Shown here: piece after piece, positions 1-64,000 of the stretch
How the letters are laid out: every line of letters begins with the position of its first letter
Position numbering within the stretch: position 1 is the stretch's first letter
Assembly: GCA_943354835.1 (NCBI GenBank)
Contig: CALRDH010000002.1
Coordinates: 106,270-170,269, forward strand
Origin: a candidate division WWE3 bacterium
GTDB taxonomy: Bacteria; Patescibacteriota; WWE3; 2-01-FULL-39-13
Reading direction: 5' to 3'
DNA: 64,000 nucleotides
Notes under the pieces: generated by a model
What the model saw: the letters and a program-made list of their open reading frames with translations, nothing else
Database searches by the model: none
What the model was told of the DNA's origin: nothing
Program-made: the position numbers and the translations under genes

Positions 1-63
1 TCTAACTTTATTTGCGCCAAGCGCCGTTATTGATGATGTCGCAATTTCAAAAAATCTCATATT

Positions 64-747
64 TTATAAAGTCTTACTAATTTTTCCGTCTTTAAGTATT
101 ATCTTTCGGTTTGCAACTTCTGCCAATTCTTCGTCGTGCGTAACTATTACAATTGTTTTTCCTGATTTATTCAATTTACGAAATAGCTCAATAATTTCTG
201 TTCCTGTTTTTGAATCAAGATTTCCTGTAGGTTCGTCGGCCAAAATTAAATCTGGATCATTAATTAAGGCACGTGCAATTGCCACGCGTTGTTTTTGACC
301 TCCTGATAACTCATTTGGCTTATTATTTTTGCGATCTGATAAACCCACAATTTCTAACATTTTTAATGCCCTACTTTCCCATTCTGATTTTGGAACTTGG
401 CTGTATTTTAGTGGCAAAATAATATTGTCTAAAGATGATGTCCTTTGTAATAAATTGAATGATTGAAAAACAAACCCGATAGATCTGTTCCTTTGAAAAG
501 AAAGTTCATTCTGATTTAACCTGCTTACATCTTTATCATTTAAAAGGATGCTTCCTGAAGTTGGAGTATCCAAAAGTCCAATCAAATGCATCAAAGTCGA
601 TTTGCCTGAGCCAGATTTTCCAACGATCGATACAAACTCGCCTTTCTTTATTTTTATATCAACGCCAGAGAGTGCATTTATAACTTCACTCCCTAATCTG
701 TAAGTTTTAAAAACATTTTGTGTTTCGATAATTGTTTGTGTTGGCAC
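64..747 (-). CDS. ABC transporter ATP-binding protein (MacB/LolD-like)
   Basis: Walker A GKSGSGKST, ABC signature LSGGQKQRVAIARAL, Walker B LILADEPTGNLD; a cognate permease would lie upstream of the window. Confidence 0.9.
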   Translation of the reverse strand: MPTQTIIETQNVFKTYRLGSEVINALSGVDIKIKKGEFVSIVGKSGSGKSTLMHLIGLLDTPTSGSILLNDKDVSRLNQNELSFQRNRSIGFVFQSFNLLQRTSSLDNIILPLKYSQVPKSEWESRALKMLEIVGLSDRKNNKPNELSGGQKQRVAIARALINDPDLILADEPTGNLDSKTGTEIIELFRKLNKSGKTIVIVTHDEELAEVANRKIILKDGKISKTL

Positions 748-748
748 C

Positions 749-1819
749 TTATTTTTCTGACATTTTCCCAGGTTTGCCGTCTAAAAGTTCGATTTTTGAA
801 TCAGCTGATGTAATAACCTGTGTCAAACTATCTAGACCTATTACTTCTGTGTATAAATTACCTTCAACACCAATTTCGATATCCATTCTTCGTATAATAT
901 TTCCACTTACGAGTGTCCAAACGTAATTTGAACCATCAGTGTCTGTATATATTGCGTCAAATGGAATTGCATTTACAACGCCTTCTGATTTTTGAATAAC
1001 AACATCGACATCTCCAGTCATGCCGATAAGTATCGGGAGTTCATTATTAGCTTTATCTTCTACTTTAATTTTGATTATAAAACTTCCACTATTTGTTGAA
1101 CCTGTTTCTGCAGAAGCCGGAAGTTCATATACTTTTCCTTCAAATACTTCGTCTGAATATGCATCAAGTGATATGTGGACTGGTTGATCAATTTTAATTT
1201 TGCCAAAATCCTCTTGGTCAATAGCTACTTCAATATATTTCTTTGAAAGATCTGCGACTTGATAGATTGTTTCACCTGCGGACGCGACTTCTCCAACATC
1301 TTTTGTGACATTTAATACAGTTCCTGCAAATGGAGATCTAATTTTTAAATTATCAAGTGAACCGACTGTTGATTGATATGAGCTTTCGGCTTGGCTTATT
1401 AATTCATCATATTTTCTAATTTGAATTTTGTATTCATCGCTGTTATGAAAGTCACTAGAAGAATCTGCGTATGTATCTATATATGCTTCTTTATTTCTGA
1501 TTGCTATGTCTCTTGAATCTTTAGCGCTTTGTGAAGATTGTGCTTGTGGAAATGCGTATATTTGAGCTAAAAGCTGTCCTTTTGAAACTTGTGTACCTTT
1601 TTCTTTGCCTAGATATGATATTTTTCCGGAAGCTGCGAATGCAAGATCGGCTTGATTTTCGGATTTGACAACTCCGCTTGCTGATATTGTGCTTTCGACA
1701 TCAACCTGCTGAATTTCAACAAGGTTAACTGCAATTGGTGACTGCTTTGACCTTATAAAATATATGCTGATAATTAAGATTGCTATTGCAGAAGCAATAT
1801 ATATGTATTTTCTTTTCAT
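749..1819 (-). CDS. HlyD/MacA-like periplasmic adaptor (membrane fusion protein)
   Basis: N-terminal TM anchor, coiled-coil-rich middle and beta-barrel-like C-terminus; start is 1 bp from the ABC ATPase gene. Confidence 0.7.
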   Translation of the reverse strand: MKRKYIYIASAIAILIISIYFIRSKQSPIAVNLVEIQQVDVESTISASGVVKSENQADLAFAASGKISYLGKEKGTQVSKGQLLAQIYAFPQAQSSQSAKDSRDIAIRNKEAYIDTYADSSSDFHNSDEYKIQIRKYDELISQAESSYQSTVGSLDNLKIRSPFAGTVLNVTKDVGEVASAGETIYQVADLSKKYIEVAIDQEDFGKIKIDQPVHISLDAYSDEVFEGKVYELPASAETGSTNSGSFIIKIKVEDKANNELPILIGMTGDVDVVIQKSEGVVNAIPFDAIYTDTDGSNYVWTLVSGNIIRRMDIEIGVEGNLYTEVIGLDSLTQVITSADSKIELLDGKPGKMSEK

Positions 1820-2877
1820 GATTTTTTCGACTTTGTGACTTTGGGCTTAAGAACAAATTTATTCACTATAAGCCCTATCGATGACACTACAATTATAATA
1901 GATAAAGTTGAGCCGATAATTGGCGTCATTGTCAAAATATCTAAAAGCAAAACTCCTGTTATAAGTTGAAGAATTCCAAGCGGTCTTTTTTCAAAAACTT
2001 TTTGACCAAGTGCGATTGCTGGAATTACGTATCCAAAATAACCGACAAATATTGTTAGGAACGCAATAAAAAGCCCAATAGGAATACCTATGATTGATAT
2101 AAAAAGTGCCATTACAATAATAGGGATTAATATGGAACTTGCGACTCCAATTAGAATATTTCGTCCAAAACTTGTTTTATATGAAACTACAATGTCAGAC
2201 AATTTATCTTTGTTGATTTTAAGAAGTATAAGTCCGACTAATATCATGGTTAATGAGTGAAGAATTTTTGAAAGGATTAAATCTGATCTATTTGTGTTTT
2301 CAATATCCTCATCTTTCATTGTTTCTATAACTTGTCCATTTATGAAGGAATTTTCTAGAATTTCTGGTTTTGGTCCGCTGTAATATAAATTACCAATTAT
2401 TTTTCCGGAAATTGTGGAGATTATCTCTGAATCTGTTTGTTCAGGAGCATTTAAGTTAAGACTTTGGCCTATTCTTCCGTCTAGTACTAATTTATTTGTA
2501 AAACCGTATGCGTCTTTTTCTATTTCACCTAATGTTGAGACATAAACGTTGTCAGCAATATATAGTAATGATCCACTAATTGGTGCATTAACAGTAATTT
2601 GTTCTGCAACAATTCGAGCACTGCCTTTTATTGGAGAATTTATAGTGATTTTTTTGCCTATGGCAAAAAAATCACCTGCAATCTCTTTTTCAACAGTAAT
2701 ATTGTCACCGATTACAAAAACATCCGTGTTTTTATTTTCCTGAATTGAAATATCATTTGAAACCTCTATAAAAGGAGCTTCCTTTGAAAGAACTTCAGCA
2801 TTTGCAACATTTGGATTTATGATAAGAAGCAGGGCAATTAGAATCAAGGCGAAATTTGTTTTCATATTAATTTTCAT
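1816..2877 (-). CDS. Exported membrane protein with bactofilin-like (CcmA-type) repeat region and a C-terminal polytopic domain
   Basis: Signal peptide; repeated GD/IGxx beta-helical-type motifs (DVFVIGDNITV...FAIGKKITI...); about 5 C-terminal TM segments; overlaps the adaptor gene by 4 nt. Confidence 0.45.
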   Translation of the reverse strand: MKINMKTNFALILIALLLIINPNVANAEVLSKEAPFIEVSNDISIQENKNTDVFVIGDNITVEKEIAGDFFAIGKKITINSPIKGSARIVAEQITVNAPISGSLLYIADNVYVSTLGEIEKDAYGFTNKLVLDGRIGQSLNLNAPEQTDSEIISTISGKIIGNLYYSGPKPEILENSFINGQVIETMKDEDIENTNRSDLILSKILHSLTMILVGLILLKINKDKLSDIVVSYKTSFGRNILIGVASSILIPIIVMALFISIIGIPIGLFIAFLTIFVGYFGYVIPAIALGQKVFEKRPLGILQLITGVLLLDILTMTPIIGSTLSIIIVVSSIGLIVNKFVLKPKVTKSKKS

Positions 2878-2974
2878 TTTAACATCTTTTGTATCGTATC
2901 AAATGATTTATCTTTTTCCCCTAATTTAACTTGGTTTAAATCGCATTAAGTGACAAAATAAATGTGTTGACGCA

Positions 2975-4177
2975 ATGTATACAAACATATATACTTTGAA
3001 TACATCTCGTCGAAGATGTATACAAACTATGCAAAACTTTAAAATTGGTTTAGATATAGAACAAAAAGAGGGTTATAAAGCATTTACCCCAAACATATTT
3101 CCACCTATAGGTGGTTTTGATTTTGAACATAAAATTTTAAAAAAGAATAATGAGGCAACTCGATTGCTTGGAAAACTTGATGGTATTACCAAACTACTCC
3201 CGGACGCTGATTTCTTCCTTTTGATGTATTTACGAAAAGATGCAGCTTCTTCAAGTCAAATCGAGGGAACTATGGCCACGATGATTGACGCTATTGAAGC
3301 AGAAATCAAAATTAATACAAACATACCTGACGATGTTGATGATATTTTGCATTACATCAAAGCACTTAATTATGGAATAAGGCGAATGAAATCAGATAAT
3401 TTTCCTATGGCACTTAGATTTATTCGAGAGTTGCATAAGCAATTGATGTCTAAGGCTCGGGCAACTCATTTTTCTGATCCAGGCGAATTCCGCAAAAGTC
3501 AAAATTGGATTGGAGGTACAAGACCAGATAATGCCAAATTTGTACCACCAACTGTTTTTGATATGCATAATGCGCTTAACGATTTAGAAAAGTTTATACA
3601 TTCAGATGATGTTACTCCAACAGTAATAAAAGCTGGATTGATTCATGCCCAATTTGAAACGATTCACCCTTTTTTAGATGGTAATGGAAGAACAGGAAGA
3701 ATGTTAATAACCTTTTATCTTTGGAAGGAAGGCTATTTGGAAAAACCAGTCTTGTTCTTATCGTCTTTTTTTAAGAAACATCAAAAGTTATATTATGAAA
3801 AGTTGTTTGATTATCATAATGGAAATGTATCTGATTGGATAGACTTTTTTCTTGATGGAGTAATTGAAATTGCTAATGAAGCCATTGATATCGTTGGGAA
3901 AATTACTTTTTTGCGATACACCGATACTATGAAAATTCAAAAACTTGGCAAGCGTGCTTCTGAAAGTGCAACAAGTGTCCTACCAAAATTATATGGTCAA
4001 CCAATAGTGAATGTTAATGTAATTCAAGAATGGACGGGGTTCACTCGGGCTGGTGCGCAATCAGTCATCGATAGATTTATTGAGCTTGAGATTTTATCAC
4101 CAAAAGACAAGAATAAGAAATACGGCCAATCATATATTTACAAGGACTACATCGAACTTTTTAGTAGAAAAGATTAA
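2975..4177 (+). CDS. Fic family protein (class II, intrinsic inhibitory motif)
   Basis: Fic motif HPFLDGNGRTGR; inhibitory-helix motif SSQIEG ((S/T)xxxE(G/N)) upstream; C-terminal winged-helix-like tail. Confidence 0.9.
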   Translation: MYTNIYTLNTSRRRCIQTMQNFKIGLDIEQKEGYKAFTPNIFPPIGGFDFEHKILKKNNEATRLLGKLDGITKLLPDADFFLLMYLRKDAASSSQIEGTMATMIDAIEAEIKINTNIPDDVDDILHYIKALNYGIRRMKSDNFPMALRFIRELHKQLMSKARATHFSDPGEFRKSQNWIGGTRPDNAKFVPPTVFDMHNALNDLEKFIHSDDVTPTVIKAGLIHAQFETIHPFLDGNGRTGRMLITFYLWKEGYLEKPVLFLSSFFKKHQKLYYEKLFDYHNGNVSDWIDFFLDGVIEIANEAIDIVGKITFLRYTDTMKIQKLGKRASESATSVLPKLYGQPIVNVNVIQEWTGFTRAGAQSVIDRFIELEILSPKDKNKKYGQSYIYKDYIELFSRKD

Positions 4178-4305
4178 TAAGCATAATCCAGTTTGTCTTT
4201 TCACTCCTTTAGGTGTATTATCCTCCCATCTTATATACGGGCCTGGCAAATTTATCAATAGACTTTAATGTCTGGGGATTTTTTGAATCTGGCCTTTTGT
4301 AAAAA

Positions 4306-5934
4306 ATGATATTAGATAAGATTCGAGAAAACTTAAAATCAGGTTTGACTGTTTCACTTATTTCTATACCTCTATCGGTATCATTAGCTGTTTCATCTGG
4401 AGTAACTCCAGTAGTCGGTATTATGACAGCAATTTGGGCTGGTATTATTGCCGCCATTTTTGGGGGAAGCAATTTTAATATTGTAGGTCCAACTGGCGCA
4501 CTTTCGGGAATAATTGCAGCATATGTGATTTTGCATGGTATGACCGGACTTCCGATTGTTGCAGTTCTTGTTGGAATTTTTATTTTAATTGCGTATGTTT
4601 TGAAATTAGAACGATATCTTATTCTTATTCCATCAAGTGTTATACATGGATTTACACTTGGAGTCGCCTTTATTATTGGTTTAGGACAGTTTAATTTTGC
4701 CTTCGGTCTAAAAAATCTTCCAGCACACGAGAGTCTTTTATTGAATATGTTTGAATCCGTTAAACATATTGGAAGTAGTTCTGTTTTAACCCTTTTTGTA
4801 TTTTTGATGTTTCTTATTGGCCTTTTAATGTTTAAGAAATTTACACCAAAACTTCCAGGAGCTATTATTCTTGCGCCAATTGGAATTTTAACTGGCTATT
4901 TAAGTGAAAGATCGATTATTCCTGTTGTTTTACAAACTTTAGGTAGTAAGTTTGGCGAAATCTCATTTCATTTTTTTGAAATTCCACATTTTCAATTTAC
5001 TTTTGACATGATCGAGACAGCAGCTGTTATTGCTCTTGTTGCGATTTTAGAAACTTTGCTTTCAGCAAAGATTGCAGATGGTATGACAGCAACAAAGCAT
5101 AATGAAAGAAAAGAAATGTTAGGACTTGGTCTGGCAAATATTGTTTCTGGATTAGTTGGTGGTATGCCAGCAACTGCAGCTTTGGCTCGTACTTCTCTTA
5201 ATATTAAAACTGGTGCAACGCATAAAACTTCAGCAATTATAAGCTCAATTTGTATTGCGATAATTTCAGTTATTTTCCTTTGCTATTTTAAGTACATTCC
5301 TTTAGCTGTTATTGCTTCGATTTTAGTTTATGTTGCGATTCAAATGGTCGAGCAGGAACATTATAAAAAGCTTTGGAAGTATGAAAGATTTGGCTTTTAT
5401 GTTTCTATTTTTGTTGCTATTGTGACGATTGTTATTGATCCAATTACTGGAATTCTTTTTGGTGTGTCAGTATCGCTTCTTGCTTTTGTTGACCGAATTT
5501 CTAAAGGTCACTTTGAGGCACATGTAAATAAATTTGAAGCTGGAATTGTTGATACCGTTTCTGGAGTTGATATAAGTGAAATTAAAGAAGATGGTGATGT
5601 TTTAGTTTATTCATTCAAGGGAAAGTTGTGCTACATAAATAGCCGTTCTCATCTTGGACGTTTTGAAGCTAATTTTAAAAAATATAAGTCAATTATTTTA
5701 AGGTTGCGCGAAGTCTACTTTATAGACGCGGATGGAATCGAAGCGCTTGATGAAATAATCGATATTGTAGAAGCAAGAGGACAAAAAGTACTATTATCTG
5801 GAATTAGCCAAAACACAAAAGACTTACTAGAGCAGTTATCATCTGGTTACAAAAAAATAAAAGCAAAGGGATTAATATTCGAAAAATCTGAACAAGGGTT
5901 AATTCATCTGGGAGTGAAGACTAGGAACCAATAA
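4306..5934 (+). CDS. SulP family anion transporter with C-terminal STAS domain
   Basis: About 11 TM helices, then an anti-sigma-antagonist-like region (FIDADGIEALDEI). Confidence 0.85.
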   Translation: MILDKIRENLKSGLTVSLISIPLSVSLAVSSGVTPVVGIMTAIWAGIIAAIFGGSNFNIVGPTGALSGIIAAYVILHGMTGLPIVAVLVGIFILIAYVLKLERYLILIPSSVIHGFTLGVAFIIGLGQFNFAFGLKNLPAHESLLLNMFESVKHIGSSSVLTLFVFLMFLIGLLMFKKFTPKLPGAIILAPIGILTGYLSERSIIPVVLQTLGSKFGEISFHFFEIPHFQFTFDMIETAAVIALVAILETLLSAKIADGMTATKHNERKEMLGLGLANIVSGLVGGMPATAALARTSLNIKTGATHKTSAIISSICIAIISVIFLCYFKYIPLAVIASILVYVAIQMVEQEHYKKLWKYERFGFYVSIFVAIVTIVIDPITGILFGVSVSLLAFVDRISKGHFEAHVNKFEAGIVDTVSGVDISEIKEDGDVLVYSFKGKLCYINSRSHLGRFEANFKKYKSIILRLREVYFIDADGIEALDEIIDIVEARGQKVLLSGISQNTKDLLEQLSSGYKKIKAKGLIFEKSEQGLIHLGVKTRNQ

Positions 5935-6571
5935 TTCTATAATGTCCGATTATTTCCCAGGTAAATAAAACATCCTCGAGTTGTGGTCCGCGTCCTGCAT
6001 TGTGAACAATTAAGTATCTTTGAGAGGTTAAATCAAATGCGTTCACAACAAGTCCTGTATGGACTCTGCCATTTGCAAATCTCCAGACTACTACATCACC
6101 TGGAATATAATCATTAGCATCATCTGTTACAGGCAGATCATAGTTTTTCCTTTGAAAATATGTTTGCAAATTTGGAACACGCCTATGGTCAATATTCTTA
6201 TCAGGTGCGGTTAAACCCCAGAGATTTGGATACACTTTAAAATTCGACGACATATCTTCGTGAATTTCTTTTTGTAAATCTATATCGATGTCTCTAAATG
6301 CCCTAATTATTACATCTGAACAGACTCCAACGTTCGCTGGAACATCTCCGTTTGGATAATCAATATCATAATAAGCAGGGTCGTATGTAACGGCACTTTT
6401 GGTTTGGTTGATTGTTGATTCTACAAGTGTTTTTATAGTTGGATTTTCGACTGTATTGTAGACTATGTTTTGGCTTGAGATATTAGTTAAGGACTTTAAT
6501 TTTACAAAAAAAACGCTAATTGGAATTGCGAATAACAAAAATAAAATTAGTAAAAGGGATTGAACTTTCAT
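5921..6571 (-). CDS. DUF1287-like membrane-anchored protein
   Basis: N-terminal TM; C-terminal region DVVVWRFANGRVHTGLVVN...IVHNAG typical of DUF1287; convergent 14-nt overlap with SulP. Confidence 0.55.
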   Translation of the reverse strand: MKVQSLLLILFLLFAIPISVFFVKLKSLTNISSQNIVYNTVENPTIKTLVESTINQTKSAVTYDPAYYDIDYPNGDVPANVGVCSDVIIRAFRDIDIDLQKEIHEDMSSNFKVYPNLWGLTAPDKNIDHRRVPNLQTYFQRKNYDLPVTDDANDYIPGDVVVWRFANGRVHTGLVVNAFDLTSQRYLIVHNAGRGPQLEDVLFTWEIIGHYRIIGS

Positions 6572-6573
6572 AA

Positions 6574-9500
6574 TTATTTATTTTTAGCTGTTCTTTTTTT
6601 TCGAATCAAGATGAATAGCAAAATTATAATAAGTATTGGAGTTCCAATAAATAATACGTAAATAACTTTTTGCTTAACGGAGGTGGATTCATTAGGTATT
6701 TTATTTGTTTGTTGTACTTGGGTTGTTTCAATTTTAACCGAGTTTAAATCTAAAGCGTTTTTACCATCAACTGTAAATGTTTCTGCAGTAGTTGACGCCC
6801 AGGTAGATGGATCGCTATTTAATTTCACTACAGCAGGTGGAACATTAAAAGTGCCATCTGATAATACGCGTGCTTTGTATTTGTAAACATATGTGCCAGA
6901 TAAGTTCCATGTAGAGAAATTTAGTTTAATTCCTTGATCTGTAATTTTGTGAGAAGCTGTTCTATCGGTTTGTCCAGGGATATCATCAAAGTTACCATTG
7001 TCTAGGCTTTGATCAATGGCCATTAGTCCAGCAGGTAAGTAATCTACTATTTCAACATTGTCTTCACCTAAACCTAGTCCGTCAATTTGTAATTGAACAA
7101 TAATTAAATCACCAATTTCTATTGGTTTTTTATTAATGTTTGTAGATAAATATTTTCTTGTAATTTCTAGATCGTTATTTTCCGCTGGATGTGATTTATC
7201 AATTACAAACTCTTTTTGAACTAATGCGCTATTAAGTTGACCATTGCCATTTTTTTCAATAATTATTTTTGAATTTGAATCGAATAATGATGCCGGAACT
7301 TTTACTGATTTTAATTGTTGCTGTGTACTTGATACCGTTCCTGTTGCTAAAACCTTTTGGTCAGCAATTACTTTATATGAATAATTTGGATTTATTTGAT
7401 CGGTATCTTGAAAGTATTTAATAATTGTTAAAAGTGTTAGTGCTTGAATTTCAGGTTCTGATTGAGGGTTTCTGTAAAGATAATCTAAAGCCTTTTCTAT
7501 ATCTATTGTTTTTGACCCAATCTGTTGTGAAGCATATACAGCCCATGCTGTTGGTCCTAAAATAATGTATTTTTGACTATTATTTGGTTTGACGTATATG
7601 CCCCTCCATGCCAATTGATTGTTAGTTGAATATGCGATTTCTGGTAATCTACTTTCTGCTTCTTTAGATATATCAAAACCTTGTCTTTTGTTAGCAATTA
7701 AGGCTCGTGAAATATATTCTGGATCTTTTGAAGAAGTTATATCTAATGCATGGCTATTTTGTTTTTTATCAGGAAATAGGGAAAGAGTGTACTGTTGTAA
7801 AAGATCTATCTTTGCCGAGGATTTATTTTGTTTGTAAATATAACTTAGCGTCTTATCAATAAAACTTTGATCAATTTCGTAGCCTGCTTTTCTCGCGATA
7901 GATATTGACTCTAAAATAAATATTGTTGCGTCAATGTCTATTGTGTTTATTGTCTGATTAATCCAATAGCCATTTGGATCTTGGTTATCTTTAAGAGAAT
8001 CGATTGCAGTCTTAACTTCTTGGTTAAGTTCATTTTGATTAAAATAAATTCCAAGGTCTTTGCCATTTTGCTTTAGCAAACTAGCTGCAATTAAAGTTGC
8101 AGCGTTGTCATAAATTGAACCACTGTATTGATTATTCACCAATGGGAGCAAAATTTTATCTATCTCATTATAACGACTGGCTTTGAGTTCAATACTTGAT
8201 TCGAGACGTTTACTATCCGTGCCACTTGTTGGGTTTAAAGAAAAACTTGCAGAATCAGTTTTTTTATCTATTTGTGTTTGCCAAGATCCATATTCATATA
8301 TTGGAAACTTCTCAATTGCATTATCTATCAAGTTACGATTATTTTGTCCTTGTGATTTAACGTTAAAGATAGCATTTTCGTTCATGCCAGTAATCTTTGT
8401 GGGAAATTTAATTTCCTGTATATCATTTGTATCTACTACAATTTGTTGTATCGATGATGACATATCGCCACCTGAAAGTTTTGCTTCTACAGAAAAATTG
8501 TCCTGATTTTTCGAAAAATTATTTATTAAAGCCGATAGAGTTAGCTGATCGCCAGTTCTTGCAAACATTGGAAATATTGGTCTAACAACGAAATCTTTTG
8601 TAACGATAAATTCGGTTTGGCCGGTACCAACTTGAGTCTTATCATTAGCAGTTATTGCAGCAGCCACCCAGGTAGTTAAATTGTCTGGTAGTGTAATTGT
8701 TACAGATGCTTTTCCGTCTTCGCCTGTAGAAATATTGGGGTTCCAGTAAGCAGTATCTTTATATTGTGAACGTGAATTATCTTTATCATTGTGAACATAA
8801 ATATCATTTGCAAAAAACGTATGAAAATTTTCGATTGCTAAGTTGTATACATCAAAATTTCCTCTTATCCATTCAATTGAATAAACTTCTAATCTAGTTT
8901 TATCGGATTTAAGCAGTGAATCACCAATATTAATTTCTCCTGCAGGAATCCATTTATTATTAACAAATAAAATATGTTCCGGAGTTATTTTAAATGAACT
9001 ATTTATAATCATGTATCCATCAACCTTTACAGCATGTGTTCCGGTCACCATTGCTGCTGCTTTTTCCTTAGTGCTAGTAGATCTGAATGTTTGAATTAAA
9101 TCGCCTTTAGCTACTTCATCTATTCTCTTTTTACTACCGTCAGACATGGTTATTAATGTATCGCCAGCAAAACAACCGCCTCCGCCTCCCCCTCCGTCAT
9201 TACTTGAAATTCCTTGATATGAATAATTTGTGGAAGTACTAAAACTTCTCTTATACCAAAAATTTTCATAAACACGATCAAACGAATTGTTATGTAATTC
9301 CAGTAATGCTTTATCAAAGACCCAAAATGCCATATCTGTTTTTATTAGGTTGCCATTACTATCTTTAGCAGTAATATCAAACTGAGCAGTTTCCCCAGGC
9401 TTGAAGGTTTTTTGTGATGGATCAATAGATACGAAAACTTTTTTATCATTAGTATCGACAGGAATATCTAAAGTAGATTTTTTCCATGATTCATTTAGGA

Positions 9501-11670
9501 AAGTTCCTGTAAATACAAAAATATTAGGTTGGTGGTTTTCAAGTATATCGAATTCAAAAGATGCTAAACCATTTGAAGCATTTAAGACACTAACATCTTT
9601 GCTATATTCCCTTCCAATTGAAACGAAAATATTTTTAATTTCTGGAATTGTTTTTATGTTGATTTTTGCTTTATCACCGATTTTATAATTTTCTTTGTCT
9701 GACGTAATAGTAAATATTTCTGTATATTTATTATTAGCAGTTTTACTTATATAAAATTCTTGATTAAGGAGTATTAGATTTCCACCTTTATCTTTTGTTT
9801 CTAATTGAAGTTTGTAATATCCAGCTAACCCAGCAGTAAAGCTTATCTTGAATTTTCCATTATTGTCAGAAACAGCAGTTAAACCATCAATTATTTTTGT
9901 GTCTATGTCGTTCTCTTTTTTTAGAAGAGTTCCCGTAATCTTGTGACCATTAAGATTAACACCAGGAATATTTTGATTTAACTTATAAGAGTTTTTGATT
10001 GTAGTATTTTCTACTTTGTCCTGATTGTCTACTTCCGGTTCAATTATAAAATCTCCAGGATTAATTAAAGTCTTAATTGCGCTATTTGCTGTTGTACTTA
10101 AGCTGTCTAAATATTCTGTTTCAATAACCCAAAATTGTCTTTCTCCAGTATTATTCAGGGCAGTCAATTGTATTTCTGCTTGACCCTTTTTATCTAGTGC
10201 TACCGTACCTGTGCCTTGTTTGATTTCTAAATCTTTAGAAAAATAGTTTTCTTCTTGGCTATTGTATTTTGCATTTAAATAATCGCCGAATATCCATGCT
10301 TTGTACTGATAAATTTTGTACCTAATTTCTTTATTACGTAGAGGTTGGCCAAGAAATGCAGTACCTGAAAATTTCAGAATAACACTTTCACCAGGCTGAT
10401 ACATTAATTTATCTGTAGTTACAGTTATAGATGCGTCGGGTTTCCTGAAATTGGCAACCTGAAGCCCAGTATAACTTATATGATCATCACGATCTTTAAT
10501 TAATATTTCGTAATATCCAGGCTCAATATCAGCAGGGATTTGAATATCAGCATTAATTGTGCCGTTGGGTAATAGTTCTAGATTTTTTTCAATGATTATA
10601 TTTTCGTAAGTTCCAAATGAAATCTGATAGGTTTTTGTTTCAATTGAGTAATCTGCGTCATCATCTTTTCTTATGATTGCTTTAAAATGTGCTATATCAC
10701 CCGGTTTATATAAAAAGCGATCTGTGAACGCGAAGGATCTAGTGTTGGGTTCTCTAGTAGAAAAACTTGAATAACCCCGCGCAGAGTTGTAATTTAGATT
10801 AGATAGATTTACTGGAATTAGTGTTAAATCTTTATCTTTAGAAACTATAGCGAAATCAATTGCACTGTTAATATCGTTAACTGCTAAACCTCTATCATCA
10901 GTATTTAAACTTTCCAATTTTGAAATCTTTTTGTTGCTATTATATAAATCAATATTTGCATCATTAACAGAAGTGTAATTGGTGTCTTGTATCCAAAAAA
11001 TGTTTTCATTATCACCTTTATGAATAATTCCAGATAAGTTTGTGCGAATCAACATTGTTTCTGATTTTCCGCCGTTGACCTCACCTCTTAGAAACCAAAT
11101 ACCAATATCTTCTAGTGGTAAGTTTATTGGGTTTGATTCATATGTATCTTTATTATAGGTAACTTGTTGTTGAAAAGTTTTATCTACGGGAATAGAAGTA
11201 GTATCAAACTTATATAACTTCTCAATTTGATTTCCCCAACTATTATCTTCAATTACTTTGTATACTAAGTAATTTAGAAGATCTGATTTCGTAACTTTAT
11301 ATAAAGTAAAAGTACCTAGTCCAACTGTAGTTTTACTATTTTCTACTTTTATCGTTGATGGCGTTTTGGCACTAAGTACAATAACTCCTCCATTTGAACC
11401 ATAATTGTCTGAACCAGAAAAACTAAATTCAGTTGATTTTTCAAGAACCTTGCTAATAGATTGCGTAGTGTTATCAAGAGGTGCCTCTATTGGAGTAGAT
11501 GGATTGTTAATAATAAAATTTTCTGGCACATCCTGGCTTATCTGTTTATTAAGTGATTGGTATCTAATAACAAAAAAAGTAAAAACAGCTATGAAAGTGA
11601 ATAGTAAAATAGCAATAGGTCTTTTATTAATTGGAGCAATTTGCTTCACAAAACTCAGAATAACATGCAA
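6574..11670 (-). CDS. Giant alpha-2-macroglobulin-like surface protein with inserted Hint/BIL domain
   Basis: 1698 aa; N- and C-terminal TM anchors, C-terminal basic tail IRKKRTAKNK; Ig/MG-like repeat region; LPDNLTTW resembles the A2M PDSxTTW motif; internal Hint domain CFAGDTLITM...TPEH...VYNLAIENFHTFFANDIYVHN preceded by a Gly7 linker. Confidence 0.65.
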   Translation of the reverse strand: MHVILSFVKQIAPINKRPIAILLFTFIAVFTFFVIRYQSLNKQISQDVPENFIINNPSTPIEAPLDNTTQSISKVLEKSTEFSFSGSDNYGSNGGVIVLSAKTPSTIKVENSKTTVGLGTFTLYKVTKSDLLNYLVYKVIEDNSWGNQIEKLYKFDTTSIPVDKTFQQQVTYNKDTYESNPINLPLEDIGIWFLRGEVNGGKSETMLIRTNLSGIIHKGDNENIFWIQDTNYTSVNDANIDLYNSNKKISKLESLNTDDRGLAVNDINSAIDFAIVSKDKDLTLIPVNLSNLNYNSARGYSSFSTREPNTRSFAFTDRFLYKPGDIAHFKAIIRKDDDADYSIETKTYQISFGTYENIIIEKNLELLPNGTINADIQIPADIEPGYYEILIKDRDDHISYTGLQVANFRKPDASITVTTDKLMYQPGESVILKFSGTAFLGQPLRNKEIRYKIYQYKAWIFGDYLNAKYNSQEENYFSKDLEIKQGTGTVALDKKGQAEIQLTALNNTGERQFWVIETEYLDSLSTTANSAIKTLINPGDFIIEPEVDNQDKVENTTIKNSYKLNQNIPGVNLNGHKITGTLLKKENDIDTKIIDGLTAVSDNNGKFKISFTAGLAGYYKLQLETKDKGGNLILLNQEFYISKTANNKYTEIFTITSDKENYKIGDKAKINIKTIPEIKNIFVSIGREYSKDVSVLNASNGLASFEFDILENHQPNIFVFTGTFLNESWKKSTLDIPVDTNDKKVFVSIDPSQKTFKPGETAQFDITAKDSNGNLIKTDMAFWVFDKALLELHNNSFDRVYENFWYKRSFSTSTNYSYQGISSNDGGGGGGGCFAGDTLITMSDGSKKRIDEVAKGDLIQTFRSTSTKEKAAAMVTGTHAVKVDGYMIINSSFKITPEHILFVNNKWIPAGEINIGDSLLKSDKTRLEVYSIEWIRGNFDVYNLAIENFHTFFANDIYVHNDKDNSRSQYKDTAYWNPNISTGEDGKASVTITLPDNLTTWVAAAITANDKTQVGTGQTEFIVTKDFVVRPIFPMFARTGDQLTLSALINNFSKNQDNFSVEAKLSGGDMSSSIQQIVVDTNDIQEIKFPTKITGMNENAIFNVKSQGQNNRNLIDNAIEKFPIYEYGSWQTQIDKKTDSASFSLNPTSGTDSKRLESSIELKASRYNEIDKILLPLVNNQYSGSIYDNAATLIAASLLKQNGKDLGIYFNQNELNQEVKTAIDSLKDNQDPNGYWINQTINTIDIDATIFILESISIARKAGYEIDQSFIDKTLSYIYKQNKSSAKIDLLQQYTLSLFPDKKQNSHALDITSSKDPEYISRALIANKRQGFDISKEAESRLPEIAYSTNNQLAWRGIYVKPNNSQKYIILGPTAWAVYASQQIGSKTIDIEKALDYLYRNPQSEPEIQALTLLTIIKYFQDTDQINPNYSYKVIADQKVLATGTVSSTQQQLKSVKVPASLFDSNSKIIIEKNGNGQLNSALVQKEFVIDKSHPAENNDLEITRKYLSTNINKKPIEIGDLIIVQLQIDGLGLGEDNVEIVDYLPAGLMAIDQSLDNGNFDDIPGQTDRTASHKITDQGIKLNFSTWNLSGTYVYKYKARVLSDGTFNVPPAVVKLNSDPSTWASTTAETFTVDGKNALDLNSVKIETTQVQQTNKIPNESTSVKQKVIYVLFIGTPILIIILLFILIRKKRTAKNK
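8788..9184 (-). other. Hint / bacterial intein-like (BIL) domain inside the giant protein
   Basis: Block A CFAGDTLI, block B TPEH, block G NFHTFFANDIYVHN; +1 residue is Asp, not Cys/Ser/Thr. Confidence 0.75.
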
Positions 11671-11702
11671 GCAAATTCTTTACAACGATGATTGGTTCAT
11701 TG

Positions 11703-11787
11703 TGGTGCCGAGGAGAGGACTTGAACCTCCATCCCTTTTGAGGACTAGCTCCTAAAGCTAGCGTGTATGCCATTTCACCACCTCGGC
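11703..11787 (-). tRNA. tRNA-Leu(TAG)
   Basis: Cloverleaf folded by hand; acceptor GCCGAGG/CCTCGGC; anticodon loop TTTAGGA; long variable arm; CCA encoded. Confidence 0.85.
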
Positions 11788-11825
11788 TTGTGTACCATCG
11801 TCCCCGAGATTATACAATATAAAGG

Positions 11826-14036
11826 CTACTTATTAATTTCTGGTAAGAAAATACTTTTTACTGAAGCGTTATCTCCGTTTTCGTTTGCATTTGGATCAGA
11901 AATTTGAACAGTGAAACTTCCGCTGGTATAAGGCTTCACACCGTTATTATTGTTGTCAAAGTCTCTTGTGACTATAGTTGCCACTGCATCAACGCCTTCT
12001 GGAGCCTTGAACTTGTGTTGGGTTGCAATTTTGGATTGATCATACTGATCATAATCACCACCATTTTCCATCGGAAAAAGCCATTCTGTACCATAGGCAT
12101 TATATCCAGACTCTGCTGGTGGATCATCAATAGAGCGATCCCAGATTATATCACCATCTTTATTAATTAATCCTAGTTTTACTACTGCTCTATCGCCGAT
12201 TGCAGGTGTTGTACTTGTAACTGATAAGCTACTTCCACCTTTTATTTTAAAATAAATACCAGCAGATGTTGGACTAGAATTTGTGGAGGCTAATTGTACT
12301 TGGTATTCTCCGGGTTTTTCAGGAGGCAGATTTTTTTCAGAAATCATAGGATTTGGAAGTAAATGATCCCCCAAATCTATTGTTCTTCCATCTGGCAATG
12401 ACATTATCATTCGTACTTGTTCTGTTGGATCGTATGCTAAACGTGGGAGGTTCAATAAGATAATTCCATTTTCTTCTCTTGCGCCCAAATCAAAATCCCG
12501 ATTATCAATTTTGCTAATAATTGTTACGTCAGATAGTGGCACTCCTAAAACTATTACACCATTTTGTAACGATGGCTCAGGTATTAAGTCTGAAAAGCTT
12601 TTATTTATTGCGATTTGGCCATAACCAGTTAATGGAGTTGCTTGAGATATTTGATAATCAATATCGACACTTGTAGGAATTTCAATTGCTGATCTTTTGT
12701 CTGTTTCTAGATTAAATGAAGTCTGACCGATTTGAAATGCAGCTGAAATTATATTGTCATTAGGGTCATCGTTTTTGGGGACGCTAAATTTTGCAGTATG
12801 GTTTGGTGGACATATGCCGACGACTTCACCTTCGAGGATTATTTCTTGTTCTAAACCACTGTTATTTGAAACGAATACAAATGGTTCTCCATTAGTGCCA
12901 ATTTCTAAACTTGCAGAACTCTCAACTGTTGAATCAGACATCTTAATTCCTGATCGTTGTATAACATCAGCCGATATAGCATCAAAATCAACTGGTTTAG
13001 ATATCTGGTGAATTATTGGCGTATAAGTGTTTAAGCCAGGTCTCATTCTTCTGTATGCTAGTCCAAATTCTTTATTAAATTCTGCCGATATAAATAGTGA
13101 GTTCATTGTGGCTTGTGGATCGTTTATTAGGTGTCTTGCAAATCTTTCTGTAAGATTATTATTGGCAGGTGTTAAGGCAAATCTGCTGGTTGCTGTAATA
13201 ACTGATAAATCCAAAAATTCAGAACTATCAGCACTAAGATACTGGTTGAGCCGTAAGAATATGTTTTCGTTTAATATATTAGGATCAATTTTATCCGTTT
13301 CATCTGCTTCTCTTGTAATTGTTCCGCCGCTGTAACATGAATCAACAAGTAGGCTTAAATTACATCTTTCAAGGTTTCCTGCTTTAGTCCTATTATTCAT
13401 GCCTTCGGCTATTGCGTCTGCGATTCTTTCTGTAGATAAAGTAATCTTATGGCGATTATCTCCGTCAGCGAGAATTAATTGCCATGAATCGCTCTTCTCA
13501 TCAATATATCCATGTCCGATTAAGTGAATAAATTTATCTGTTGACCCGCTTGATACAATTTCAACAATTTTTCTACATGCCAGCTCTAGCGCGTCTGTAT
13601 CAGCATTTGCTTCTAAGGTATCAGCAGGATCGCTAGGGTTTGAATATTTACTTAATTTATCATCAACCCAAGCACAAGTAGATATATCCAGTCCTAGTTT
13701 GTACATGTACATATCTTGCAGTTCGACCAAAGCCTCATCAATAAATACTTGTTCTCTGTTGCCTCTTCCGCCAATGAAAAGGACTTCAGGTTTTGAATCG
13801 CCGAGAATTTCGAGGGATGTTGGAGCTTCGCTTTCTCCTGAAACTGCTGCAGCAGTAGGAACGGCATTACCAGGAACTCCTAAAGCACTAAGTAGAGTCG
13901 CTGCACCTGCAACACCAGCAAGTCGTAAAAAGCCCCTTCGGGATATCTGGCTTGGGTTTTGTGTTGGTTCAACTGGAGTTGGAGGTAGAATGCTTGTAAT
14001 TTCTGTTTCCGGAGTTAAATTCGACGGATTTTCCAT
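11826..14036 (-). CDS. TAT-secreted clan-CD (caspase-fold, C11/C13-like) cysteine peptidase
   Basis: Twin-arginine signal SRRGFLRLAGVAGAA; catalytic His in FIHLIGHGY and Cys in LLVDSCYSGG; large beta-rich C-terminal region. Confidence 0.6.
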   Translation of the reverse strand: MENPSNLTPETEITSILPPTPVEPTQNPSQISRRGFLRLAGVAGAATLLSALGVPGNAVPTAAAVSGESEAPTSLEILGDSKPEVLFIGGRGNREQVFIDEALVELQDMYMYKLGLDISTCAWVDDKLSKYSNPSDPADTLEANADTDALELACRKIVEIVSSGSTDKFIHLIGHGYIDEKSDSWQLILADGDNRHKITLSTERIADAIAEGMNNRTKAGNLERCNLSLLVDSCYSGGTITREADETDKIDPNILNENIFLRLNQYLSADSSEFLDLSVITATSRFALTPANNNLTERFARHLINDPQATMNSLFISAEFNKEFGLAYRRMRPGLNTYTPIIHQISKPVDFDAISADVIQRSGIKMSDSTVESSASLEIGTNGEPFVFVSNNSGLEQEIILEGEVVGICPPNHTAKFSVPKNDDPNDNIISAAFQIGQTSFNLETDKRSAIEIPTSVDIDYQISQATPLTGYGQIAINKSFSDLIPEPSLQNGVIVLGVPLSDVTIISKIDNRDFDLGAREENGIILLNLPRLAYDPTEQVRMIMSLPDGRTIDLGDHLLPNPMISEKNLPPEKPGEYQVQLASTNSSPTSAGIYFKIKGGSSLSVTSTTPAIGDRAVVKLGLINKDGDIIWDRSIDDPPAESGYNAYGTEWLFPMENGGDYDQYDQSKIATQHKFKAPEGVDAVATIVTRDFDNNNNGVKPYTSGSFTVQISDPNANENGDNASVKSIFLPEINK

Positions 14037-14039
14037 GTT

Positions 14040-14741
14040 TTAGATTTCAGTTTCTTCTATCATTTCCATAAATGTTGAAACGCTTTTGGTCCAATGTGAA
14101 AGATCTGGGTCTCCGCCTGCGCGATTTACAGATCCTGGGTTATACCAAATTACAACGTCTTCTGGCGAAGTTGTTAGTTCACGCTTTTCGGCATTGCGTT
14201 TTATTCCGCGAGCGACCCTGCCTATAAATACTTCCCAAGATTCTGATGAGTAGCCACCGACATTTTTTGTGGTTTGATTATCGTCATATACGGCCCATCC
14301 CCAAGCGTTGTAAGATTCTTGCCCATTAAATTGTGGAGTCGTTTTGCCTCCGCTACTTTCTTTTTGAGCAATTGCAGGAAGCAAATATGGGTTTAGATTG
14401 TTAAGAAGAGCTTCTTTTAAAAAAGTGCAACCGTAGCCTGCTAGAGGCGTTTTTCGCTTTGCGAAAAACGCATTAATCTTTCTTGCCTCAACATTCTGGC
14501 AGTTATCAGTTATATCATCTGGATTTAGTTTCTCCTTTATTTGCGCCTCCTCTAATATACTTGGTGCCAAATCAATTCTAAAATCCGAAGCTTCTTGAAA
14601 CTCCACTTGAGCATTTGATTTTGCTATATCATCAGAACCATTTACTAACCAATACATGGATACAAATAAAAGGCCAAATGACAACGAAAAATAATAAATG
14701 ACAGGCAAAATAATATGCTTTGCGGACAGGTTTTGTTGCAT
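14040..14741 (-). CDS. Peptidoglycan hydrolase (N-acetylglucosaminidase family, FlgJ-like)
   Basis: N-terminal TM then LLPAIAQKESSGGK (AxxxESxxG glucosaminidase motif). The ORF track extends to 14873 only by reading antisense through tRNA-Leu; start trimmed to Met at 14741. Confidence 0.55.
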   Translation of the reverse strand: MQQNLSAKHIILPVIYYFSLSFGLLFVSMYWLVNGSDDIAKSNAQVEFQEASDFRIDLAPSILEEAQIKEKLNPDDITDNCQNVEARKINAFFAKRKTPLAGYGCTFLKEALLNNLNPYLLPAIAQKESSGGKTTPQFNGQESYNAWGWAVYDDNQTTKNVGGYSSESWEVFIGRVARGIKRNAEKRELTTSPEDVVIWYNPGSVNRAGGDPDLSHWTKSVSTFMEMIEETEI

Positions 14742-14793
14742 TAAAAAACAGCATACCAAACAAAAAAAAATGGGGCAAATGTCATAGAGTTTC

Positions 14794-14879
14794 TGGTGCC
14801 GAGGAGAGGACTTGAACCTCCATTCGCTTGCGCGAACAGCCTTCTGAAGACTGCGTGTCTGCCATTTCACCACCTCGGC
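14794..14879 (-). tRNA. tRNA-Leu(CAG)
   Basis: Same acceptor/T-arm backbone as the other Leu tRNAs; anticodon loop TTCAGAA; long variable arm; CCA encoded. Confidence 0.85.
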
Positions 14880-14928
14880 CTGGCTCGCTCATCGTCCATA
14901 TTATACCCTCTTTACATTCCTTATCGTT

Positions 14929-15246
14929 ATGATTAGTATGAAGTTACATCCCCCACCGGGGGACTGCACTTTGTTCAAAAAAATTATGATGCACGATAAG
15001 TCAAAAATATTACACAGAATTAAGATTATTAAAGGCCATATTTCAGCAATTGAAAAAATGATTGAAGATGATCGTTATTGTTTAGATGTCGTTCATCAGT
15101 CTCAAGCAGTTCAAAAAGCTTTAAAGAATCTTGATGGACTGTTAATTACAGATCATATTAATCATTGTGTAGTAGAGCAAGCTAAGTTAAATGAGTATGA
15201 GAAGATTGCATCCGAGTTAATTAAAATATATGAATTCAAACAATAA
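14929..15246 (+). CDS. csoR: CsoR/RcnR-family metal-sensing transcriptional repressor
   Basis: DUF156-like helical protein with conserved YCLDVVHQ and HINHC ligand positions; sits directly upstream of copper genes; true start may be an internal Met near 14985. Confidence 0.7.
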   Translation: MISMKLHPPPGDCTLFKKIMMHDKSKILHRIKIIKGHISAIEKMIEDDRYCLDVVHQSQAVQKALKNLDGLLITDHINHCVVEQAKLNEYEKIASELIKIYEFKQ

Positions 15247-16603
15247 ACCCAATAAGCACAGTAAAACTTTTTATGTCGAAGGCATGCATTGTAATGCATG
15301 TGAGATGTTAATTAAGCAAGATATTTCAAGCTTAGATGGCGTTTCGAATGTTGATGTTTCGCAAGCGGACTCTTGTGCAGTTGTTACGGCAGATTCACAA
15401 AAAAAGATTCCAGGTCTTTCTGAACTTAATGCAAAGTTTAAAGATTCCGGATATAAATTTTATGACTCAAAAGCCAGCATTTCCAAATTAAGTAAACAGG
15501 ATTTTTATTTGGCATTATCAGCTTCTATCATATTTATCATTTTATTCATCGCTTTAGAAAGGTCTGGCGTTACAAGCAAAATTTCTTTAAGCGGAGAAAG
15601 CGGAGACTTTGCATTTTTTTCATATTTCTTATTCGGCCTTGCAGCAGGAATTTCAAGTTGTGCTGCTCTTGTTGGTGGCCTTCTACTTTCACTTTCCAAA
15701 AAATGGGAGAAAAGTTTATATCCGTTTATTCTATTTAATTCTGCAAGGCTAATTGCTTTTGCTGTTTTTGGTGGAATTTTAGGATTTATAGGAAGTGCGA
15801 TTTCGATTTCAATTGGTGTTACAAGTTTCATCGCAATACTAATTGCAATATTTATGTTATTTATTGGTCTTCAAATGTTAGGTGTTAAAGGCTTTAAAAA
15901 TATTTCACTAAATAACTTTATTAAGATTCCATATTTAGATAAGAATCAGGATTTTAAAGGTAAATATATGCCGATAATTGTTGGTGCGGCTACTTTCTTT
16001 GTTCCATGCGGATTTACAATGATTGCCCAAACTACAGTATTAACATCTGGAAGCGCAATATCAGGTGCAATAAATTTATTTGCATTTGCACTAGGAACCT
16101 TGCCTGTTTTAGCCATAATAAGTTTTTCAAGCGTAAAAATATATGCGAATCAAAAATTTTCACGACAGTTTAATATATTTGCTGGTGCTTTAATTGTATT
16201 TTTTGCATTGTATTCGCTTAACTCTCAACTAAATGTTTTGGGGCTCAAAAGTTTAAATGATATAAAAAAGAGTCCTGTGCAAAGTAAACAAAGCACTAAA
16301 ACAAAAACTCCAAGTACCTCTGTTGTCGATGACTCCAAGCAATCAATCGAAATGGAAGCTTCTGGTTTTGAATATTTCCCAAAACAGTTCACTATAAAAT
16401 CTGGTTTAAAAACAAGATGGGATATTTTTGAAAACGATGCAGTTGGATGCGCAAAAGCCGTATATGCAAGAGGATTATACAAAGACATAATTTATTTGAA
16501 ACCAGGTATGAACTCGGTTAGCTTTATCGCACCAGAGCCCGGAACGTATAAAGTTTCGTGCTCGATGGGTATGGTTGATCCAGTTTATGTGAAAGTAATA
16601 TGA
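15230..16603 (+). CDS. HMA-domain / CcdA-MerT-like membrane / cupredoxin-like fusion protein
   Basis: N-terminal heavy-metal-associated motif GMHCNACEM; polytopic membrane domain with TM cysteines (SSCAAL, FVPCGF); C-terminal beta-sandwich resembling plastocyanin (YKVSCSMGMVDP) but with Met in place of the His ligand. Confidence 0.55.
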   Translation: MNSNNKPNKHSKTFYVEGMHCNACEMLIKQDISSLDGVSNVDVSQADSCAVVTADSQKKIPGLSELNAKFKDSGYKFYDSKASISKLSKQDFYLALSASIIFIILFIALERSGVTSKISLSGESGDFAFFSYFLFGLAAGISSCAALVGGLLLSLSKKWEKSLYPFILFNSARLIAFAVFGGILGFIGSAISISIGVTSFIAILIAIFMLFIGLQMLGVKGFKNISLNNFIKIPYLDKNQDFKGKYMPIIVGAATFFVPCGFTMIAQTTVLTSGSAISGAINLFAFALGTLPVLAIISFSSVKIYANQKFSRQFNIFAGALIVFFALYSLNSQLNVLGLKSLNDIKKSPVQSKQSTKTKTPSTSVVDDSKQSIEMEASGFEYFPKQFTIKSGLKTRWDIFENDAVGCAKAVYARGLYKDIIYLKPGMNSVSFIAPEPGTYKVSCSMGMVDPVYVKVI

Positions 16604-18870
16604 AAAAAATCATAAAAAAATCGTATCCGGTTATGGGAATGCATTGCGCTTCATGTGCATCGGTCATAAAACGAAAGCTTGAAAAACTTGATGGGGTTGA
16701 ATCATGCACCGTCAACTATGGTAACGAAAAAGCTCAAGTTGCATATGATCCACAGAAAGTGACAGTTTCCCAAATGAATCACGAAATTGATAAACTTGGG
16801 TACTCTTTGATGGAGGGTGAAATGGATCATTCTGATAGTTCAATTAAATCACAGAAATTAAAAGACCTTGCCAAACTTCAACGACATGTCCAAATTGTCT
16901 TGCCTATGGTCGCTGTCAGTATTCTTGTGATGGCATGGGAAATTGGAGCAGATCCACTTGGGTTTTGGCCTAAAATGCCCGAGATGCTTATGGAGTTCTT
17001 TCATCATCTCTTACCAGTTTTTGCCACTTATGCTTTGTTTGTGATTGGAGTTCCGTACTTACAAGGCGTGATTCGCTTTTTTAGATACAGAGTCGCTAAC
17101 ATGGACAGCCTAGTTGGAATCGGAACATCTGTAGCGTTTCTTTATAGCTTTATAGTAACGGCTTTTGAAGAATCACTCGCTTCTTACGTTAATACCGAAC
17201 AAAATTATTATGATGTCACAATTGTCGTGATTGGATTTATTACTCTTGGCAAGTTCCTTGAAGCTCGCTCAAAGTTAAAAACTGGTGAAGCCATAGAAAA
17301 GCTTTTGGGATTGCAAGTTAAAAATGCACTTATACTTCGTGATGGTAAAGAGATAGAAGTACCCATTGATCAAGTAGTAGTTGGCGATATTATGCTTGTA
17401 AAGCCTGGGGCGAAAATTCCTTTAGATGGAGTCATTATAGAAGGTAAATCATCAATCGATGAATCCATGATTACAGGTGAGTCAATTCCAGTAGACAAAG
17501 GACCAGGAGATACTGTTATTGGATCCACTATCAATAAACAAGGTTCACTACAAATCAGAGTCGTAAAAGTTGGTAGTGACACTATGTTGTCACAAATTAT
17601 TAAAATGGTGGAAGATGCGCAAGGCTCAAAAGCTCCTATTGAGCGAATGGTTGATCAAATATCTGCAATTTTTGTCCCAATAGTTTTGGTTTTATCAGTC
17701 GTGACATTGATATTCTGGTTAGTGATTGGTAGCCAATTTATGCCGTTTTCGCAAGCTTTGACCTTGGGTATTTTGAGTTTTGTGGGAATTCTCGTGATTG
17801 CCTGTCCATGCGCGATGGGACTTGCCACTCCTACGGCTATTATCGTTGGAGTCGGGAAAGCTGCACAGAATGGAATCTTAATTAAAAACGCAGAAAGTTT
17901 AGAGAAATTTAATTACATCAATTTTGTCATCATGGACAAAACCGGTACCATTACCAATGGCAAGCCGGTTGTAACTGACATTCAATCAATTGGTTCTAAC
18001 TCAGAGAAAGATATTTTACAGCTCCTTGCTTCACTAGAAAGCCATTCTGAACATCCATTGGCTTTTGCGATAGTCGAAAAAGCAAAGAATGAGAAACTTA
18101 GTTTGCATAAAGTCAAAGACTTTGAAGCGATTGAAGGAAAGGGTCTGAAAGGTACGATTGGTGATACAGAACATTTTGCTGGAAATCTCAAGCTTGCCAG
18201 TGATTTAAAGATAGCTGTTGATGATGAGGTAATAAAGACTTTTACTTCGCAAGGCAAAACTCCTGTTGTTTTTATGACCAAGCAAAACGTTATTGGTTAC
18301 ATTGGAATTGCAGACACTATAAAAGATGACGCCAAAGAAGCAGTAGCCGCTCTTCATAAACAAGGAATCAAAGTAGCTATGTTGACTGGTGATAACGAAA
18401 GAACCGCACAGTATATTGCCAAGCAGGTCGGTATTGATCGAGTGATCGCTGAAGTATTGCCAGCCGATAAAGCTAGTGAGATAAAAAAACTTCAAAAAGA
18501 GGGATACAAAGTGGCTATGGTTGGTGATGGCATTAACGATGCTCCAGCTCTTGCTACAGCTGACGTTGGGGTTGCGATGGGAACAGGCACTGACGTTGCT
18601 ATAGAATCAGCGGGAATAACACTTTTGGGAGGGCATATTTCTAAACTTCCTAAAGCTGTAAGTTTGGCACGAGCGACTATGAATATTATCAAACAAAATC
18701 TCTTCTGGGCATTTTTCTATAATATCATTGGTATCCCTATCGCAGCTGGATTACTTTATCCACTTTTTGGTATTCTTTTGAACCCTGCCATTGCCGGGGC
18801 GGCAATGGGATTTAGTAGCGTATCGGTGGTTGCGAATTCATTAAGATTAAAAAGTCAGAAAATAGCTTAA
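16600..18870 (+). CDS. copA: Copper-translocating P1B-type ATPase
   Basis: HMA motif GMHCASCA, CPC motif CPCAMGLATP, phosphorylation site DKTGTIT, hinge GDGINDAPAL. Confidence 0.95.
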   Translation: MKKIIKKSYPVMGMHCASCASVIKRKLEKLDGVESCTVNYGNEKAQVAYDPQKVTVSQMNHEIDKLGYSLMEGEMDHSDSSIKSQKLKDLAKLQRHVQIVLPMVAVSILVMAWEIGADPLGFWPKMPEMLMEFFHHLLPVFATYALFVIGVPYLQGVIRFFRYRVANMDSLVGIGTSVAFLYSFIVTAFEESLASYVNTEQNYYDVTIVVIGFITLGKFLEARSKLKTGEAIEKLLGLQVKNALILRDGKEIEVPIDQVVVGDIMLVKPGAKIPLDGVIIEGKSSIDESMITGESIPVDKGPGDTVIGSTINKQGSLQIRVVKVGSDTMLSQIIKMVEDAQGSKAPIERMVDQISAIFVPIVLVLSVVTLIFWLVIGSQFMPFSQALTLGILSFVGILVIACPCAMGLATPTAIIVGVGKAAQNGILIKNAESLEKFNYINFVIMDKTGTITNGKPVVTDIQSIGSNSEKDILQLLASLESHSEHPLAFAIVEKAKNEKLSLHKVKDFEAIEGKGLKGTIGDTEHFAGNLKLASDLKIAVDDEVIKTFTSQGKTPVVFMTKQNVIGYIGIADTIKDDAKEAVAALHKQGIKVAMLTGDNERTAQYIAKQVGIDRVIAEVLPADKASEIKKLQKEGYKVAMVGDGINDAPALATADVGVAMGTGTDVAIESAGITLLGGHISKLPKAVSLARATMNIIKQNLFWAFFYNIIGIPIAAGLLYPLFGILLNPAIAGAAMGFSSVSVVANSLRLKSQKIA

Positions 18871-18873
18871 GAA

Positions 18874-19290
18874 TTAGGAGAATGGGTTTATAACTTCAAT
18901 TTCCTTAAATTTTAGAAAATCTTTTGGGTTGTTTGTGTAAATTGTCGAAACGCAGTAATCAATCATGTGTGCTACAAGGTTTGCATCATAAATTCCATAT
19001 GACTTTACTTTATATTTGTTGATTAAGGTTTCAAGTACATCAATGGTGGATGATCTTGTTGTAAGAACTTTGAATTGTTCTTTTAGTTTATTTATTTCTT
19101 TCCATGCAGTTTGAGGAGTAAATGTGTTCGTGTAAATCTCGAATGATGTTATAACTCTAAATGTTTCGATTATGTTTTGATTTGTAATACAAGCATTTGG
19201 CATATCGATGAGCTCACGGGATTTTTTGTAATATTTCGATTTATCGTCAAATGCATAAATCAGGATGTTGCTATCAAATAATTTCATCAT
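18874..19290 (-). CDS. PIN-domain toxin (VapC-like)
   Basis: Starts FDSNILIYAFD; 138 aa; overlaps the upstream RHH gene by 17 nt. Confidence 0.65.
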   Translation of the reverse strand: MMKLFDSNILIYAFDDKSKYYKKSRELIDMPNACITNQNIIETFRVITSFEIYTNTFTPQTAWKEINKLKEQFKVLTTRSSTIDVLETLINKYKVKSYGIYDANLVAHMIDYCVSTIYTNNPKDFLKFKEIEVINPFS

Positions 19291-19513
19291 CTTTTGTGTA
19301 ATAGAGTGCCCTTGTAAGTTCTTTAACTTTCATGCCCATGTTCTTTGACTTTAAAATTTTACTTAATGGCGGTTTCTTTTCAGTTGTTATTGTATATTCC
19401 CTTAATGCTAGATTGACAATTTCCTGTAAAGAAACGCCTTCTCTTACAGCCATTGCTTCAGAAGCTTTCTTAATATCTTTGTCGATTCTTAAAGTGGTTT
19501 TTATTTTTTCCAT
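19274..19513 (-). CDS. Ribbon-helix-helix antitoxin (VapB/CopG-like)
   Basis: KTTLRIDKDIKKASEAMAVREGVSLQEIVNLALREY is an RHH fold; start trimmed to MEKIKTT. Confidence 0.55.
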   Translation of the reverse strand: MEKIKTTLRIDKDIKKASEAMAVREGVSLQEIVNLALREYTITTEKKPPLSKILKSKNMGMKVKELTRALYYTKDDEII

Positions 19514-19575
19514 ACCTAAAGTTTGCCATACTGCCATACAAGAAGTCAACGAGAAATTCATATATACTATTCAAT

Positions 19576-20277
19576 ATGGAAATTCGCTTAGATTCGTTTA
19601 TGTCTAAATATGGTGTTTGTTCACGTCGTAAGGCAAAGGTTTTGGTCGAGGCTGGAAATGTTTTTGTTAATGGCCAGATTACAAAAGAAATTATTAAAAT
19701 TGATGAAGGTAAAGACGTTGTTATTGTGAATCGTCAAAGGATTGATATTTCAAGTTTAAAATATAGATATATAGCTTTGAATAAGCCTGTTAATATTTTA
19801 AGTACTACAAAAGATGATCGCGGTAGAAAATCGGTTTTAGATTTGGTAAGGGTTCCTGAAAAGGTTTATCCGATCGGAAGGCTTGATTTTAATTCTTCGG
19901 GACTAATTATATTAACAAATGATGGCGACTTTGCTTTAAAAATGACGCATCCAAGATATCATGTTCCTAAAAAATATATTGTTAATGTTTTAGAAAATTT
20001 AACTAAACATCAGCTTGATACATTAAAAAGAGGCGTAAATATCTATGATACAAAAACATTGCCTTGTGAAGTTGAAAAACTTGATAGTAGAACATTTGGA
20101 ATAATTCTTCATCAAGGTATAAAAAGACAAATAAGGGAAATGTGCAGAGCCGTTAATTTAACAGTCAACGCGCTCGAAAGAATATCAATTGGATCTCTAA
20201 CACTTGGAAACCTAAAGCTGGGAGAATACAGAGACCTAACAAAAGAAGAAGTACAAATGCTAAAGGACTTATTTTAA
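19576..20277 (+). CDS. Pseudouridine synthase, RsuA/RluB family
   Basis: S4 domain followed by catalytic GRLDFNSSGLIILTNDGD. Confidence 0.9.
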   Translation: MEIRLDSFMSKYGVCSRRKAKVLVEAGNVFVNGQITKEIIKIDEGKDVVIVNRQRIDISSLKYRYIALNKPVNILSTTKDDRGRKSVLDLVRVPEKVYPIGRLDFNSSGLIILTNDGDFALKMTHPRYHVPKKYIVNVLENLTKHQLDTLKRGVNIYDTKTLPCEVEKLDSRTFGIILHQGIKRQIREMCRAVNLTVNALERISIGSLTLGNLKLGEYRDLTKEEVQMLKDLF

Positions 20278-20353
20278 TGGTGGTGAGGGTGAGACTCGAA
20301 CTCACATAGCCGGTTTTTCAGACCGGTGCCTTGACCATCTTGGCTACCTCACC
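20278..20353 (-). tRNA. tRNA-Phe(GAA)
   Basis: 76 nt; acceptor GGTGAGG/CCTCACC; anticodon loop CTGAAAA; CCA encoded. Confidence 0.7.
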
Positions 20354-20429
20354 GAAATTTTTTGCAAACTAAATGGTGCACACTTCGTGTACCCCAAATT
20401 CTAACTTTTCGCGTTGCTCAAAGAGAATT

Positions 20430-20505
20430 TGGTGCACCTGGTAGGATTCGGACCTACGACCTACCGCTTAGAAGGCGGTCGCTCTATCCCCTGAGCTACA
20501 GGTGC
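20430..20505 (-). tRNA. tRNA-Arg(TCT)
   Basis: 76 nt; acceptor GCACCTG/CAGGTGC; D-loop AGCTCAGGGGATAGAGC; anticodon loop CTTCTAA. Confidence 0.8.
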
Positions 20506-20545
20506 GTAATTTCTTCTGCTTAATTCTATATGATAGGCATAACAC

Positions 20546-20564
20546 TTATCAAGCACTGATAAAT
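20546..20564. repeat. Direct repeat (left copy) flanking Fic cassette
   Basis: ttatcaagcactgataaat; 18/19 identical to 21536..21554; both copies overlap a stop codon and encode the C-terminal residues FISA. Confidence 0.8.
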
Positions 20565-21436
20565 GGAACACCAATCTTCCATATGCCTTTTTCTAAAAAT
20601 GCTTCAATAGTTTGTCTTGTAGCCTTATTTATAAGATTTGAATGGGAAATTTTATTTATCCTAGAGTATTCAGCTAGTGTAATAATCTTCTTGTTTTCTA
20701 GATAGGCCAAGCGCTTATGGTAGCTGATAGTAAGGGCTTTTGCAACGATTTCATTCATAATCTCCGTTTTGCCATTTTTATCAAACTCGTTAAATGCTTC
20801 ATAATATTTATTACGGTCGATATACTTAATATTAATAGGGACAAAACCTTCTCTTATAAGTATGTAGTTATTCAGTACCCGACCAATACGACCATTGCCA
20901 TCAATAAATGGATGTATATATTCAAACGTTAAATGTAGCTTTGCTATGCGATTTATAATATTTAAATGATTATTAGAATTGTGTTCTACAATCATATTTT
21001 GCAATCTTTCATGAATTTCTTGTGGTGGAGGTGCGATGTGACTACCAACGCGAACAAACTCTTTGTCCTTTCTAAATCGTCCCGCAATATCATCTCTAAT
21101 GTTAGCAATAAGCATTTGATGAAGTGATAAGATAATATCCAATGTTAACTCCTGCTCTTTTGCTTTTGTATTGATATATGAAACAACTCGCGCAAGATTT
21201 TTTGCTTCAAAAATTTCTCGTTCACTTATAAATCTATCAAGGTCGATTTGCAGCAAAATCTTTTCTGTTTCTTCAAGTGTAAGTGTGCTGTTTTCGATTG
21301 CATTTGAGTTAAAAACCTGTTCGGCGACTTCTGCTTCACTTATTAGGTTAATCAAAGATTCCTTCCCAATAGAAGATTTATAATATCTATCACGGAGAAT
21401 GTTTATTTTGTTGTATGCAGCAAGTATTTTTGCCAT
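20549..21436 (-). CDS. Fic family protein (class II, N-terminal inhibitory motif)
   Basis: Fic motif HPFIDGNGRIGR; inhibitory motif SNAIEN; flanked by 19-bp direct repeats. Confidence 0.9.
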   Translation of the reverse strand: MAKILAAYNKINILRDRYYKSSIGKESLINLISEAEVAEQVFNSNAIENSTLTLEETEKILLQIDLDRFISEREIFEAKNLARVVSYINTKAKEQELTLDIILSLHQMLIANIRDDIAGRFRKDKEFVRVGSHIAPPPQEIHERLQNMIVEHNSNNHLNIINRIAKLHLTFEYIHPFIDGNGRIGRVLNNYILIREGFVPINIKYIDRNKYYEAFNEFDKNGKTEIMNEIVAKALTISYHKRLAYLENKKIITLAEYSRINKISHSNLINKATRQTIEAFLEKGIWKIGVPFISA

Positions 21437-21443
21437 ATATTAA

Positions 21444-21522
21444 TTGTAGGGTTTTTCACGCTTTTGTCAACACAATCGTGAAAACATATCATAAAAGCGG
21501 GCTTTTTCACGTTTTTGGTTGC
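21444..21522. promoter_or_regulatory. Two tandem palindromic operator-like sites TTCACG-N16-CGTGAA upstream of Fic
   Basis: Site 1 21444..21471, site 2 21495..21522; identical half-sites and spacing; 8-85 bp upstream of the Fic start codon. Confidence 0.6.
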
Positions 21523-21535
21523 AATATCGTGAAGG

Positions 21536-21554
21536 TTGTCAAGCACTGATAAAT
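21536..21554. repeat. Direct repeat (right copy) flanking Fic cassette
   Basis: ttgtcaagcactgataaat; overlaps the stop of membrane gene 21539..22504. Confidence 0.8.
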
Positions 21555-22504
21555 TTCTTGTTTATGTTTATTGAGGTGTATCCAAGTCCTATAAATATGA
21601 ATCCGAGTATTACTAATGACAATGGCCATCCTATGGAATCAGCAAAATATTCACCTGTTACGTAAGAAATGAATGCTAAGAGGGCTAAAGTACTTACTAC
21701 AAGTATTGTTTTGCTTCGTAAATAGACAGACAGATAAACTCCCGATAAAGCTAAGAATGGATATAGGATTTCCCAAAGTGTTGAATCGTATATTAATTCA
21801 AATGTAGTTGTGAATATTATAAATGTTGAAGCAAAGTATAAAGGTCTAGTTAATATACTGTTCCAAGTATTTCTAAATGATTGTCCAAGGATTAGGTAGC
21901 TTATACCAATTATTATTGCGATATATGAAAACTGTGTGTCAGTAAATGGAGCTACCTCGTTTACAGACATGATTATCGCGCCAATAGTCGCTGTCATGTT
22001 TGCTATTGTGAATAGTGTTAATACTGGTGTTTTATGTATTAAGTTTAAAAGAACATAAAGCATGGAAATTATTGAAAATATTATTGCAATATGAATTGGT
22101 TTTGGGTCGAAAGACGCAATTTCCATAAGCGTCACCATTGCTCCACCTGGAATTAAAACTCCACCTAATGCATGAAAGACGCTTCCTAGCATGTCATCTT
22201 GCTTGTCTTTAATAATAATTGATCCAAGAAATGTTAGTAAAAAGCCGACTCCTAGTGTTACTAATATGTGTCCGAATGAACCAAGATCTTCCCAAATTTG
22301 AGCCACAAAAATTACTATTCCAATTATTACAATTGCAGCACCTAAAAAGTAAAACATTTTTGTAACCGAAAACTTGAAAATGCTTTGTTTTAGTTCAGCT
22401 TTTAAAAGGCTAGATAAATCTTCTTTTGAGATCTCCCCCATTCGCATTTTAATTGATAATTCTTGAAGCAAATCTTGTTTTGTCATTTTTATTTTGAAAT
22501 CCAA
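21539..22504 (-). CDS. Polytopic membrane protein (hypothetical)
   Basis: Soluble N-terminal helix then about 8 TM segments. Confidence 0.45.
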   Translation of the reverse strand: MDFKIKMTKQDLLQELSIKMRMGEISKEDLSSLLKAELKQSIFKFSVTKMFYFLGAAIVIIGIVIFVAQIWEDLGSFGHILVTLGVGFLLTFLGSIIIKDKQDDMLGSVFHALGGVLIPGGAMVTLMEIASFDPKPIHIAIIFSIISMLYVLLNLIHKTPVLTLFTIANMTATIGAIIMSVNEVAPFTDTQFSYIAIIIGISYLILGQSFRNTWNSILTRPLYFASTFIIFTTTFELIYDSTLWEILYPFLALSGVYLSVYLRSKTILVVSTLALLAFISYVTGEYFADSIGWPLSLVILGFIFIGLGYTSININKKFISA

Positions 22505-22947
22505 CCGCGAAAATTAATTTTTGAATAATATGGATAAGATGCATCTTCAGATCCTGTTAAGTCAATATGTCTTCTAGAATCATTTTTCTGAAGAAAATAA
22601 GTGTAATCAGATCCTCTTGATCCCCCAAAAAACATATTGTTGGATGTGTATTTCCTTGTAAAAGTTATACCATCTGGAGAAGTTGTGTCAGAATCGATAA
22701 TTTTATAATTATTAATTTCTATTGGACCAAGTTCCCTATTCTGATTCGTTTTAGTATCATGTAAATAAAATCTTACTAACTCGGCTTTAGAATCTTTCGG
22801 AGATTTGCTTGAAACCTCATAAATAAAATTGTAATCAGTTGAAATAAAAAGGCTTGGAATATAAACATAAAGCCAAAAACCTATAATGGCTAAGATTGGT
22901 AGCGAAAAAGCTAAAATAACAGAAAAATTCTGCTTTAAAAACTTCAT
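22489..22947 (-). CDS. Membrane-anchored hypothetical protein
   Basis: N-terminal TM; 16-nt overlap with the downstream gene. Confidence 0.4.
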   Translation of the reverse strand: MKFLKQNFSVILAFSLPILAIIGFWLYVYIPSLFISTDYNFIYEVSSKSPKDSKAELVRFYLHDTKTNQNRELGPIEINNYKIIDSDTTSPDGITFTRKYTSNNMFFGGSRGSDYTYFLQKNDSRRHIDLTGSEDASYPYYSKINFRGWISK

Positions 22948-23016
22948 AGTGAAATAATAACACGTGAAGGCAAACTAAGATTAGAAATTGACAAGAATTA
23001 AGTCTAAAATAAGTAC

Positions 23017-24012
23017 ATGCAAAATAATTCGCAGATTATTATTTACCATACTAAAGAAGGTGAAACAAAAATTGATGTGCGATTTGATGGTGATACAGTT
23101 TGGCTGACACAAAAAATGATGGCTGAGCTTTTCGGTAAAGATAGAAAAACAATTACAGAGCATATTGGAAATATCTTTAAGGAAGGAGAACTGACGGAAA
23201 ATTTAGTATGCCGGAGATTCCAGCATACTGCCTTGGACAAGAAGAAATATAATGTTATTTTTTATAATCTTGATGTTGTCTTAGCGGTTGGCTACAGAGT
23301 AAAATCCCCGCAAGGAATGAAGTTTCGTCAGTGGGCAACAGAAAGATTAAAAGAATATCTGATCAACGGATTTTCACTCAATGAGGAAAAATTAAAATCA
23401 GGAAGGTCCATGGAATATTTCGATAAACTTCAAGCGAAGCTTCGGGAAATACGCCTTTCTGAAAGGATCTTTTATCAAAAGATAAAAGATATTTATACAA
23501 CAAGCATAGATTATGATGCAAAAGATAATAAGACGATTGAATTTTTTAAAGTGGTGCAAAACAAGCTACTTTGGGCAATAAGTAAAAAAACAGCTGCAGA
23601 ATTAGCGCATCGAAGGTCAGATCATAAACTTCCATATTTGGGTATGCAGTCTTTCGATAAAAATGATGAAAAGGCTATAACAAAAAAAGATGTGAGTATT
23701 GCCAAAAATTATCTCAATGAAAAAGAAATAAAAATGCTTGGACTACTCGTTGAACAGTATTTAGCATTTGCGGAAACCATGGCAGAAGAGCAAAAAACAA
23801 TGAAAATGTCCGATTGGATAAAACGGCTGGATGTGATTTTACAGATGAGTGGTAAAGAAATCTTAAAGCATGCTGGGAAAATATCTCATGAGCTAGCAAT
23901 AGCAAAATCAGAAAAGGAATACGAGAAATTCATACATAAACAAAAAAAACTAGAGCGAGAAGAAAGCATAAAAGAGCTTGAAGCTGATATGAAGGCTTTG
24001 AGAAGCGATTAG
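23017..24012 (+). CDS. RhuM-family virulence/genomic-island protein
   Basis: N-terminal DVRFDGDTVWLTQKMMAELFGK...NLDVVLAVGYRVKSPQGMKFRQWATERLKEYLINGF typical of the RhuM family. Confidence 0.7.
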   Translation: MQNNSQIIIYHTKEGETKIDVRFDGDTVWLTQKMMAELFGKDRKTITEHIGNIFKEGELTENLVCRRFQHTALDKKKYNVIFYNLDVVLAVGYRVKSPQGMKFRQWATERLKEYLINGFSLNEEKLKSGRSMEYFDKLQAKLREIRLSERIFYQKIKDIYTTSIDYDAKDNKTIEFFKVVQNKLLWAISKKTAAELAHRRSDHKLPYLGMQSFDKNDEKAITKKDVSIAKNYLNEKEIKMLGLLVEQYLAFAETMAEEQKTMKMSDWIKRLDVILQMSGKEILKHAGKISHELAIAKSEKEYEKFIHKQKKLEREESIKELEADMKALRSD

Positions 24013-24135
24013 TTATTTTATTTTCTGGTGCACCATCTGGGACGATGTTCGAACCTATCTGACCTCAACAATTGATCCCAAGGAGAAGTCTGCTCTCATT
24101 GTTGCCATTTCCTATTTCCGAAAGGAGGAACAACA

Positions 24136-24606
24136 ATGAACTGGTTCAAATGCCTTACATCTCGCCCAAAAATAGCACCCTCTATATTATATGACGAGAA
24201 TACCTTTTATCAAGCCTTCTTTAAGGACTTAGAATCCTCTCGAAAGGAGGTGATAATCGAATCTCCCTTTATAACTAGTTTAAGAATGCAGAAATTTTAT
24301 CCAGCATTTCAAAAAATGCTGGATCGTAGAACTAAAGTTCTTATTATTACAAGAGATCCATCGGATCTAGATCCAAATATAAGAGATTTTGCTACAAATG
24401 AGATTATGCAAATGTCAGAAATGGGAGTAAGTGTTACACTACTCAAAGGCAATCATCACCGAAAACTTGCTATCATAGATAGAAAAATAACATGGGAAGG
24501 AAGCTTGAATATTCTTTCCCAAAATAATAGTATGGAAATTATGAGAAGAATCGAAGATAATAAGACAGCCCAAGATGTAATAAGGTTTTTAAAGTTAAAA
24601 GTATAA
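24136..24606 (+). CDS. PLD-family (HKD) nuclease, Nuc-like single-HKD protein
   Basis: HKD motif HHRKLAIIDRKITWEGSLN (HxKx4Dx6GSxN); strong RBS AAGGAGG. Confidence 0.75.
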   Translation: MNWFKCLTSRPKIAPSILYDENTFYQAFFKDLESSRKEVIIESPFITSLRMQKFYPAFQKMLDRRTKVLIITRDPSDLDPNIRDFATNEIMQMSEMGVSVTLLKGNHHRKLAIIDRKITWEGSLNILSQNNSMEIMRRIEDNKTAQDVIRFLKLKV

Positions 24607-24652
24607 AATTAGTTTAGTGTTATATAATTAAATTTGTTGAAAGGAAAAAACC

Positions 24653-24883
24653 ATGAACAATAATGATCAAGTAATAAAAAAGACAGAATTAGTAATTGAC
24701 GCTCTTTCGTATGCTCATAAAAATCAATTGGATATCAATAACGAGGATGATGTAAAAGTAATTCTTAAAGCCGTTGATCCAGAACAGGCGGATAACACGG
24801 ATGTCGTGGAATTTATGGGACTACTCAAAGCCGCTAACACTTTAATGAAGGAAGATGCCAAACGTAGAAAGAGCATGAATTAA
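24653..24883 (+). CDS. Small hypothetical protein
   Basis: ORF with RBS GGAAAAAACC upstream; no recognisable motif. Confidence 0.3.
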   Translation: MNNNDQVIKKTELVIDALSYAHKNQLDINNEDDVKVILKAVDPEQADNTDVVEFMGLLKAANTLMKEDAKRRKSMN

Positions 24884-25033
24884 AGTCCTTTCTCAAATGC
24901 TGAGAGTAGCTAAAATGCACAGAGTATATGGAAGATTAATCGTGGGAGCAAAAAAAATATGTGTCAGATCGGAGGAAAACAGCCAAAGAGATCTTTGAGC
25001 TTTGCCAGTTAAATAAAATCTTCTAAATATAAT

Positions 25034-25621
25034 ATGAATAGCCGTGAGGAATTGCAAAGCTATGTCCCAGCAGAACAAAGTGAACCTTTGGTATTAAGGG
25101 ATGATTTGATGGATGTTGTAGGCAGATTGGGTCAAGTATTACCTCGTGAAGTTATCTGGCAACTTTTCTCCAGTAGCCCTAGTGAAACGGGCGGTAAAGT
25201 TGTTTTCCCATATTTTCGAGTAGATAGCTCTCTGACTATTATCCAAACTTATCATCATATGTTAAGCGATCCAGAATTTCGTAAAAAACTTACTCCAGAA
25301 AAAATAGATAAATATTATGAGTTGGCAAGTAAACAGGCTTTAGAAGCTATTACATGGGTTGAGGTCGGGTTCGAAGGATTAGAAAACCTAGCTCATAGTT
25401 CGGCGTCAAGAAACTGGACCTCTGGTGTTGGTCACTTTGTGACTGATGAAGAGAGGGCGCAAGGCATTATTACTAATGGCAAAAATTTATATTTAAAAAA
25501 TTTAGGATTATTTGTGGAATATCGTGACAAGCAGGGTATAACTGACGATTGCTTTACAGAGTATGGACTTGAGCATTTATTGAATGGGTTTAGGACTGTT
25601 GAAACTCTTCATGGAAGGTAG
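25034..25621 (+). CDS. Hypothetical protein
   Basis: 195-aa ORF, no recognisable motif; GC appears slightly higher than surroundings by eye. Confidence 0.35.
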   Translation: MNSREELQSYVPAEQSEPLVLRDDLMDVVGRLGQVLPREVIWQLFSSSPSETGGKVVFPYFRVDSSLTIIQTYHHMLSDPEFRKKLTPEKIDKYYELASKQALEAITWVEVGFEGLENLAHSSASRNWTSGVGHFVTDEERAQGIITNGKNLYLKNLGLFVEYRDKQGITDDCFTEYGLEHLLNGFRTVETLHGR

Positions 25622-25628
25622 CTCTATT

Positions 25629-26417
25629 CTATTCAAAAAATAAGGTTTTATTTCCTGTTTGTCTTATTACTTCGTTGCCTTGAATTAGATACCAACTTAT
25701 CCGATTTTCATTCAAGTCACTCTTAAACGAGCCCAAATATGGAGTTCCTCCCATTTGATAAATTAAGTTAACAGTACTTTCAACAGGAAGAGTGTTTTCA
25801 TTGACAGTAAGAAAATTTTGCTTTGTTTCAAGGTTAATCTCACCAATATATAAATTCTCATTTATAACCGATACAGTGGTTAAAATATTGTCTGATTGGT
25901 ATAGGCGTTTCCACAAGTTTGGAGTTTCTGGATTTATGCTAATGAGTCTGTTATCCGCATAGTTTTGGGATTGTTTCGTAATACAAAGAATCTCAGAAGT
26001 AGATTTAATAAAAGCAGAATCACAGAACTCACCCAAGCTTTTATCGTTATAAAAAGTTTCTTTTCGATTGTAGACTACATTTTCATCGTAATAATCTAGT
26101 ATTACATCCTGAATTTCTTTAACCTTTTCCCTTGTTTCAAGATTATAAATTGTTGTTAATGGCTTGTTTCCTTGTACCAAAATAAAATATGGGTAGTGAA
26201 ATAGTATTTTGTCTGGGTATCCTTTAAATTCGTATGTATCGTTAAATACTTGTAGTTTAGAATTCTCGAGGAAAACTCCATTACTCTCAACCACAGGAGT
26301 GCTTTTTCTACTAAATAAATAGAAAAGACCTAAAAACAATACAAGAATTAAGATTACTCCAATTTGGAGTAATCTTCGTTGATTTGCATCAAGATTATTT
26401 AGTTTAATATCTTTCAT
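25629..26417 (-). CDS. Membrane-anchored hypothetical protein (possible T4SS accessory)
   Basis: N-terminal TM; last gene of the T4SS-like minus-strand operon. Confidence 0.4.
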   Translation of the reverse strand: MKDIKLNNLDANQRRLLQIGVILILVLFLGLFYLFSRKSTPVVESNGVFLENSKLQVFNDTYEFKGYPDKILFHYPYFILVQGNKPLTTIYNLETREKVKEIQDVILDYYDENVVYNRKETFYNDKSLGEFCDSAFIKSTSEILCITKQSQNYADNRLISINPETPNLWKRLYQSDNILTTVSVINENLYIGEINLETKQNFLTVNENTLPVESTVNLIYQMGGTPYLGSFKSDLNENRISWYLIQGNEVIRQTGNKTLFFE

Positions 26418-26421
26418 AGTT

Positions 26422-27186
26422 CTATTTTATATAACTTAACGGATTTACCAACTTCCATACATTACTATCCTTTATTTGTATCTCATAATGCAAATGTTCG
26501 CCTGTAGCAAAGCCAGTTCCACCCATTTCACCAAGTGGCGTTCCTGCTTGTATTTTACTACCGGAGTTAACATAAATATCTTTAAAATGAATATACTTTG
26601 TTTTTAGATCTCCACTATCGTTCATAATCTCAACCGTTTTTCCTCCTTCACCATCTACATAGGTTGATGACGTACCTGAATGTGTAGCGTGAATAATTAC
26701 CTTATTGTTTTCTTTATACGAATTGCTTTGTGCATAGTAGGTCGAATTTGGAATAATATCTATTCCTGTGTGGTTTTTACCAAATTGAAGAAAATAAGCA
26801 GGATCCATAAAACCAGCTGTAACAGATGTGTAAGACATGCCCGATCCTCCAAATGGATTTTGACTTGGTATCGTAGACTTAGCAAATTCCTCATTTATTC
26901 CGTTTAAATTATCTCCGACACTTGCAGCAACATACTTAAAAAATCCAGTTGGAGATAAAAATATTGTTGAAAATATTGCAATAAAAGTCACAAACAACAT
27001 TAAAGTCAACATCACAATTGAAGCGATAAACCCAAGAATTGGGCCTTTGAATTTAGCAACAACATCACCTGCAAGGGGTATGGGGATTATTAGATTAACT
27101 ACTATCTTGATAAGTGAATCAACAATGAATCCAAATGGATCATTTTTAGCATGTCGAATATTTTTCGCTACGCTTAATGCCTTCAT
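26422..27186 (-). CDS. M23-family metallopeptidase (peptidoglycan hydrolase) with N-terminal TM segments
   Basis: M23 motifs NHTGIDI and GEHLHYEI. Confidence 0.8.
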   Translation of the reverse strand: MKALSVAKNIRHAKNDPFGFIVDSLIKIVVNLIIPIPLAGDVVAKFKGPILGFIASIVMLTLMLFVTFIAIFSTIFLSPTGFFKYVAASVGDNLNGINEEFAKSTIPSQNPFGGSGMSYTSVTAGFMDPAYFLQFGKNHTGIDIIPNSTYYAQSNSYKENNKVIIHATHSGTSSTYVDGEGGKTVEIMNDSGDLKTKYIHFKDIYVNSGSKIQAGTPLGEMGGTGFATGEHLHYEIQIKDSNVWKLVNPLSYIK

Positions 27187-27192
27187 AAAATA

Positions 27193-29316
27193 TTAAGAAG
27201 TAAATACCAATGGCTGTTCAAACGGTAAAACAATTATATTTACTCTTACATGCTCGTTTTCTCTAAATAACACCACTTCTCCTATTCCCAAATGTCCAAG
27301 TTGCTGTTTTTCCTCATCAGTCATCGGGTAAATGGTTCCGATATCGCCAAGTGTTGCATACGACTGTTTTAGTAGGATTTTTGTTTCTGAGTTTGTAACA
27401 ATTGCCTTACCGTACTCATTATCTAAAAAGTCCTCAACATCTTGAGTAATAGAAACAACTCCAATATTTCGTTTTCTAGCTTGCTTTACAAGCTCTCTAA
27501 AAAATACCGCCACCTCAGGGTCAATTAATAGTTTGTGAGCCTCATCAATAAAAAGCATTCTCTTTTTGCCATTGTATTTGTTCACTAAATTCCAGATTAG
27601 TGAGGTTAAAAGATACATTGCAGGATCACGTTTCTCATCTTTTTTTAGATCGTGTAAATCAAGCACAATAATATCGTTATTAAGCTCAAGCTTTCGAGAC
27701 GAATTAAATACTCCGCGCAGACTACCAGTAGATAGAACACTTAAATCTTTTTGCATTGGGTGATCATTTAATAGCTCAAGTAAATTTTCAAATGTCGGGG
27801 TTCCTTGATCATAAAGTTTTATAAGTGCCTCATCTAAAAATGCACCGTCATAATGTACAGGGGGAATAAAGAACTTAAAAAAGGTCTTGAGTGTTGAAAT
27901 ATGATCAAGAATATCGTTTTCTTGCAGACTTGAAACATAAAAAGGATTAATGCCGTTTTCTCTTGAGAAAGAGATAACTTCTCCACCAAGTGCTTTTGCA
28001 ATATTGACATATTCGCCTTCTGGATCAATGACAATAATCTGCACACCTCGCATATACAGCCTATTCATAAGTATTTTTGCAGTCACACTTTTACCCGATC
28101 CAGATACTCCAAAAATATTTATATTATTGTTTCGTGATGTAAACGGATTAACGAACGCCAAGCTGTTGTTATAAGCGTTTACACCCATAAATATACCTTC
28201 TGGATCATTGAGTTGCTTTGAAACAAAAGGAAGTAAGTACGAAGCCGCAGTAGATTGCAAAATTCTATTTTCTTGTACATGATCAATATTAAATGGTAAA
28301 AAGTTTTTGAATGCCTGTTTTTGACCGTAGGTATATTGATTAAAAGTCATGTCCATTGTTCCAGTGATGTTTTGAAGTTGTTTATGAAGATCTGAAAGCT
28401 GTTTTGTATCTTTGGCTTCAAGTTGTAAATAAAGTGAGTATAAAACGCCTTTTTCAGCCTCATGCACTAACTCATCAATAAAGCTCATAACCTCTTCAAT
28501 ATTTTTATCAACCTGTTGATCTCGAAGTTTCCCTTGTTTTAACCTCTCATTTTGTTGCATCTCTAAAACAGACAATCTTTGTCGTGCTTTTTTCAAAAGT
28601 TCACTACTTGGAGATGGTTGAATAAAAATACTTATGGTAAATGGCAACGCGGAGCTTAAAAGCCTAAAAAATACATAGGGACTTAAATAAGCTGGAATAT
28701 CGGCAAGATAGTAGTATCGTTTTAACTTTTCTCCTACTTGAACATGGCTATCATGTTCTTGAATATACTCACTCTTGTATATTTTATGACCATTTCGTTC
28801 GACCTTTAGACCATTTGCATCATTTTCAATGTTCAGGTGTACTTCGGCTTTCCGAGAAGTTTCCAAAGCTTTGTAGTATAGTTTCAAGTCTTTCCTATAC
28901 TTAAAGTAATTGCGGACAAACCAAATTGGATTTTTTGTTTTTACAATTGATGGTTTATGAACAAGTGGCAACTGATTATGAATAAACGGAGTTTGCTCAA
29001 TAAGTTCTTGTTGTTTTTCAATAACACTCATCAAGCGTTTTATCTCATCTCGTAGGGCTAGTTTTAGTTTGCTATCATTTATTTTAGGTTCTCCATTAAA
29101 AAAACTTTCTTCAATTTCTGAAATACCTTTGCTTTTTGTTTTATAAATAGCATATTGTCGTTTTAGCTTTTTAAGCTCTTCATCTTGTTTTTCTTTCTCA
29201 TACGAAAGGTGCTCCAAGCGATTTTGAAGTCTTTGACTTAAATTAAAGACACGAATATCGTTATATGTATTCTTTATTTTGTTTTTAATGGTTATAGGTA
29301 TAGCTTTTATTTTCAT
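27193..29316 (-). CDS. VirB4-family type IV secretion ATPase
   Basis: Walker A GVSGSGKSVTAK, Walker B RMLFIDEAHKLL, C-terminal VSITQD; 707 aa. Confidence 0.85.
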   Translation of the reverse strand: MKIKAIPITIKNKIKNTYNDIRVFNLSQRLQNRLEHLSYEKEKQDEELKKLKRQYAIYKTKSKGISEIEESFFNGEPKINDSKLKLALRDEIKRLMSVIEKQQELIEQTPFIHNQLPLVHKPSIVKTKNPIWFVRNYFKYRKDLKLYYKALETSRKAEVHLNIENDANGLKVERNGHKIYKSEYIQEHDSHVQVGEKLKRYYYLADIPAYLSPYVFFRLLSSALPFTISIFIQPSPSSELLKKARQRLSVLEMQQNERLKQGKLRDQQVDKNIEEVMSFIDELVHEAEKGVLYSLYLQLEAKDTKQLSDLHKQLQNITGTMDMTFNQYTYGQKQAFKNFLPFNIDHVQENRILQSTAASYLLPFVSKQLNDPEGIFMGVNAYNNSLAFVNPFTSRNNNINIFGVSGSGKSVTAKILMNRLYMRGVQIIVIDPEGEYVNIAKALGGEVISFSRENGINPFYVSSLQENDILDHISTLKTFFKFFIPPVHYDGAFLDEALIKLYDQGTPTFENLLELLNDHPMQKDLSVLSTGSLRGVFNSSRKLELNNDIIVLDLHDLKKDEKRDPAMYLLTSLIWNLVNKYNGKKRMLFIDEAHKLLIDPEVAVFFRELVKQARKRNIGVVSITQDVEDFLDNEYGKAIVTNSETKILLKQSYATLGDIGTIYPMTDEEKQQLGHLGIGEVVLFRENEHVRVNIIVLPFEQPLVFTS

Positions 29317-30122
29317 CGTAGTGTTTGTTTTGCAAAACTTATTAACTCGTCAACCTCCAAAGCGCGTACTTGTATGTTGCAAGCAAAAAGAGCAGAAGAA
29401 AAACGCATAGTCATGTCATGTAACTTTTTCATACTCGCCAGCTTTTCATTGGGTTTTGTCGGGTTACAAGATACCGTAAAAACGGCATAATGCTTTGTTG
29501 CTGTAAAGTTACTTTCATTTATCATATCGGTTAAGTTTTCAATGTACTGTGCAATCAAAGGCTCGCGTTTAGTATTTGATTTTGCATAGAGCGAAAAGAA
29601 ATGTTTTGAGTAGTCTTGTGTTTTAGCCTGTTCTTTTTTCACAATAAACTGCACTTGATCTGGCAAAACATGAAGCATTTGTTTTAACTTTAAAAAGAAG
29701 TGTTCTCGATCTTGATCATTTAAAAGTGATATATCAAAAGGCTCAACTTCTAAAAGTTGAATAATGCTATTTTTACGAATAACCAAGTTGTCTTGAATAG
29801 TAAAATCAACAAAGTATGGTTCTAGTTCTTTTTGTCTAAATGTTTTCTTGCCCTTTTTAAACATAATTGCTCTTGGAAAAATTTTATAAATTGGTTGATT
29901 ATCAATTCTTTGAGTTATAAATCCTACAAAAGCTATCTCAAGTACAATAAGTGAAGCCAAGTACATATTCCAATTAAATGCATGAAATACATATGTAAGC
30001 AAAAAGTACAAACTTCCTGCAATAAACACCCCTCCAACTAAAAAGATGGTGCTGTCTGTAAAAAACAGACTTCTTAAAATGTGTTGACGAATATCGTCTT
30101 TATATATTCTTACGTTTTTCAT
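29313..30122 (-). CDS. Small T4SS-associated membrane protein (hypothetical)
   Basis: Two TM helices; translationally coupled (4-nt overlap) to VirB4; start trimmed to MKNVRIY. Confidence 0.4.
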   Translation of the reverse strand: MKNVRIYKDDIRQHILRSLFFTDSTIFLVGGVFIAGSLYFLLTYVFHAFNWNMYLASLIVLEIAFVGFITQRIDNQPIYKIFPRAIMFKKGKKTFRQKELEPYFVDFTIQDNLVIRKNSIIQLLEVEPFDISLLNDQDREHFFLKLKQMLHVLPDQVQFIVKKEQAKTQDYSKHFFSLYAKSNTKREPLIAQYIENLTDMINESNFTATKHYAVFTVSCNPTKPNEKLASMKKLHDMTMRFSSALFACNIQVRALEVDELISFAKQTLR

Positions 30123-31863
30123 TTTTGTTATATGAATACATTCGAATGATAGAATCGGCCGTTTCTTTTCCATGTCGTTCGATAATTACTCCTTTAATTC
30201 CAAGCGCACTATTTCTTTTTTGCGAAACATCTAAAAAGTTTCTAACCTTTTCAGGAGGGCTTGATTTTGTAACATAGGCATAGCTAATTGCTTTGCCTTG
30301 TTTTTGTGATTCTTGCATAGCGTTGTAATGATGAGGGTTTGGATTTTTCTTGCTAAAGGTTGAAAGATCAATAAAGCGATCTTCTTCCAGTTGAACTGTT
30401 TCAAGTTTATCCTCTGATACACCATCTTGAACGGCTTCCATTCGCGTTGGATAGTACGAGGTAAGACCTGTTTGTTTGTCTTCATGTTTGTATGCTTCAC
30501 CACTAATTGCAACTATCCCTTGTTTTGCATTTTCGGTTTGTATATTTAGTCCTTTCCCTTCGAGATCTTTTGAGAATCTTGTTTTTTGACTACTTGGTGT
30601 GACTTCACTTACTGTATGGCTTGAGGTTTCATTTGAGTATGTATTCTTGTTTGTTGATCCACCCCCACCGTAAAATTCGTTTTCTTTAGAATCCGATCTA
30701 TTTTTTAGTATTTGGTCTCGAACAAAGTGTCCTGCAACTGTGCCTAAGCTTCCACCGATCAAACCTCTTTGAAAATCTTTGACCTGAGATTGTACTGGTC
30801 CAGTTACTGCTCTTGTAGCCATTGCAGCCTGCATATTTGTGGCAAACGATCCCCAAGTGTCACCAAATATTCTTCCAACAAGCATGTTTACTCCACCTAA
30901 AAAGAATAAAAAGCCGGTGTAAAAAAAGAGCATTCCAACTGTTGGCCCTTTTGAACTTAAAATACTGCTAAAGATATCATTGGCAATTGCAAAACCAAGT
31001 ACAAATGCTGGTTGCTGAATTAAAAAGGTAAACCATGTTTTAAAAAAGGTGTTTACTATTCCTTGAGTTCTCTCAGACAAAGCAAATGGAATAATGATTG
31101 GATACAATACTCCTAAAAATACGAGTGATGCAAACCGAATAACAAACTGAAAACCAATATATACAAATCCTCCGAGTAAAAATAGAAATGTAAGGACAAA
31201 TAAAAATGTTTGTACAATAAATTTGCCAAATGACTTGAGCACTCCGCCATTCATCGAAACATCGTAGCTTGGAATACCATATTGCTCTGATTCATTACCT
31301 GCCTGAATTTTTTCTTCTGATGAATCAAGATAATCATTTAAAAACCCAGTAAATTGTTGAGTTGTTGTGATTTTATCTACCAATAAGTTATTAAACTGAA
31401 TACTGTACGATAAGATTGATGGGACGGTTAAAAACAAAACTACGGTAATAAGAAAACGAATTCCAAATGATTTTAGCTCTTGAAGGTTATCTGATCCTAT
31501 TTTTGAGACGGCTATTACTGCAATTGATATAGCAATAATAGGTATGGCAAGTTGGTTAAAAATATCTCGGTATTTTGTAACTCCAGGAATTTCTGTGTTG
31601 TCTTTTAGTTTTATAGTTTCTCCAAAAGGGTTTGGAGTATAAAAAATGAATCCTCCCATAAATGAGTCAAATCCAGCGATAAAATCTTGAAGTAAAGTAA
31701 TGATTGATGAAGGCTTGTCTTCAACCGTAAAGTTGTTTACCCATTGTACTTGTGGTGGAGGAGTTGGTGTTGGTGCGGGCTCTTGTGCAAAAGCGGGAGA
31801 AATATTAGCGAATGTGAGAATGCACAAAAAGATAATTAGTTTTAATGCTTTCATGCATATCAA
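30100..31863 (-). CDS. VirB6/TrbL-like polytopic T4SS membrane protein
   Basis: Signal peptide, Pro/Thr-rich linker, at least 6 TM helices, hydrophilic C-terminal extension. Confidence 0.5.
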   Translation of the reverse strand: MICMKALKLIIFLCILTFANISPAFAQEPAPTPTPPPQVQWVNNFTVEDKPSSIITLLQDFIAGFDSFMGGFIFYTPNPFGETIKLKDNTEIPGVTKYRDIFNQLAIPIIAISIAVIAVSKIGSDNLQELKSFGIRFLITVVLFLTVPSILSYSIQFNNLLVDKITTTQQFTGFLNDYLDSSEEKIQAGNESEQYGIPSYDVSMNGGVLKSFGKFIVQTFLFVLTFLFLLGGFVYIGFQFVIRFASLVFLGVLYPIIIPFALSERTQGIVNTFFKTWFTFLIQQPAFVLGFAIANDIFSSILSSKGPTVGMLFFYTGFLFFLGGVNMLVGRIFGDTWGSFATNMQAAMATRAVTGPVQSQVKDFQRGLIGGSLGTVAGHFVRDQILKNRSDSKENEFYGGGGSTNKNTYSNETSSHTVSEVTPSSQKTRFSKDLEGKGLNIQTENAKQGIVAISGEAYKHEDKQTGLTSYYPTRMEAVQDGVSEDKLETVQLEEDRFIDLSTFSKKNPNPHHYNAMQESQKQGKAISYAYVTKSSPPEKVRNFLDVSQKRNSALGIKGVIIERHGKETADSIIRMYSYNKNEKRKNI

Positions 31864-31865
31864 AG

Positions 31866-32150
31866 TTATACGGTTCCACCAACAAATTGCTTAATAATTC
31901 CAGCCAATGTTGCGGCACCAAATACAAGTAAACCACCGATTAGAATATTGATGATCCAACCTCTAAGTGTTGATTTACGCTCAGTATCATCTCCGCTCAT
32001 AACTAAAAAGATACCAAGTGTAGCAATGGCGATAGCCATAACAGGAAGAGAATACCATTGAAGAGTCTTGACTATACCCCATAGAAGACTGTCAAGGTTT
32101 GTGAACTGAATGGGTTGAGCTGCGTCATACCCCGGTATTCCGTTTGCCAT
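31866..32150 (-). CDS. VirB2/TrbC-like pilin subunit
   Basis: 94 aa with two hydrophobic helices in hairpin arrangement; first gene of the operon. Confidence 0.5.
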   Translation of the reverse strand: MANGIPGYDAAQPIQFTNLDSLLWGIVKTLQWYSLPVMAIAIATLGIFLVMSGDDTERKSTLRGWIINILIGGLLVFGAATLAGIIKQFVGGTV

Positions 32151-32366
32151 AATAGTTTATTTTTCTTTGGGGGCAGAACTTATAACAACACTATGAGATT
32201 AACAAGCGTAGTATAATTCTACATATAGTAAATGTCAACAATAAATGTTGATTTAATAACCTAATTCAAAATTCCGAAGGCAATATTGTGTTTAATCGTG
32301 ATTTATTGACTATAATAAGTTCAAGACACTGAGTAGAGTAAAAAGGTTATAATTACAAATAACGTT

Positions 32367-35042
32367 ATGAAATTTAAATTTGAATCTAATCTAAAATTTC
32401 AACTAGATGCTATATCATCTGTGACTGATTTATTTGTAGGTGCTCCATTTATCAAACCAGAGGAAGCTATCTTTTCTGAAGTCGCTAGTAATGTTTTAAG
32501 AATATCTCCAGAGGAAATATTTGCCAATCGTGACAAAGTTATAAAAAATAATGGTATTACGAACTCCTGTAAGGAAGATGTCTTAGATTTTTGTGTTGAG
32601 ATGGAAACAGGTACAGGGAAAACCTATGTATATCTAAGAACTATCCTCGAGCTTCACCAAAAGTATGGTCTTTCCAAATTTATTATCGTTGTGCCAAGCG
32701 TTGCGGTTAAAGAGGGAGTAATGAAAACCCTACAGATCACCAAAGATCACTTTGAGGAACTTTATAACTCTATCCCCTATAGTTACTTTGAGTATGACAG
32801 CAAGAAAATAAATAAAGTAAGAAGCTTTGTTTACTCTAATCACCTGCAAATCATGATAATGAATGTTCAAGCATTTAACGCTGATGACAGAATTATTAAT
32901 CAAGAAAGAGATTCAAATAATGGTGAAAAACTAATTGATTTAATAGAGAAAATCAGCCCTGTTTTGATACTAGATGAACCTCAAGTTGGCATGGATACAT
33001 CCAACACAAAAGATAGAAGAAGAAAACTTAACCCACTTTTTACCCTTCGTTATAGCGCTACTCATAAAGTAGTAAAGAATCTGATTCATAGGCTTAGTCC
33101 TTATGAAGCCTACAATCAAGGTTTGGTCAAAAAAATTGAAGTTTTTTCAATTCATGAGAGCAATACCCAAAGCAATGTTTATGTTGAATTTGAAGGTATT
33201 AAGTTGACCAGTGATAAGCCACAGGCAAAACTCAAGATTAGTTATAGGCTTGCTAGTGGGGATTTTAAGATAAAGTCTGGATATTTTAAAGATGGTGATG
33301 ATCTAGAAGAAAAAACTAAAAACCCTGTATATAAAGGGTGGGTTATCGAAAGAATACTCAAAGATCCTCTAAATGGTACGAGCACGATTAAATTTAGTAA
33401 TGGCATAAACTTAACACAGGGCGAATCGCACGGTATAGATAAAGAAAGTATCTTTAGAGAACAGATTCGCTGGACAATCAAAAAGCACTTCGATAAAAAG
33501 GATAAGTATAAAGATAAGAAAATTAAGGTTTTATCACTCTTTTTTATAGATAGAGTAGCTAATTATATAGAAGACAATTCATTAATAAGGGTCTTATTTG
33601 AGAAAGTTTACACTGAGGAGTATAAAAATAGATATAAAATTCTACCAGACAATATATCCAAGGTTCATGATGGGTATTTTGCAAAGACTTCACAAGGAGA
33701 CTATACCGATAGTGAACTATCAATGAGTAAAAACAGTGAAGCTTACCAAAAGATTCTAAAAGATAAAGAAAGACTACTTTCTTTTGAAGAACCGCTTGAA
33801 TTTATTTTCTCTCACTCAGCCTTGGGTGTTGGTTGGGACAACCCCAATGTTTTTAATATCTGTACTCTGAATGAAACTGAGAGTTTAATCAAAAAACGAC
33901 AGGAAATAGGGAGAGGCTTACGTTTAAGTGTTACTCAAGATGGTGTTCGATACAGAGACTCGCTAGATGTTGAAGAAGGCAAGGAAATCAACCTGCTAAC
34001 GGTAGTAGCAAACCAAAGCTATTATGCCTTTACTCAGTCTTATCAAGAAGAATTGATAGCAGAATATGGCTTTGGTGAAAAAAAACCAGATATTAGAAAT
34101 GCTAGACATGAACCAAAGCAAATTAGACTTAATAAAAATGCTATTACAAGCAATGATTTTCAAAACCTTTGGAAAAAAATATCTCAAAAAACCAGATGTA
34201 AGGTTTTCTTTAGGGAAGATTCAATTATTGAGAAATGTATTGAAAGTTTAAACACAATTGTTGTCCCAGAAGTTGTCATATCAATTAACTTAAATAGAAT
34301 TACGGGAATTTTAGAACAAGAAGAAGACATGATTCAAAGCAAGAATGTGGGCCAAACAGAAGCAGAAACCAAAGCCAAGTTTGCTCCTATGAATCTCTTT
34401 GAAGAAATTGCAAAAAATACAGCCTTGAGTGTAGCTACTGCTACTAAGATTTTAGAAGGCGTTCATAACAAGCAAATGATCATAAGAAACCCAGTCGTTT
34501 ATCTTACAGAAGCGATTAAACGTATTAAAAGAGTTTTAAATGATGAAATGGTTAGATTAGTTAGATATGAAGCTTTAAATGAGAGTTACTCACTTAAAGA
34601 ATTTGAAGATGTAGTTACAACTTATCAGCAAAGTAACATCATCGAAGTTAATAAGAGCATTTATGATCATGTGATTTGTGACAGCGATATTGAGAGAAAC
34701 TTTGCCTTAGATATAGATGAAGAAAACAAAGTTAGAATGTTTGTAAAACTACCACATTGGTATACTGTACCAACTCCTATTGGAAATTATAACCCAGACT
34801 TTGCTTTGGTACTAGAAAAAAAGAATTTAGATGATGGGGGTAAGTCCAATTTTTACTTTGTAATTGAAACCAAAGGATCAAGAGAATGGGAATCCTTAAA
34901 GGAAGATGAGAAAATGAAGATAGACTGTGCTATCAAGCATTTTGAAGCTATTGGCTTAAAGGAGTATTTAGCTCCAATCGAGAGTATGAGTACTTTTAAG
35001 TCAAAGGCAAATGAAGTTACTGGCGAAAATGTGTTTAGTTAA
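32367..35042 (+). CDS. res: Type III restriction enzyme Res subunit (SF2 helicase-nuclease)
   Basis: Helicase motif I METGTGKTYV, motif II LILDEPQ; N-terminus characteristic of Type III Res. Confidence 0.85.
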   Translation: MKFKFESNLKFQLDAISSVTDLFVGAPFIKPEEAIFSEVASNVLRISPEEIFANRDKVIKNNGITNSCKEDVLDFCVEMETGTGKTYVYLRTILELHQKYGLSKFIIVVPSVAVKEGVMKTLQITKDHFEELYNSIPYSYFEYDSKKINKVRSFVYSNHLQIMIMNVQAFNADDRIINQERDSNNGEKLIDLIEKISPVLILDEPQVGMDTSNTKDRRRKLNPLFTLRYSATHKVVKNLIHRLSPYEAYNQGLVKKIEVFSIHESNTQSNVYVEFEGIKLTSDKPQAKLKISYRLASGDFKIKSGYFKDGDDLEEKTKNPVYKGWVIERILKDPLNGTSTIKFSNGINLTQGESHGIDKESIFREQIRWTIKKHFDKKDKYKDKKIKVLSLFFIDRVANYIEDNSLIRVLFEKVYTEEYKNRYKILPDNISKVHDGYFAKTSQGDYTDSELSMSKNSEAYQKILKDKERLLSFEEPLEFIFSHSALGVGWDNPNVFNICTLNETESLIKKRQEIGRGLRLSVTQDGVRYRDSLDVEEGKEINLLTVVANQSYYAFTQSYQEELIAEYGFGEKKPDIRNARHEPKQIRLNKNAITSNDFQNLWKKISQKTRCKVFFREDSIIEKCIESLNTIVVPEVVISINLNRITGILEQEEDMIQSKNVGQTEAETKAKFAPMNLFEEIAKNTALSVATATKILEGVHNKQMIIRNPVVYLTEAIKRIKRVLNDEMVRLVRYEALNESYSLKEFEDVVTTYQQSNIIEVNKSIYDHVICDSDIERNFALDIDEENKVRMFVKLPHWYTVPTPIGNYNPDFALVLEKKNLDDGGKSNFYFVIETKGSREWESLKEDEKMKIDCAIKHFEAIGLKEYLAPIESMSTFKSKANEVTGENVFS

Positions 35043-35081
35043 ATTTTTTTTGAGAGTATTATAAAAAGAACAGTTAAGAAT

Positions 35082-37034
35082 ATGAAAAATATTACAACAA
35101 ATATTACAAATAAGATTGACAAACAGTCACCTGATCTTCGTCAAGAAATGTTGGATAAGTTAAAAAAGCTATACCCCCCTCTTTTTGATAACGAAGGCAT
35201 GTTAAATCAAGATGAGCTAGAGCAATTAGTAAGTGACTTTTCTACTCCCCAAACAGAGAAATATGAGTTTAACTGGGCTGGTAAACAGCAATCCAAGAAA
35301 AAAGCCTTTACTGCAAGTAAAGCAACTCTTAGAAGCGATGAAAAACGCAGTGTGGATTTTAATAATACAGATAATCTTATTATTGAAGGTGATAACTTAG
35401 AAGTCCTCAAGCTTTTACAAAAATCCTACTTTGGCAAGATTAAATGCATATACATTGACCCCCCCTACAATACCGGAAACGACTTTATTTACCCTGATGA
35501 CTATAGCGAAGACAAACAAGCTTATTGGGAAAAATCAGGAGTTAAGCAAGACGGAGTTAAATTAGATACTAATACTGATTCAAGTGGTCGTTATCATAGC
35601 AAGTGGCTCTCAATGATGTATCCAAGACTTCTTTTGGCTCGCAATTTGCTCAAAGAAGACGGAGCAATATTTGTAAGTATTGACGATAATGAAGCTCACA
35701 ATCTTAGAAAACTGATGGATGAGGTGTTTGGGGAAGAAAATTTTATCACTCAAGTGGTGGTGCAAACTAACCCAAGAGGAAGGTCTTTGGATAGACATTT
35801 TGCTAAGACCTTAGAGTATGTAATAGTGTATGGCAAAAATGCGGATACAAACACTTCAATTTTTGAAATTCAAAAGGGAGAAAAGGCTTTAGCCCAATAT
35901 AATAAAGGTGATAGTCAAGGACAGTATAGATTGCTTGAGCTAAGAAATAGAAACCCTGTTTTTACAAGAAAGAATAGACCTAATTTGTTTTACCCTATCT
36001 TTATCAATAAAGATACTGGCGAAGTTTCCTTGGAAAAAGACGAAGTATTTTCGACTGAAGCACTACCTCTTAATTCTAAAATGGAGGAGGGTTGTTGGAC
36101 TTGGGGTAAGAAAAAGTTTGAGAAAAATAAAAAAGACTTGATTGGGAACCTTGCCTCAACTGGTGTTTGGAGAATATTTCGAAAAGACTATATCCCTAGT
36201 GATGGTGCAACAACAAAAGAGAAAACATTGTGGATTGATTCATCCCTTAATCACGAAAACGGCAAAGAGGAAATGGCCGACTTATTCAATACAAGTGGTA
36301 GTAGTATACCTTTTGACTTTCCTAAATCCGTTGAATATTTAAAAAAAATAATAAATGTATCAACACAGTGGGGTGTGAACGATGTTTGTTTAGACTTTTT
36401 TGCTGGCTCAGGTACTACGGCTCATGCAGTGATGGATTTGAATAAAGAAGATGGAGGTAATAGGAAATTTATCTTGATTCAAATTCCAGAATCTACCGAT
36501 GAAAAGAGTGAAGCCTACAAAGCCGGATACAAAACCATTTCTGAAATTTGTATTGAGCGAGTTAAGCGCGCAAGTAAAAAAATTATAGATGGGGGAAATA
36601 AGATTGATGCTGGATTCAAAGTATTTAAGCTTGCTTCTAGCCATTTTCCAGAAAATACTTTTGCCCCTAATCCAGAAAAAAATGATGAAGAAAATAAAAA
36701 AGCCTTAGTGGCATATATTAGTAAGGCTATTTCTCAAAAGGGTTTGTTTAAAGATGGAGTTGTTGATTTAATTTATGAGATTGCTCTGAAAGATGGATTT
36801 GAGCTAACGCTCAAGATGTATAAGGTAAAGGAATTTGATGAAAATGTGGTTTATAAAGTCACAGACAGTCATAAAGAAGCCCTTATTTGCGTGGATGATA
36901 GTTTGGAAGATGCCACTATCAAACAACTTGAACGCCACAAAGACCAAAGATTTATTTGTTTACATACAAGCCTAAACACTACAAAAAAGTGGAATTTACA
37001 AAATATTCTTGGAAGTAATTTATGGTTGGTGTAA
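35082..37034 (+). CDS. mod: Type III N6-adenine DNA methyltransferase Mod subunit (beta class)
   Basis: Motif IV DPPY before motif I FFAGSGTTAHAV. Confidence 0.9.
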   Translation: MKNITTNITNKIDKQSPDLRQEMLDKLKKLYPPLFDNEGMLNQDELEQLVSDFSTPQTEKYEFNWAGKQQSKKKAFTASKATLRSDEKRSVDFNNTDNLIIEGDNLEVLKLLQKSYFGKIKCIYIDPPYNTGNDFIYPDDYSEDKQAYWEKSGVKQDGVKLDTNTDSSGRYHSKWLSMMYPRLLLARNLLKEDGAIFVSIDDNEAHNLRKLMDEVFGEENFITQVVVQTNPRGRSLDRHFAKTLEYVIVYGKNADTNTSIFEIQKGEKALAQYNKGDSQGQYRLLELRNRNPVFTRKNRPNLFYPIFINKDTGEVSLEKDEVFSTEALPLNSKMEEGCWTWGKKKFEKNKKDLIGNLASTGVWRIFRKDYIPSDGATTKEKTLWIDSSLNHENGKEEMADLFNTSGSSIPFDFPKSVEYLKKIINVSTQWGVNDVCLDFFAGSGTTAHAVMDLNKEDGGNRKFILIQIPESTDEKSEAYKAGYKTISEICIERVKRASKKIIDGGNKIDAGFKVFKLASSHFPENTFAPNPEKNDEENKKALVAYISKAISQKGLFKDGVVDLIYEIALKDGFELTLKMYKVKEFDENVVYKVTDSHKEALICVDDSLEDATIKQLERHKDQRFICLHTSLNTTKKWNLQNILGSNLWLV

Positions 37035-37060
37035 ATAAATAATGCATATATCTAAGCTGT

Positions 37061-39076
37061 ATGGATAAACTCTTACATGAAAATATAGAAATCGGCGGCG
37101 AAGGAGTTAAATCAATCCTAGCTAAATTTAAACCAGAAGAGGCGATAGCTGAGTTTATCTGGAATGGTTTTGATGCAAATGCAACTGAGGTCAATCTCGA
37201 CTATGATGTTTCTAGGGAATTGGGTGAGGTAGAGTTTATAAAGATATCAGATAATGGAACTGGAATTCCTCAAAATAAATTAAATAACAAATTCAAACCG
37301 TTTTTTGAATCAGAAAAAGCCAAAAATGGAAAAGATAAATCTCACCACTCTCTTACTCACGGAAAAAATGGAATTGGGCGCCTGACATTTTTTACCTTCG
37401 CAAACAAAGCTTGCTGGACAACAAGATACGAAGAAGAAACGCAGATAATTAAAGAATATGATATTGAGATTCAATCAAGGGATATAGAAAACTATACAGG
37501 AAGCAATACAGATCTTAGAGGTACGAATGAGAAGACAGGAACAGTTGTTGAGTTTACAGGCATAAATAAGTTAAACAAATATGACTTTGAAGGAAAAGTG
37601 TTAGAGCATCTACGCCAAGAGTTTGGTTGGTTTTTAGAAATATTTTCAAAATTAGGCTATTCACTTAATATTAATGGTAATAAACTTGACTATTCTAAAA
37701 TTATTGGAGATAGGGACTCAATAACTTTAAAGTATGCTGCTAATGACACGCAGTTTAATCTAGGTTATATTCGCTGGAATACGCACCTGAAAAATGAATA
37801 CTCAAGATTTTACCTTTTAAACAGCAAAGGGAAAGAGATTTGGAAGGACACTACCAAACTTAACAATAAAGGAGACTCTTTTTACCACAGCATTTTTGTT
37901 AAGAGCGATTATTTTGATAATTTCACTTACGATGAACAACAGTCAAATGGAGAAATAACACTTTTTGGTCACTCCAAAGAAGATGAAGAATATAAATATA
38001 TTGAAGAAGAAATAACAAATTATTTAAGAAAAAAAAGAAAACCTTTTTTAAAAGAGTTTGCAGAACAGTTAGTTAATACATATGAAAATGAAGGTATCAT
38101 GCCCACTTTTCAATCAGAATGGGATAAACCTAGGAGGGAAGAATTAAGAAATGTCATAAAGAATCTCTATGAGGTCGAGCCAAAAATATTCAGTCAATCA
38201 AGTATTGAACAAAAAAAGACATTTGTTAGACTACTAAATACTTTGTTAGATACTGAAGATAGAGAACGTATTTTACAGATTATTAAGGAGGTAGTAGATC
38301 TTGACGAACAAGAGCAAACTGATTTATTAGATCTACTTAAAGCTACAAAACTAGATAGAATAATCTCTACAATTAAATTTATTCAAAATAGATATAAAAC
38401 AATTGATGAGCTGAAAGCGATTGTTTTTGATAAAGAATTAAAAGGAAATGAACGAGACCATATTCAGAAATCAATAGACTTTAATTATTGGATATTTGGG
38501 GAGCAATACCATTTACTATCTACAACTGAGGCAAAGTTTGATACAGCATTAAGACAATACACTTCATATTTAACTGAGTCGCAAGACATAATTCCTATTA
38601 CACATATAGATAAAAATAAAGAAATGGATATATTTATGTGTAGACAAATGAAAGGAATCAATAAAATTGAAAATATTGTAGTGGAACTAAAAAGCCCTAG
38701 TGTGAATTTGGGTGAAAAGGAAGTGAGTCAAGTGAAGAAGTATATGAGTGTGATTTTAAGCACTGATCAATTCAATAGTGACAATACGTACTGGGAATTT
38801 ATCTTAGTTGGCAACAGATTTGATTCTTCTGGATATATTGAAGGGGAGCTTGAAAATAGTAAAGGGCATGGTGAACGAAATAATGGACTAATTTTTAAGA
38901 ACGATAAATATAGAATTTATGTAAAAAAATGGAGTGAGATTTTTGAAGAATTTGAAATAAGGCATAAGTTTATTGAAGAAAAGTTAGAAATCGCACGAGA
39001 TAGTATTGCATCAAATTATTCTTCCGCAGATGAAATTATTCAAATACAACAAGATAGATCTCAAAAAGTTATTTAA
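37061..39076 (+). CDS. GHKL (MORC/MutL-like Bergerat-fold) ATPase fused to C-terminal PD-(D/E)xK nuclease-like domain
   Basis: Bergerat motif I EFIWNGFDANATE (ExxxNxxDA), motif II ISDNGTGIP, G-box HGKNGIGRL; C-terminal MDIF...IVVELKSP candidate D...ExK; 26 bp downstream of mod on the same strand. Confidence 0.55.
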   Translation: MDKLLHENIEIGGEGVKSILAKFKPEEAIAEFIWNGFDANATEVNLDYDVSRELGEVEFIKISDNGTGIPQNKLNNKFKPFFESEKAKNGKDKSHHSLTHGKNGIGRLTFFTFANKACWTTRYEEETQIIKEYDIEIQSRDIENYTGSNTDLRGTNEKTGTVVEFTGINKLNKYDFEGKVLEHLRQEFGWFLEIFSKLGYSLNINGNKLDYSKIIGDRDSITLKYAANDTQFNLGYIRWNTHLKNEYSRFYLLNSKGKEIWKDTTKLNNKGDSFYHSIFVKSDYFDNFTYDEQQSNGEITLFGHSKEDEEYKYIEEEITNYLRKKRKPFLKEFAEQLVNTYENEGIMPTFQSEWDKPRREELRNVIKNLYEVEPKIFSQSSIEQKKTFVRLLNTLLDTEDRERILQIIKEVVDLDEQEQTDLLDLLKATKLDRIISTIKFIQNRYKTIDELKAIVFDKELKGNERDHIQKSIDFNYWIFGEQYHLLSTTEAKFDTALRQYTSYLTESQDIIPITHIDKNKEMDIFMCRQMKGINKIENIVVELKSPSVNLGEKEVSQVKKYMSVILSTDQFNSDNTYWEFILVGNRFDSSGYIEGELENSKGHGERNNGLIFKNDKYRIYVKKWSEIFEEFEIRHKFIEEKLEIARDSIASNYSSADEIIQIQQDRSQKVI

Positions 39077-40577
39077 TTAAATATTTCAAAATAGTGTATA
39101 TCTTCAACATCGCCATTGTGTCCATTTCACAGTACCTGAGTAGGTTTTCTTTAATTGTTTCTTTTTTTGAAGTTTCTGCATTTTCATATACCATTTCAAA
39201 CCAGCTCGTCATGGCTGTTGCGCCTTCTCCAATTTCGAGTTCATTGTATGAAAAATCAGGAGCAAAAAGTGGAAGCACATTTTTTATTGAGTAACTCCCT
39301 TTTAGTTTTGGATCTGCGTACCATTGTTTTTGAAATATATCCATGAGGTCATAGATCCGCTCATTCATATTTAGGCAAAAATCTGCAAACTGAGGGTGAA
39401 TTTCTGCCATGCGTTTATTTTGTGTTCCTTCAAATGATTTATTCCAAACGATAAGCGAGCCTTCTTTTCCAATGTGTTTTTGCAGTTCTGTCAAAAAGTT
39501 TGGGATAGGATCAATTTGAGACGTTTCTATAAATTCAAAATGTTCTAGCTCTCGGCCTTGTTGTTGTATGTGCAGTGACCACTGAAAAGGCATCTGATCA
39601 AATGGTTTGTAACCATCATACATAGGAATAGCCGGGTTATATGATTCATAATCGATAAAATAAAGTGGGTAGATTACTCCACTTAAATCTTTTTGAATCT
39701 TGTTTGAATCGATCTCAACCTTATTGTTTTGAGCAACATCTACTTGAAAGCGTTGTATTTTTGAAAGTGAAAAGTCTTTTGGTACATCAAAAACACTTTC
39801 AATACCTTGATCAATAAGATCTCGCATCTTGGCAACATTCGCCGATAATCGATTAATATCGTAGATAGAATAATCTGGAAGATCTGGGTGACAGATATCG
39901 AGACAAGGACACTCTTTTGGTTTAATGCATTTATCAGCAGATTGTAGATTGTTTTTTTGGGCTGTAGTAAAAGCTTCTTGTCGTAACTCTATAACTTCAT
40001 CGGTTAGTTTGCTAACTTCTTCTGTAATATCAGAGACAGTGAATAATTCAGATAGGCTTACATCTCCACTGCGTACATATTCTTTATTAAGATGTAGTAT
40101 GTTTAGCGTTCCTATGTCGTAAGACTCTCTAAATACGAGGTATTGAAAAGTGGCATCGAATTTGTGTGTCTTTTTAACATCATTGGTACTTTTGATTTCA
40201 TAAATATCCCACTTATTTGTTTTGACGTTTTTAATGAGAACATCTGTTCTTGCCTGAAAGTTGCCGTGTATGTGTGTTGGCTGTAAAAATACATTATCAG
40301 GGTCAATCTTGTAACTTGGGATGAGGATGTTCTGAATGTATTTTTCAGCTTGCTCTTCTACCTCATACCCTTGATCGAATAGGTGTTGAATAAAAACATT
40401 TATTTCTTTTTCAGAAAGCTTATTGTTTTTCAGTGCCCAGAGATGCCGTGGAGCATCGAGGAAAGCTATAAAGTCGGTTTTTGTGATCATCATGTATCTT
40501 CCGATTATACTGGAAAATGAAATTATATCTCTCATTATTGGGTGGTTTTCCCTTTTCTTCCTATCATGCTTCTTCAT
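39069..40577 (-). CDS. DUF2779-like dual nuclease: RecB/Cas4-like PD-(D/E)xK with 4-Cys cluster plus C-terminal DEDDy 3'-5' exonuclease-like domain
   Basis: N-terminal D(VLI)...YEIK...QYLVF (D, ExK, QxxxY) and CIKPKECPCLDIC cluster; C-terminal Exo I DYE, Exo III YCEMD; 8-nt convergent overlap with 37061..39076. Confidence 0.55.
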   Translation of the reverse strand: MKKHDRKKRENHPIMRDIISFSSIIGRYMMITKTDFIAFLDAPRHLWALKNNKLSEKEINVFIQHLFDQGYEVEEQAEKYIQNILIPSYKIDPDNVFLQPTHIHGNFQARTDVLIKNVKTNKWDIYEIKSTNDVKKTHKFDATFQYLVFRESYDIGTLNILHLNKEYVRSGDVSLSELFTVSDITEEVSKLTDEVIELRQEAFTTAQKNNLQSADKCIKPKECPCLDICHPDLPDYSIYDINRLSANVAKMRDLIDQGIESVFDVPKDFSLSKIQRFQVDVAQNNKVEIDSNKIQKDLSGVIYPLYFIDYESYNPAIPMYDGYKPFDQMPFQWSLHIQQQGRELEHFEFIETSQIDPIPNFLTELQKHIGKEGSLIVWNKSFEGTQNKRMAEIHPQFADFCLNMNERIYDLMDIFQKQWYADPKLKGSYSIKNVLPLFAPDFSYNELEIGEGATAMTSWFEMVYENAETSKKETIKENLLRYCEMDTMAMLKIYTILKYLIK

Positions 40578-40582
40578 TCTAT

Positions 40583-40702
40583 GGGGTTAAAATCATCTGT
40601 CAAAAGGTGGGTTTTTAGCTCGTTCCTCACTAAAAATCCTTTTTGACTTTGCTTTGCTCCGCAAAAACTTTTGACAGACCACTTTCGTTTGATTTTCACC
40701 CC
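40583..40702. repeat. Long imperfect inverted repeat in the DUF2779/RadC intergenic region
   Basis: Arm 40583..40610 GGGGTTAAAATCATCTGTCAAAAGGTGG; reverse complement of arm 40668..40702 shares GGGGT(T/G)AAAATCA and TCTGTCAAAAG blocks. Confidence 0.6.
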
Positions 40703-40782
40703 ATGCCCCTTTTTTTGCATGATAGGAATAAAAATCTTATCTGCAAGTTATTAATTTATTAAAGAAAGGGGGTGAGATCGAG

Positions 40783-41199
40783 ATGATTATCAAACTGCAA
40801 GATGCCAAAGTATCAGTAGCTAGTCCTAAGTGTGTATTTGAGCTGTTAAAAGCTTACTTTCTGACACTTGATGATTTTGATCAAGATAAAGAACACTTCT
40901 TTGTTTTTCATCTGGATATTAGAAACAAAATCAAAATTATGGATTTGGTTAGTGTTGGTACTCTAACACAGTCATTAGCGCATCCAAGAGAGGTATTTAC
41001 AAGAGTTATTCATAAGAGAACACCAGCGATAATACTTGCCCATAATCATCCATCAGGCGAAACAAGTCCGTCTTATGAGGACATAAGCATAACTAAACGC
41101 TTGTGTGAAGCTGGAAAGATACTCTCAACAGATGTAATAGATCACATCATTTTTACTGATAATGAGTTCTATAGCTTTAAAGAGCATGAGCTGATTTAG
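40783..41199 (+). CDS. RadC-like JAB/MPN domain protein
   Basis: JAMM motif HNHPSGETSPS; strong RBS AAGAAAGGGGGTGAG. Confidence 0.85.
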   Translation: MIIKLQDAKVSVASPKCVFELLKAYFLTLDDFDQDKEHFFVFHLDIRNKIKIMDLVSVGTLTQSLAHPREVFTRVIHKRTPAIILAHNHPSGETSPSYEDISITKRLCEAGKILSTDVIDHIIFTDNEFYSFKEHELI

Positions 41200-41233
41200 A
41201 GGTAGTAGTTATTAATTTATTCCCTTAAAGGAG

Positions 41234-41560
41234 GTGAAAGTTATGAAATTATTAACAAAGGAATTGTTGATGAGGTTTGAGAAGGTTGGCAGACAAGAGG
41301 ATGATAAAGATCCGATTGTTATTGCAAAGTTCTTTAATCCAACAGGAGCAGGTACTTGGCTTGCAACTGAGTACGATCCTCATTCAAAAGAATTCTTTGG
41401 ATTTGTATCGATATTTGGTGATTACAACGACGAGTGGGGATACTTTTCTCTTGATGAGCTAGAAAGCTACATTGGTAGATTTGGCTTAGGCATTGAAAGA
41501 GATAGGTATTTTACCGAGAAACGAATGAGTGAGGTAATGCCAAGTGCAATACTAGAGTAA
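41234..41560 (+). CDS. Small conjugative-element-associated protein (DUF2958-like, hypothetical)
   Basis: 108 aa with RBS AAAGGAGGTG; such families commonly sit next to RadC in ICEs; assignment tentative. Confidence 0.35.
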   Translation: MKVMKLLTKELLMRFEKVGRQEDDKDPIVIAKFFNPTGAGTWLATEYDPHSKEFFGFVSIFGDYNDEWGYFSLDELESYIGRFGLGIERDRYFTEKRMSEVMPSAILE

Positions 41561-41568
41561 GTTAAACT

Positions 41569-41600
41569 AATCCGTGGGTAGTGAAAGCTACCTGCGGATT
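41569..41600 (+). terminator. Hairpin (13-bp stem, 6-nt loop), copy 1 of repeated terminator-like module
   Basis: AATCCGTGGGTAG-tgaaag-CTACCTGCGGATT; module GAGTAAGTTAAAcTAATCC... repeated at 41795. Confidence 0.55.
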
Positions 41601-41641
41601 TAGTTTCAGATTATTATTAATAGTTAAAGGATATAAAAAAT

Positions 41642-41800
41642 ATGATAAACCCATTACTAACCGAACCATTTGAGAGTGAGATTTTAGAGCTGATTGAAAC
41701 GAGTGACGAGTTTACAACCAGCGACCTACAAGGCGTTGTTACCGTGTTGGTGAACAAGATTATGATTAAAGGGCACGAGATTTTGAAAGAGTCAGAGTAA
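41642..41800 (+). CDS. Small acidic hypothetical protein (52 aa, below ORF-track cut-off)
   Basis: ATG at 41642, stop TAA at 41798-41800; followed by hairpin copy 2. Confidence 0.25.
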   Translation: MINPLLTEPFESEILELIETSDEFTTSDLQGVVTVLVNKIMIKGHEILKESE

Positions 41801-41808
41801 GTTAAATT

Positions 41809-41851
41809 AATCCGTGGGTAGTTGCCAACAGCTACCTGCGGATTTTTTTAT
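41809..41851 (+). terminator. Rho-independent terminator (hairpin copy 2 plus T-tract)
   Basis: AATCCGTGGGTAG-ttgccaacag-CTACCTGCGGATT followed by TTTTTTTA. Confidence 0.7.
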
Positions 41852-41862
41852 ATTCAGGACTT

Positions 41863-42216
41863 TTGATTAATTTTATAAATTTAGATTATAATGAATTCAT
41901 GTACAAAATATTTGTAATGGTTCCAGTAGAAAATACAGATGAGATTATTACTGCAATGGCTGATGCGGGGGCTGGAGTTATAGGCAACTACACTCATAAT
42001 GCTGTTATTACCGCTGTTATGGGTAATTGGATGAGTGAAGAGGGCTCTAACCCCACAATTGGAGAAGTAGGCAAAATGAGCAGAGAATCAGAAAACAAAG
42101 TAGAAATGGTTTGCCCAGAAGATAAATTAGAGGGAGTTGTTAAAGCAATGCGAAAAGTTCACCCATATGAAACAGCCGCAGTTGATGTAATTAAGTTAGA
42201 AGATCTAAAATACTAA
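41863..42216 (+). CDS. CutA/PII-like small protein (NIF3 insert-domain-like)
   Basis: C-terminal HPYETAAVDV motif; likely true start at MYKIFVMVPV (41899). Confidence 0.4.
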   Translation: MINFINLDYNEFMYKIFVMVPVENTDEIITAMADAGAGVIGNYTHNAVITAVMGNWMSEEGSNPTIGEVGKMSRESENKVEMVCPEDKLEGVVKAMRKVHPYETAAVDVIKLEDLKY

Positions 42217-42217
42217 T

Positions 42218-42667
42218 ATGAATCAACAGGAACTTAATCAAAAAGCAAAGGATATTGTAAATTCAAACAAATACGTGAGTCTTGCTACAACAGATCAATC
42301 AAGACCTTGGATTGCTCCAGTTTTTTACTGTAAAGATGACAAATACAACTTTTATTTCATCTCTCAACCAGAAAGCTTACACATAAAGCATCTAAAGTTT
42401 ACGAATGAGGTTGCTTTTGCTATTTTTGACTCACACCAAGAGGAAGGCCAGGGAAATGGTGTTCAGGGATCAGCAAAAGTTGAATTATTGGAAGGTGACC
42501 AGATTGAAGATGGCTTGAAGTACTACTCGACGAGTTTTATTGAAATGACCACGGAATCTTTAAGAGAACCTTCTCCATATAGGTTGTACAAAATGATTCC
42601 AGAAAAAGTATTTATACTGGATGCAGAAGCAGATGTAGACAAGAGAATTGAAGTGTTTTTTAATTAA
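42218..42667 (+). CDS. PNPOx-like FMN-binding split-barrel protein
   Basis: KYVSLATTDQSRPWIAPVFYCKDDKYNFYFIS characteristic of the general stress protein 26 / PNPOx fold. Confidence 0.6.
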   Translation: MNQQELNQKAKDIVNSNKYVSLATTDQSRPWIAPVFYCKDDKYNFYFISQPESLHIKHLKFTNEVAFAIFDSHQEEGQGNGVQGSAKVELLEGDQIEDGLKYYSTSFIEMTTESLREPSPYRLYKMIPEKVFILDAEADVDKRIEVFFN

Positions 42668-42672
42668 ATTTT

Positions 42673-43437
42673 TTATTCGTCAATCTCCACCTCGCTCCAC
42701 ACATCCCCAGTTGCACCTAGTTGTTTAATTTGTTCTTTGGTTGTTGTTTGAAATGTTAGGTTTTCTATCTGCTCGTTTCTGCAAATTAGTTTTACTTTTT
42801 TAGTAACATATTCTTCAATTTCATTGTTTGGGCAGATAAATAATATTGTGGGTATCTGTTCTTGTTTGATCCAGTCTCCTTTTGTAAAGAAGGTTATATA
42901 TTGGTTTATTCGGTTAAGAATGAAAAAGCGGGGTTTTTCTGGAAATATCTCTGCTATTAAGTATGGTTTCGTCTTCCCCTTGCGGAAGACGAAGAAAGGA
43001 AAAATTTCTTTGATAATCCCGTCTAGTGAGTATTCTGATCTTGTGTAGAAGGTAAGTCCTTCTTTTGTGCCGTATTTCTTTAGTAGATTGATATAAATGT
43101 CTGCAATTAAAACACAGTTTTCAATAAATTTAGTGGATCTTGTATCTTCTTGATATAGCTTTGTAATGTATGCCTGTTCTGCGTAATCTTGAGTTTTGAT
43201 AAACTTCATTCCATTAGTTTTAAGATAGTAAACCGCCGGTTGGTTATTTATTTTTGAAGTTGTATCTAATTTTCGACCTGTATAGCCTTTATCCGTTAGA
43301 TCTTTTAGCCATGCGTTTATTCTGTTGTATGTTTTGTGGTTAAGTAATGTTTGTATCTGGATTCTATTGAGGAATCTGAATTTATAGAGTAAATATAGTA
43401 TAGTTTTTTGTGTATTTGTTATTGTAGGTAGTTTCAT
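42673..43437 (-). CDS. Replication-relaxation family protein (wHTH)
   Basis: N-terminal LTNTQKTILYLLYKFRFLNRIQIQTLL; directly downstream of the coupling protein. Confidence 0.5.
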   Translation of the reverse strand: MKLPTITNTQKTILYLLYKFRFLNRIQIQTLLNHKTYNRINAWLKDLTDKGYTGRKLDTTSKINNQPAVYYLKTNGMKFIKTQDYAEQAYITKLYQEDTRSTKFIENCVLIADIYINLLKKYGTKEGLTFYTRSEYSLDGIIKEIFPFFVFRKGKTKPYLIAEIFPEKPRFFILNRINQYITFFTKGDWIKQEQIPTILFICPNNEIEEYVTKKVKLICRNEQIENLTFQTTTKEQIKQLGATGDVWSEVEIDE

Positions 43438-43581
43438 TTTTTTATTTAATGATTCGTTCTTTTTGTAGTACGAATTTTTCTTTTCCTTATTCATAAGGAA
43501 TAAAGAGTACAAAAAATATTTTGTTTTTCCTTTTATATCAACTAATACTCAATTAATTTTGTGTTAGCTGATGACACAAGA

Positions 43582-46260
43582 TTATATTGATTTTCTTTTA
43601 GATTCACCCTGTTTACTGCTATCTTTTTTCTTGCTCTTAGACTTTTCGGCTTTTGTTGCAGGTTCAACTATTTTTAACTTTTCATCTAACTTTTTTAAAG
43701 TCTCTACATCTGCACCATATTTAGCTCTTGAATTTTCAATTACCAACTGCTCAATGTTTTCATCCTTGGGAGTTGTAAAGTCATAAGTACTACCAGTAAA
43801 TGCATCTTGTGGAATTACACCATTTATTTTTATGTAAAAGTTAAATGAAGGTAAGTTTGCTATTTGGTGTTCTTTAACCTGAGGAGCAAATAAAGGTAGA
43901 ATAAAATCCTCATCTGTTGGGTTGCTTGTTCTATAGGAAACAACGGTACCTACATTTGCAAGAATAACTTTTAACAAGTCTTGATCTTCTATTTGAGAGA
44001 TGGTTTGGTGTGCAAGTATTGTATCAAGCCTGTATTTGCGCGCTTCGGATAAGATTTGGGCAAAAGTCATAGTAGCAAAGTTTTGAAACTCATCTATGTA
44101 TAAAAAGAAATCTTCACGCTTATCTTGTGAAATATGGACTCGGTTTAAGGCGGCTAACTGCAACTTAAGAATAAGTAAGCTTCCTAAAAATGACGAAATA
44201 TCCTCACCTATTTTCCCTTTTGATAGATCACAAATAAGAATCTTTTTGTTGTTCATAATATCGTCAAAGTCAAGTTTGCTATTTTCTTGGGTCAAAATGT
44301 TTCTGGTTGTTTTAGTGGTAAAAAATCTACCAAGTTTATTGGTAATTGGTGAAATAAGCTCAGCTCTTTGGAAACTTCCAAAACCTTTAAACTCTTTCTC
44401 CCAGAATTCTTTAAGTAACGGATCTTCAAGTTTGGAAACAATGGTATCTCTCAAGTTTTTATCTACCAGCATTTTATATGCGGTAAGTAATGTGGGTTTT
44501 TCTGTTGAAAGAATGGCTAAAATAGTATTTCGCAGTACATGTTCCATTCGAGGGCGGGCAGTATTAGATGGGTAAAGCTTTAAAAACACAGAAATAAGGC
44601 TTGAAACGATAAGATCTTTTTCCCGTTCCTTTTCAACATCAGATAAACCTTGGGTCATTTGCAATACATTTAAACCAATAGGATGCTCAAGGTCATACGG
44701 ATTGAAGTAAATTACATCTTTGATTCTATCTTTTGGAATAACACCAATTAGCCTAGTTGCTAAATCTCCGTGTGGATCCATTACAGCTACACCTTTCCCG
44801 TTTTTTATATCTTGATAGATCATTTGTAGCAAAAGTGTGGTTTTGCCCATACCAGTTGCACCGATCAGGTACATGTGCCTTCGTCTTTCTTCTATCGTTA
44901 ATCCTATTGGGGTAATGCTTTCACCATGAATATTGTGCGCAAATACAATATCAAGATTTGAAGGATTTTTAAGACTAATTGGTGCTGGTAAATGTGACGA
45001 TTTTATTGATTGTAAGTCCTCGGTTTGAGTAGTTAGTGTAAATGGAAAGTGATAAATTGTTGAAAGTTCTGATACTGAAAAGATTGGATTAGAAGTAAAC
45101 GAGAACAATCGATACTTGAGACGTAAAAAGTTTAGCTTGGTAAAGAGTGAGTTAAAGTGTGCTGATTTAACCTTAAGAGACTGATAGCTAAGATTGGTAT
45201 ATGTTGCAAAGTTTCCTATAATCCCCTTTTTTCTAAGCTCAATATTATTTTTAGAAGTTCCAACAACTAAAAGTCGCATAGTTACCTCAAATAAATCTTG
45301 ATTAATTTTTGACTCTACAACTTCTTGTATCTGGCTTTGTTTTGGTGTTAGTTCAATTATTTGATCAGTTGTACTCTTTTCTTGTTCAAGCACGTATTTG
45401 CTTGGATATTTTGGCGATGCCATTGCAAAATCCATAATCCATTTAGTAAGGTCTTTTAGAAGAAGTACAAAAAGATCAAAAATAAAAAGTGGGATTACTT
45501 TTAGTGTATGTAATGTTTTTGCAAAAGAACTGTTTTGAATATATGAAACAATTTCTTTCCCTTCGTAAATACGTTTTTGTAGCTTAAATAAGTAATCTGC
45601 AATGTGCCCATGGTAGACAGGCGTTACAGGAGAAGTGACCAATTGCAAAGTAATTAACTCATCTGGCTCAAGTTTTGTCATCTGTCCGGTGATATATGCA
45701 ATCGGATCGTGCTCACCAAGTACATTTTGTTCTTTTAACGGAAGTACAAAGTGATTTTTAAGTTTGAATTCGGTAAACGAATATTTTTTGCTTTCTAAAT
45801 CTTCTAAAGACTTTGGCAAGTGGTCGGAAATTTGCTGAATTTCAATACCTGGAAGGTACGAAAGTAAGTTTTTACGAAGAATTGAAACATATTCTTTTGG
45901 TGTATAAATTATGTAGCGAATTCCATCACTTCTGCTAGAAGCTATTTCATAGCTGACACGTTTTTTGTTTCTGAGTAATCGGTCTAAAAGTGTTGGCTTT
46001 GTATCAAGCGAATGAAGAATAGTAAATAGCTGTTTGGTAGTAAATGCCGTTTGTAATGATATAGATGGAGGTTTTATCTCTAATAAAACATACGAGCCTT
46101 GAAGTGATTTTTTAAACTGTAGATATTTAAGAACACTAAGACCGATAAAAAAGAAAAAGGTGGCAAAAAAAACCACAGTAATCCATGAAATATTTGCTCC
46201 TATTAAAATTAGTTGGGCAAGTGTCGGTGGGATTACATCAGACCAGTTTATATTTTCCAT
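43582..46260 (-). CDS. Type IV coupling protein (VirD4/TraG/TraD-like T4CP)
   Basis: N-terminal TMs; Walker A LIGATGMGKTTL, Walker B FFLYIDEFQNF, AHQTISQ motif; lysine-rich C-terminal tail. Confidence 0.85.
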   Translation of the reverse strand: MENINWSDVIPPTLAQLILIGANISWITVVFFATFFFFIGLSVLKYLQFKKSLQGSYVLLEIKPPSISLQTAFTTKQLFTILHSLDTKPTLLDRLLRNKKRVSYEIASSRSDGIRYIIYTPKEYVSILRKNLLSYLPGIEIQQISDHLPKSLEDLESKKYSFTEFKLKNHFVLPLKEQNVLGEHDPIAYITGQMTKLEPDELITLQLVTSPVTPVYHGHIADYLFKLQKRIYEGKEIVSYIQNSSFAKTLHTLKVIPLFIFDLFVLLLKDLTKWIMDFAMASPKYPSKYVLEQEKSTTDQIIELTPKQSQIQEVVESKINQDLFEVTMRLLVVGTSKNNIELRKKGIIGNFATYTNLSYQSLKVKSAHFNSLFTKLNFLRLKYRLFSFTSNPIFSVSELSTIYHFPFTLTTQTEDLQSIKSSHLPAPISLKNPSNLDIVFAHNIHGESITPIGLTIEERRRHMYLIGATGMGKTTLLLQMIYQDIKNGKGVAVMDPHGDLATRLIGVIPKDRIKDVIYFNPYDLEHPIGLNVLQMTQGLSDVEKEREKDLIVSSLISVFLKLYPSNTARPRMEHVLRNTILAILSTEKPTLLTAYKMLVDKNLRDTIVSKLEDPLLKEFWEKEFKGFGSFQRAELISPITNKLGRFFTTKTTRNILTQENSKLDFDDIMNNKKILICDLSKGKIGEDISSFLGSLLILKLQLAALNRVHISQDKREDFFLYIDEFQNFATMTFAQILSEARKYRLDTILAHQTISQIEDQDLLKVILANVGTVVSYRTSNPTDEDFILPLFAPQVKEHQIANLPSFNFYIKINGVIPQDAFTGSTYDFTTPKDENIEQLVIENSRAKYGADVETLKKLDEKLKIVEPATKAEKSKSKKKDSSKQGESKRKSI

Positions 46261-46537
46261 ATAAATCAGGGCAATTTATGCTTGGAGTATATCAAAGCCT
46301 ATAGAGAAAGTGAAGGGAAATAAAAGAAAAGAGCGTCCTTTGGATAATAGAAATAAGTTGCAACGGTTGAAACCGTGCGTATGTAATTGCGTTGGCAATC
46401 ACACTTACTTATTTTATTTGTCCATTGGACGCTCTGGGTTGCACTTTCTTTTGCGAAATTCGAATAGACTGATAACAGAGTCACCTGTCGTTTTCACGCC
46501 CTTTGCAGGTTTAGTGTATTCAGTTTGTGATGTTTAA

Positions 46538-46897
46538 TCACTTACTGAGTAGCATGGCCATCAAACCCAGCAAGCCAGCCGCATCATCGTCTGGAGACTG
46601 TGCGACAACGCCAGAAGCGATATCATCTCCAACCTGATCATAGCCAGTCTTTGCACCGTAGTGCCGCCGTTGTAAGGTCTGTGCCATTGCACCCATGATG
46701 CCTGTCATAGCATCTCCGTCAGGATCATCGTACAAGGTGTTGGCATGAGCTTCGTGAGCCTCGATGATATACCCTTTCGCACGTAGCGCACCAGAGATGC
46801 GGGCTCTGAAGTCCGAGTCGCTTTCACCTAGTTGTTGGCCGGGAAGTCCGAACTCACTTGCCCTTTGTGCAGTGATATCTGTACCTGATCTCATCAT
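46538..46897 (-). CDS. Hypothetical protein in high-GC islet (Ala/Gly/Asp-rich)
   Basis: 119-aa ORF; GC far above the window average. Confidence 0.4.
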   Translation of the reverse strand: MMRSGTDITAQRASEFGLPGQQLGESDSDFRARISGALRAKGYIIEAHEAHANTLYDDPDGDAMTGIMGAMAQTLQRRHYGAKTGYDQVGDDIASGVVAQSPDDDAAGLLGLMAMLLSK

Positions 46898-46906
46898 ATT
46901 CTCCTA

Positions 46907-47203
46907 TTAACTAAAATTGAGAAAAGCACGACGGTCATAGAATGCGCCTTTGTAGAACATAGAAATGCGTTCAACACCTTGCGCATCCTTAACGGAAGTC
47001 CAGAAACCATCGGTTTTCCGTGTCCATCCAGTTGGGGGAATAACCTGGTAGAACAGGTCATCTGTCTCACCTGTGACTTGGAAACCTAACGTTTCAAGAC
47101 CAGCTTTTGAATCGCGATCTGCACCATGCTCGTGGGTGTTAACCTCACGGGCTAGTTGCCATTTCTGATTCTCGGCGACTGCTCTCTGAGTGGCTTCTTC
47201 CAT
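46907..47203 (-). CDS. Hypothetical protein in high-GC islet
   Basis: 98-aa ORF; a further ~48-aa ORF (47155..47298) upstream carries a perfect AAGGAGG RBS. Confidence 0.4.
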   Translation of the reverse strand: MEEATQRAVAENQKWQLAREVNTHEHGADRDSKAGLETLGFQVTGETDDLFYQVIPPTGWTRKTDGFWTSVKDAQGVERISMFYKGAFYDRRAFLNFS

Positions 47204-47636
47204 ACTGTAGAGCTGACGGCTTGTAAAACCTGGGTCATTCCTTTGCCGACTTCTTCAGGGCTATAGGGTGACTTGTAGGTACCACTCTTCTTGGACATGT
47301 TTGCCTCCTTGTTGCAAACTTGAACTTAAAATGTTGTTTGCTAATCCCAAATGGATAGCTTACTGAGTACTAAAATAGGTAATACACAATAAGCTACCCA
47401 TTAAGGTAAAGGCTAAATTCCGCAAATTATTAAAGTGCAAACTAACGCTAATCGTACAACAATTAGAAAAGCAATTTTTCTATAGCTATGCAATTAGTGC
47501 GGACATTATACTATATTATAGGCAAATATACAATACTATAGGGTTTGTATTTATCTAGGTGAAGTGCTCAAAAACAGCATTATGACTTATTCAAGGCAAG
47601 AATGCAGGAGAAAGAAGGACAAACTACAGGCTAGGC

Positions 47637-47897
47637 TTAAAACGGTAATACTTCTGACGATTTTACTTTTAGTGCTATACAAATATTTTCTATAACCGCA
47701 AATGTTGGGTTTTCTTCTCCACGTTCTATACCTGCATAATAAGTTACCGATATACCACTAGCTTTAGCTACTTCTTCTTGCGAAAGTTGCAAGCCCGAGC
47801 GTATTTCTCGTAGATTTTCGCCAAACTTTTGCTGGCTTTTTGGATTTACAGATGAATTCATAACCATAGTATATCTCAAATTTTTATAGTTCGTCAT
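47637..47897 (-). CDS. XRE-family helix-turn-helix transcriptional regulator
   Basis: HTH LSQEEVAKASGISVTYYAGIERGE. Confidence 0.8.
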   Translation of the reverse strand: MTNYKNLRYTMVMNSSVNPKSQQKFGENLREIRSGLQLSQEEVAKASGISVTYYAGIERGEENPTFAVIENICIALKVKSSEVLPF

Positions 47898-47937
47898 ATT
47901 TTACACTTTTTACTCTAGAAATTGCAAAATTTCCACT

Positions 47938-47979
47938 TGACACTACAACTATAGTTGTATAAACTATAACTATAGTTAC
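47938..47979. promoter_or_regulatory. Promoter with two 12-bp perfect palindromic operators
   Basis: TTGACA (47938..47943); CAACTATAGTTG (47947..47958); TATAAA (47959..47964); TAACTATAGTTA (47968..47979); lies between the divergent XRE gene and the recombinase operon. Confidence 0.7.
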
Positions 47980-47999
47980 AGTAATTTAGATACAAAACC

Positions 48000-48209
48000 A
48001 TGAGTAAAGAGTTACTAGAAAAATTTAAAAAGCTATATTACGAGAAGTTTGGTATTGCTCTTGGCAACGAAGAAGCAACAGCAATGGCAAATGATCTTGT
48101 TAACTTAATGAAAGTACTATTAGAACCAGATAAGTCGAAAAGTACAGAATTCAAGTTGGAAGAAAGGAGCGAATATGCGACTATCGAAACACAACAACAA
48201 TACATTTAA
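48000..48209 (+). CDS. Small hypothetical protein (possible excisionase/RDF-like accessory)
   Basis: 69-aa ORF immediately upstream of, and overlapping, the recombinase start. Confidence 0.3.
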   Translation: MSKELLEKFKKLYYEKFGIALGNEEATAMANDLVNLMKVLLEPDKSKSTEFKLEERSEYATIETQQQYI

Positions 48210-49902
48210 TCAACAAGACAAAATACCTGTAATTAACAGGTACTTAGTTTACTGTCGAAAAAGCAGTGAATCTGATGAGCGTCAAATTCAATCACTTCCC
48301 GATCAAATACACACATTAATGACTTATGTCTCTTCTCGTGGCTTAGAAACAATTGGAGAGCCATTGCAAGAGTCAAGATCGGCAAAGATTCCGGGTAGAC
48401 CCGTGTTTGATCAACTTGTTCAAAAAATAGAAGATGGCGAAGCAAACTGTATAGTTTTATTAAACCCTTCAAGGCTTTCACGAAATACTGTTGATACAGG
48501 GAGAATTATTTACCTTATGGACCAAGGTAAACTACAGGAAGTAGTTACTCCTTACCAGACCTTTATAAATAATCCTTACGACAAGTTTATGCTTAATTTG
48601 CTTTGTACACAGGCTAAACTCGAAAATGATAACAAAAGTGTAAATGTGCGAGAGTCGTTACAACTGAAAGCTGAACGAGGTGTATTCCCAGGAAAAGCAA
48701 GACCTGGATATAAAAACAACCACGAAAAACCGCAAGGTTTGCGAGATATTTCAGCAGATCCTGTAACTTTCCCTCTTATGCGAAAGCTGTTTGATTTGGC
48801 ACTTACAGGAAATTACAGTATAGAAAAACTGATAAAAGAAGCAGGAGAACTCGGTATAAGGAGTTCAAAAAGTGGTAAGCCCATTTGCAAAAGTTGGATG
48901 CACCGTTTGCTTCGAGACCCTTTTTATACAGGTAAATTTATGTATTGCGGAAAGCTGTATGAAGGCAACCACCCTGCAATGCTCAACGATGATGAATTTA
49001 ACCTACTTCAAGATATTGTTGAAGGTAGATCAAAAGGAAAATCCAAGAAACACGATTCTGCATTAAATGGACTAATCACATGTGGCGAGTGTGGATATCG
49101 CATTACTGTAGAAACTCACACCAAGCACTATAAAAATGGCAATTCACAGGTATTTGCATACTACAGATGTACCAAAAAGGGTACAGAGTGTAAGTGTAAT
49201 CAACCATATGTTTCCACCGATAAGCTTGAAAACGAATATGTTGAGGATCTTACAAAGTTCGAGCTTATACCAGAATTTGCTGATATAGCATTCCAAGCAT
49301 TAGAAGAAGTAAAAGAAAAAGATGACCATGTAAATAAAAATAGCCATGAGGCACAGCAGAAGGCATTAGAGAATATAAACAAGAGAATTAATAACCTTGT
49401 TTCGCTTAAAATATCTCCCGATAACTCAGACGGAAGTTTGCTTTCTGACGAAGAGTTTGGAGATAGAAAACGAAACTTGCTTATTGAGAAAGAACAGTTG
49501 ATGAAAAAATTATCTCAAACTGATCCTAAAAATACCGAGTGGGCTAATATTGCAAAAGAAAGTTTTAACTTTGGATTACTAGCTGCAAAACGATTTGAAA
49601 ATGGAACCTCAGAAGCCAAAAAAATTATCTTCAATACAATCGGCTCGTACCCAAAGCTAAAAGACAAAAAACTGCAGTACAAAGCCAAATACCTGTTTTT
49701 TAAGTATAAAGAAGGGGTAAAAGAGACAAATGAGAAAATGAGTCCGCTCGTACCTGCAAACGTAGTGTCAGACCAGTCTAATCTCGAAAATTATCTAAAA
49801 AATAGTTTATGGTGCCGAGGAGAGGACTTGAACCTCCAAACCCTTTCGGGCACAGCCACCTCAAGGCTGCGCGTCTGCCATTTCGCCACCTCGGCATGGT
49901 GA
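48175..49902 (+). CDS. Large serine recombinase (integrase)
   Basis: N-terminal resolvase catalytic domain YLVYCRKSSESDERQ (catalytic Ser); recombinase domain; zinc-ribbon CGECGYR...YYRCTKKGTEC; coiled-coil; last ~31 codons antisense to tRNA-Leu(GAG). Confidence 0.85.
   Translation: MRLSKHNNNTFNQQDKIPVINRYLVYCRKSSESDERQIQSLPDQIHTLMTYVSSRGLETIGEPLQESRSAKIPGRPVFDQLVQKIEDGEANCIVLLNPSRLSRNTVDTGRIIYLMDQGKLQEVVTPYQTFINNPYDKFMLNLLCTQAKLENDNKSVNVRESLQLKAERGVFPGKARPGYKNNHEKPQGLRDISADPVTFPLMRKLFDLALTGNYSIEKLIKEAGELGIRSSKSGKPICKSWMHRLLRDPFYTGKFMYCGKLYEGNHPAMLNDDEFNLLQDIVEGRSKGKSKKHDSALNGLITCGECGYRITVETHTKHYKNGNSQVFAYYRCTKKGTECKCNQPYVSTDKLENEYVEDLTKFELIPEFADIAFQALEEVKEKDDHVNKNSHEAQQKALENINKRINNLVSLKISPDNSDGSLLSDEEFGDRKRNLLIEKEQLMKKLSQTDPKNTEWANIAKESFNFGLLAAKRFENGTSEAKKIIFNTIGSYPKLKDKKLQYKAKYLFFKYKEGVKETNEKMSPLVPANVVSDQSNLENYLKNSLWCRGEDLNLQTLSGTATSRLRVCHFATSAW
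49810..49895 (-). tRNA. tRNA-Leu(GAG)
   Basis: Leu backbone with long variable arm; anticodon loop TTGAGGT; CCA encoded. Confidence 0.85.
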
Positions 49903-49925
49903 CCATACAATTTCTCTGGTTTCTC

Positions 49926-50002
49926 TGGTGGTTGAGACTGGGTTCGAACCAGTGACCTTTCGGATGTAAACCGAATGCTCTAACCAGCTGAGCTACTCAA
50001 CC
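49926..50002 (-). tRNA. tRNA-Val(TAC)
   Basis: 77 nt; acceptor GGTTGAG/CTCAACC; anticodon loop TTTACAT; CCA encoded. Confidence 0.8.
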
Positions 50003-50051
50003 ATTTTTGCTTAGGTAATTTTATCATAAAGTTTGCTAGAATCCTTTTTAT

Positions 50052-50750
50052 ATGAAAAATATAATAAATTACACAATCGTCGGTCTTATGGTTTGCGCTT
50101 TAGCCTATGCCGGATATTACTCATGGAGTATGAAAAAGGCTCCGGAAACTCCTCAAGTTGCTGAATCACAAAAGATAGCGGAGACACCTGTGGTTCCGAC
50201 TCCTTCAATTCCTGAAACAAAAACCCCAATTACAGATGATACAATTTTGACAATGGAACAAAAAACAAATTTACCAAAACCAGAAATGACGATTGATGCA
50301 AATAAGAAGTATTCAGTTTTAATGCAAACTTCTGAAGGAGATATTACGATTCAGTTAAATCCAAAAGATGCTCCTGTTACTGTGAATAATTTTGTTTACT
50401 TAGCAAATTTAGGTTTTTATAATGGATTAACTTTTCATAGAGTTATAGAAGGATTCATGATTCAAGGCGGAGACCCACTTGGAAGTGGTGCGGGAGGTCC
50501 TGGTTACAATTTTGAGGATGAAATTAGTGCAAATAATAAAAACGTACGTGGATCAATATCAATGGCGAATGCTGGTCCAAATACAAACGGAAGTCAGTTC
50601 TTTATTAACCAAGTTGATAACAACTTTTTAGATGCAAAACACACAGTATTTGGAAATGTAACTTCTGGTCTTGAGGTCGTTGATAAAATCGCCAAAATGG
50701 CGAATCAAAGTCCAGCTATTATGAATACTGTAAAAATTACGGTTGAGTAA
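50052..50750 (+). CDS. Cyclophilin-type peptidyl-prolyl cis-trans isomerase, membrane-anchored
   Basis: N-terminal TM and linker, then FHRVIEGFMIQGGDP and GSQFFI motifs. Confidence 0.9.
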   Translation: MKNIINYTIVGLMVCALAYAGYYSWSMKKAPETPQVAESQKIAETPVVPTPSIPETKTPITDDTILTMEQKTNLPKPEMTIDANKKYSVLMQTSEGDITIQLNPKDAPVTVNNFVYLANLGFYNGLTFHRVIEGFMIQGGDPLGSGAGGPGYNFEDEISANNKNVRGSISMANAGPNTNGSQFFINQVDNNFLDAKHTVFGNVTSGLEVVDKIAKMANQSPAIMNTVKITVE

Positions 50751-51342
50751 AAAGCTCTGAAACTTTATTCCAGTTTACTAATTTCCACCAAGCAGAAATG
50801 TAATCTGCGCGTTTGTTTTGATAATTAAGATAATATGCGTGTTCCCAAACATCAAGTCCTAAAATTGGTTTATCACCTTGCATTAGTGGACTATCTTGAT
50901 TTGCTGTTGAATAAACATCCAATTCTCCAGATGGCTTAACGACAAGCCATGCCCATCCACTTCCAAATTTTGTTAAAGCTGCATTGCTGAATTTCTCTTT
51001 AAATGCCTCAATAGATTCGAATTTTGAATTAATTGCAGCGACAAGATCGGCACTTGGTAAAGTTTCTTTTTCCGGGGTCATGATTTCCCAAAACAAAGTA
51101 TGATTTGCATGGCCACCGCCATGATTTTGAATTGCAGTGCGAATATCTTCTGGAAGTGATTTAATATCTGTAAGCAATTCTTCTACAGCTTTTTCTTGTA
51201 ATTCTGCGTGTGTCGAAAGTGCATCATTTAATTTTGTAATATAAGTCGTATGGTGCTTAGTAAAATGGATTTCCATTGTTTTGGAATCAATAATAGGTTC
51301 AAGCGCGGAAAATTGGTAAGGTAATTCTTTTTGTGTAAACAT
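50737..51342 (-). CDS. sodA: Fe/Mn superoxide dismutase
   Basis: HFTKHHTTY, DVWEHAYYL motifs. Confidence 0.95.
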   Translation of the reverse strand: MFTQKELPYQFSALEPIIDSKTMEIHFTKHHTTYITKLNDALSTHAELQEKAVEELLTDIKSLPEDIRTAIQNHGGGHANHTLFWEIMTPEKETLPSADLVAAINSKFESIEAFKEKFSNAALTKFGSGWAWLVVKPSGELDVYSTANQDSPLMQGDKPILGLDVWEHAYYLNYQNKRADYISAWWKLVNWNKVSELFTQP

Positions 51343-51381
51343 ACACTACTTGTAACATATTGATAGAGGTCTATCAACGAG

Positions 51382-51456
51382 ATGGAAGATTCTGGAGCGG
51401 GTGGCGGGAATCGAACCCGCATCTTTTCTTTGGAAAAGAAAAATAATAACCATTAT
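51382..51456 (-). tRNA. tRNA-Gly(TCC)
   Basis: GCGGGTG...CTTTTCCAAAGAAA...GCGGGTTCGATTCCCGCCACCCGCTCCA; classical Gly backbone. Confidence 0.8.
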
Positions 51457-51535
51457 ACGACACCCGCTTGTTCGCGGTGCTCACTTGCGTGCGTCGTGGC
51501 TGAGTACAGCTTACGACACCCGCTTGCATGCACAT

Positions 51536-52087
51536 TTATTTTACCATAACCTTTTTCTTGTCTATGAATTTTGTTATGTCTTCTTTTGTAAGTAGTACCG
51601 ATTCAGTGCAAAAGCTGACCATTGCAACGCTTGGCATGTGAGAAAACCCTACGTATTTAACAACCTTCCCTTTTTCTCGTGCTTTTTTAATTGCTGGTGC
51701 TAGGTCTGTGTCTGATGATACGACTAAGATTTTATCGAATTTTTGTTCGTACGCAGCAACAACCATATCAACAGCAATTTGAACATCAACACCTTTTTCG
51801 TGAAAAACGTCACCGGATTTTAATAGATATCCAAGTGAAAATCGTATTTTGTGTTTTTTTAAATTCCCTATTAGCTTTTGTTGAGCATTAAAAAGTTTGT
51901 CAGTTTTTTCTGTGCTATCCTGTTTAATTCGTCCGACATAATAACAAATATCTGTATTTTTACTTGAATGAGTTAAAAAGTTTACAAACTTTGTAAAGTT
52001 AAAAGAAAGTAGATTGTGGAGTTTTAGATCTTTTAGTTTAAAGTAGAAATTACTGCCGTCTATAAGTATCAAACATCGTTCATTCAT
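51536..52087 (-). CDS. NYN-domain (LabA-like) protein
   Basis: LILIDGSNFYF and VVSSDTDLAPAI motifs. Confidence 0.7.
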   Translation of the reverse strand: MNERCLILIDGSNFYFKLKDLKLHNLLSFNFTKFVNFLTHSSKNTDICYYVGRIKQDSTEKTDKLFNAQQKLIGNLKKHKIRFSLGYLLKSGDVFHEKGVDVQIAVDMVVAAYEQKFDKILVVSSDTDLAPAIKKAREKGKVVKYVGFSHMPSVAMVSFCTESVLLTKEDITKFIDKKKVMVK

Positions 52088-52158
52088 AAATTTTAAAAGC
52101 CCTGCAAATGCCTTTCGACCTCACAGGGCGGTTTAGTGAGTCCATCTTATCAAAAATA

Positions 52159-53256
52159 TCACCTAACCACAACATCATGAGCGCCACTTTCGCGCATTCC
52201 TCCAGGCGTAATTTGTATGAACTTTGCCTTTTCCTGAAGCTCTTTTAGGTTCTTTGCTCCACAGTATGAAAATCCAGATCTAATTCCTGCGCAAAGTCCA
52301 TCAACAACGGACTCAAGTGAGCCTCGATATTCGACCATGCCTTCCACTCCTTCGATGTGGACTGTATATTTTTCACTTTTATCACTCGAATCTTTTTTAA
52401 CTTGGTTAACTTTTTCAGCTTTAGATGCGGATCCATTATAGTGTTTATATTTCTTACCATTAAATTCAAATATTTCGCCTGGGCATTCATCAGTTCCTGC
52501 AAATATAAAGCCAGAAACCGTTGCGCTTGCGCCAGTTGCGAGTGCTTTAACTATATCGCCGGAATTTTTGATGCCTCCACATGGCACAAATGTTTTATTA
52601 AATTCTTTTGCTGCTTTTGCCGTTTCTACAAGTGATGTAAACACTGGAACGCCACATCCTGTTTGAATTCTTGTTATGCAAATCGAACCTGATCCAACGC
52701 CAACAAATATACTATCTGCACCGGCTTCGTATAAATCTCTGGCACATTCATATGTTGCAGCAATTCCGCCAAAGATCGTTAAATCTGGTCCAAATTCGTG
52801 ACGTAGGTTTTTAATTGCTTCGATTGTTTGCTGCATATGACCATGTGCGACATCAACGTTAATTCCAATTGCACCAGCATTTACAAGAATTTTTGCTCGT
52901 TCCATATATCCGTTTTTTACACCTAACGAAACAACGATTTGTGCTTTTGATTTCACGATTTCAGAAACTTTATCTGCTTGAATTTCAATTGCGTCAAATC
53001 TAGGAAGAACTCCGATTCCTCCTAACTTATATATGGCCTTTGCCATTTCGACGCCGGTAATAGTATCCATATTAGTCGGAATCAAAGGAATTTTTAGTTT
53101 TAAATTCTTTGAAATAACGGTTGAAAGATCAACGTCTTTGCGAGATTTTATTTCAGAATATTGAGGTACAAGTAAAACATCATCTAACGAAAGTGCTAAA
53201 GGTAGATCGTAATTAACCACGAACTGAATCGTAATACAAAAGTTAAAAGATGGCAA
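52159..53256 (-). CDS. IMP dehydrogenase/GMP reductase family protein (no CBS insert)
   Basis: LDDVLLVPQYS N-terminus; catalytic loop GVGSGSICITR; about 365 aa; start codon uncertain. Confidence 0.8.
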   Translation of the reverse strand: MPSFNFCITIQFVVNYDLPLALSLDDVLLVPQYSEIKSRKDVDLSTVISKNLKLKIPLIPTNMDTITGVEMAKAIYKLGGIGVLPRFDAIEIQADKVSEIVKSKAQIVVSLGVKNGYMERAKILVNAGAIGINVDVAHGHMQQTIEAIKNLRHEFGPDLTIFGGIAATYECARDLYEAGADSIFVGVGSGSICITRIQTGCGVPVFTSLVETAKAAKEFNKTFVPCGGIKNSGDIVKALATGASATVSGFIFAGTDECPGEIFEFNGKKYKHYNGSASKAEKVNQVKKDSSDKSEKYTVHIEGVEGMVEYRGSLESVVDGLCAGIRSGFSYCGAKNLKELQEKAKFIQITPGGMRESGAHDVVVR

Positions 53257-53276
53257 ATTTTTCTATCTGTGATTTT

Positions 53277-53537
53277 TTAACCATATAATTCAGTATGCGA
53301 ACCAATCAGTACAAAAATAACAATCGCTTCACCTTTTTTTAGGTATAATGCTCTCAAATCGCCATTAACATTTAGGCTAAAATAACCTGAGAATTTACCT
53401 ATAAGTGGATGTACGTGTAGTTGAGGCGTCGACGGGTTTGAGAGAAATAACAATAAACGCTTATCGAATTGGACTTGAAATTTTTTCGGAAGCTTTTTGT
53501 ATTGTTTCTTAAATTGAGAAGTGTATTGAATAACCAT
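53277..53537 (-). CDS. RelE/ParE-family toxin
   Basis: 86 aa; RelE/StbE-like pattern with C-terminal H and Y; immediately downstream of the antitoxin. Confidence 0.6.
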   Translation of the reverse strand: MVIQYTSQFKKQYKKLPKKFQVQFDKRLLLFLSNPSTPQLHVHPLIGKFSGYFSLNVNGDLRALYLKKGEAIVIFVLIGSHTELYG

Positions 53538-53545
53538 ACCGACTT

Positions 53546-53815
53546 CTATTTTTTGAGATCAGTCAAAAAATCATTTGCATTATCGAACTTTTTGCTAACA
53601 TTGCCAGACTGCAAGTCAGCTTCTATGTCTGCAATAAGACTTTCAAGTTTTGGTGTCATTTGTTCTGGGGCATAAAGTTCAATCCTGCGTGTATACACAA
53701 CTTGTCGCAAATAAGCGGAAATTAGAGTGCCGAGTTTCAAACCAGCACTTTCTGCAACCTCTTGAGCCAAATTCTTAAGCTTTTTATCAATTCGAACACT
53801 AATTACGGTATTCAT
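53546..53815 (-). CDS. RelB/DinJ-family antitoxin (RHH)
   Basis: NTVISVRIDKKLKNLAQEVAESAGLKLGTLISAYLRQVV; start trimmed to internal Met. Confidence 0.55.
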   Translation of the reverse strand: MNTVISVRIDKKLKNLAQEVAESAGLKLGTLISAYLRQVVYTRRIELYAPEQMTPKLESLIADIEADLQSGNVSKKFDNANDFLTDLKK

Positions 53816-53953
53816 ACTACAAAATATATACTTTGTAGTTGCTTTGTCAAGGAGGCGAAAAATTGAACCCTTATCTCTTCCTTGGCGTTCTTTCAGAATA
53901 TCAGAATGAGCCAAAAAAGTTTTTATCAATTCAAAATATGCTAATATTTTTTT

Positions 53954-54367
53954 ATGTTTAGCGGAACAGCAATACTCGTTTGGTCAGAAAACCCAGATAA
54001 ATTAATGGAGTTTTACAGGGATGTTCTTGAATTAAAACTTGATGAGAAAACTGATATACCAGAAAAAAATGGTATTGCTTCTGACTATGGATATATGTTT
54101 TTTGTTTCTGAAAGCGGAGATAAAGTTTGGATTGGTCGTCATTCAGAAGTAAAAGGCGTTAGCAAAGAACCTATTCGCATAATGCACAATCTTTATACAG
54201 ATGATGTCGAGAAATGGTATGAAAAAATTAAAAAATCTGGATGCATAATTTTATGTGAACCAACTAAAACACCATTCTTCTCTGATTCATTACCTTGGTA
54301 TGTATCGACATTTTTAGACCCAGACGGCAATGCCTGGCAATTTATGGGAACACTAAGGAGTAGATGA
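53954..54367 (+). CDS. VOC/glyoxalase-bleomycin resistance family protein
   Basis: Beta-alpha-beta-beta-beta module pattern, 137 aa. Confidence 0.55.
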   Translation: MFSGTAILVWSENPDKLMEFYRDVLELKLDEKTDIPEKNGIASDYGYMFFVSESGDKVWIGRHSEVKGVSKEPIRIMHNLYTDDVEKWYEKIKKSGCIILCEPTKTPFFSDSLPWYVSTFLDPDGNAWQFMGTLRSR

Positions 54368-54401
54368 TGTATATATTGTAGCGAGTATAGTTATATCAAT
54401 A

Positions 54402-54998
54402 ATGCAAAAAGTACATAAAGTTATTATTATTCCTGGTCTTGGAGATGATACTCAGAAAGTCGAATGGGCTGTAAAAAACTGGAAGAATTACGGATTAGAA
54501 ACAGTAGTTCATGCTGTCGGTTGGCGAGATGGCGAAAATGATTTTGAACCCAAATTGCATAGAGTTACAGATATGATTGATCTTTTTGTAAAGCAAGGAA
54601 ACTTAGTTTCTTTAGTTGGAACAAGCGCTGGAGGAAGTGCTGTTTTAAATGCTTTCATGGATCGCAAAGATTCAATACATAAAGTTGTAAATGTATGCGG
54701 ACGTTTGCGTGTAGGACCAACTTCTGGTTTTCGATCTTTTGAAGCAAAAACACGCCCTAGTAAGCCTTTTGCGCAATCGGTAAAACTTTGTGAAAGTAGA
54801 CTTGAATCGCTATCTGAAATTGATCTAAAAAAAATAATGACAGTATGCCCAATGTTTGGAGATGAGGCCGTTCCTTCTGAAACCACGATTATACAAGGAG
54901 CCCTAAATACCAAAGTTCCAACCACAGAGCACATACTTAGTATCGCAGCAGCGCTAACAATATTTTCGAAGCGGATGATGCAATTTTTGATATACTGA
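54402..54998 (+). CDS. Alpha/beta hydrolase (lipase/esterase-like)
   Basis: Nucleophile elbow GTSAGG. Confidence 0.55.
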   Translation: MQKVHKVIIIPGLGDDTQKVEWAVKNWKNYGLETVVHAVGWRDGENDFEPKLHRVTDMIDLFVKQGNLVSLVGTSAGGSAVLNAFMDRKDSIHKVVNVCGRLRVGPTSGFRSFEAKTRPSKPFAQSVKLCESRLESLSEIDLKKIMTVCPMFGDEAVPSETTIIQGALNTKVPTTEHILSIAAALTIFSKRMMQFLIY

Positions 54999-55002
54999 AC
55001 TT

Positions 55003-55668
55003 ATGATTAAAGCAGTTCTCTTCGACATGAATGGCATCATTATTGATGATGAGCATATTCATGAAATGGCCTTCAAGGAAACAGTAAAACCATATGGAAT
55101 TGAAATGGATCATTCAACATATCTAAGTTGTTGTGCTGGACAAACAGATCGAGCTGGTTATGAACAAATAGCAAGCACTTTTTCTAAAAATTTACCCATT
55201 GATGATTTGCTTTTGCAAAAATCTCAAATGTATCTCAAATTATTTCCTGCTAATAAAAAAGATTATCCAAAAGTTATTGATCTTATTCATTCTTTGGCTA
55301 AAAACTTTACATTAGCATTAACTTCAAGTTCATCAAGAGCAGAAGTCGATTTAATTACGAAAGAATTCGATATCGATCATGAATTTAGTATAACTATTTC
55401 AGCGGATGACGCTACAAAAGGTAAACCAAATCCAGAACCTTATTTAATAACTGCTCAAAAGCTTAATCTCCAGACTAAAGAATGTGTTGTGATAGAAGAT
55501 TCTCATAGCGGAGTATTATCTGCAAAAGCAGCTGGGTGTTATTGTATCGGTGTAACTACAACTCACTCCAAAGAAGACCTAAAGGAAGCTGACCTTGTTG
55601 TTGGTGATTTTTCACAAATAAATACAGAAGTTATTCAAAAGCTTGCTTTTCAGAATAAATCAGATTAA
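55003..55668 (+). CDS. HAD-superfamily hydrolase (beta-phosphoglucomutase-like subfamily IA)
   Basis: Motif I LFDMNGIIID, motif III K, motif IV EDSHSG. Confidence 0.8.
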   Translation: MIKAVLFDMNGIIIDDEHIHEMAFKETVKPYGIEMDHSTYLSCCAGQTDRAGYEQIASTFSKNLPIDDLLLQKSQMYLKLFPANKKDYPKVIDLIHSLAKNFTLALTSSSSRAEVDLITKEFDIDHEFSITISADDATKGKPNPEPYLITAQKLNLQTKECVVIEDSHSGVLSAKAAGCYCIGVTTTHSKEDLKEADLVVGDFSQINTEVIQKLAFQNKSD

Positions 55669-55717
55669 TTCTAAGAAATAGAAGATACAAAAAAATTTCT
55701 GCAGAAACCAATCAATG

Positions 55718-56239
55718 TCACAGATCGCGAATATAACGGACTTCATTCAAATCAAAGCCATCTCTTTTTTCTGATTTTGTTTTGCCTTCTATCCTCCAAC
55801 CCTTTGATTCATACCATTTTCTTGTTTTTTCGTTAGTGTCGAGCACCCAAAGCGTGGCTTGTTTATATCCACTGTCTTTTAGATTTTGAAAAAGTTTTTC
55901 CATAAGTTTTGACCCAATACCTAGGTTTGTATACCCTGGCAAAACATAAATCCCATATAATTCTGCAATTGAAGTTTCATGCAAATCACTATCTCTATTG
56001 ACTCCTCCAGTAACCCAACCTGCAACAACATTATCAATATCAGCCACGTATGCAAAAGTATTCTCATAAGGATGCTCTAATTCTTTTTTCCATCCTTCAG
56101 TTCTATCCTCAACAGACATAGAATCCAAAAAACTATCTGGAATTTGCCCGCGATAGGCTTGTTGCCACATCTTTACATGCACTGTGGCTATTCCTTCTGC
56201 ATCATTTACATTAGCATCTCTAACGTTGACTTCTGTCAT
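55718..56239 (-). CDS. GNAT family N-acetyltransferase
   Basis: Acetyl-CoA binding QGLGIGSKLM; ORF-track N-terminus reads antisense through tRNA-Gly(GCC); start trimmed to MTEVNV. Confidence 0.7.
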   Translation of the reverse strand: MTEVNVRDANVNDAEGIATVHVKMWQQAYRGQIPDSFLDSMSVEDRTEGWKKELEHPYENTFAYVADIDNVVAGWVTGGVNRDSDLHETSIAELYGIYVLPGYTNLGIGSKLMEKLFQNLKDSGYKQATLWVLDTNEKTRKWYESKGWRIEGKTKSEKRDGFDLNEVRYIRDL

Positions 56240-56265
56240 ATAAAATATTCTATCAACTATATTTT

Positions 56266-56340
56266 TGGAGCGGGTAACGGGAATTGAACCCGTATCTCTT
56301 CCTTGGCAAGGAAGTATAATAACCGGTATACGATACCCGC
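56266..56340 (-). tRNA. tRNA-Gly(GCC)
   Basis: GCGGGTA...CTTCCTTGCCAAGGAAG...ACGGGTTCAATTCCCGTTACCCGCTCCA. Confidence 0.85.
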
Positions 56341-56394
56341 TCGTTTGTAGCCCTAATTTTACTATCACTTTTCTAAACCAGCAATGTTTATTGT

Positions 56395-56910
56395 CTAATA
56401 TTTCCCGATACCACTCATCATACGTAACCTAATATTTATATCATCAAATAACATAGGCAAATCTGGAGTCCATCCTACAAGTAATTTTGAAAGATCAGAC
56501 CTAGAACTGCTTCTCAAAATTCGTGGATGTACTTTCACTAGTATTTGAGTTGCTCCCATTCTGCAAGAAATATTTGATCCAGCATTAACGCAAACAAACG
56601 TCGCGAGTGGCCATTCTTCTGCTGTTGGACTTTTTTCATCTAGGAATTGAAATATACTCATAGGAACTCTAGCTATAGGATTTCCGGGTAAACTAGAGGG
56701 CAATTCTTGCCTTTGCCCAACTGCCATGGTGAATGGATATTGTATCAAATGTGAATCAAAATCAATGGAAGTTACCTTACCTGATTTTTCAAATCGATAA
56801 ACAAGACTGCCATTAGGAACTTCAACCTGTTGCGCAAATTCTAAAGCGGTAATCTCTGTAGTAGCAGTAACAGCAGTAACAGTTAATTCTTCTGTCTCTG
56901 TCATGGACAT
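56395..56910 (-). CDS. Hypothetical protein
   Basis: 171-aa ORF, no recognisable motif. Confidence 0.3.
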   Translation of the reverse strand: MSMTETEELTVTAVTATTEITALEFAQQVEVPNGSLVYRFEKSGKVTSIDFDSHLIQYPFTMAVGQRQELPSSLPGNPIARVPMSIFQFLDEKSPTAEEWPLATFVCVNAGSNISCRMGATQILVKVHPRILRSSSRSDLSKLLVGWTPDLPMLFDDINIRLRMMSGIGKY

Positions 56911-56961
56911 AGCGTGTAGTTGACGTCAAAGTCACAACTACAACGATATGTTGTAGAGTGG

Positions 56962-58419
56962 CTAAGCGCCAAAGAACTGATTATAAACAACTAACGCACT
57001 AAAAAGTCCAAAGAATGTGAATGCTGTGTATACAACGATTTTTCTAATTAATGATGGTCTGATTTCTTTTATCAAAAGTTTTGTGTTTAGTTTTATTAGG
57101 ATTCCTGAAAATACAAACATGCAAAATGCGTTAAGAACGGCACCTAAAACAATTAATGATTTTGGTTCGCTTGTTGCAAGAAGTAAGACTCCAGATCCAA
57201 ATAATATAAATGACCAAATTACTGTGTAGTAAATTTTTGGAATTTGTTTTCCTTTGTTGCGAATATTCGGCATTAAAAGAACTATATTTTCTGTAACTAT
57301 TCTTCCGCATGCATCGATTACAGAAAGTTGTGTTGAAAATAGCATTAATGAAGTGATGATTAAAATTAATGCTCCAAAAGTAGAACCAACCATTGATGAT
57401 ATAGCTTGAGCTTGATTATAGACAAAATTGATTCCTTCAGCATTATTGGGTTTACCGTAGGAAGTTACATATGCCAACAAAACCAACATAAAAATTGTAC
57501 TTAAACCCAAAAACCAAAAAACTATAAAATGCTCAATATTAACCATCTTCCACCATTTTTTAAATGTTTCGATTTGAGACTTATTTGCTTCGAATGTGCT
57601 TCCTTCTAATTGAATATCCTCTGTCTTTCCTGTAATTAGACTTGTAATTCTTCCGGAATACTTCCCCATTCCATAACCTTTTTCTTTAATGTAAAACGAT
57701 TGCGCAAGATTTAAATTTCCACCAGCACCAGAATATGCAAAAGCTGCTAAAAATGACATAAGCGGTAAACCCATTGGAATAAAATTGTATGAGCCTGGAC
57801 CGCAAGCTACACCATCTTTACATTGACTGCCTATGTGAATTCCGATTATCCCTTTAAATAAAGCGATTACGGCGTCTAGATCTACGATTGAAAGTACAAC
57901 ATACAGAATTAATGGAATCCCAAAAAAGATCAGAATTTTTTGATAAGTTTCTAACGTCTTATATAAAACTGGACCTAACGTTAGTATCGTTCCCGCCAGA
58001 AAAAGCATACCGACTGCAACAAGTGGTGTATTTGTAAGTCCAAAGGGTTTTAATACAGCAGCAGACGCGGCACTAAATCCTGGCCACGAAAAAGCAATTA
58101 TTGTAGATAGAATAAACCAAATCGGAATTTTTTTATAAAGCCTGGCAAAACCGACAAAAACACTTTCGCCGTTAGCGAGAGCGTATCGTTCGATTTCCAT
58201 ATTTAGAAAGAATTGGAAAGTAATTCCAAGAACTGCACCCCAAATAATTCCAAATCCCCAATTAGAAACTAAGTAAGGCCATAAAATAAGCTCACCTGTT
58301 CCAAGTCCAAGACCAAGAAGTATGAAACTCGGCCCTAAAAGCTTAAAAATAGATTTTGGAGGTTCGGGCAGAATGTTTTTTTGAAGACCTTTTATCTCCA
58401 TATAATGGGATACTATCAC
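56962..58419 (-). CDS. NRAMP-related divalent metal transporter
   Basis: About 11 TM helices; TM1 GPSFILLGLGLGTGE aligns with NRAMP GPGFL..DPGN region. Confidence 0.5.
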   Translation of the reverse strand: MIVSHYMEIKGLQKNILPEPPKSIFKLLGPSFILLGLGLGTGELILWPYLVSNWGFGIIWGAVLGITFQFFLNMEIERYALANGESVFVGFARLYKKIPIWFILSTIIAFSWPGFSAASAAVLKPFGLTNTPLVAVGMLFLAGTILTLGPVLYKTLETYQKILIFFGIPLILYVVLSIVDLDAVIALFKGIIGIHIGSQCKDGVACGPGSYNFIPMGLPLMSFLAAFAYSGAGGNLNLAQSFYIKEKGYGMGKYSGRITSLITGKTEDIQLEGSTFEANKSQIETFKKWWKMVNIEHFIVFWFLGLSTIFMLVLLAYVTSYGKPNNAEGINFVYNQAQAISSMVGSTFGALILIITSLMLFSTQLSVIDACGRIVTENIVLLMPNIRNKGKQIPKIYYTVIWSFILFGSGVLLLATSEPKSLIVLGAVLNAFCMFVFSGILIKLNTKLLIKEIRPSLIRKIVVYTAFTFFGLFSALVVYNQFFGA

Positions 58420-58438
58420 ATAGAAATTCTAGTGTCGC

Positions 58439-58909
58439 CTAAGTATATCTATCAGCAACTTTTGATGCGACGTAGCTATCTGGTTTTGTCACAACTTTGT
58501 ATCCGCTACTTTTGATCATTCCAACAACTTGAGCAATTATTTCTTTTGTTTTGCCATTATTTCCTACATCGACGTGGATTTCGAATGAGAAATTATGTGC
58601 ATTTCGTTTTTTAAGTTCATCTAAAAATGCAGAGGCGAATTCAAGTGACATTGCGGATTCTCTAAAAACTCGGTCGTAAAGTGAATGTCCGATTCCTGGT
58701 CTTTTGTGCCAAAAATAAATTCCGCCAAAACCTATTCGATGAACTAAAATTGCAGTTATATAATCAATATCTTGTCCCCCATTGTTTCCAGTCGAGTCTG
58801 TTCCGATTATAAAGCTATATCTGGCTGAAGAAACATCATCCATGTACTTCATGATCAACTCAACAGTCTTTTCAAATGTGATTGTTCCGTGAGTAACGCT
58901 GTGAAACAT
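58439..58909 (-). CDS. DUF458/YkuK-like RNase H-fold protein
   Basis: IIGTDSTGNNGG...YITAILVHRIG pattern. Confidence 0.45.
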   Translation of the reverse strand: MFHSVTHGTITFEKTVELIMKYMDDVSSARYSFIIGTDSTGNNGGQDIDYITAILVHRIGFGGIYFWHKRPGIGHSLYDRVFRESAMSLEFASAFLDELKKRNAHNFSFEIHVDVGNNGKTKEIIAQVVGMIKSSGYKVVTKPDSYVASKVADRYT

Positions 58910-58911
58910 GA

Positions 58912-59109
58912 TTAACCGATCGGAATCCCAAATGTTCTAAGAACATTGCGAATTATAGTCCAAGCCAACTTTAAAAGCATAATAAGAAAATTGAAAACGA
59001 CCTTAAGAACGCTTGCTAAAATAAATTCTGCTTTACGCATATATTTGTCTTGGTCTTGCTTTGCATCGTATTCACTTTGATATGAAATTTCCATATTGGG
59101 ATTATACAA
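58912..59109 (-). CDS. Small membrane protein (hypothetical)
   Basis: 65-aa ORF with one C-terminal hydrophobic helix. Confidence 0.25.
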   Translation of the reverse strand: MYNPNMEISYQSEYDAKQDQDKYMRKAEFILASVLKVVFNFLIMLLKLAWTIIRNVLRTFGIPIG

Positions 59110-59130
59110 TATAATGATAAAATGGTGACA

Positions 59131-59218
59131 TGCCGGGGTGGCGGAATGGCAGACGCGTCAGACTTAAAATCTGGTTTCCTTTATGGAAGTGCGGGTTCAA
59201 GTCCCGCCCCCGGCACCA
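59131..59218 (+). tRNA. tRNA-Leu(TAA)
   Basis: GCCGGGGTGGCGGAATGGCAGACGCG; anticodon loop CTTAAAA; long variable arm; CCA. Confidence 0.85.
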
Positions 59219-59238
59219 AATTCTCTTGTGAGAATTAT

Positions 59239-59315
59239 GCATCCGTAGCTCAACTGGATAGAGCGTTGGTCTTCGGAACCAAAGGTTAAAGGTTCAAATC
59301 CTTTCGGGTGCACCA
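59239..59315 (+). tRNA. tRNA-Arg(TCG)
   Basis: GCATCCGTAGCTCAACTGGATAGAGCG; anticodon loop CTTCGGA; CCA. Confidence 0.75.
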
Positions 59316-59386
59316 AAGGACTTGCTTGCTACTGCAAGCTTAGTCATTTGAGTACACTTAGTGTGTGCACCAAAGGTTTAAATTTC

Positions 59387-59461
59387 GGGCGCATAGCTCA
59401 ATGGTAGAGCAACTGGCTCTTAACTAGTAGGTTGCAGGTTCGAATCCTGCTGCGCCCACCA
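59387..59461 (+). tRNA. tRNA-Lys(CTT)
   Basis: GGGCGCATAGCTCAATGGTAGAGCA; anticodon loop CTCTTAA; CCA. Confidence 0.8.
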
Positions 59462-59685
59462 AAATTATTCCATAGCACTTGACGATTTATTGTCGTATTC
59501 CCCAAATGTCCATTTTTAAAATTTTCATTCAAACTTCGTAACACATTTATATACATCCAACCTATTTTGTTTTATTGGAGCCTATTAAGCTTAAGCACCT
59601 ATAAGTTTTACAAGATATCCCATAGTGCGTATAATGCATACATTCTTTCGCGACGCGCGAAATTAGACAAGGAGGTAGTTAATGA

Positions 59686-59853
59686 AATGGCAAGTTAAAT
59701 TTGCTGTATTAATTGCCGCAATCGCAGGGGTGATAGCAATTTCGTATGATCAGTCACTGGTCACAGTAATTGCTATCGTAATAGTCGGAATGCCAGTAGG
59801 TTATGGCATAATCCGGCTATCGGAGCTTATCGTTAAAAGGCTAAATCTATAAC
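59686..59853 (+). CDS. Small membrane protein (55 aa, below ORF-track cut-off)
   Basis: Strong RBS AAGGAGGTAG 7 nt before ATG; two hydrophobic helices. Confidence 0.3.
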
Positions 59854-59967
59854 TTAGCTGATTAGCGAAAGTTCTGCCCCCCCCTGACCTTTTGGGATAA
59901 GCATGTTCGCATGCATTTTTAAAAGGTCAGGGTAGTATTTTATACGCTATACTAAATAGTAATCATT

Positions 59968-60618
59968 ATGACCTTTAATATCATCACAATTTTTCCTTTC
60001 ATGTTTGATGGGATTTTTGATTTTGGAGTTGTCGCTAAAGGTGTTAAGTCTGATCTTTTAAAGATTAATATTCATAATTTGCGTGATTTTACGCATGATA
60101 AGCATAAGATTGTTGATGATCGTCCTTTTGGCGGTGGCGCTGGAATGGTTTTAAAGCCAGAGCCTTTATTTGAAGCAGTTGAATTTATAAAATCCAAATC
60201 AGAAAACGAAAATCCTCATGTAATTTATCTAACTCCACAAGGTAAAAAATTGACTCAAGAAAAATGCGAGCAACTTTCAAAAATGGAAAATCTTATTATC
60301 ATCTGTGGCAGATATGAAGGAATCGATCAGCGAATTCGAGATAATATTGTCGATGAGGAAATATCAGTTGGAGACTACGTTCTTTCAGGCGGAGAAATTC
60401 CAGCAATGACACTAATTGATGCGATATCAAGATTAGTTCCTGGAGTAATAAAAAACGAAGAATTCAACGACTCCGAATCATTTTCAAATAAAAACGACAG
60501 GACAAAACTTGACTACAAAGTGTATACTAGACCGGAAGAATTTCGCGGACACAAAGTGCCAGAAGTACTACTTAGTGGAAACCACGCTGAAATAAAAAAA
60601 GCGAGGGAGGAGAAATAA
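59968..60618 (+). CDS. trmD: tRNA (guanine37-N1)-methyltransferase
   Basis: N-terminus MTFNIITIFPFMFDG and SPOUT knot region GGGAGMV, YEGIDQR. Confidence 0.9.
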   Translation: MTFNIITIFPFMFDGIFDFGVVAKGVKSDLLKINIHNLRDFTHDKHKIVDDRPFGGGAGMVLKPEPLFEAVEFIKSKSENENPHVIYLTPQGKKLTQEKCEQLSKMENLIIICGRYEGIDQRIRDNIVDEEISVGDYVLSGGEIPAMTLIDAISRLVPGVIKNEEFNDSESFSNKNDRTKLDYKVYTRPEEFRGHKVPEVLLSGNHAEIKKAREEK

Positions 60619-60620
60619 AT

Positions 60621-60860
60621 ATGAGCCAAAATAATAATGAGTTAATTGAATGGGGAAAAGCTCTTCAAGAGACAACTCAGTGGATGGCACAGGATGAAGG
60701 AAATGGAGAATTAGGACTTAACGCTGAATCTTCCCTTGTAGAATTGAATGCAGCTATAAATGAAGCAACAAACGGTAATTTAGCAAAGCTATTATTAATA
60801 CGCGAACAATTTGATTCACCGGAAAGTAGGCTGGAAGTCGAAGCAATAAAACATTTATAA
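60621..60860 (+). CDS. Small hypothetical protein
   Basis: 79-aa ORF, 3 nt after trmD stop. Confidence 0.3.
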   Translation: MSQNNNELIEWGKALQETTQWMAQDEGNGELGLNAESSLVELNAAINEATNGNLAKLLLIREQFDSPESRLEVEAIKHL

Positions 60861-60880
60861 ACCAATAGATAAATTAAACT

Positions 60881-61261
60881 TTAGTAATCTTCCAACACAC
60901 CTTCATTAACATCATAATAGCCATAAGCTTGATATTCGTATTCGCGTTCATCAAATCGTATTTCAGCTCTTTTGCTTACATATAAACCGATTTCTTCACT
61001 GTTTCCGACATTCACAAAAAAACGTCCTAATGATATTCGGCCTTGAGGCGTCCGTGGAGCCCTTGCAACAAACATAAAGTACAGTGTCTCATTCACACGA
61101 TCAGCATTGCCAGAGAATAATTGACTACAACCACCTCGGGGCTCAAATGGAGTCACTTGGATGCTTAAAGCAGGACTTATTGTATTTGCAATAGCGTTTA
61201 ACTTTGTAGATAAAATATCTGTAAGAGTAAATACATTTAATCCTTCTTCTTCAGCAGACAT
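60881..61261 (-). CDS. Hypothetical protein
   Basis: 126-aa ORF in tandem with 61268..61687. Confidence 0.3.
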   Translation of the reverse strand: MSAEEEGLNVFTLTDILSTKLNAIANTISPALSIQVTPFEPRGGCSQLFSGNADRVNETLYFMFVARAPRTPQGRISLGRFFVNVGNSEEIGLYVSKRAEIRFDEREYEYQAYGYYDVNEGVLEDY

Positions 61262-61267
61262 TTGAAT

Positions 61268-61687
61268 TTATAATTTGGCAGATGAATGAGAATAGCCTTT
61301 TACTATCCGTAGTATGCCGTTTATTTGTTGCACGTTTATCTCTTGATTATCATCAACCGGTGAAAGCCCGTATGGCCTAGCACAAAGACCTACTTGTGTA
61401 AAAAATGGTATAAGATTCTGTACCCGATTGTCGTTACTTGGTAATTGAACACCAACCCCAATTTGTGCGAGCGTATTTGCTCCAAATAACTTTTGCAAAA
61501 TGCTTCTATTTTCATCTGGTAAAAGATCCTCTATATTAATTCCGCCGGGAGATGATCTAATGAACAATTCATCGTCATTAATATACCAATTGATAGCCAT
61601 TGTATGGACTTCTCCAGAAAACCCGGATAATAATTTTTCCATGTAAAAAGGTCCGTCTGATGTAAATGGTATCGGGTCGTAAATCAT
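61268..61687 (-). CDS. Hypothetical protein
   Basis: 139-aa ORF. Confidence 0.3.
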   Translation of the reverse strand: MIYDPIPFTSDGPFYMEKLLSGFSGEVHTMAINWYINDDELFIRSSPGGINIEDLLPDENRSILQKLFGANTLAQIGVGVQLPSNDNRVQNLIPFFTQVGLCARPYGLSPVDDNQEINVQQINGILRIVKGYSHSSAKL

Positions 61688-61742
61688 TGCGCTGAATTAT
61701 ACACAATCAATAGGGTTTTTCAATATTTGCTAATATGTCTGA

Positions 61743-64000
61743 ATGAAGGATACAAAAAAGTTTGATTTGCTTTATAAGAATTTGAATGTCGACCAGATGC
61801 GTGCAGTTGATTCTATAGAGGGTCCCGTAATGTTACTTGCCGGTCCAGGAACAGGAAAGACGCAAACTTTAACGATGCGTATTGCAAATATTCTATTAAA
61901 GACAGATGCTGCTCCTGATTCGATTTTAGCTTTAACATTTACAGAATCGGGTGTAAGAGCAATGCGTGAAAGGCTTTTGTCTATTATAGGAACGACTTCA
62001 TATTACATAAATATCCACACATTTCATTCATTTGCTAGTGAAGTCATTCAATCAAATCCAGATGAATTTATTATCTCAACCGAAATTGAGCCACTATCCG
62101 ATTTAGAACGAATTCACATTTTCAAAGAAATTTTTGATGAACTTGATTTGCAAATATTAAAACCGTTTAATTCAACATACTATTACCTAAGAACTGCCAT
62201 TTCAAAAATACAAAACCTTAAACGCGAAGGAATAGACATATCAGAATACAAAAAACTTATAGACGAATCAAACGAAATGCCAGAAAAAGACTTGGAAAAA
62301 AACATTGAACTTTCCAAAATATACGAACTTTATGAATCAAAACTAAAATCATACGGAAGATACGACTTTGAAGACATGATAAATTTCGTAATCGAAAAAT
62401 TCAAAACATCCCCCGCCCTTTTACAAAAATATCAAGAAAGATTCCAATACTTCTTAGTCGATGAATTTCAAGACACAAACTCTGCACAAGCCGAACTTCT
62501 ATACCAACTAAGTTCATACTGGGATCCAGAACCAAACCTATTTGTAGTTGGAGACGACGACCAATCAATATACAGATTTCAAGGAGCGTCAATTGAAAAC
62601 ATAATCAACTTCAACACAAAATATCCAAATGCACTAAAAATTGCACTTACGGAAAACTACAGAAGCGCTCAAAAAATACTAGACTCTGCTGAAAGCGTAA
62701 TATCAAAAAACAAACTACGAATAAGCACAGCATTAAAAATATCAAAAAACCAAAAATCAATGGTCAAGGAAACTGCATCTGACAAATGCATTTCTTATGG
62801 AGAATTTTCAACATCACACACGGAATCACACTTTATAGGACATGAAGTTAAAAAACTTCTAGCAAATGGTGAAAAACCAAATGAAATAGCAATAATCTAC
62901 AGAAACAATGCGGATTCTGAAAACATTGCAGACATGTTTTCTAGAATGGGAATCGAATACACACTTGAAGGTGGAGAAAACGTTTTGGAATCAGGAATAA
63001 TCGTTCGACTTTTGCATTTATTTAAAGTCATACAAAAAGTTAGATCAAAAGACGAAGACATAGACCTATTTACGCTTCTCAATTATGAATTCTTAGATAT
63101 AAATGGGCTTGATATCTTAAAACTATCAAGATTCGCATCAAGCAAAAAAATAAATCTTTTTGAGGCGATTTCGCACAGCGAAATCGCCGATTCCAAAATC
63201 GAAAACATAAAAGCCTTACAAGCATTTTCTGAAAAAATAGTTTATTGGAACGAACTTTCAGCAAACGTAACTCTTATGAAATTCATAGAGCAAGTAATGG
63301 ACGAATCGGGATTTCTAAACTGGGTCTTAAATAAAGAAAATAGCTATGAACTTCTAAACAAACTCAACTCATTTCTATCAGAAGTAAAACGTCTTAATTA
63401 TTCAAAAAAGAATTTATCACTCGAAACATTTTTAAAGTATGTAGATTTGATGATCGATAATGGACTTGGAATTTCAGAAAAAACTATTGATGTAGAAACA
63501 AAGGCAGTAAAACTTACAACAGCACATAAATCAAAAGGTTTGGAGTTTAAGCATGTTTTTATACCGAAATTTTTGGATAAAAAATGGGGAAACGCTATAA
63601 ATCGCGATTTGATAAAACTACCTTCATCTATTTTAAAAACAGTCGATCTTTCAAATGATAAGGCTATCAAAAACCAACTAGAAGAAGACGAAAGACGTTT
63701 GTTCTTTGTTGTTCTAACGCGTGCAAAAGAAAATATAACTATAACTTCGGCAAAATCTAATCAAACGGCTGCTTACCAAAAATCAGGATCTCCAAGCATG
63801 TTTTTATATGAAATTCCAAATGATCACATCAGACAAATTGATATTCAAAAGCATGAGGAATCGGCATCAGAAATACTTAAACAAATTCTGACACCATACA
63901 AAACTGAAGAAATCACAATTGATGAAAAAGACTTTTTAAAAGATTCACTCAAAAATTTTAAAATCAGCGCTTCATCTCTAAATTCATACATAGAATGCGG
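61743..64000 (+). CDS. UvrD/PcrA-family SF1 DNA helicase (3' end beyond window)
   Basis: Motif I LAGPGTGKTQTL; Ia ILALTFTESG; II LVDEFQDTN; III VVGDDDQSIYRFQGA; no stop before window end. Confidence 0.85.
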   Translation, partial: MKDTKKFDLLYKNLNVDQMRAVDSIEGPVMLLAGPGTGKTQTLTMRIANILLKTDAAPDSILALTFTESGVRAMRERLLSIIGTTSYYINIHTFHSFASEVIQSNPDEFIISTEIEPLSDLERIHIFKEIFDELDLQILKPFNSTYYYLRTAISKIQNLKREGIDISEYKKLIDESNEMPEKDLEKNIELSKIYELYESKLKSYGRYDFEDMINFVIEKFKTSPALLQKYQERFQYFLVDEFQDTNSAQAELLYQLSSYWDPEPNLFVVGDDDQSIYRFQGASIENIINFNTKYPNALKIALTENYRSAQKILDSAESVISKNKLRISTALKISKNQKSMVKETASDKCISYGEFSTSHTESHFIGHEVKKLLANGEKPNEIAIIYRNNADSENIADMFSRMGIEYTLEGGENVLESGIIVRLLHLFKVIQKVRSKDEDIDLFTLLNYEFLDINGLDILKLSRFASSKKINLFEAISHSEIADSKIENIKALQAFSEKIVYWNELSANVTLMKFIEQVMDESGFLNWVLNKENSYELLNKLNSFLSEVKRLNYSKKNLSLETFLKYVDLMIDNGLGISEKTIDVETKAVKLTTAHKSKGLEFKHVFIPKFLDKKWGNAINRDLIKLPSSILKTVDLSNDKAIKNQLEEDERRLFFVVLTRAKENITITSAKSNQTAAYQKSGSPSMFLYEIPNDHIRQIDIQKHEESASEILKQILTPYKTEEITIDEKDFLKDSLKNFKISASSLNSYIEC

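Follow-up and report, generated by a model that had tools for sequence, protein, structure and literature searches.

A Hint domain with predicted autoprocessing activity in the bait loop of membrane-anchored alpha-2-macroglobulins, mostly of Patescibacteria

Bait loops and Hint domains in described systems

To our knowledge, every member of the alpha-2-macroglobulin (A2M) family, whether bacterial (ECAM), human (A2M itself) or of the complement system (C3), depends on an outside protease that cuts one loop. The loss of bait-loop continuity normally needs an attacking protease and triggers a conformational change; in complement, the cut C-terminal of the anaphylatoxin domain frees the alpha'NT segment and triggers the change. 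Among bacterial A2Ms, E. coli ECAM (YfhM) and Salmonella SaA2M are of type I, with a CLEQ thioester, and Pseudomonas MagD is of type II and thioester-less. The bait of human A2M comprises residues 690-728 (PMC8267569). The disordered bait segment of ECAM is R923-L942, and its Arg956 touches the C-terminal MG domain once the bait is cleaved (PMC4498604). In human A2M, the native state is held by the backbone connectivity of the bait region, and cleavage that keeps this connectivity leads to no conformational change (PMC9352918).

Type A bacterial intein-like (BIL) domains were reportedly described by Amitai et al. 2003 and Dassa et al. 2004, and the BIL domain of Clostridium thermocellum (PDB 2LWY) is said to be one of them. 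At their C-terminus, type A BILs and inteins are defined by His-Asn (PMC4031507). The former yield cleavage products for the most part (PMC4031507, PMC7664689), and splicing is also possible (PMC4031507). The BIL2 domain of the Tetrahymena thermophila BUBL1 polyubiquitin-like locus (6TMM/6Y75) is eukaryotic and cytoplasmic and has ubiquitin-like flanks; its thioester is turned into an isopeptide by the epsilon-amine of a lysine (PMC8616854). PT-HINT domains (PF07591) of bacterial polymorphic toxins directly precede the C-terminal toxin domain, which they set free. The Hedgehog domain HhC (1AT0) carries its thioester at the C-terminal Gly, where an external nucleophile resolves it, and has a sterol-recognition region and no terminal Asn step. 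In a literature search we found no paper that joins Hint, BIL or intein domains with alpha-2-macroglobulin.

A Hint domain in the bait loop of an alpha-2-macroglobulin

The window (the whole stretch of DNA that was analysed, 64 kb in length) encodes a protein of 1698 aa (Table 1). Other annotations begin at a GTG at 11649, which yields 1691 aa, and the identical protein on public contigs (P0001) is called from this codon. Pfam models for MG2 (aa 312-396), A2M_BRD (654-792), A2M (973-1062) and bMG10 (1505-1616) all matched above their cut-offs, and the scaffold is alignable to ECAM, human A2M and C5. The protein is an A2M homologue that consists of an MG scaffold, a bait-region domain and a C-terminal MG domain, and it shares the set of MG2, BRD, A2M and bMG10 domains with the bacterial A2Ms ECAM, SaA2M and MagD. 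Unlike these, it has a Hint domain in the bait loop and, in place of a lipobox, a predicted transmembrane helix at either end. The N-terminal hydrophobic stretch was also seen in homologues read by eye, including two that lack the Hint domain (P0012 and P0016), and the C-terminal transmembrane helix of homologues is followed by a Pro-rich tail. No canonical CxEQ thioester motif was found in the 1698-aa protein, which in this respect resembles type II (MagD) and not the CxEQ-bearing type I. Since Cys833 is its sole cysteine, the thioester of the Hint domain is the only one possible in this protein.

Table 1. Features of the A2M-Hint gene and its product (positions in the window)
Feature	Position	Residues	Strand	Evidence or remark
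Gene for A2M-family protein with embedded Hint domain	6574..11670	1698 aa	-	TTG start; ORF list and translation
N-terminal hydrophobic helix, predicted signal anchor	11566..11622	17-35	-	Kyte-Doolittle scan; topology inferred
A2M bait-region domain (Pfam A2M_BRD)	9295..9711	654-792	-	E=5.6e-14; alignable to E. coli ECAM from residue 757
N-terminal arm of bait loop	9175..9273	800-832	-	Aligns to ECAM disordered bait R923-L942 and G948-G949
Hint / type A BIL-like autoprocessing domain (predicted), 129 aa	8788..9174	833-961	-	PT-HINT, Vint; AlphaFold2; Foldseek
Cys833, Hint Cys1 nucleophile (predicted)	9172..9174	833	-	Only Cys in whole protein; invariant 142/142
Block B motif TPEH, Thr896 and His899	8974..8985		-	Both invariant 142/142
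C-terminal His960-Asn961, block G; Asn961 predicted to cyclise	8788..8793	960-961	-	Both invariant 142/142
+1 to +3, Asp962-Lys963-Asp964	8779..8787	962-964	-	Family consensus [D/Q/E]-K-G
C-terminal arm of bait loop, alpha'NT-like segment NSRSQYKDTAYWNP	8737..8778	965-978	-	Contains invariant Arg967
A2M (MG) domain including LPDNLTTW	8485..8754	973-1062	-	Pfam A2M E=6.3e-19; aligns to C5, C3, human A2M
Bacterial MG10 (C-terminal MG) domain	6823..7158	1505-1616	-	Pfam bMG10 E=1.1e-10; matches ECAM residues 1411-1601
C-terminal hydrophobic helix and basic tail, predicted membrane anchor	6601..6672	1667-1690	-	Kyte-Doolittle scan

Residues 833-961 (CFAGDTLI...TPEH...NFHTFFANDIYVHN) are a member of the HINT superfamily by profile match and by fold. 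With 35.6 bits (E=1.3e-8), PT-HINT is the best-scoring Pfam family and exceeds its cut-off of 27.7; Vint also passes (28.9 against 27), whereas the Pfam models Hint and Intein_splicing stay below their cut-offs. Matches in a PDB sequence search were Hint domains of toxins, one BIL domain and inteins. The AlphaFold2 model has a pLDDT of 87-98 over aa 833-961 and low-confidence flanks. Foldseek with this model returned 65 PDB matches at E<=1e-3, and all 50 among the matches listed are Hint, intein or BIL domains. Tetrahymena BIL2 (6tmm/6y75) is the best structural match (E=1.5e-12) and also the best match among PDB sequences, at 26-28% identity only; the C. thermocellum BIL (2lwy) superimposes with a TM-score of 0.85 and an rmsd of 1.8 A, and mini-inteins come next. 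HhC, which has the Hint fold and a G|CF junction as well, matches the structure far less well (E 1e-5). The first-pass annotation had proposed a complete mini-Hint module within an A2M-like protein, and profile matches, flanking A2M domains and structural comparison agree with it; the interval it gave, 8788-9184, covers the Hint domain and about three of the preceding Gly codons.

Judged by its sequence, the domain has the characters of a type A BIL, namely Cys1, TxxH, a terminal His-Asn and an Asp at +1 without a nucleophile. It further resembles these domains in its size of about 130 aa without an endonuclease and in its exported host. The likeness to BIL domains of secreted variable proteins, also raised in the first-pass annotation, holds for these characters and not for the host, which is not hypervariable. 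Type A BILs have been described in variable or toxin-like secreted proteins, whereas the A2M-Hint domain occupies one fixed site in a large, vertically evolving family and, unlike them, is followed by a conserved [D/Q/E]-K-G, its processing being predicted. It shares with BIL2 a preceding Gly-Gly and differs from it in the lack of a ubiquitin-like domain. In contrast to PT-HINT domains of toxins, it is followed by about 735 aa of A2M scaffold (the A2M, TED-like and bMG10 regions and the transmembrane helix), in which Pfam detected no toxin domain.

A2M-family Pfam domains lie on both sides of the Hint domain. With a profile from which the Hint was deleted, the C-terminal flank aligned to human A2M from residue 730 onward and to C5 from residue 765 onward, and the N-terminal flank to C5 around residue 614. 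The point of insertion corresponds by alignment to G948-G949|D950 of ECAM, shortly beyond the disordered bait (R923-L942). Arg967 aligns with Arg956 of ECAM and is invariant; as in ECAM, the bait loop is within the MG8-equivalent MG domain. The Hint domain occupies the bait loop, which is the site of the human A2M bait and of the C3/C5 anaphylatoxin domain. This insertion in the bait region is the key point and had only been touched on in the first-pass annotation. The N-terminal arm of the loop ends in a run of seven Gly (GGGGGGG, aa 826-832, window 9175-9195), where the thioester is predicted to form on the last residue, Gly832. C-terminal of the Hint domain, DKDNSRSQYKDTAYWNP is followed by LPDNLTTW (aa 994-1001). 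Complement C3, C4 and C5 likewise have a folded domain and chain-breaking sites in the homologous loop (the MG6 loop). There the insert is a helical anaphylatoxin and the cuts are made by furin and convertases, whereas in the A2M-Hint protein the inserted domain itself is the predicted cutter. In at least one other bacterial A2M (P0031), an unrelated stretch of about 150 aa is inserted in the same loop.

Relatives, conservation and neighbouring genes

A Hint domain at this site recurs in 142 distinct A2Ms, most of them from Patescibacteria/CPR. A word-index search with the Hint segment alone had returned only four small Hint proteins and missed the A2Ms. In an exhaustive phmmer scan with the Hint alone, 91 of the 150 best 50%-identity clusters were A2M-like proteins with a single Hint. 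The A2M-Hint is found in 41 GTDB species genomes, and relatives are named "polymorphic toxin-type HINT domain-containing protein" at NCBI. Some MAG loci carry non-CPR taxon labels (Gammaproteobacteria, Pseudomonadales, Bathyarchaeia), which were treated as doubtful; the "Pseudomonadales" protein, for instance, shares 78% identity over 1742 aa with one from Collierbacteria.

Seven residues are invariant in the 142 proteins (G832, C833, F834, T896, H899, H960 and N961), and G831 is present in 137. The residue at +1 is Asp, Gln or Glu in 126 of the 142 (52, 47 and 27, respectively), the others being Gly, Ala, Asn or Lys and a few Ser; Cys and Thr never occur. As the first-pass annotation had pointed out, the Asp that follows His-Asn (Asp962) makes canonical splicing unlikely, since the residue is not that of a class 1 intein, and a non-nucleophilic +1 extends to about 137 of the 142 relatives. 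Lys is found at +2 in 134 and Gly at +3 in 122, and the [D/Q/E]-K-G motif is absent from relatives without a Hint. In relatives with tandem Hint domains the junction reads HN|KGG|CF, with Lys at +1. The conservation of residues at both the N-terminal and the C-terminal junction argues that both reactions are in use.

The Hint domain keeps a constant length in the relatives (127-130 aa), its GC and GC3 equal those of the rest of the gene, and its divergence is correlated with that of the host protein (r=0.91, 136 pairs), so that it is best read as vertically inherited and domesticated with its host. It is better conserved than the host, with identities of 68 against 47%, 42 against 28% and 40 against 20%. 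The CxEQ thioester is retained in 56 of 99 Hint-bearing relatives. A comparison of relatives with and without the insertion showed that three proteins (P0012, P0016 and L062), nested in Hint-bearing clades of a rough neighbour-joining tree, precisely lack the Hint; these nested relatives show that the A2M scaffold is able to do without it. Their loops remain Gly-rich as in the Hint-bearing host (GGGGGG-ADRS in P0012 and GGGGGGG-DSNGNRS in P0016), and the Gly run, read as a Hint linker in the first-pass annotation, is rather a remnant of a short Gly-rich bait loop.

The neighbours of the A2M-Hint gene in the window are a DUF1287 gene and a gene for an orphan TAT-signal protein of 736 aa. For the latter we found no homologues and no Pfam match even at E<=10. 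It contains HG...DSC motifs and has a weak PDB match to the TcdB cysteine protease domain (E=0.23), and its single-sequence AlphaFold2 model (pLDDT 37) was unusable. DUF1287 gave no PDB sequence match. Neither gene was found near the A2M-Hint in 80 related loci or in two annotated orthologue contigs, and a functional pairing with either was rejected for this reason; the envelope system with a TAT-secreted clan-CD protease that had been put forward in the first-pass annotation is accordingly not sustained. The recurrent neighbour of A2M-Hint genes elsewhere is a downstream gene for a Memo-like protein, of which there is none in the 64-kb window. Unlike bacterial A2M genes, the A2M-Hint has no pbpC and no yfaS- or mag-type operon: neither yfhM-pbpC nor yfaS/magABCDEF was seen at the window locus, and the E. 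coli reference has pbpC. Rfam models detected only tRNAs in the window.

Predicted self-excision and its alternatives

The best explanation, in which we place about even confidence, is a catalytically competent Hint domain, BIL-like of type A and belonging to the PT-HINT family by sequence, that is predicted to excise itself from the bait loop of membrane-anchored A2Ms. Most likely the Hint removes itself, cutting or re-ligating the bait loop without a protease. That this chemistry takes place, what times or triggers it and how it affects the trap are inferred as follows. After export and folding, Cys833 would attack the carbonyl of Gly832 in an N-S acyl shift, with Thr896 and His899 assisting, and form a thioester at Gly832-Cys833. 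Asn961, helped by His960, would then cyclise and cut at Asn961-Asp962. Because there is no Cys, Ser or Thr at +1, no branched ester intermediate would form and the Hint would leave by double cleavage. The backbone of the bait loop would thereby be broken and an alpha'NT-like N-terminus (DKDNSRSQYKD...) freed; the two resulting chains would each be anchored in the membrane separately. Since loss of bait continuity normally depends on a protease, the Hint would make maturation or triggering protease-independent. A fraction may be re-joined by attack of the Asp962 alpha-amine or the Lys963 side chain on the thioester, and since type A BILs are able to splice, the loop might even be fully re-ligated to an ordinary, uncleaved A2M. 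Constitutive self-cleavage without ligation would discharge the trap of those relatives that keep CxEQ, so that a trigger or ligation must exist.

How far ligation goes separates this explanation from one that we regard as possible though on the unlikely side, in which the Hint is a splicing passenger that efficiently re-ligates the bait loop by aminolysis (through the alpha-amine of Asp962 or the epsilon-amine of Lys963). The A2M would then be continuous in its mature form, with a short Gly-rich bait GGGG-DKxxxR, and the Hint would persist mainly because only its precise deletion is tolerated. The loops of P0012 and P0016 are exactly the predicted ligation product and these proteins are nested in Hint-bearing clades; both junction chemistries, which splicing requires, are conserved; and a Lys at +2, or at +1 in the tandem-Hint relatives, suits ligation without a nucleophile. 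Splicing by type A BILs is known (PMC4031507), BIL2 makes isopeptide bonds to Lys (PMC8616854), and ligation is compatible with the retention of a CxEQ trap in 56 of 99 members. However, cleavage products exceed the spliced product in the type A BILs that have been tested, and the +1 position has not reverted to Cys, Ser or Thr, although such single mutations turn BILs into efficient splicers. Retention of a Hint better conserved than its host in most of the lineage, down to about 20% host identity, also exceeds what a neutral passenger without an endonuclease would show. The reading as a canonical class 1 intein that recently invaded the gene is extremely improbable. The domain has the size of a mini-intein with blocks A, B, F and G, a weak Pfam match to Intein_splicing, mini-inteins among its structural neighbours, and occupied and empty alleles at the same site. 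A recent insertion or mobile intein was nevertheless rejected on the composition shared with the host gene, the co-divergence with the host and the Asp at +1, a position at which relatives have neither Cys nor Thr and seldom Ser; in addition, the 129-aa domain contains no homing endonuclease, and the host is an exported protein of a non-essential type and not a replication or repair enzyme.

Other readings assign the thioester or the fold itself a different use. By analogy with BIL2, whose lysine chemistry would fit the conserved Lys963, the domain might provide a second, protease-free thioester chemistry in which Gly832~Cys833 is resolved by a lysine amine, either in cis (Lys963, giving an isopeptide-stapled two-chain trap) or in trans (BUBL-like conjugation to a captured protein), with the Hint taking over the capture role of CxEQ in the thioester-less clade; we consider this doubtful. 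Improbable as well, in our estimate, is conjugation in trans as the function proper, in which an external amine, such as one of the envelope or of a lysine in a captured protease, resolves the thioester and couples the N-terminal A2M fragment to its target, the Hint standing in for the lost CxEQ. BIL2, the top structural match, conjugates the C-terminus of the preceding domain to lysines of several substrates without ATP (PMC8616854), and the N-extein has a Gly-Gly end like that of ubiquitin-like domains (G831 in 137 and G832 in 142 of the 142). The 1698-aa protein has a single Cys and no CxEQ, and covalent capture through a thioester is classically part of A2M function (PMC4498604). Against this, the strictly conserved terminal Asn would be superfluous for conjugation in trans, and the Gly-rich loop is older than the Hint. 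With CxEQ kept in more than half of the Hint-bearing A2Ms, which thus have both, a simple replacement of the CxEQ thioester by the Hint is weakened. Very unlikely is an inert Hint fold that serves as a structural plug or display domain, like the C3/C5 anaphylatoxin, while an external protease cuts the flanking linker. C3, C4 and C5 do hold a folded domain in this loop, P0031 has its unrelated insertion there, and Lys963 and Arg967 beside the Hint could act as protease sites; but the catalytic residues are all conserved in 142 of 142 while most other positions vary, degenerate Hints usually drop Cys1 or the terminal Asn, and the catalytic Cys is the sole cysteine of an exported protein of 1698 aa.

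Taken with self-excision as the preferred explanation, the architecture suggests an undescribed self-triggered or self-ligating protease trap. Its novelty is the position of the Hint in the bait loop and its breadth over 142 distinct A2Ms. If the Hint is active, this would be the first A2M with an autocatalytic trigger or maturation, and a new physiological role for BIL/Hint domains beyond toxins, Hedgehog and ubiquitin-like conjugation; were the lysine-resolved thioester true, two unrelated thioester machines would be combined in one self-arming protease trap. An active Hint would also make the family a natural test system for how bait-loop connectivity governs the conformational switch of A2Ms, and the 129-aa, single-Cys module could serve protein engineering as a compact extracellular self-processing unit. 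The A2M-Hint architecture appears to be a widespread feature of the Patescibacteria envelope.

The Hint block and its place in the bait loop

The 1698-aa A2M homologue is read as ...SYQGISSND-GGGGGGG-CFAGDTLITMSDG...KITPEHILF...NFHTFFANDIYVHN-DKDNSRSQYKDTAYWNP...LPDNLTTW (translation of ORF 6574..11670). Using Pfam, the PT-HINT (E 1.3e-8) and Vint models exceeded their gathering scores on the Hint block, and the Hint and Intein_splicing models were both under theirs. In a PDB sequence search, aa 830-971 matched toxin Hint domains, the Tetrahymena BIL2, a bacterial intein-like (BIL) domain and an intein. Modelled by AlphaFold2 together with short flanks, the block reaches pLDDT 87-98 across the Hint. 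The PDB structures closest to this model are BIL2 (E 1.5e-12), the mini-inteins of DnaB and gp41-1, and the BIL domain of C. thermocellum (TM 0.85, rmsd 1.8 Å); Hedgehog HhC matches far more weakly. A Hint domain within an A2M-like protein, as proposed in the first-pass annotation, is therefore found at a level far beyond chance, together with MG2, A2M_BRD, A2M and bMG10 domains. The translation also confirmed Asp962 as the residue directly after the Hint His-Asn.

Cys833 is the sole cysteine of the whole protein; no CxEQ thioester motif is present and the thioester domain (TED) has no Pfam match. With one hydrophobic helix at aa 17-35 and another at about 1667-1690, the protein is predicted to be exported and to have an anchor at each end. 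GC/GC3 of the Hint DNA (0.310/0.194) compared with the rest of the gene (0.316/0.203) gives no sign of recent acquisition, and the Gly7 run is not a slippage tract, since its Gly codons are mixed.

Coordinates of features in the window and in related loci
Feature	Position	Strand	Remarks
MacB-type ABC transporter components, HlyD-like adaptor	64-2877
Fic/DOC protein	2975-4177
DUF1287 gene	5921-6571	-	Pfam E 9e-65; start overlaps A2M stop codon
A2M-Hint gene	6574..11670	-	TTG start, 1698 aa; public gene calls: GTG at 11649, 1691 aa
MG2	aa 312-396		Pfam
A2M_BRD	aa 654-792		Pfam
Gly run	aa 826-832, 9175-9195	-	translation
Hint block	aa 833-961, 8788-9174	-	translation, Pfam
A2M domain	aa 973-1062		Pfam
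bMG10	aa 1505-1616		Pfam
tRNA-Leu	11703-11787	-	between A2M gene and 736-aa gene
736-aa protein gene	11826-14036	-	TAT signal; upstream of A2M gene, beyond a tRNA-Leu
tRNA-Leu	14794-14879	-	with the other tRNA-Leu, flanks the 736-aa gene and the gene upstream of it (233 aa in the L081 gene calls)
Copper/heavy-metal module	14929-18870	+	CsoR-like repressor (Trns_repr_metal), HMA-DsbD_2 fusion, HMA P-type ATPase
PIN-domain protein	18874-19290
Memo-like gene (related loci)	L002-L041, L082, L083		e.g. L041:5471-6373, L027:10256-12022
ECF-type sigma-70 factor gene (eight related loci)	L016 (4266-4817), L018, L020, L024, L025, L026, L034, L040		directly upstream of A2M-Hint gene

To map the insertion, the BRD-to-MG region was turned into a Hint-deleted profile and aligned to known A2M-family proteins. 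The N-flank (DKALLEL) aligns with complement C5 around residue 614 and the C-flank (R-S-x-F-K-D-T-A-Y-W) from residue 765 of C5 and residue 730 of human A2M onward. In C5, the stretch between the aligned flanks carries the chain-processing site and the anaphylatoxin domain. The insertion point in ECAM, the E. coli A2M (translated from K-12 yfhM), is G948-G949|D950, and the disordered bait segment, R923-L942, directly precedes it. The human bait region comprises residues 690-728 (PMC8267569). In the ECAM alignment, Arg956 stands opposite the invariant Arg967 of the window protein; this ECAM residue binds the C-terminal MG domain once the bait is cleaved (PMC4498604). By these alignments, the bait loop carries the Hint at its C-terminal end. 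P0031, a Hint-less, thioester-bearing A2M, has an unrelated insertion of ~150 aa at the same alignment position; the bait loop thus tolerates other inserted segments.

Conservation, loss and distribution

Gly832, Cys833, Phe834, Thr896, His899, His960 and Asn961 are invariant in all 142 distinct A2M-Hints, which are 127-130 aa long. The residue at +1 after His-Asn is mostly Asp (52), Gln (47) or Glu (27), followed by Lys at +2 (134 of the 142) and Gly at +3 (122). Identity to the window protein is higher in the Hint than in the host (68 vs 47%, 42 vs 28%, 40 vs 20%) and the two correlate (r=0.91, 136 pairs), a pattern that, judged from sequence identities, is one of vertical co-evolution under strong constraint. 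GCxEQ is also present in 56 of 99 Hint-bearing members but absent from the clade of the window protein.

Relatives both with and without the insertion were found: the Hint is precisely missing in P0012 (GGGGGG-ADRS), from the thioester-less clade of the window protein, and in P0016 (GGGGGGG-DSNGNRS) and L062 (GGPEMGGGGGSTR), from the thioester clade. Since all three are nested among Hint-bearing proteins (rough neighbour-joining tree, Hint columns left out), this implies at least three precise Hint losses, repeated gains at one site appearing less parsimonious. The glycine run had been taken for a Hint linker, which was not borne out: the Gly-rich loop persists in Hint-less relatives, and short Gly-rich bait loops occur in many outgroup bacterial A2Ms, so the run is the bait loop itself and no Hint accessory. 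By contrast, the downstream [D/Q/E]-K-G is missing from the Hint-less proteins and thus belongs to the Hint module.

In full-length searches, A2Ms with a Hint turned up at identities ranging from 57% to about 25%, with automatic NCBI names only (e.g. "polymorphic toxin-type HINT domain-containing protein", Candidatus Woesebacteria). Run with only the Hint as query, an exhaustive phmmer search of 1.84 billion cluster representatives returned 8209 matches (E<=1e-3); among the best 150, 91 are A2M-like with one Hint (42-69% identity) and 59 have 2-12 tandem Hints (30-39%). In the tandem-Hint proteins (a subset of P0072-P0216, e.g. P0073, P0076 and P0078), the Hints lie head to tail with K-G-G as the sole joint; in P0073, Pfam identified several units matching Hint/Vint/PT-HINT, and in P0077 it identified two. 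Because a tandem junction reads ...VHN|KGG|CF..., a Lys directly behind His-Asn is a trait of this Hint subfamily.

A scan of GTDB species genomes retained 41 loci with a single Hint inside an A2M ORF, the majority labelled Patescibacteria (Saccharibacteria, WWE3, Daviesbacteria, Collierbacteria, Peribacteria, Parcubacteria, Uhrbacteria and others). One Hint-bearing A2M is labelled Bipolaricaulota. Other non-CPR labels (Gammaproteobacteria, Pseudomonadales, Nevskiaceae, Bathyarchaeia) come from MAG loci (L003, L007, L009, L011, L017, L022, L024, L027, L028, L031, L033, L036 and L037) and are probably wrong, since their A2M-Hints are 36-78% identical to CPR-labelled ones (one labelled "Pseudomonadales" shares 78% identity with a Collierbacteria protein) and share the synteny with Memo-like genes.

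Genomic neighbourhood

The overlap of the DUF1287 and A2M genes looks operon-like; a PDB sequence search found no relative of the DUF1287 protein. A simple operon of the A2M and 736-aa genes is unlikely because a tRNA-Leu separates them. The 736-aa protein has no detected homologues and, besides its TAT signal, no Pfam domain even at E<=10; its single-sequence AlphaFold2 model has pLDDT 37. A weak match to the TcdB cysteine protease domain (E=0.23, nothing significant) around an HG...DSC pattern (HLIGHG...LLVDSCYSGG) hints at a clan-CD-like protease. This gene and DUF1287 are both missing from all 80 related loci and from two annotated orthologue contigs, so the envelope system of A2M and clan-CD protease suggested earlier is unsupported. 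What recurs beside the A2M gene across the family is instead a Memo-like protein (PF01875) with a TM anchor, in some cases as a PGA_cap fusion. Of 37 loci with enough sequence, 25 have its gene directly downstream of the A2M-Hint gene, stop and start in many cases overlapping. The Hint-less A2M in L062 has this neighbour too, and the 64-kb window contains none.

Predicted self-excision and its alternatives

Type A BILs are recognised by a Cys or Ser nucleophile and a C-terminal His-Asn, with no nucleophile at +1. They form an N-terminal thioester and cleave through Asn cyclisation; the outcome is mostly cleavage products, and ligation can follow from attack of the freed amine on the thioester (PMC4031507, PMC7664689). 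All these sequence features are present in the window Hint, in line with the BIL assignment made at first pass. A canonical intein is excluded by Asp962 at +1.

The native state of human A2M is held by backbone connectivity of the bait region, and cleavage that preserves connectivity triggers no change (PMC9352918); activation of ECAM is driven by untethering of the cleaved bait (PMC4498604). A (GGS)13 bait, its repeats picked for low susceptibility to proteolysis, gives correctly folded A2M (PMC8267569). In our best reading, the Hint would cut itself out of the bait loop, excision would break the continuity of an otherwise almost all-Gly loop that is likely a poor protease substrate, and maturation or triggering of the protein would be autocatalytic, an activity predicted from sequence.

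Hint-less alleles, the conserved Lys after His-Asn and the coexistence of Hint and CxEQ in half of the Hint-bearing family speak for efficient re-ligation of the bait loop, in which the Hint would be a splicing passenger; we consider this main rival rather unlikely. Since BIL2, the best structural neighbour, resolves its thioester with lysine epsilon-amines to give isopeptide conjugates (PMC8616854), the acceptor could by analogy be Lys963, acting in cis, or a lysine on a target, acting in trans. That the Hint is an inert insert without autoprocessing is very improbable, being hard to square with catalytic residues conserved in 142 of 142 sequences.

Hint and A2M modules are each well known already, and our literature search found no paper joining a Hint, BIL or intein domain with alpha-2-macroglobulin. 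What is new is that a large A2M lineage carries, at one fixed site in its bait loop, a deeply conserved Hint; this leads to a directly testable hypothesis.

Follow-up and report, generated by a model that had tools for sequence, protein, structure and literature searches.

The 64-kb stretch of DNA analyzed here (the window) raises the question of whether its Fic gene is an inserted cassette. The Fic ORF (20549..21436, minus strand; 295 amino acids) lies between two nearly identical 19-mers, TTATCAAGCACTGATAAAT at 20546-20564 and TTGTCAAGCACTGATAAAT at 21536-21554, which agree at 18 of 19 positions and stand 990 bp (330 codons) apart. Translations confirmed that two proteins end in FISA inside these repeats about 1 kb apart: the Fic ORF terminates with ...GVPFISA* within the right, or orphan, copy (20546..20564, minus strand; minus-strand reading ATTTATCAGTGCTTGATAA), which gives Fic its FISA-stop, and a DUF2157 membrane protein (21539..22504, minus strand; Pfam PF09925) terminates with ...NKKFISA* within the left copy (21536..21554, minus strand; minus-strand reading ATTTATCAGTGCTTGACAA). 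All of the features described in an earlier sequence-only reading of this DNA were present where it had placed them, and the search for further copies that it proposed found these two 19-mers alone in the window with up to 3 mismatches allowed (0.18 expected by shuffling). Its view of the pair as a target-site duplication or a pair of recombination sites stood in part: the repeat is real and not a chance occurrence, but the left copy proved to be the terminus of a serine-recombinase island.

That island spans about 28.3 kb (21534..49809) and ends in the 3′ end of its terminal gene, DUF2157, at the left 19-mer, which is therefore an island junction and not a Fic junction. It is missing from a sister lineage (five loci, L083-L086 and L088), collinearity with which breaks at 49809 and at 21524; sister-lineage homology picks up again at 21524, within the distal operator described below, and we infer the exact right end of the island to be 21534 or 21536. 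Pfam scans identified RhuM, a PLD-like gene, an M23 peptidase, VirB4/TraG-like and TrbL/VirB6-like genes, a type III restriction-modification system, RadC, Replic_Relax, a T4CP and a large serine recombinase among the island genes, giving it conjugation genes as well as a recombinase, so that the accessory region suspected from the sequence does begin here. The recombinase (48175..49902, plus strand; Resolvase, Recombinase, and Zn_ribbon_recom domains) sits at the far edge, where its ORF crosses the left junction into the antisense strand of tRNA-Leu(gag) (49810..49895, minus strand; called by ARAGORN), the integration target; with the junction marked by a slash, the sequence reads ...cggcacca/taaactatttttt. 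Relatives of this recombinase with 90% identity or higher adjoin other tRNA-Leu genes (gag and tag) in other genomes. With a recombinase at its edge, the same class of target, and an unoccupied site in a relative, the island has the sequence features of an integrative (conjugative) element.

The serine recombinase appears to cross over at an AA dinucleotide. In the window, the left junction reads CACCAT-AA-ACTATT and the right junction CTTGAC-AA-CCTTCACG. The right junction of a decayed island in a closer relative, L082, and the orphan 19-mer of the window are alike, CTTGAT-AA-GTGTTATG, and the unoccupied site in L085 is CACCAAG-AA-GGTTCACGG. AA thus fits the few junctions available from the window, L082, and L085; two other copies of the island have AG there. 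If the two island ends were joined, right to left, the product would read ...GCTTGAC-AA-ACTATTTT; no circular or excised forms of the island were seen. The island end before the crossover is ...TTTATCAGTGCTTGA(Y)-AA, and the 19-mer is the last 17 bp of the island, the 3′ end of DUF2157, plus the AA dinucleotide. The variable position is T in the orphan copy, as in the L082 island, and C in the resident island.

Alignments of the two protein families point the same way. Members of the DUF2157 family end in ...KKYI[AS]x, and conservation in the Fic family stops at ...WKIG[VI] (residue 290) and is variable beyond it. FISA is thus a native ending for DUF2157 proteins and a foreign one for Fic proteins, and the 19-mer, by the same comparison, duplicates a native DUF2157 gene end. 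Homologues of DUF2157 at ~50% identity occur in genomic contexts without common synteny, so nothing was learned from them on timing.

The right 19-mer is chromosomal and carries the −35 element of a predicted tRNA-Arg promoter. Directly downstream of Fic lie tRNA-Arg(tct) (20430..20505, minus strand), which is syntenic in L082 and in L083-L086, and tRNA-Phe(gaa) (20278..20353, minus strand), which is 100% identical in locus L086; both were called by ARAGORN. A consensus scan found a promoter-like site for the two, TTGATA-18-TAGAAT (20523..20552, minus strand; 10 of 12 matches), with its −35 hexamer within the right 19-mer. In L086, the 19-mer is conserved at 19 of 19 positions and the neighboring spacer, read by eye, is ~78% identical. 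A scan of the region for terminator-like sites found none. Scans of viral contigs and of the collected loci with 17- and 18-mers gave only matches that were unrelated or already known, and a metagenome scan with the 19-mer plus spacer gave one further sister-lineage contig and two unrelated matches. Direct reading of the sequence also showed a dyad symmetry inside the 19-mer, TTATCA-gtgct-TGATAA. Near tRNA-Arg, hairpin-forming partial-tRNA repeats make up 50 extra nt in L082 and 70 extra nt in the window. We considered these extras as filler insertions and rejected the idea, as the sister lineage shows gain and loss of partial-tRNA repeats.

The sister lineage dates the Fic gene. It is free of the island and collinear with the window at 77 to 80% DNA identity, in the order tRNA-Leu, operators, Fic with its own stop codon, the same 19-mer, and tRNA-Arg. 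Nothing lies between tRNA-Leu and the distal operator, and there is no repeat upstream of Fic. Identities were 79% for SOD, PPIase, and tRNA-Val, 81% for RsuA, 93% for tRNA-Leu, 77 to 79% for the operators, Fic, the 19-mer, and tRNA-Arg, and 100% for tRNA-Phe. The Fic ORF of the window is 80.5% identical to that of the sister lineage at the nucleotide level, versus ~75% to other relatives. Since its divergence equals that of the flanking housekeeping genes, Fic is, on this comparison, an old resident and not a recent insertion. The earlier reading had named relatives carrying Fic without repeats as an observation that would speak against it, and the sister lineage, with its own Fic stop and no upstream repeat, provides exactly that. 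The FISA tail of Fic in the window would be due to an 18-nt in-frame loss that removed its own tail and stop, and the ending common to the two proteins is apparently a secondary fusion.

The closer relative, L082 (organism sample SRR22388067), lacks Fic. Its locus contains tandem elements and a decayed island, with one 19-mer forming the junction between island and chromosome, and also a 770-nt insert with a single ORF, on both sides of which the tRNA-Leu 3′ end is repeated over ~31 nt. Compared with L082, the window is longer by exactly 990 nt, between flanks that are 92.6% identical over 2.6 kb. The grouping of the window with L082, with the sister lineage outside, was made from a few hundred bases of DNA next to tRNA genes. 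No Fic protein more than 90% identical to that of the window was found elsewhere in the protein collection, so L082's organism is probably without Fic. A search of relatives for a site with a single repeat and no Fic had been suggested from the sequence, and L082 is such a site; it is most simply read, from the aligned sequences, as a deletion between the repeats.

The 990-bp unit is a self-contained module, comprising two operators, a sigma-70-type promoter, a class II Fic protein, and a small C-terminal domain. Across the family, ~82 bp of conserved operators and promoter precede a 290-codon ORF, and the protein is 65 to 84% identical across Patescibacteria, Planctomycetota, Omnitrophota, Desulfobacterota, Bacteroidota, and Proteobacteria. 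The module is very widespread: uncultivated bacteria of many phyla carry thousands of copies, in which the layout of operators and promoter is precisely conserved.

The twin palindromes TTCACG-N16-CGTGAA upstream of Fic had been described as identical in architecture, and both are indeed perfect. Of the promoter-like sites in the region, the Fic promoter, TTGACA-16-TACAAT (21443..21470, minus strand), scores highest (11 of 12 matches). The proximal palindrome (21455..21482) surrounds its −35 hexamer and the distal one (21506..21533) lies 51 bp upstream, the two sitting in a 49-nt tandem repeat with a period of 51 bp; a search of the window that tolerated 1 mismatch gave no further copy (0.05 expected). 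When up to 2 mismatches are allowed, ~70 of 74 related loci, spread over many phyla, have the proximal palindrome, overlapping the −35 element and mostly 41 to 62 nt upstream of the ATG (about −47), against a background of 31 matches in 466 kb. At the distal site, 53 of 64 loci have a perfect right half-site (CGTGAA), and about 12 to 14 of 64 have the full palindrome (up to 2 mismatches). The 50- to 51-bp spacing between the two sites is conserved across the related loci, as are TTGACA and TATAAT. That the palindromes are promoter-overlapping operators that travel with Fic is a prediction well supported by these comparisons.

Some copies of the module are also bounded by duplications. Direct repeats 40 nt or longer (44 to 96) flank the module at 8 of 70 Fic loci, compared with 2 of 228 shifted control intervals, and several inserts of ~1.0 to 1.3 kb hold Fic alone. 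Over the family, the duplications measure 19 to 96 bp. Insert ends vary as well: on the side upstream of the ATG they range between −83 and −1680, and near the last conserved codon between about −9 and +139. The inserts have no terminal inverted repeats and no recombinase. Variable duplication length, ends that are not fixed, and the lack of terminal inverted repeats led us to reject a transposon, insertion sequence, or MITE-like element. IS1634/IS1549-type insertion sequences do make long target duplications of variable length, and the Fic family is like them in this respect; it differs in that its inserts have no transposase or terminal inverted repeats and have varying ends. Integration targeted to tRNA genes was also rejected, because a tRNA gene lies within 4 kb at only 5 of the 60 related loci. 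The earlier remark that Fic neighbors tRNA-Arg and tRNA-Phe is therefore correct for this locus but does not describe a property of the module. In L028, Fic directly follows an intact gene with an hsdS-like C terminus, and several loci of other phyla have apparent fossils of hsdS ends and hsdR starts near Fic, in both cases as read from motifs. Residence in type I restriction-modification operons was supported only in part, the upstream hsdS-like gene being intact in L028 alone among the sampled loci and the others being short apparent fossils. Carriage by phages or plasmids was rejected: IMG/VR held no relative, and the best matches in sequenced plasmids and phages were ~33% identical. One speculation, which we consider unlikely, is that the module is a mobile gene without a recombinase that inserts at gene boundaries by an undescribed mechanism, with a 19- to 96-bp target duplication that keeps the neighbors intact, and that the window holds an old example. 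If the enrichment of duplications does reflect Fic insertion, it points to a recombinase-independent route of single-gene insertion in streamlined genomes.

Taken with the comparisons above, the 19-mer pair seems to reflect old, layered mobile-element traffic at a tRNA cluster and not a recent insertion of Fic. The second copy was either duplicated by Fic insertion or is the relic of an earlier island. Our preferred, though tentative, history begins with the island, which would have entered behind tRNA-Leu(gag) and brought its right end up against the tRNA-Arg promoter, a state like that in L082. The Fic module would then have gone into that junction and duplicated 19 bp, at a time when the sister lineage, now different at ~21% of its DNA, had not yet branched off. 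The island would have been able to exit and reenter via the left copy, and a departure of this kind is our proposed reason for the sister lineage having Fic and the orphan copy with no island. L082 would have lost Fic by recombination between both copies. In the window genome, the 18-nt in-frame loss would finally have left the ORF ending at the FISA-stop inside the orphan copy. Our best guess for the chemistry of the insertion is illegitimate microhomology or template switching or, alternatively, a circularized module entering via short homology. Against this history, the right edge of the duplication is exactly the inferred crossover, which is expected for a site-specific junction and coincidental for a duplication made by Fic.

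That coincidence would be explained if the orphan 19-mer were what is left of attR, the right junction, of an older island from this family that once lay between tRNA-Leu and tRNA-Arg. Fic would have arrived by replacement or by insertion plus deletion, sparing no more of that island than its final 17 bp and the AA. The present island would have come later, by site-specific integration at the tRNA-Leu 3′ end just upstream of the distal operator, and the two 19-mers would mark the ends of two occupancies in succession. We regard this account as possible, if rather unlikely. A single clean integration of an island into the arrangement of the sister lineage would apparently give the window, so the left repeat need not be the single-event twin of the right. 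Of the two terms in the earlier reading, 'recombination-site pair' suits the data no less well than 'target-site duplication'. The repeat stops exactly at the inferred AA crossover, the T of the orphan copy and of the L082 island versus the C of the resident island fits two island variants, and the locus is a proven hotspot, given the tandem elements and decayed island of L082. However, this account needs a deletion with breakpoints exactly at the tRNA-Leu end and the operator edge, and it leaves the enrichment of flanking duplications around Fic modules elsewhere unexplained. Excision by a serine recombinase is, moreover, normally scarless.

The cassette reading in its simplest form is improbable; here Fic would have entered this strain recently, leaving the 19-mers as a fresh target-site duplication, and L082 would never have been filled. 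It draws on the single 19-mer of L082 and the exactly 990 additional bases of the window, on the difference between the copies at only 1 of 19 positions, and on the lack of a closely similar Fic protein in the collection, L082's organism probably included. But the same Fic-19-mer right junction is found in a lineage ~21% diverged, in which Fic has diverged like its housekeeping flanks, so a recent gain would call either for an unsampled donor or for a second, independent insertion that hit the same nucleotide. More generally, direct repeats around a gene, even when a relative has the empty site, can arise from island integration and excision plus repeat-mediated deletion, and caution is in order when cassettes are called from sequence alone.

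Very improbable, in our view, is that Fic is the last cargo of a decayed small integrative element (CIME-like) whose lost integrase used the 19-mer as an att core at the DUF2157 3′ end. The 770-nt insert of L082 with its ~31-nt repeats shows that such remnants occur here, and the 19-mer has dyad symmetry; however, the 971-bp insert consists of the operators and the Fic ORF alone with no gene fragments, and at least 8 other loci have similarly minimal inserts with unrelated flanking repeats, each of which would need its own lost integrase. The island itself is, we presume, comparable to tRNA-targeting ICEs with large serine recombinases and to ICE/CIME accretion (ICESt1/ICESt3, SCCmec-type). 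It is like them in its edge recombinase, its integration at a tRNA 3′ end, the island-free allele in a relative, the short repeat at the island end and again past a small nonautonomous segment, and the decayed and tandem elements at the same locus. It differs in that the window search found no third 19-mer at the left end of the island and in that the small segment consists of one regulated gene. It also departs from the 2-bp repeat that is all serine recombinases normally leave. Finally, the idea that the 19-mer is a chance repeat or a motif common to gene ends or terminators would fit its position at two gene ends and nothing else, and can be dismissed, since the window has only two copies at up to 3 mismatches and no terminator-like site in the region, and matches in other collections are unrelated sequences.

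The Fic protein itself belongs to the Fic/DOC family (Pfam PF02661, E = 1e-22; 80.9 bits against a cutoff of 24) and is FICD-like. FICD is the closest PDB structure both by sequence (E = 1e-25) and by fold (Foldseek E = 4e-7, confirming the Fic core only). The catalytic motif HPFIDGNGRIGR (residues 175 to 186), of the HxFx(D/E)GNGRxxR type, is invariant or nearly so among 26 homologues, and the inhibitory-helix motif SNAIEN (residues 44 to 49; S44-N-A-I-E48-N49), which aligns with TVAIEGN of FICD, is invariant in the same alignment. Across the related loci, no small ORF that could be a separate antitoxin is conserved beside Fic. These features place it in class II, the intramolecularly inhibited Fic proteins, with AMP-transferase activity and its inhibition as predictions. 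FICD/HYPE, CdFic, SoFic, and BT_2513 are similar in that HxFx(D/E)GNGRxxR and (S/T)xxxE(G/N) are intact and invariant; FICD differs in that the window protein has no TPR or membrane anchor and its C-terminal domain is different.

The C-terminal ~45 amino acids (residues 249 to 291) may form a DNA-binding domain. In a full-length AF2 model, built on a shallow alignment of sequences ~80% identical, they fold as beta-alpha-alpha-beta-beta with a pLDDT of 58 to 83, in a model with an overall pLDDT of only 55.6; modeled in isolation, the domain has a pLDDT of 60, which is low confidence. Searches with this domain gave nothing meaningful in Pfam and NCBIfam at E ≤ 10 and nothing relevant in a PDB profile search. 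If it does bind DNA, it would bind TTCACG-N16-CGTGAA as a dimer, and the 51-bp spacing of the sites, about five helical turns, would suit cooperative binding.

In Yersinia pseudotuberculosis, the Fic toxin CccR carries a C-terminal HTH and has been shown experimentally to repress its own promoter (PMC9755527). By analogy, binding to the operators would shut down the promoter of the window's Fic gene. Like CccR, this protein combines in one polypeptide a class II Fic domain with its inhibitory helix at the N terminus and a C-terminal, here putative, DNA-binding region, next to a widely spaced palindrome over the −35 and −10 elements of its own promoter, with negative autoregulation here predicted. 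CccR has 380 amino acids, an HTH of ~100 amino acids, and a 10-N26-10 site (PMC9755527), whereas the window protein has 295 amino acids, a C-terminal domain of ~45 amino acids, and a 6-N16-6 site with a second site 51 bp upstream. The similarity is confined to the Fic core, and the window locus has no T6SS context. As a predicted self-repressing AMP-transferase, the window protein offers a directly testable case.

The gene is probably a toxin-like or defense gene. It matched the PADLOC models PDC-S04 (E = 9e-32) and SoFic (E = 7e-31), which describe single-gene anti-phage defense candidates and have no curated threshold, and its role in defense is likewise a candidate one; against the SoFic equivalog NF046030, it scored 47.3 bits, far below the cutoff of 550. 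Its neighbors of defense type are RhuM (PDC-S05), the PLD-like gene, the type III restriction-modification system, and a PIN gene.

On the minus strand, the DUF2157 membrane gene (22504..21539) is followed by the Fic ORF (21436..20549), tRNA-Arg(tct) and tRNA-Phe. A 19-mer occurs twice here on that strand, the left copy (21554..21536) containing the DUF2157 stop codon and the right, or orphan, copy (20564..20546) that of Fic, and both ORFs end in F-I-S-A-stop, each within one copy. The copies are identical at 18 of 19 positions and are separated by 990 bp; with 3 mismatches allowed, the 64-kb window holds no other copy. Between the left 19-mer and the Fic start codon lie two perfect TTCACG-N16-CGTGAA palindromes, 51 bp apart, the only ones in the window. 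The sequence-only reading had therefore described the repeat pair, the FISA endings, the twin palindromes and the tRNA neighbors correctly. The right 19-mer includes the −35 hexamer of TTGATA-18-TAGAAT, the best promoter-like sequence for tRNA-Arg.

That reading had also proposed that Fic is an inserted cassette flanked by a 19-bp duplication. L082, a relative without Fic, has RhuM, a 152-aa gene and DUF2157 in common with the window (92.6% DNA identity over 2.6 kb). Its single 19-mer leads directly into the spacer and tRNA-Arg also seen in the window, which has exactly 990 additional bases (20565-21554). Taken alone, this pair looks like an empty and a filled site.

The closest Fic relatives (L083 to L086 and L088, a sister lineage lacking the island described below) are 84% identical in protein and 80.5% in DNA, the DNA figure for other members of the family being ~75%. 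Their gene order is SOD, PPIase, tRNA-Val, tRNA-Leu(gag), 2 to 6 nt, distal operator, proximal operator, Fic, TTTATCAGTGCTTGATAAGTG..., spacer, tRNA-Arg, tRNA-Phe and RsuA, and their Fic has its own tail, EYKKAV, and its own stop codon. By blastn, these contigs align collinearly with the window, identity being uniform at 77 to 81%, and match SOD to tRNA-Val (51383-49924) and tRNA-Leu (49896-49809) and then, after a jump from 49809, the operators through tRNA-Arg (21524-20424), tRNA-Phe (20357-20277) and RsuA (19555-20257). Fic is therefore a syntenic resident gene, collinear in the sister lineage and diverged as much as its housekeeping neighbors. No Fic protein more than 90% identical to that of the window was found elsewhere in the protein collection. 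Since both the window and the sister lineage have Fic, its absence from L082 is most simply read as a loss by recombination between the 19-mers; a single 19-mer without Fic does exist, but as an empty site it is probably a deletion. The 19-mer and spacer are identical at 50 of 50 positions between the window and L082, and the spacer is ~78% identical to that of the sister lineage as read by eye, fragmentary noncoding evidence that puts the window and L082 nearer to one another than to the sister lineage.

All that the window has in excess of the sister lineage, from 49809 down to ~21534, is a 28.3-kb island (21534-49809) at the 3′ end of tRNA-Leu(gag). It encodes a large serine recombinase (48175-49902), conjugation-type proteins (VirB4/TraG-like, TrbL-like, a T4CP coupling protein and Replic_Relax), RadC, a type III restriction-modification system, a MORC-like ATPase, DUF2779, RhuM and a PLD-like protein, with DUF2157 at its far end and the left 19-mer as its right terminus. 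In other genomes, recombinases at least 90% identical to that of the window adjoin other tRNA-Leu genes at their 3′ ends, and the island is thus mobile and targets tRNA-Leu. The window recombinase ORF crosses the island junction into tRNA-Leu antisense. Members of the 90%-identity cluster (loci L094 to L100) are 575, 562, 548, 494 and 481 aa long, and the three examined (494, 481 and 548 aa) each abut tRNA-Leu in differing genomic contexts, which suggests that the recombinase C terminus may depend on the integration site. Also within the island, the stretch from the DUF2958 gene to the following ORF contains a 29-nt direct repeat (41554-41582 and 41794-41822; 97% identical, 240 bp apart).

In L082 the island is a 4.4-kb remnant without recombinase or conjugation genes. 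A 770-nt insert there (L082:167-966) consists of one 243-aa ORF with no Pfam match. The tRNA-Leu 3′ end is directly repeated on either side of it (~31 nt), and past the insert come 70 nt left over from the left end of the island; besides Fic, the locus has here another insert of a single gene between repeats. Given this remnant and insert, the locus is a hotspot with much decay.

The FISA ending is native to DUF2157, whose relatives end in ...INKKYIAN, ...KKYISN or ...KRYISD. Among the best 120 of more than 8000 candidate Fic relatives (77 to 84% identical to the window Fic), conservation runs to ...EAFLEKGVWKIG[VI], residue 290, beyond which tails of 0 to 16 residues vary; the PFISA tail is foreign to the Fic family. 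The Fic 3′ end reads GGCATA-GAATATAAAAAGGCAGTGTA-ATTTATC in the sister lineage and GGTGTT-CC-ATTTATC in the window, and close Fic relatives elsewhere retain EYKKK-type tails. From these comparisons, we infer that the FISA end of the window Fic is secondary.

The window junctions read CACCAT-AA-ACTATT on the left, at tRNA-Leu, and CTTGAC-AA-CCTTCACG on the right, at the operator; those of L082 read AACCAG-AA-AGTAAT and CTTGAT-AA-GTGTTATG. The orphan copy after Fic reads CTTGAT-AA-GTGTTATG, and the unoccupied site in L085, of the sister lineage, CACCAAG-AA-GGTTCACGG. A crossover at AA would be compatible with every one of these, and the 19-mer would then consist of a 17-bp island arm plus AA. 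Two other island copies have AG, not AA, at this position. The right 19-mer is chromosomal, occurring in the island-free lineage too.

The Fic family extends over Patescibacteria, Planctomycetota, Omnitrophota, Desulfobacterota, Nitrospirota, Bacteroidota and Proteobacteria in the genome set, with protein identities of 64 to 83% there; the protein search gave values as high as 84%. No member turned up among known phages or plasmids. Target DNA is repeated in direct orientation, over at least 40 nt, on both sides of Fic at 8 of 70 loci, against 2 of 228 shifted control intervals: L016 (96 nt), L006 (92 nt), L074 (84 nt), L003 (72 to 75 nt, three copies), L048 (68 nt), L034 (51 nt), L045 (49 nt) and L009 (44 nt). 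The repeat at L001 is 19 nt, and L050 has an additional 75-nt pair whose upstream copy lies outside the search window of the control comparison. Most repeats span the start or end of an adjacent gene, several inserts of ~1.0 to 1.3 kb contain Fic alone, and insert ends vary between loci. In several modules there are fossil-like remnants of the end of hsdS and the start of hsdR. By motif, non-Patescibacteria relatives (L016, L017, L019, L020, L021, L023, L026, L028, L036, L039, L048, L050 and L076) have, before the module, a short fossil of what looks like the last part of a type I restriction specificity gene (...QKAFNGEL-stop), and an apparent fossil of an hsdR-like start (ATGAACGAAGCCGAAAC...) often follows; an upstream gene with a QKAFNGEL-like ending is intact at L028 alone. 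These observations suggest that the module spread by illegitimate insertion with variable duplication, and such repeat-flanked modules across the family are the most interesting lead.

A transposase or integrase with defined ends does not fit the variable insert ends and repeats. As for the origin of the second 19-mer, the orphan copy may be what is left of an earlier island, the present one having integrated later; this predicts a repeat ending exactly at the inferred crossover, as observed, which counts against an origin by Fic insertion. The latter is nonetheless slightly favored because of the family-wide repeat-flanked modules. Insertion of Fic at the island-chromosome junction would have duplicated 19 bp, and excision of the island through the intact left copy would then have left Fic and the orphan copy, yielding the sister-lineage arrangement directly; reversal would yield that of the window. 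The cassette proposal was thus only partly right: the arrangement is old, and the two repeats are linked to the terminus of the neighboring island.

The view of the palindromes as operators gained strong support from comparison across relatives. Comparison of 74 related loci, which represent many phyla, shows an abrupt onset of conservation ~82 nt before the Fic start codon, at cAaAAsCGTGAAAA, and 50 to 51 bp beyond this is TTTTCACGaTTATgTTGACAAAAsCGTGAAAA, followed by a TATAAT-like −10 element. The proximal palindrome is present in ~70 of the 74. At the distal site, a perfect palindrome in the window, 53 of 64 loci have a perfect right half and ~12 to 14 of 64 have the full palindrome (≤2 mismatches); the background is 31 matches in 466 kb. 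The sole protein traveling with these sites is Fic, which is FICD-like, with invariant catalytic and inhibitory-helix motifs and a weakly predicted beta-alpha-alpha-beta-beta fold in its last ~45 residues. CccR, a Fic protein with a C-terminal HTH and a long-spaced palindrome, has been shown experimentally to repress its own promoter (PMC9755527), a precedent for the self-repression proposed for the window Fic. L085 and L083/L084 have identical Fic proteins and different operator regions, with the full distal palindrome in L085 and a degenerate one in the others, suggestive of recombination between different Fic modules.

PADLOC matched Fic to SoFic and PDC-S04 and the neighboring RhuM to PDC-S05, which suggests a toxin-like or defense role. 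A second, unrelated Fic gene (2975-4177; 400 aa, Fic_N and Fic domains, SoFic-type architecture) lies 17 kb away. A possible toxin-antitoxin pair (18874-19561) adjoins RsuA just past tRNA-Phe: a gene for a PIN-domain toxin and, upstream and overlapping it, a small gene that matches DUF6364 weakly.

Short hairpin-capable repeats (e.g., TGCCGAGGTGGC...GCCACGAGGC) copy the first ~12 nt of the adjoining tRNA. They occur in variable number upstream of tRNA-Leu and tRNA-Arg, as in L083 to L086, and between tRNA-Arg and tRNA-Phe, with further examples at L082:5446-5495 and window 20361-20430, and explain interstrain length differences of 50 and 70 nt. A 26-nt partial copy of tRNA-Gly(gcc), 96% identical, lies 2.4 kb from the gene (53861-53886 and 56282-56307); the pair encloses glyoxalase, HAD-hydrolase and other small genes and may mark another integrated segment. 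Finally, a 1698-aa alpha-2-macroglobulin-like protein (6574-11670) has a Hint/PT-HINT domain at approximately residues 831 to 961, just upstream of the A2M match, that may be an intein-like insertion.

What the first reader, a model, noticed from the sequence alone, without database searches (positions are those of the whole stretch)
26422..46260. T4SS split into two modules with a 10-kb defence/anti-restriction cargo between them and no recognisable relaxase
- One module runs VirB2-like, VirB6-like, small TM protein, VirB4 and M23 hydrolase (31.9 down to 26.4 kb, minus strand).
- The other runs T4CP and a replication-relaxation protein (46.3 down to 42.7 kb).
- The R-M/GHKL/DUF2779/RadC island lies between them.
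- No MOB-family relaxase is evident anywhere in the window.
- This is a minimal Gram-positive/CPR-style apparatus, so it could be a conjugative element using a non-canonical relaxase.
- The large serine recombinase or the replication-relaxation protein are candidates for that role.
- Alternatively it could be a chromosomal T4SS used for DNA uptake or host interaction.
Basis: inference. Interest (0 to 1): 0.6.

Follow-up and report, generated by a model that had tools for sequence, protein, structure and literature searches.

The report
Conjugative island in a CPR bacterium
The region is one ~29-kb integrative conjugative element in a candidate-division WWE3 (Patescibacteria) chromosome, and its "missing" relaxase is the replication-relaxation protein next to the coupling protein, a diverged member of the recognised MOBC relaxase class, so it is a good example of a known kind, not a new system.

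Summary
VirB2/VirB6/TrsD-VirB3-like/VirB4/M23 lie at 26.4-32.2 kb, and the coupling protein (T4CP) plus a Replic_Relax protein at 42.7-46.3 kb. Between them sit a type III R-M system, a GHKL ATPase, DUF2779, RadC and DUF2958.

"No relaxase" is wrong. PF13814 (Replic_Relax) is the MOBC relaxase class. The 254-aa protein models as a MarR-like winged helix plus a PD-(D/E)XK-like nuclease domain. It aligns across both domains with the TraX homologue of pTEF1, and a T4CP-relaxase fusion exists in nature. Several catalytic residues of TraX are not conserved, so activity is inferred.

Relatives share one backbone: serine recombinase, HTH, T4CP, MOBC, (RadC), DUF2958, a variable cargo slot, then VirB2...VirB4, M23 and PLD. 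The "split" is therefore the family's normal layout.

The block runs from tRNA-Arg(tct) to tRNA-Leu(gag). The recombinase ORF reads antisense through the tRNA, as in two other elements. The nearest species representative lacks the block at the left junction.

MOBC relaxases next to t4cp in Patescibacteria were reported in 2025, so this is a new member of a known kind. No excision or empty site was shown.

The parts
20430..20505 (-). tRNA-Arg(tct); chromosomal left flank of the island
   Evidence: ARAGORN. Homology with the closest WWE3 species representative (L004) ends just past this tRNA.
20549..21436 (-). Fic-domain protein (SoFic / PDC-S04-like), distal cargo
   Evidence: Pfam Fic 1e-22; PADLOC SoFic 7e-31. 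Not present next to PLD in relatives.
21539..22947 (-). DUF2157 polytopic membrane protein (21539-22504) and a 152-aa membrane ORF (22489-22947), distal cargo
   Evidence: Pfam; hydropathy.
23017..24012 (+). RhuM / PDC-S05 family protein, distal cargo
   Evidence: Pfam 6e-93; PADLOC PDC-S05 7e-126.
24136..24606 (+). Small PLD-family (Nuc-like) protein; conserved terminal gene of the T4SS module
   Evidence: Pfam PLDc_2 3e-11. Present at this position in 16 of the 24 VirB4 loci of at least 8 kb listed (47-84% identity).
24653..25621 (+). 76-aa ORF (partly conserved) and 195-aa ORF, function unknown
   Evidence: No hit in Pfam, NCBIfam or PHROGs. The 76-aa ORF is conserved in L071, L080 and L082.
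25629..26417 (-). 262-aa bitopic membrane protein always following M23 in this T4SS family (candidate for the VirB8 role, untested)
   Evidence: Conserved in 22 of the 24 listed VirB4 loci, 35-83% identity. Single N-terminal TM segment. No family or PDB hit.
26422..27186 (-). Membrane-anchored M23 peptidoglycan hydrolase (VirB1 role)
   Evidence: Pfam 3e-14; NCBIfam DD-endopeptidases.
27193..29316 (-). VirB4 ATPase, MPF_FATA-like
   Evidence: Pfam. NCBIfam conju_CD1110 5e-72 and mycoplasma-ICE VirB4 8e-69. 46 related metagenome loci at 60-100% identity.
29313..30173 (-). TrsD / VirB3-like protein (two TM segments plus a VirB4-N-like domain)
   Evidence: NCBIfam TrsD 7e-8 and the VirB4_plasma N-terminal region 3e-11. 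PrgI weak.
30100..31863 (-). VirB6-like polytopic membrane protein
   Evidence: Pfam TrbL 2e-5; 5-6 TM segments; syntenic in all relatives.
31866..32150 (-). VirB2-type pilin
   Evidence: PF04956 above its cut-off; TM hairpin.
32367..40577 (.). Cargo slot: type III R-M (Res 32367-35042, Mod 35082-37034), GHKL ATPase with an HSDR_N-like domain (37061-39076), DUF2779 / Cas4-like nuclease (39069-40577, minus strand)
   Evidence: Pfam; PADLOC. The same slot holds different cargo in L122, L118, L126, L127, L067 and L082.
40579..40706 (.). Conserved large inverted repeat upstream of RadC/DUF2958; candidate oriT or leading-region single-strand promoter
   Evidence: The arms are 100% identical in L067, L068, L069, L118 and L119 while the loop varies. 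A diverged copy in L126 carries one compensatory pair. Folded as DNA: -26.8 kcal/mol, z = -6.35.
40783..41560 (+). RadC (40783-41199) and DUF2958 (41234-41560): putative leading-region genes
   Evidence: Pfam. DUF2958 follows the relaxase in L067, L069, L118, L122, L126 and L127; RadC also in L126.
41554..42667 (+). Local insertion of a 117-aa ORF and a PNPOx-like protein, flanked by a duplicated terminator-like hairpin (41554-41600 and 41794-41850)
   Evidence: Repeat D5; hairpins. L067 has one hairpin copy and no insert between DUF2958 and the relaxase.
42673..43437 (-). MOBC-class (Replic_Relax) putative relaxase, 254 aa
   Evidence: PF13814 36.2 bits against a cut-off of 25.3. Models pLDDT 91-92. 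MarR-like N-terminal domain. PD-(D/E)XK-like C-terminal domain. hhalign to the pTEF1 TraX homologue E 3.5e-5. T4CP fusion P0243.
43582..46260 (-). VirD4-type coupling protein with a DUF8128 N-terminal region
   Evidence: Pfam; Walker A; 92% identical in L067.
46538..47203 (-). Two small ORFs (119 aa and 98 aa) of unknown function
   Evidence: No family hit and no homologue in the relatives fetched by then. The slot between HTH and T4CP is variable.
47637..47897 (-). Cro/C1-type HTH regulator, divergent from the recombinase operon; palindromic repeats at 47942-47982 are a likely operator
   Evidence: Pfam HTH_3 2e-12. 90% identical in L067. Repeats.
48000..48209 (+). 69-aa ORF immediately upstream of the recombinase (possible directionality factor)
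   Evidence: 72% identical to the ORF at the same position in L069. No family hit.
48175..49902 (+). Large serine recombinase (integrase); its last ~33 codons are antisense tRNA-Leu
   Evidence: Resolvase + Recombinase + Zn_ribbon_recom. XisF/Ccr-like. The C-terminal tail matches translated tRNA-Leu in other loci. 82% identical in L069.
49810..49895 (-). tRNA-Leu(gag); right junction and integration target
   Evidence: ARAGORN. L080 has a decayed recombinase C-terminus at the same side of its own tRNA-Leu(gag).

Best explanation
Window ~20.5-49.8 kb is a single integrative conjugative element of about 29.3 kb in a WWE3 (Patescibacteria) chromosome. It lies between tRNA-Arg(tct) and the 3' side of tRNA-Leu(gag).

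Proposed working, all inferred from gene content:
1. A Cro/C1-type HTH regulator controls a divergent operon of a 69-aa ORF and a large serine recombinase. The recombinase excises and re-integrates the element at the tRNA.
2. The 254-aa MOBC-class protein binds and nicks an oriT through its MarR-like winged helix and PD-(D/E)XK-like nuclease domain. The best oriT candidate is the conserved inverted repeat at 40579-40706.
3. The protein hands the DNA to the adjacent VirD4-type coupling protein.
4. The DNA leaves through a monoderm MPF_FATA-like channel: VirB4, a TrsD/VirB3-like protein, VirB6, an M23 wall hydrolase, a VirB2 pilin and a conserved 262-aa membrane protein.
5. RadC and DUF2958 beside the repeat behave like leading-region genes.

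The 10-kb 'gap' between the two modules is the family's standard cargo slot, here filled with a type III R-M system, a GHKL ATPase and DUF2779. More defence-type cargo (Fic, RhuM) sits at the distal end.

Shown: gene identities, the conserved backbone in relatives, the fold of the relaxase, and the tRNA borders. Inferred: activity, the oriT, excision and transfer.
For: Components:
- All ICE components are present and intact.

Relaxase:
- PF13814 is MOBC by CONJScan (Coluzzi 2017, PMC5357655). That paper describes a compact serine integrase + VirD4 + MobC element class.
- The models are confident (pLDDT 91 and 92).
- The N-terminal domain matches MarR regulators (probability 1.0).
- Among the best hits to the C-terminal domain, PD-(D/E)XK nucleases dominate: YaeQ, Nt.BspD6I, PaqCI, XisH, Shedu, Can2. 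This is the TraX architecture (PMC12857230).
- hhalign of the family profile against the pTEF1 replication-relaxation protein gives E 3.5e-5 over 194 columns. MOB-suite types that plasmid MOBC. TraX E170 aligns with the conserved E163.
- P0243 is a natural fusion of T4CP (46% identical) with this relaxase.

One element, not two:
- L122 has the same order and strands. SerRec (overlapping tRNA-Glu), a small ORF, HTH and T4CP come first. MOBC and DUF2958 follow, then 6 kb of GT2/GH8 cargo, then VirB2-VirB6-TrsD-VirB4.
- L082 has T4CP and MOBC, three genes, then VirB2 through PLD.
- L071 (VirB4 98% identical) runs from PLD straight into SerRec, a small ORF and HTH. That is the circular permutation expected of an element that circularises.

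Mobility:
- The backbone occurs with different cargo and different tRNA targets: Leu in the window, Ser in L067, Glu in L122.
- It occurs in MAGs labelled Roizmanbacteria, Parcubacteria, Levybacteria and Pacebacteria.
- L069 (its relaxase, P0008, carries a Roizmanbacteria label in one source) shares SerRec 82%, T4CP 75% and relaxase 74% with this WWE3 window.
- The nearest WWE3 species representative, L004, has DedA rather than the island after tRNA-Arg.
- The flanks are housekeeping genes.
Against: - No empty site, circular junction or att sequence was found. No flanking repeats exist, as expected for serine recombinases, so the left end at about 20.51 kb is only bracketed.
- The Pfam match covers only the N-terminal 111 of 191 profile positions.
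- Fold matches for the nuclease domain are weak (E 0.03-0.2, TM 0.36-0.46).
- On the hhalign alignment (probability only 72%), several residues needed in TraX are not conserved in the window protein: D152 -> F148, Y181 -> F171, Y203 -> F200, E28 -> K19.
- The best PHROG match is named 'replication initiation protein'.
- Most VirB4 relatives show no T4CP or relaxase within the 7-10 kb available.
- L080 has the same T4SS beside a decayed recombinase.
- Published work holds that most Patescibacteria T4SSs are not conjugative (PMC12102498).
Confidence: 0.68

Rival explanations
1. Two adjacent entities. One is an integrative mobilizable element (SerRec-HTH-T4CP-MOBC-DUF2958/RadC plus R-M cargo, about 32.3-49.8 kb). 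It inserted next to a resident chromosomal T4SS (20.5-32.2 kb) that serves host interaction. The IME only borrows that channel.
For: - L067/L068, L118, L124, L126 and L127 show the SerRec-T4CP-MOBC backbone with no VirB gene within 10 kb.
- Streptococcal IME_Class_8 has exactly this trio without a T4SS.
- Many VirB4 loci lack a nearby T4CP or relaxase.
- PMC12102498 reports 39 relaxases near t4cp but only 15 near virB4.
Against: - Gene order and strand are the same in L122 and L082, with only 6 kb and 2.9 kb between the modules.
- L071 links the PLD end to SerRec/HTH.
- In the 'IME-only' loci the cargo exceeds the 10-kb flank, so the absence of VirB genes is uninformative.
- In L067 the flank ends in the same fn3-giant + ABC/FtsX pair that directly precedes VirB2 in L077 (59% and 46% identical).
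- L004 lacks the T4SS side of the block after tRNA-Arg.
Confidence: 0.15
2. A domesticated or decaying element. The T4SS is kept for the epibiotic lifestyle, as in Saccharibacteria. The relaxase-like protein is catalytically dead or repurposed, so no DNA is transferred.
For: - The canonical 'PD' aspartate is F148 in the window and its nearest homologues. Other TraX residues are not conserved either.
- L080 keeps the T4SS next to a degraded recombinase.
- PMC12102498 and PMC12857230.
Against: - All backbone genes here are full-length.
- The relaxase family keeps invariant or near-invariant Y70, Y95, E/D97, D113, E163, R170, R/K176 and Y180.
- E/D144 is present wherever D148 is lost, which is compatible with active-site migration.
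- Near-identical backbones carry different cargo and use different tRNA sites, which implies recent movement.
Confidence: 0.12
3. The Replic_Relax protein is a replication initiator of an integrated plasmid-like element. The true relaxase is absent or supplied in trans.
For: - The best PHROG match is phrog_2190, 'replication initiation protein' (8e-7, nearly full length).
- The Pfam name covers both roles.
Against: - The gene is always immediately downstream of the coupling protein, and is fused to it in P0243.
- The PF13814 plasmid homologue is typed MOBC.
- Experimental work on TraX supports a relaxase role (as summarised in PMC12857230).
- No partition genes or iterons were seen.
Confidence: 0.05

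Closest known systems
Patescibacteria T4SS clusters with MOBC relaxases (Quinonero-Coronel et al. 2025, PMC12102498)
   Same: - MPF_FATA-like VirB4 with TrsD, VirB3/VirB6 homologues, a VirB2 pilin and an M23-type hydrolase.
- MOBC is the commonest relaxase class found (58 of 109), mostly next to t4cp.
   Different: - That survey does not mention integrases or recombinases in its main text, and no ICE delineation, att/tRNA borders or cargo slot appear in the parts read.
- It regards relaxase-bearing cases as a small acquired minority.
- Here the whole element and its family backbone are laid out.
- The relaxase family looks larger and more diverged than standard thresholds catch. It has 1,471 cluster representatives. 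L082 has no Pfam hit and L126 scores below the cut-off.
Streptococcal IME_Class_8 (Coluzzi et al. 2017, PMC5357655)
   Same: A compact module of serine integrase, VirD4-type coupling protein and PF13814/MobC relaxase.
   Different: Those elements are mobilizable only and have no T4SS. The window element also carries VirB2/B6/TrsD/B4/M23. The host is a CPR bacterium and the target is a tRNA gene.
pAD1/pTEF1 TraX (MOBC prototype, Enterococcus)
   Same: - About 260 aa.
- N-terminal winged helix plus a PD-(D/E)XK-type domain.
- The gene lies beside the coupling protein.
- Detectable by profile alignment (E 3.5e-5). E170 corresponds to E163 and R180 approximately to R170.
- A large inverted repeat lies nearby, as at oriT2.
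   Different: - No tblastn match in any plasmid of PLSDB at E<=1e-3.
- The equivalents of D152, E172, Y181, Y203 and E28 are not conserved in the window protein.
- Integrated element rather than a pheromone plasmid.
MPF_FATA ICEs of Firmicutes/Tenericutes (CTn2/CD1110 type, mycoplasma ICEs)
   Same: - Best NCBIfam matches of VirB4 are to these families.
- Minimal monoderm channel plus a wall hydrolase.
   Different: - Scores are below the equivalog cut-offs.
- A VirB2 pilin is present.
- The relaxase is MOBC rather than MOBT or MOBP.
- The integrase is a serine recombinase.

Membership tests
MOBC relaxases (PF13814 Replic_Relax; TraX_pAD1, MobC_CloDF13) | Significant match to the family profile | tested here: met
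   PF13814 scores 36.2 bits against a gathering cut-off of 25.3, E 8e-9, but only profile positions 1-111 of 191 are matched. hhalign of the 65-sequence family profile against the pTEF1 TraX homologue gives E 3.5e-5, probability 72%, over 194 columns. PF13814 = MobC by CONJScan.
MOBC relaxases (PF13814 Replic_Relax; TraX_pAD1, MobC_CloDF13) | N-terminal MarR-like winged-helix DNA-binding domain | tested here: met
   AlphaFold model pLDDT 91. Foldseek PDB hits to MepR, MarR, OhrR, SlyA and others at probability 0.96-1.0.
MOBC relaxases (PF13814 Replic_Relax; TraX_pAD1, MobC_CloDF13) | C-terminal PD-(D/E)XK restriction-endonuclease-like fold | tested here: inconclusive
MOBC relaxases (PF13814 Replic_Relax; TraX_pAD1, MobC_CloDF13) | Conservation of residues needed in TraX (E28, D152, E170, E172, K176, R180, Y181, Y203; list recalled from Francia et al. 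2013, a paper not held here; positions checked against the pTEF1 sequence) | tested here: inconclusive
   E170 corresponds to E163 (acidic in 57 of 65 sequences). R180 corresponds approximately to R170 (50 of 65). K176 is near K168. D152 aligns with F148 in the window (D in 25 of 65 sequences; E/D144 is present when D148 is absent). Y181 -> F171, Y203 -> F200, E28 -> K19, and E172 falls in a gap. The alignment could be shifted locally.
MOBC relaxases (PF13814 Replic_Relax; TraX_pAD1, MobC_CloDF13) | Encoded next to a VirD4-type coupling protein | tested here: met
   Adjacent in the window and in L067-L070, L082, L122 and L124-L127. Fused in P0243.
MOBC relaxases (PF13814 Replic_Relax; TraX_pAD1, MobC_CloDF13) | Site- and strand-specific nicking at a cognate oriT | not testable with these tools
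   Only a candidate site exists: the conserved inverted repeat at 40579-40706.
Integrative conjugative element | Integrase + relaxase + T4CP + VirB4-based mating-pore genes on one contiguous block | tested here: met
   The same linked backbone occurs in L122 and L082.
Integrative conjugative element | Defined insertion: borders at a target site and absence from the same site in relatives | tested here: inconclusive
   tRNA genes lie at both edges, and the recombinase ORF crosses into tRNA-Leu. L004 lacks the block after tRNA-Arg, but its right side is not syntenic. No empty site was found. Same-sample contigs break at both junctions.
Integrative conjugative element | Excision to a circle and transfer | not testable with these tools
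   Only indirect evidence: the circularly permuted gene order in L071.
Patescibacteria / MPF_FATA-type T4SS | VirB4 closest to monoderm conjugation ATPases, with TrsD, VirB3/VirB6, a pilin and a wall hydrolase clustered | tested here: met
   conju_CD1110 5e-72 (243 bits, below the equivalog cut-off of 325). TrsD 7e-8. TrbL 24.8 bits. PF04956 29.1 bits. M23. No phylogeny was made, so placement in the 'Patescibacteria clade' is not tested.
Patescibacteria / MPF_FATA-type T4SS | VirB8-like component | not tested
   The 262-aa bitopic protein (25629-26417) is the positional candidate.
Large serine recombinases (integrases) | Resolvase catalytic domain + Recombinase domain + zinc ribbon | tested here: met
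   PF00239 3e-17, PF07508 5e-9, PF13408 2e-11. XisF/CcrB-like.

The most novel reading that the evidence does not exclude
The Patescibacteria-type T4SS may still be a working conjugation machine in many CPR lineages. It is currently thought to have been co-opted for non-conjugative roles because relaxases are 'absent'. Its relaxases would be a large, diverged MOBC-like family that standard profiles half-miss. That family has 1,471 cluster representatives at 50% identity. Some members score below the Pfam cut-off or are not hit at all. They are often separated from virB4 by 6 to more than 10 kb of cargo. On this reading CPR bacteria exchange defence and metabolic genes by ICEs that target tRNA genes with serine integrases. 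The chromosomal 'essential' T4SSs would be domesticated descendants of such ICEs, with L080 as an intermediate.
Probability: 0.25. Interest if true: 0.7.

Novelty: new member of a known kind. Interest (0 to 1): 0.42.

Why it matters
CPR/Patescibacteria are a large part of bacterial diversity. The role of their T4SS is debated: conjugation, or host interaction that is essential for the epibiotic life.

This window gives a complete example in which that T4SS sits inside an element with an integrase, a coupling protein and a MOBC-class relaxase. Its relatives show a reusable backbone spread across several CPR classes and carrying defence, metal-resistance and glycan genes.

That supports real conjugative gene flow in at least some CPR lineages. 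It also warns that 'no relaxase' calls can reflect diverged MOBC proteins and long cargo inserts. It does not establish a new mechanism.

Tried and rejected
Searches that found nothing useful:
- Direct and inverted repeat search for att sites across 19.5-51 kb: only chance-level repeats. This is expected for serine recombinases.
- tblastn of the relaxase against 72,556 plasmids: no match.
- phmmer of the relaxase against PDB sequences: nothing meaningful.
- CloDF13 record searched with the family HMM for MobC: no hit, and mobC is not annotated there.
- NCBIfam and PHROGs on the hypothetical proteins (69, 76, 98, 117, 119, 152, 195 and 262 aa): no relaxase or accessory family.
- Pfam on 22 flanking ORFs: housekeeping genes only.
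- The 262-aa protein against PDB sequences: nothing.

Empty-site search:
- Exact-protein look-ups of flanking RsuA, PPIase and SOD returned only same-strain contigs, which end at the junctions.
- The single genome-contig scan gave relatives too distant for right-side synteny.
- A DNA alignment of the L067 and L071 recombinase 3' ends, made to locate the crossover, was uninformative.

Ideas rejected:
- The serine recombinase as relaxase. It has standard integrase architecture and sits at the element edge.
- The split as a sign of two unrelated systems (see L122, L082 and L071).
- Composition as evidence for an island. GC is 0.31-0.36 inside the block and 0.33-0.40 outside, which does not discriminate.

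Full report
**Host and setting.** The window comes from a candidate-division WWE3 (Patescibacteria/CPR) chromosome. The RsuA-type pseudouridine synthase left of the block is 71% identical to that of a WWE3 MAG, and the next hits are WWE3 or CPR. The flanks are housekeeping genes: a copper ATPase, a PIN toxin and RsuA on the left; PPIase, SOD, IMPDH and TrmD on the right. tRNA genes bracket the block: tRNA-Phe and tRNA-Arg(tct) at 20278-20505, and tRNA-Leu(gag) and tRNA-Val at 49810-50002.

**Observation.**
- T4SS module (minus strand): M23, VirB4, a 286-aa TrsD/VirB3-like protein with two TM segments, VirB6-like and VirB2.
- Second module: T4CP and a PF13814 Replic_Relax protein.
- Between them: a type III R-M pair, a GHKL ATPase, DUF2779, RadC, DUF2958, a 117-aa ORF and a PNPOx-like protein.
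- VirB4 scores best against monoderm conjugation ATPases (CD1110 family and mycoplasma ICEs). This fits the published MPF_FATA affinity of Patescibacteria T4SSs.

**The relaxase.** The claim of no recognisable relaxase does not hold.
- PF13814 is the Pfam family of the MOBC relaxase class, recognised as MobC by CONJScan (Coluzzi 2017). MOBC is listed among the MOB classes as the restriction-endonuclease-type relaxases.
- Homologues show the true protein is 254 aa, starting at M26.
- AlphaFold models built with a 65-sequence alignment are confident (pLDDT 91 and 92).
- The N-terminal half matches MarR-family winged-helix regulators.
- The C-terminal half alone returns mostly PD-(D/E)XK nucleases among its best hits, but with weak statistics.
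- This is the two-domain architecture described for TraX of pAD1.
- The family profile aligns with the replication-relaxation protein of pTEF1. That pAD1-like plasmid is typed MOBC and its gene lies beside a coupling protein. The alignment covers 194 columns at E 3.5e-5.
- In that alignment TraX E170 matches the conserved E163, and R180 approximately matches R170.
- The 'PD' aspartate (TraX D152) is F148 in the window. Y181, Y203 and E28 are not conserved either.
- Across the family, an acidic residue at 144 appears wherever D148 is missing. This would fit active-site migration, but that is inference.
- A 1,232-aa protein (P0243) fuses a T4CP (46% identical to the window's) to this relaxase domain. 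This supports a functional pair.
- No other MOB family was hit in the block or the flanks.

**One element or two?** Relatives found through the relaxase and through VirB4 answer this.
- Relaxase-centred loci share one backbone: serine recombinase, a small ORF, a divergent HTH, (variable genes), T4CP, MOBC, (RadC) and DUF2958. These are L067/L068, L069/L070, L118, L122 and L124-L127. Cargo follows.
- VirB4-centred loci (46 loci, 60-100% identity) share VirB2, VirB6, TrsD-like, VirB4, M23, a 262-aa membrane protein, variable genes and PLD.
- L122 joins the two exactly as in the window, with 6 kb of glycosyltransferase and GH8 cargo in the slot.
- L082 joins them with only three genes between.
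- L071 has a VirB4 98% identical to the window's. It runs from PLD directly into a serine recombinase, a small ORF and an HTH that is 78% identical to the window's. This is the order expected if the window element were circularised.
- In L067 the 10-kb flank ends in an fn3-giant plus ABC/FtsX pair. That pair is homologous to the genes that immediately precede VirB2 in L077.
- The split is therefore a conserved cargo slot. It holds a type III R-M system here, type I R-M in L118, MmeI-type R-M in L126, metal/Dsb genes in L127, and a DGR plus AbiE in L067.

**Borders and mobility.**
- The recombinase ORF (48175-49902) reads antisense through tRNA-Leu(gag). Its last ~33 residues match translated tRNA-Leu in unrelated loci.
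- The same geometry occurs with tRNA-Ser(cga) in L067 and tRNA-Glu(ttc) in L122, with recombinases only 24-26% identical to the window's.
- L080 keeps a decayed C-terminal fragment of a window-type recombinase at the 3' side of its own tRNA-Leu(gag). This indicates the same target choice in another genome.
- On the left, homology with the closest species representative (L004) stops just past tRNA-Arg, where L004 has a DedA gene.
- Backbone proteins are 74-92% identical in contigs whose relaxase carries a different CPR class label in one source. Examples are SerRec at 82% in L069 (Roizmanbacteria label on P0008) and T4CP at 92% in L067. The housekeeping RsuA reaches only 47-71% within WWE3.
- I found no empty site and no circular junction. 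In one sample the contigs stop at both junctions. That is compatible with population heterogeneity but proves nothing.

**oriT candidate.** A 128-nt inverted repeat (40579-40706) lies upstream of RadC and DUF2958.
- Its arms are identical in five related loci while the loop varies. A diverged copy in L126 has one compensatory pair. L069 has a second, diverged copy of the left arm.
- As single-stranded DNA it folds far better than shuffles (z = -6.35).
- It could be the oriT, since pAD1 oriT2 also has a large inverted repeat. It could instead be a leading-region single-strand promoter. Neither was tested.

**Comparison with the literature.** Quinonero-Coronel et al. 2025 surveyed 3,035 Patescibacteria genomes.
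- They found 109 relaxases, of which 58 were MOBC. Only 15 were near virB4 and 39 near t4cp.
- The window is one of the relaxase-bearing minority, so the kind is known.
- What is added here is the delineated ICE, its conserved backbone and cargo slot, and the serine integrase targeting tRNA genes.
- A further addition is the indication that the relaxase family is large. It has 1,471 cluster representatives at 50% identity with E<=1e-3, and 460 with E<=1e-30.
- The family is also partly below standard detection. L082 has no Pfam hit, L126 scores 22 bits against a cut-off of 25.3, and many homologues have no precomputed PF13814 hit.

**Verdict.** The region is an ordinary but instructive ICE of a CPR bacterium with a MOBC-class relaxase. 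Activity, oriT and excision remain inferred. Interest is moderate.

Noticed in passing
window 48175-49902 / 49810-49895; L067 1711-3333 / 1735-1822; L122 4502-6073 / 4491-4565: In three independent elements the serine recombinase ORF runs antisense into or through a tRNA gene at the junction (Leu-gag, Ser-cga, Glu-ttc). The L071 homologue is not next to a tRNA and is about 30 aa shorter than the L067 one. The crossover therefore seems to lie at the very 3' end of the integrase gene, and integration changes its C-terminus.
   Followed up: partly
P0243 (1232 aa): A natural fusion of a T4CP (46% identical to the window's) with the Replic_Relax/MOBC domain at residues 982-1232. It could be real or an assembly or frame artefact.
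   Followed up: partly
window 6574-11670 (-): A 1,698-aa alpha-2-macroglobulin homologue carries a Hint / PT-HINT / intein-like domain (about residues 831-961). It lies between the bait region and the A2M domain.
   Followed up: no
window 15230-18870 vs L004 9067-9303: The closest WWE3 relative has only the first 32 codons of the DsbD-HMA gene and the last 56 codons of the copper P-type ATPase at this spot. This is a second indel (a metal-resistance cassette) in the window.
   Followed up: no
window 41554-41600 and 41794-41850: A terminator-like hairpin lies between DUF2958 and the relaxase in L067. In the window it is duplicated (29 nt, 97% identical), with one copy directly after DUF2958 and the second directly before the inserted 117-aa ORF + PNPOx pair, which looks like a local cargo insertion at that hairpin.
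   Followed up: partly
L080 13926-14900: The same T4SS module (VirB4 72% identical) ends at PLD. It is followed by tRNA-Leu(gag) and a stop-ridden remnant of a window-type recombinase C-terminus. No T4CP or relaxase lies within 10 kb. This may be an immobilised descendant.
   Followed up: partly
L067 11403-13213; L077 466-6962; L081 76-2922: Related elements carry a diversity-generating retroelement (bAvd + RT) as cargo. A giant fn3 protein plus a MacB-like ABC/FtsX fusion lies directly upstream of virB2 in L077. The ABC/FtsX gene alone is seen upstream of virB2 in L081. The pair might be an adhesin/export accessory of the T4SS.
   Followed up: no
relaxase family alignment A2, positions 144 and 148: Sequences with the canonical P-D148 tend to lack an acidic residue at 144. 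Those with F, H, S or T at 148 (including the window) have E or D at 144. This suggests migration of a catalytic carboxylate.
   Followed up: partly
window 47942-47982: Two 15-nt palindromic repeats (ACTAyAACTATAGTT) lie between the HTH gene and the recombinase operon. They are a likely operator.
   Followed up: no
L001 and L129 (both sample ERZ27280224): In this assembly, contigs of the same strain stop inside rsuA, inside virB6 and 35 bp before the PPIase gene. These points are at or near the island's edges. This is compatible with strain-level presence/absence or with tRNA repeats.
   Followed up: no
window 2975-4177 (+): A second Fic-domain protein (Fic_N + Fic) lies outside the island. 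It is 25% identical to the island's Fic.
   Followed up: no
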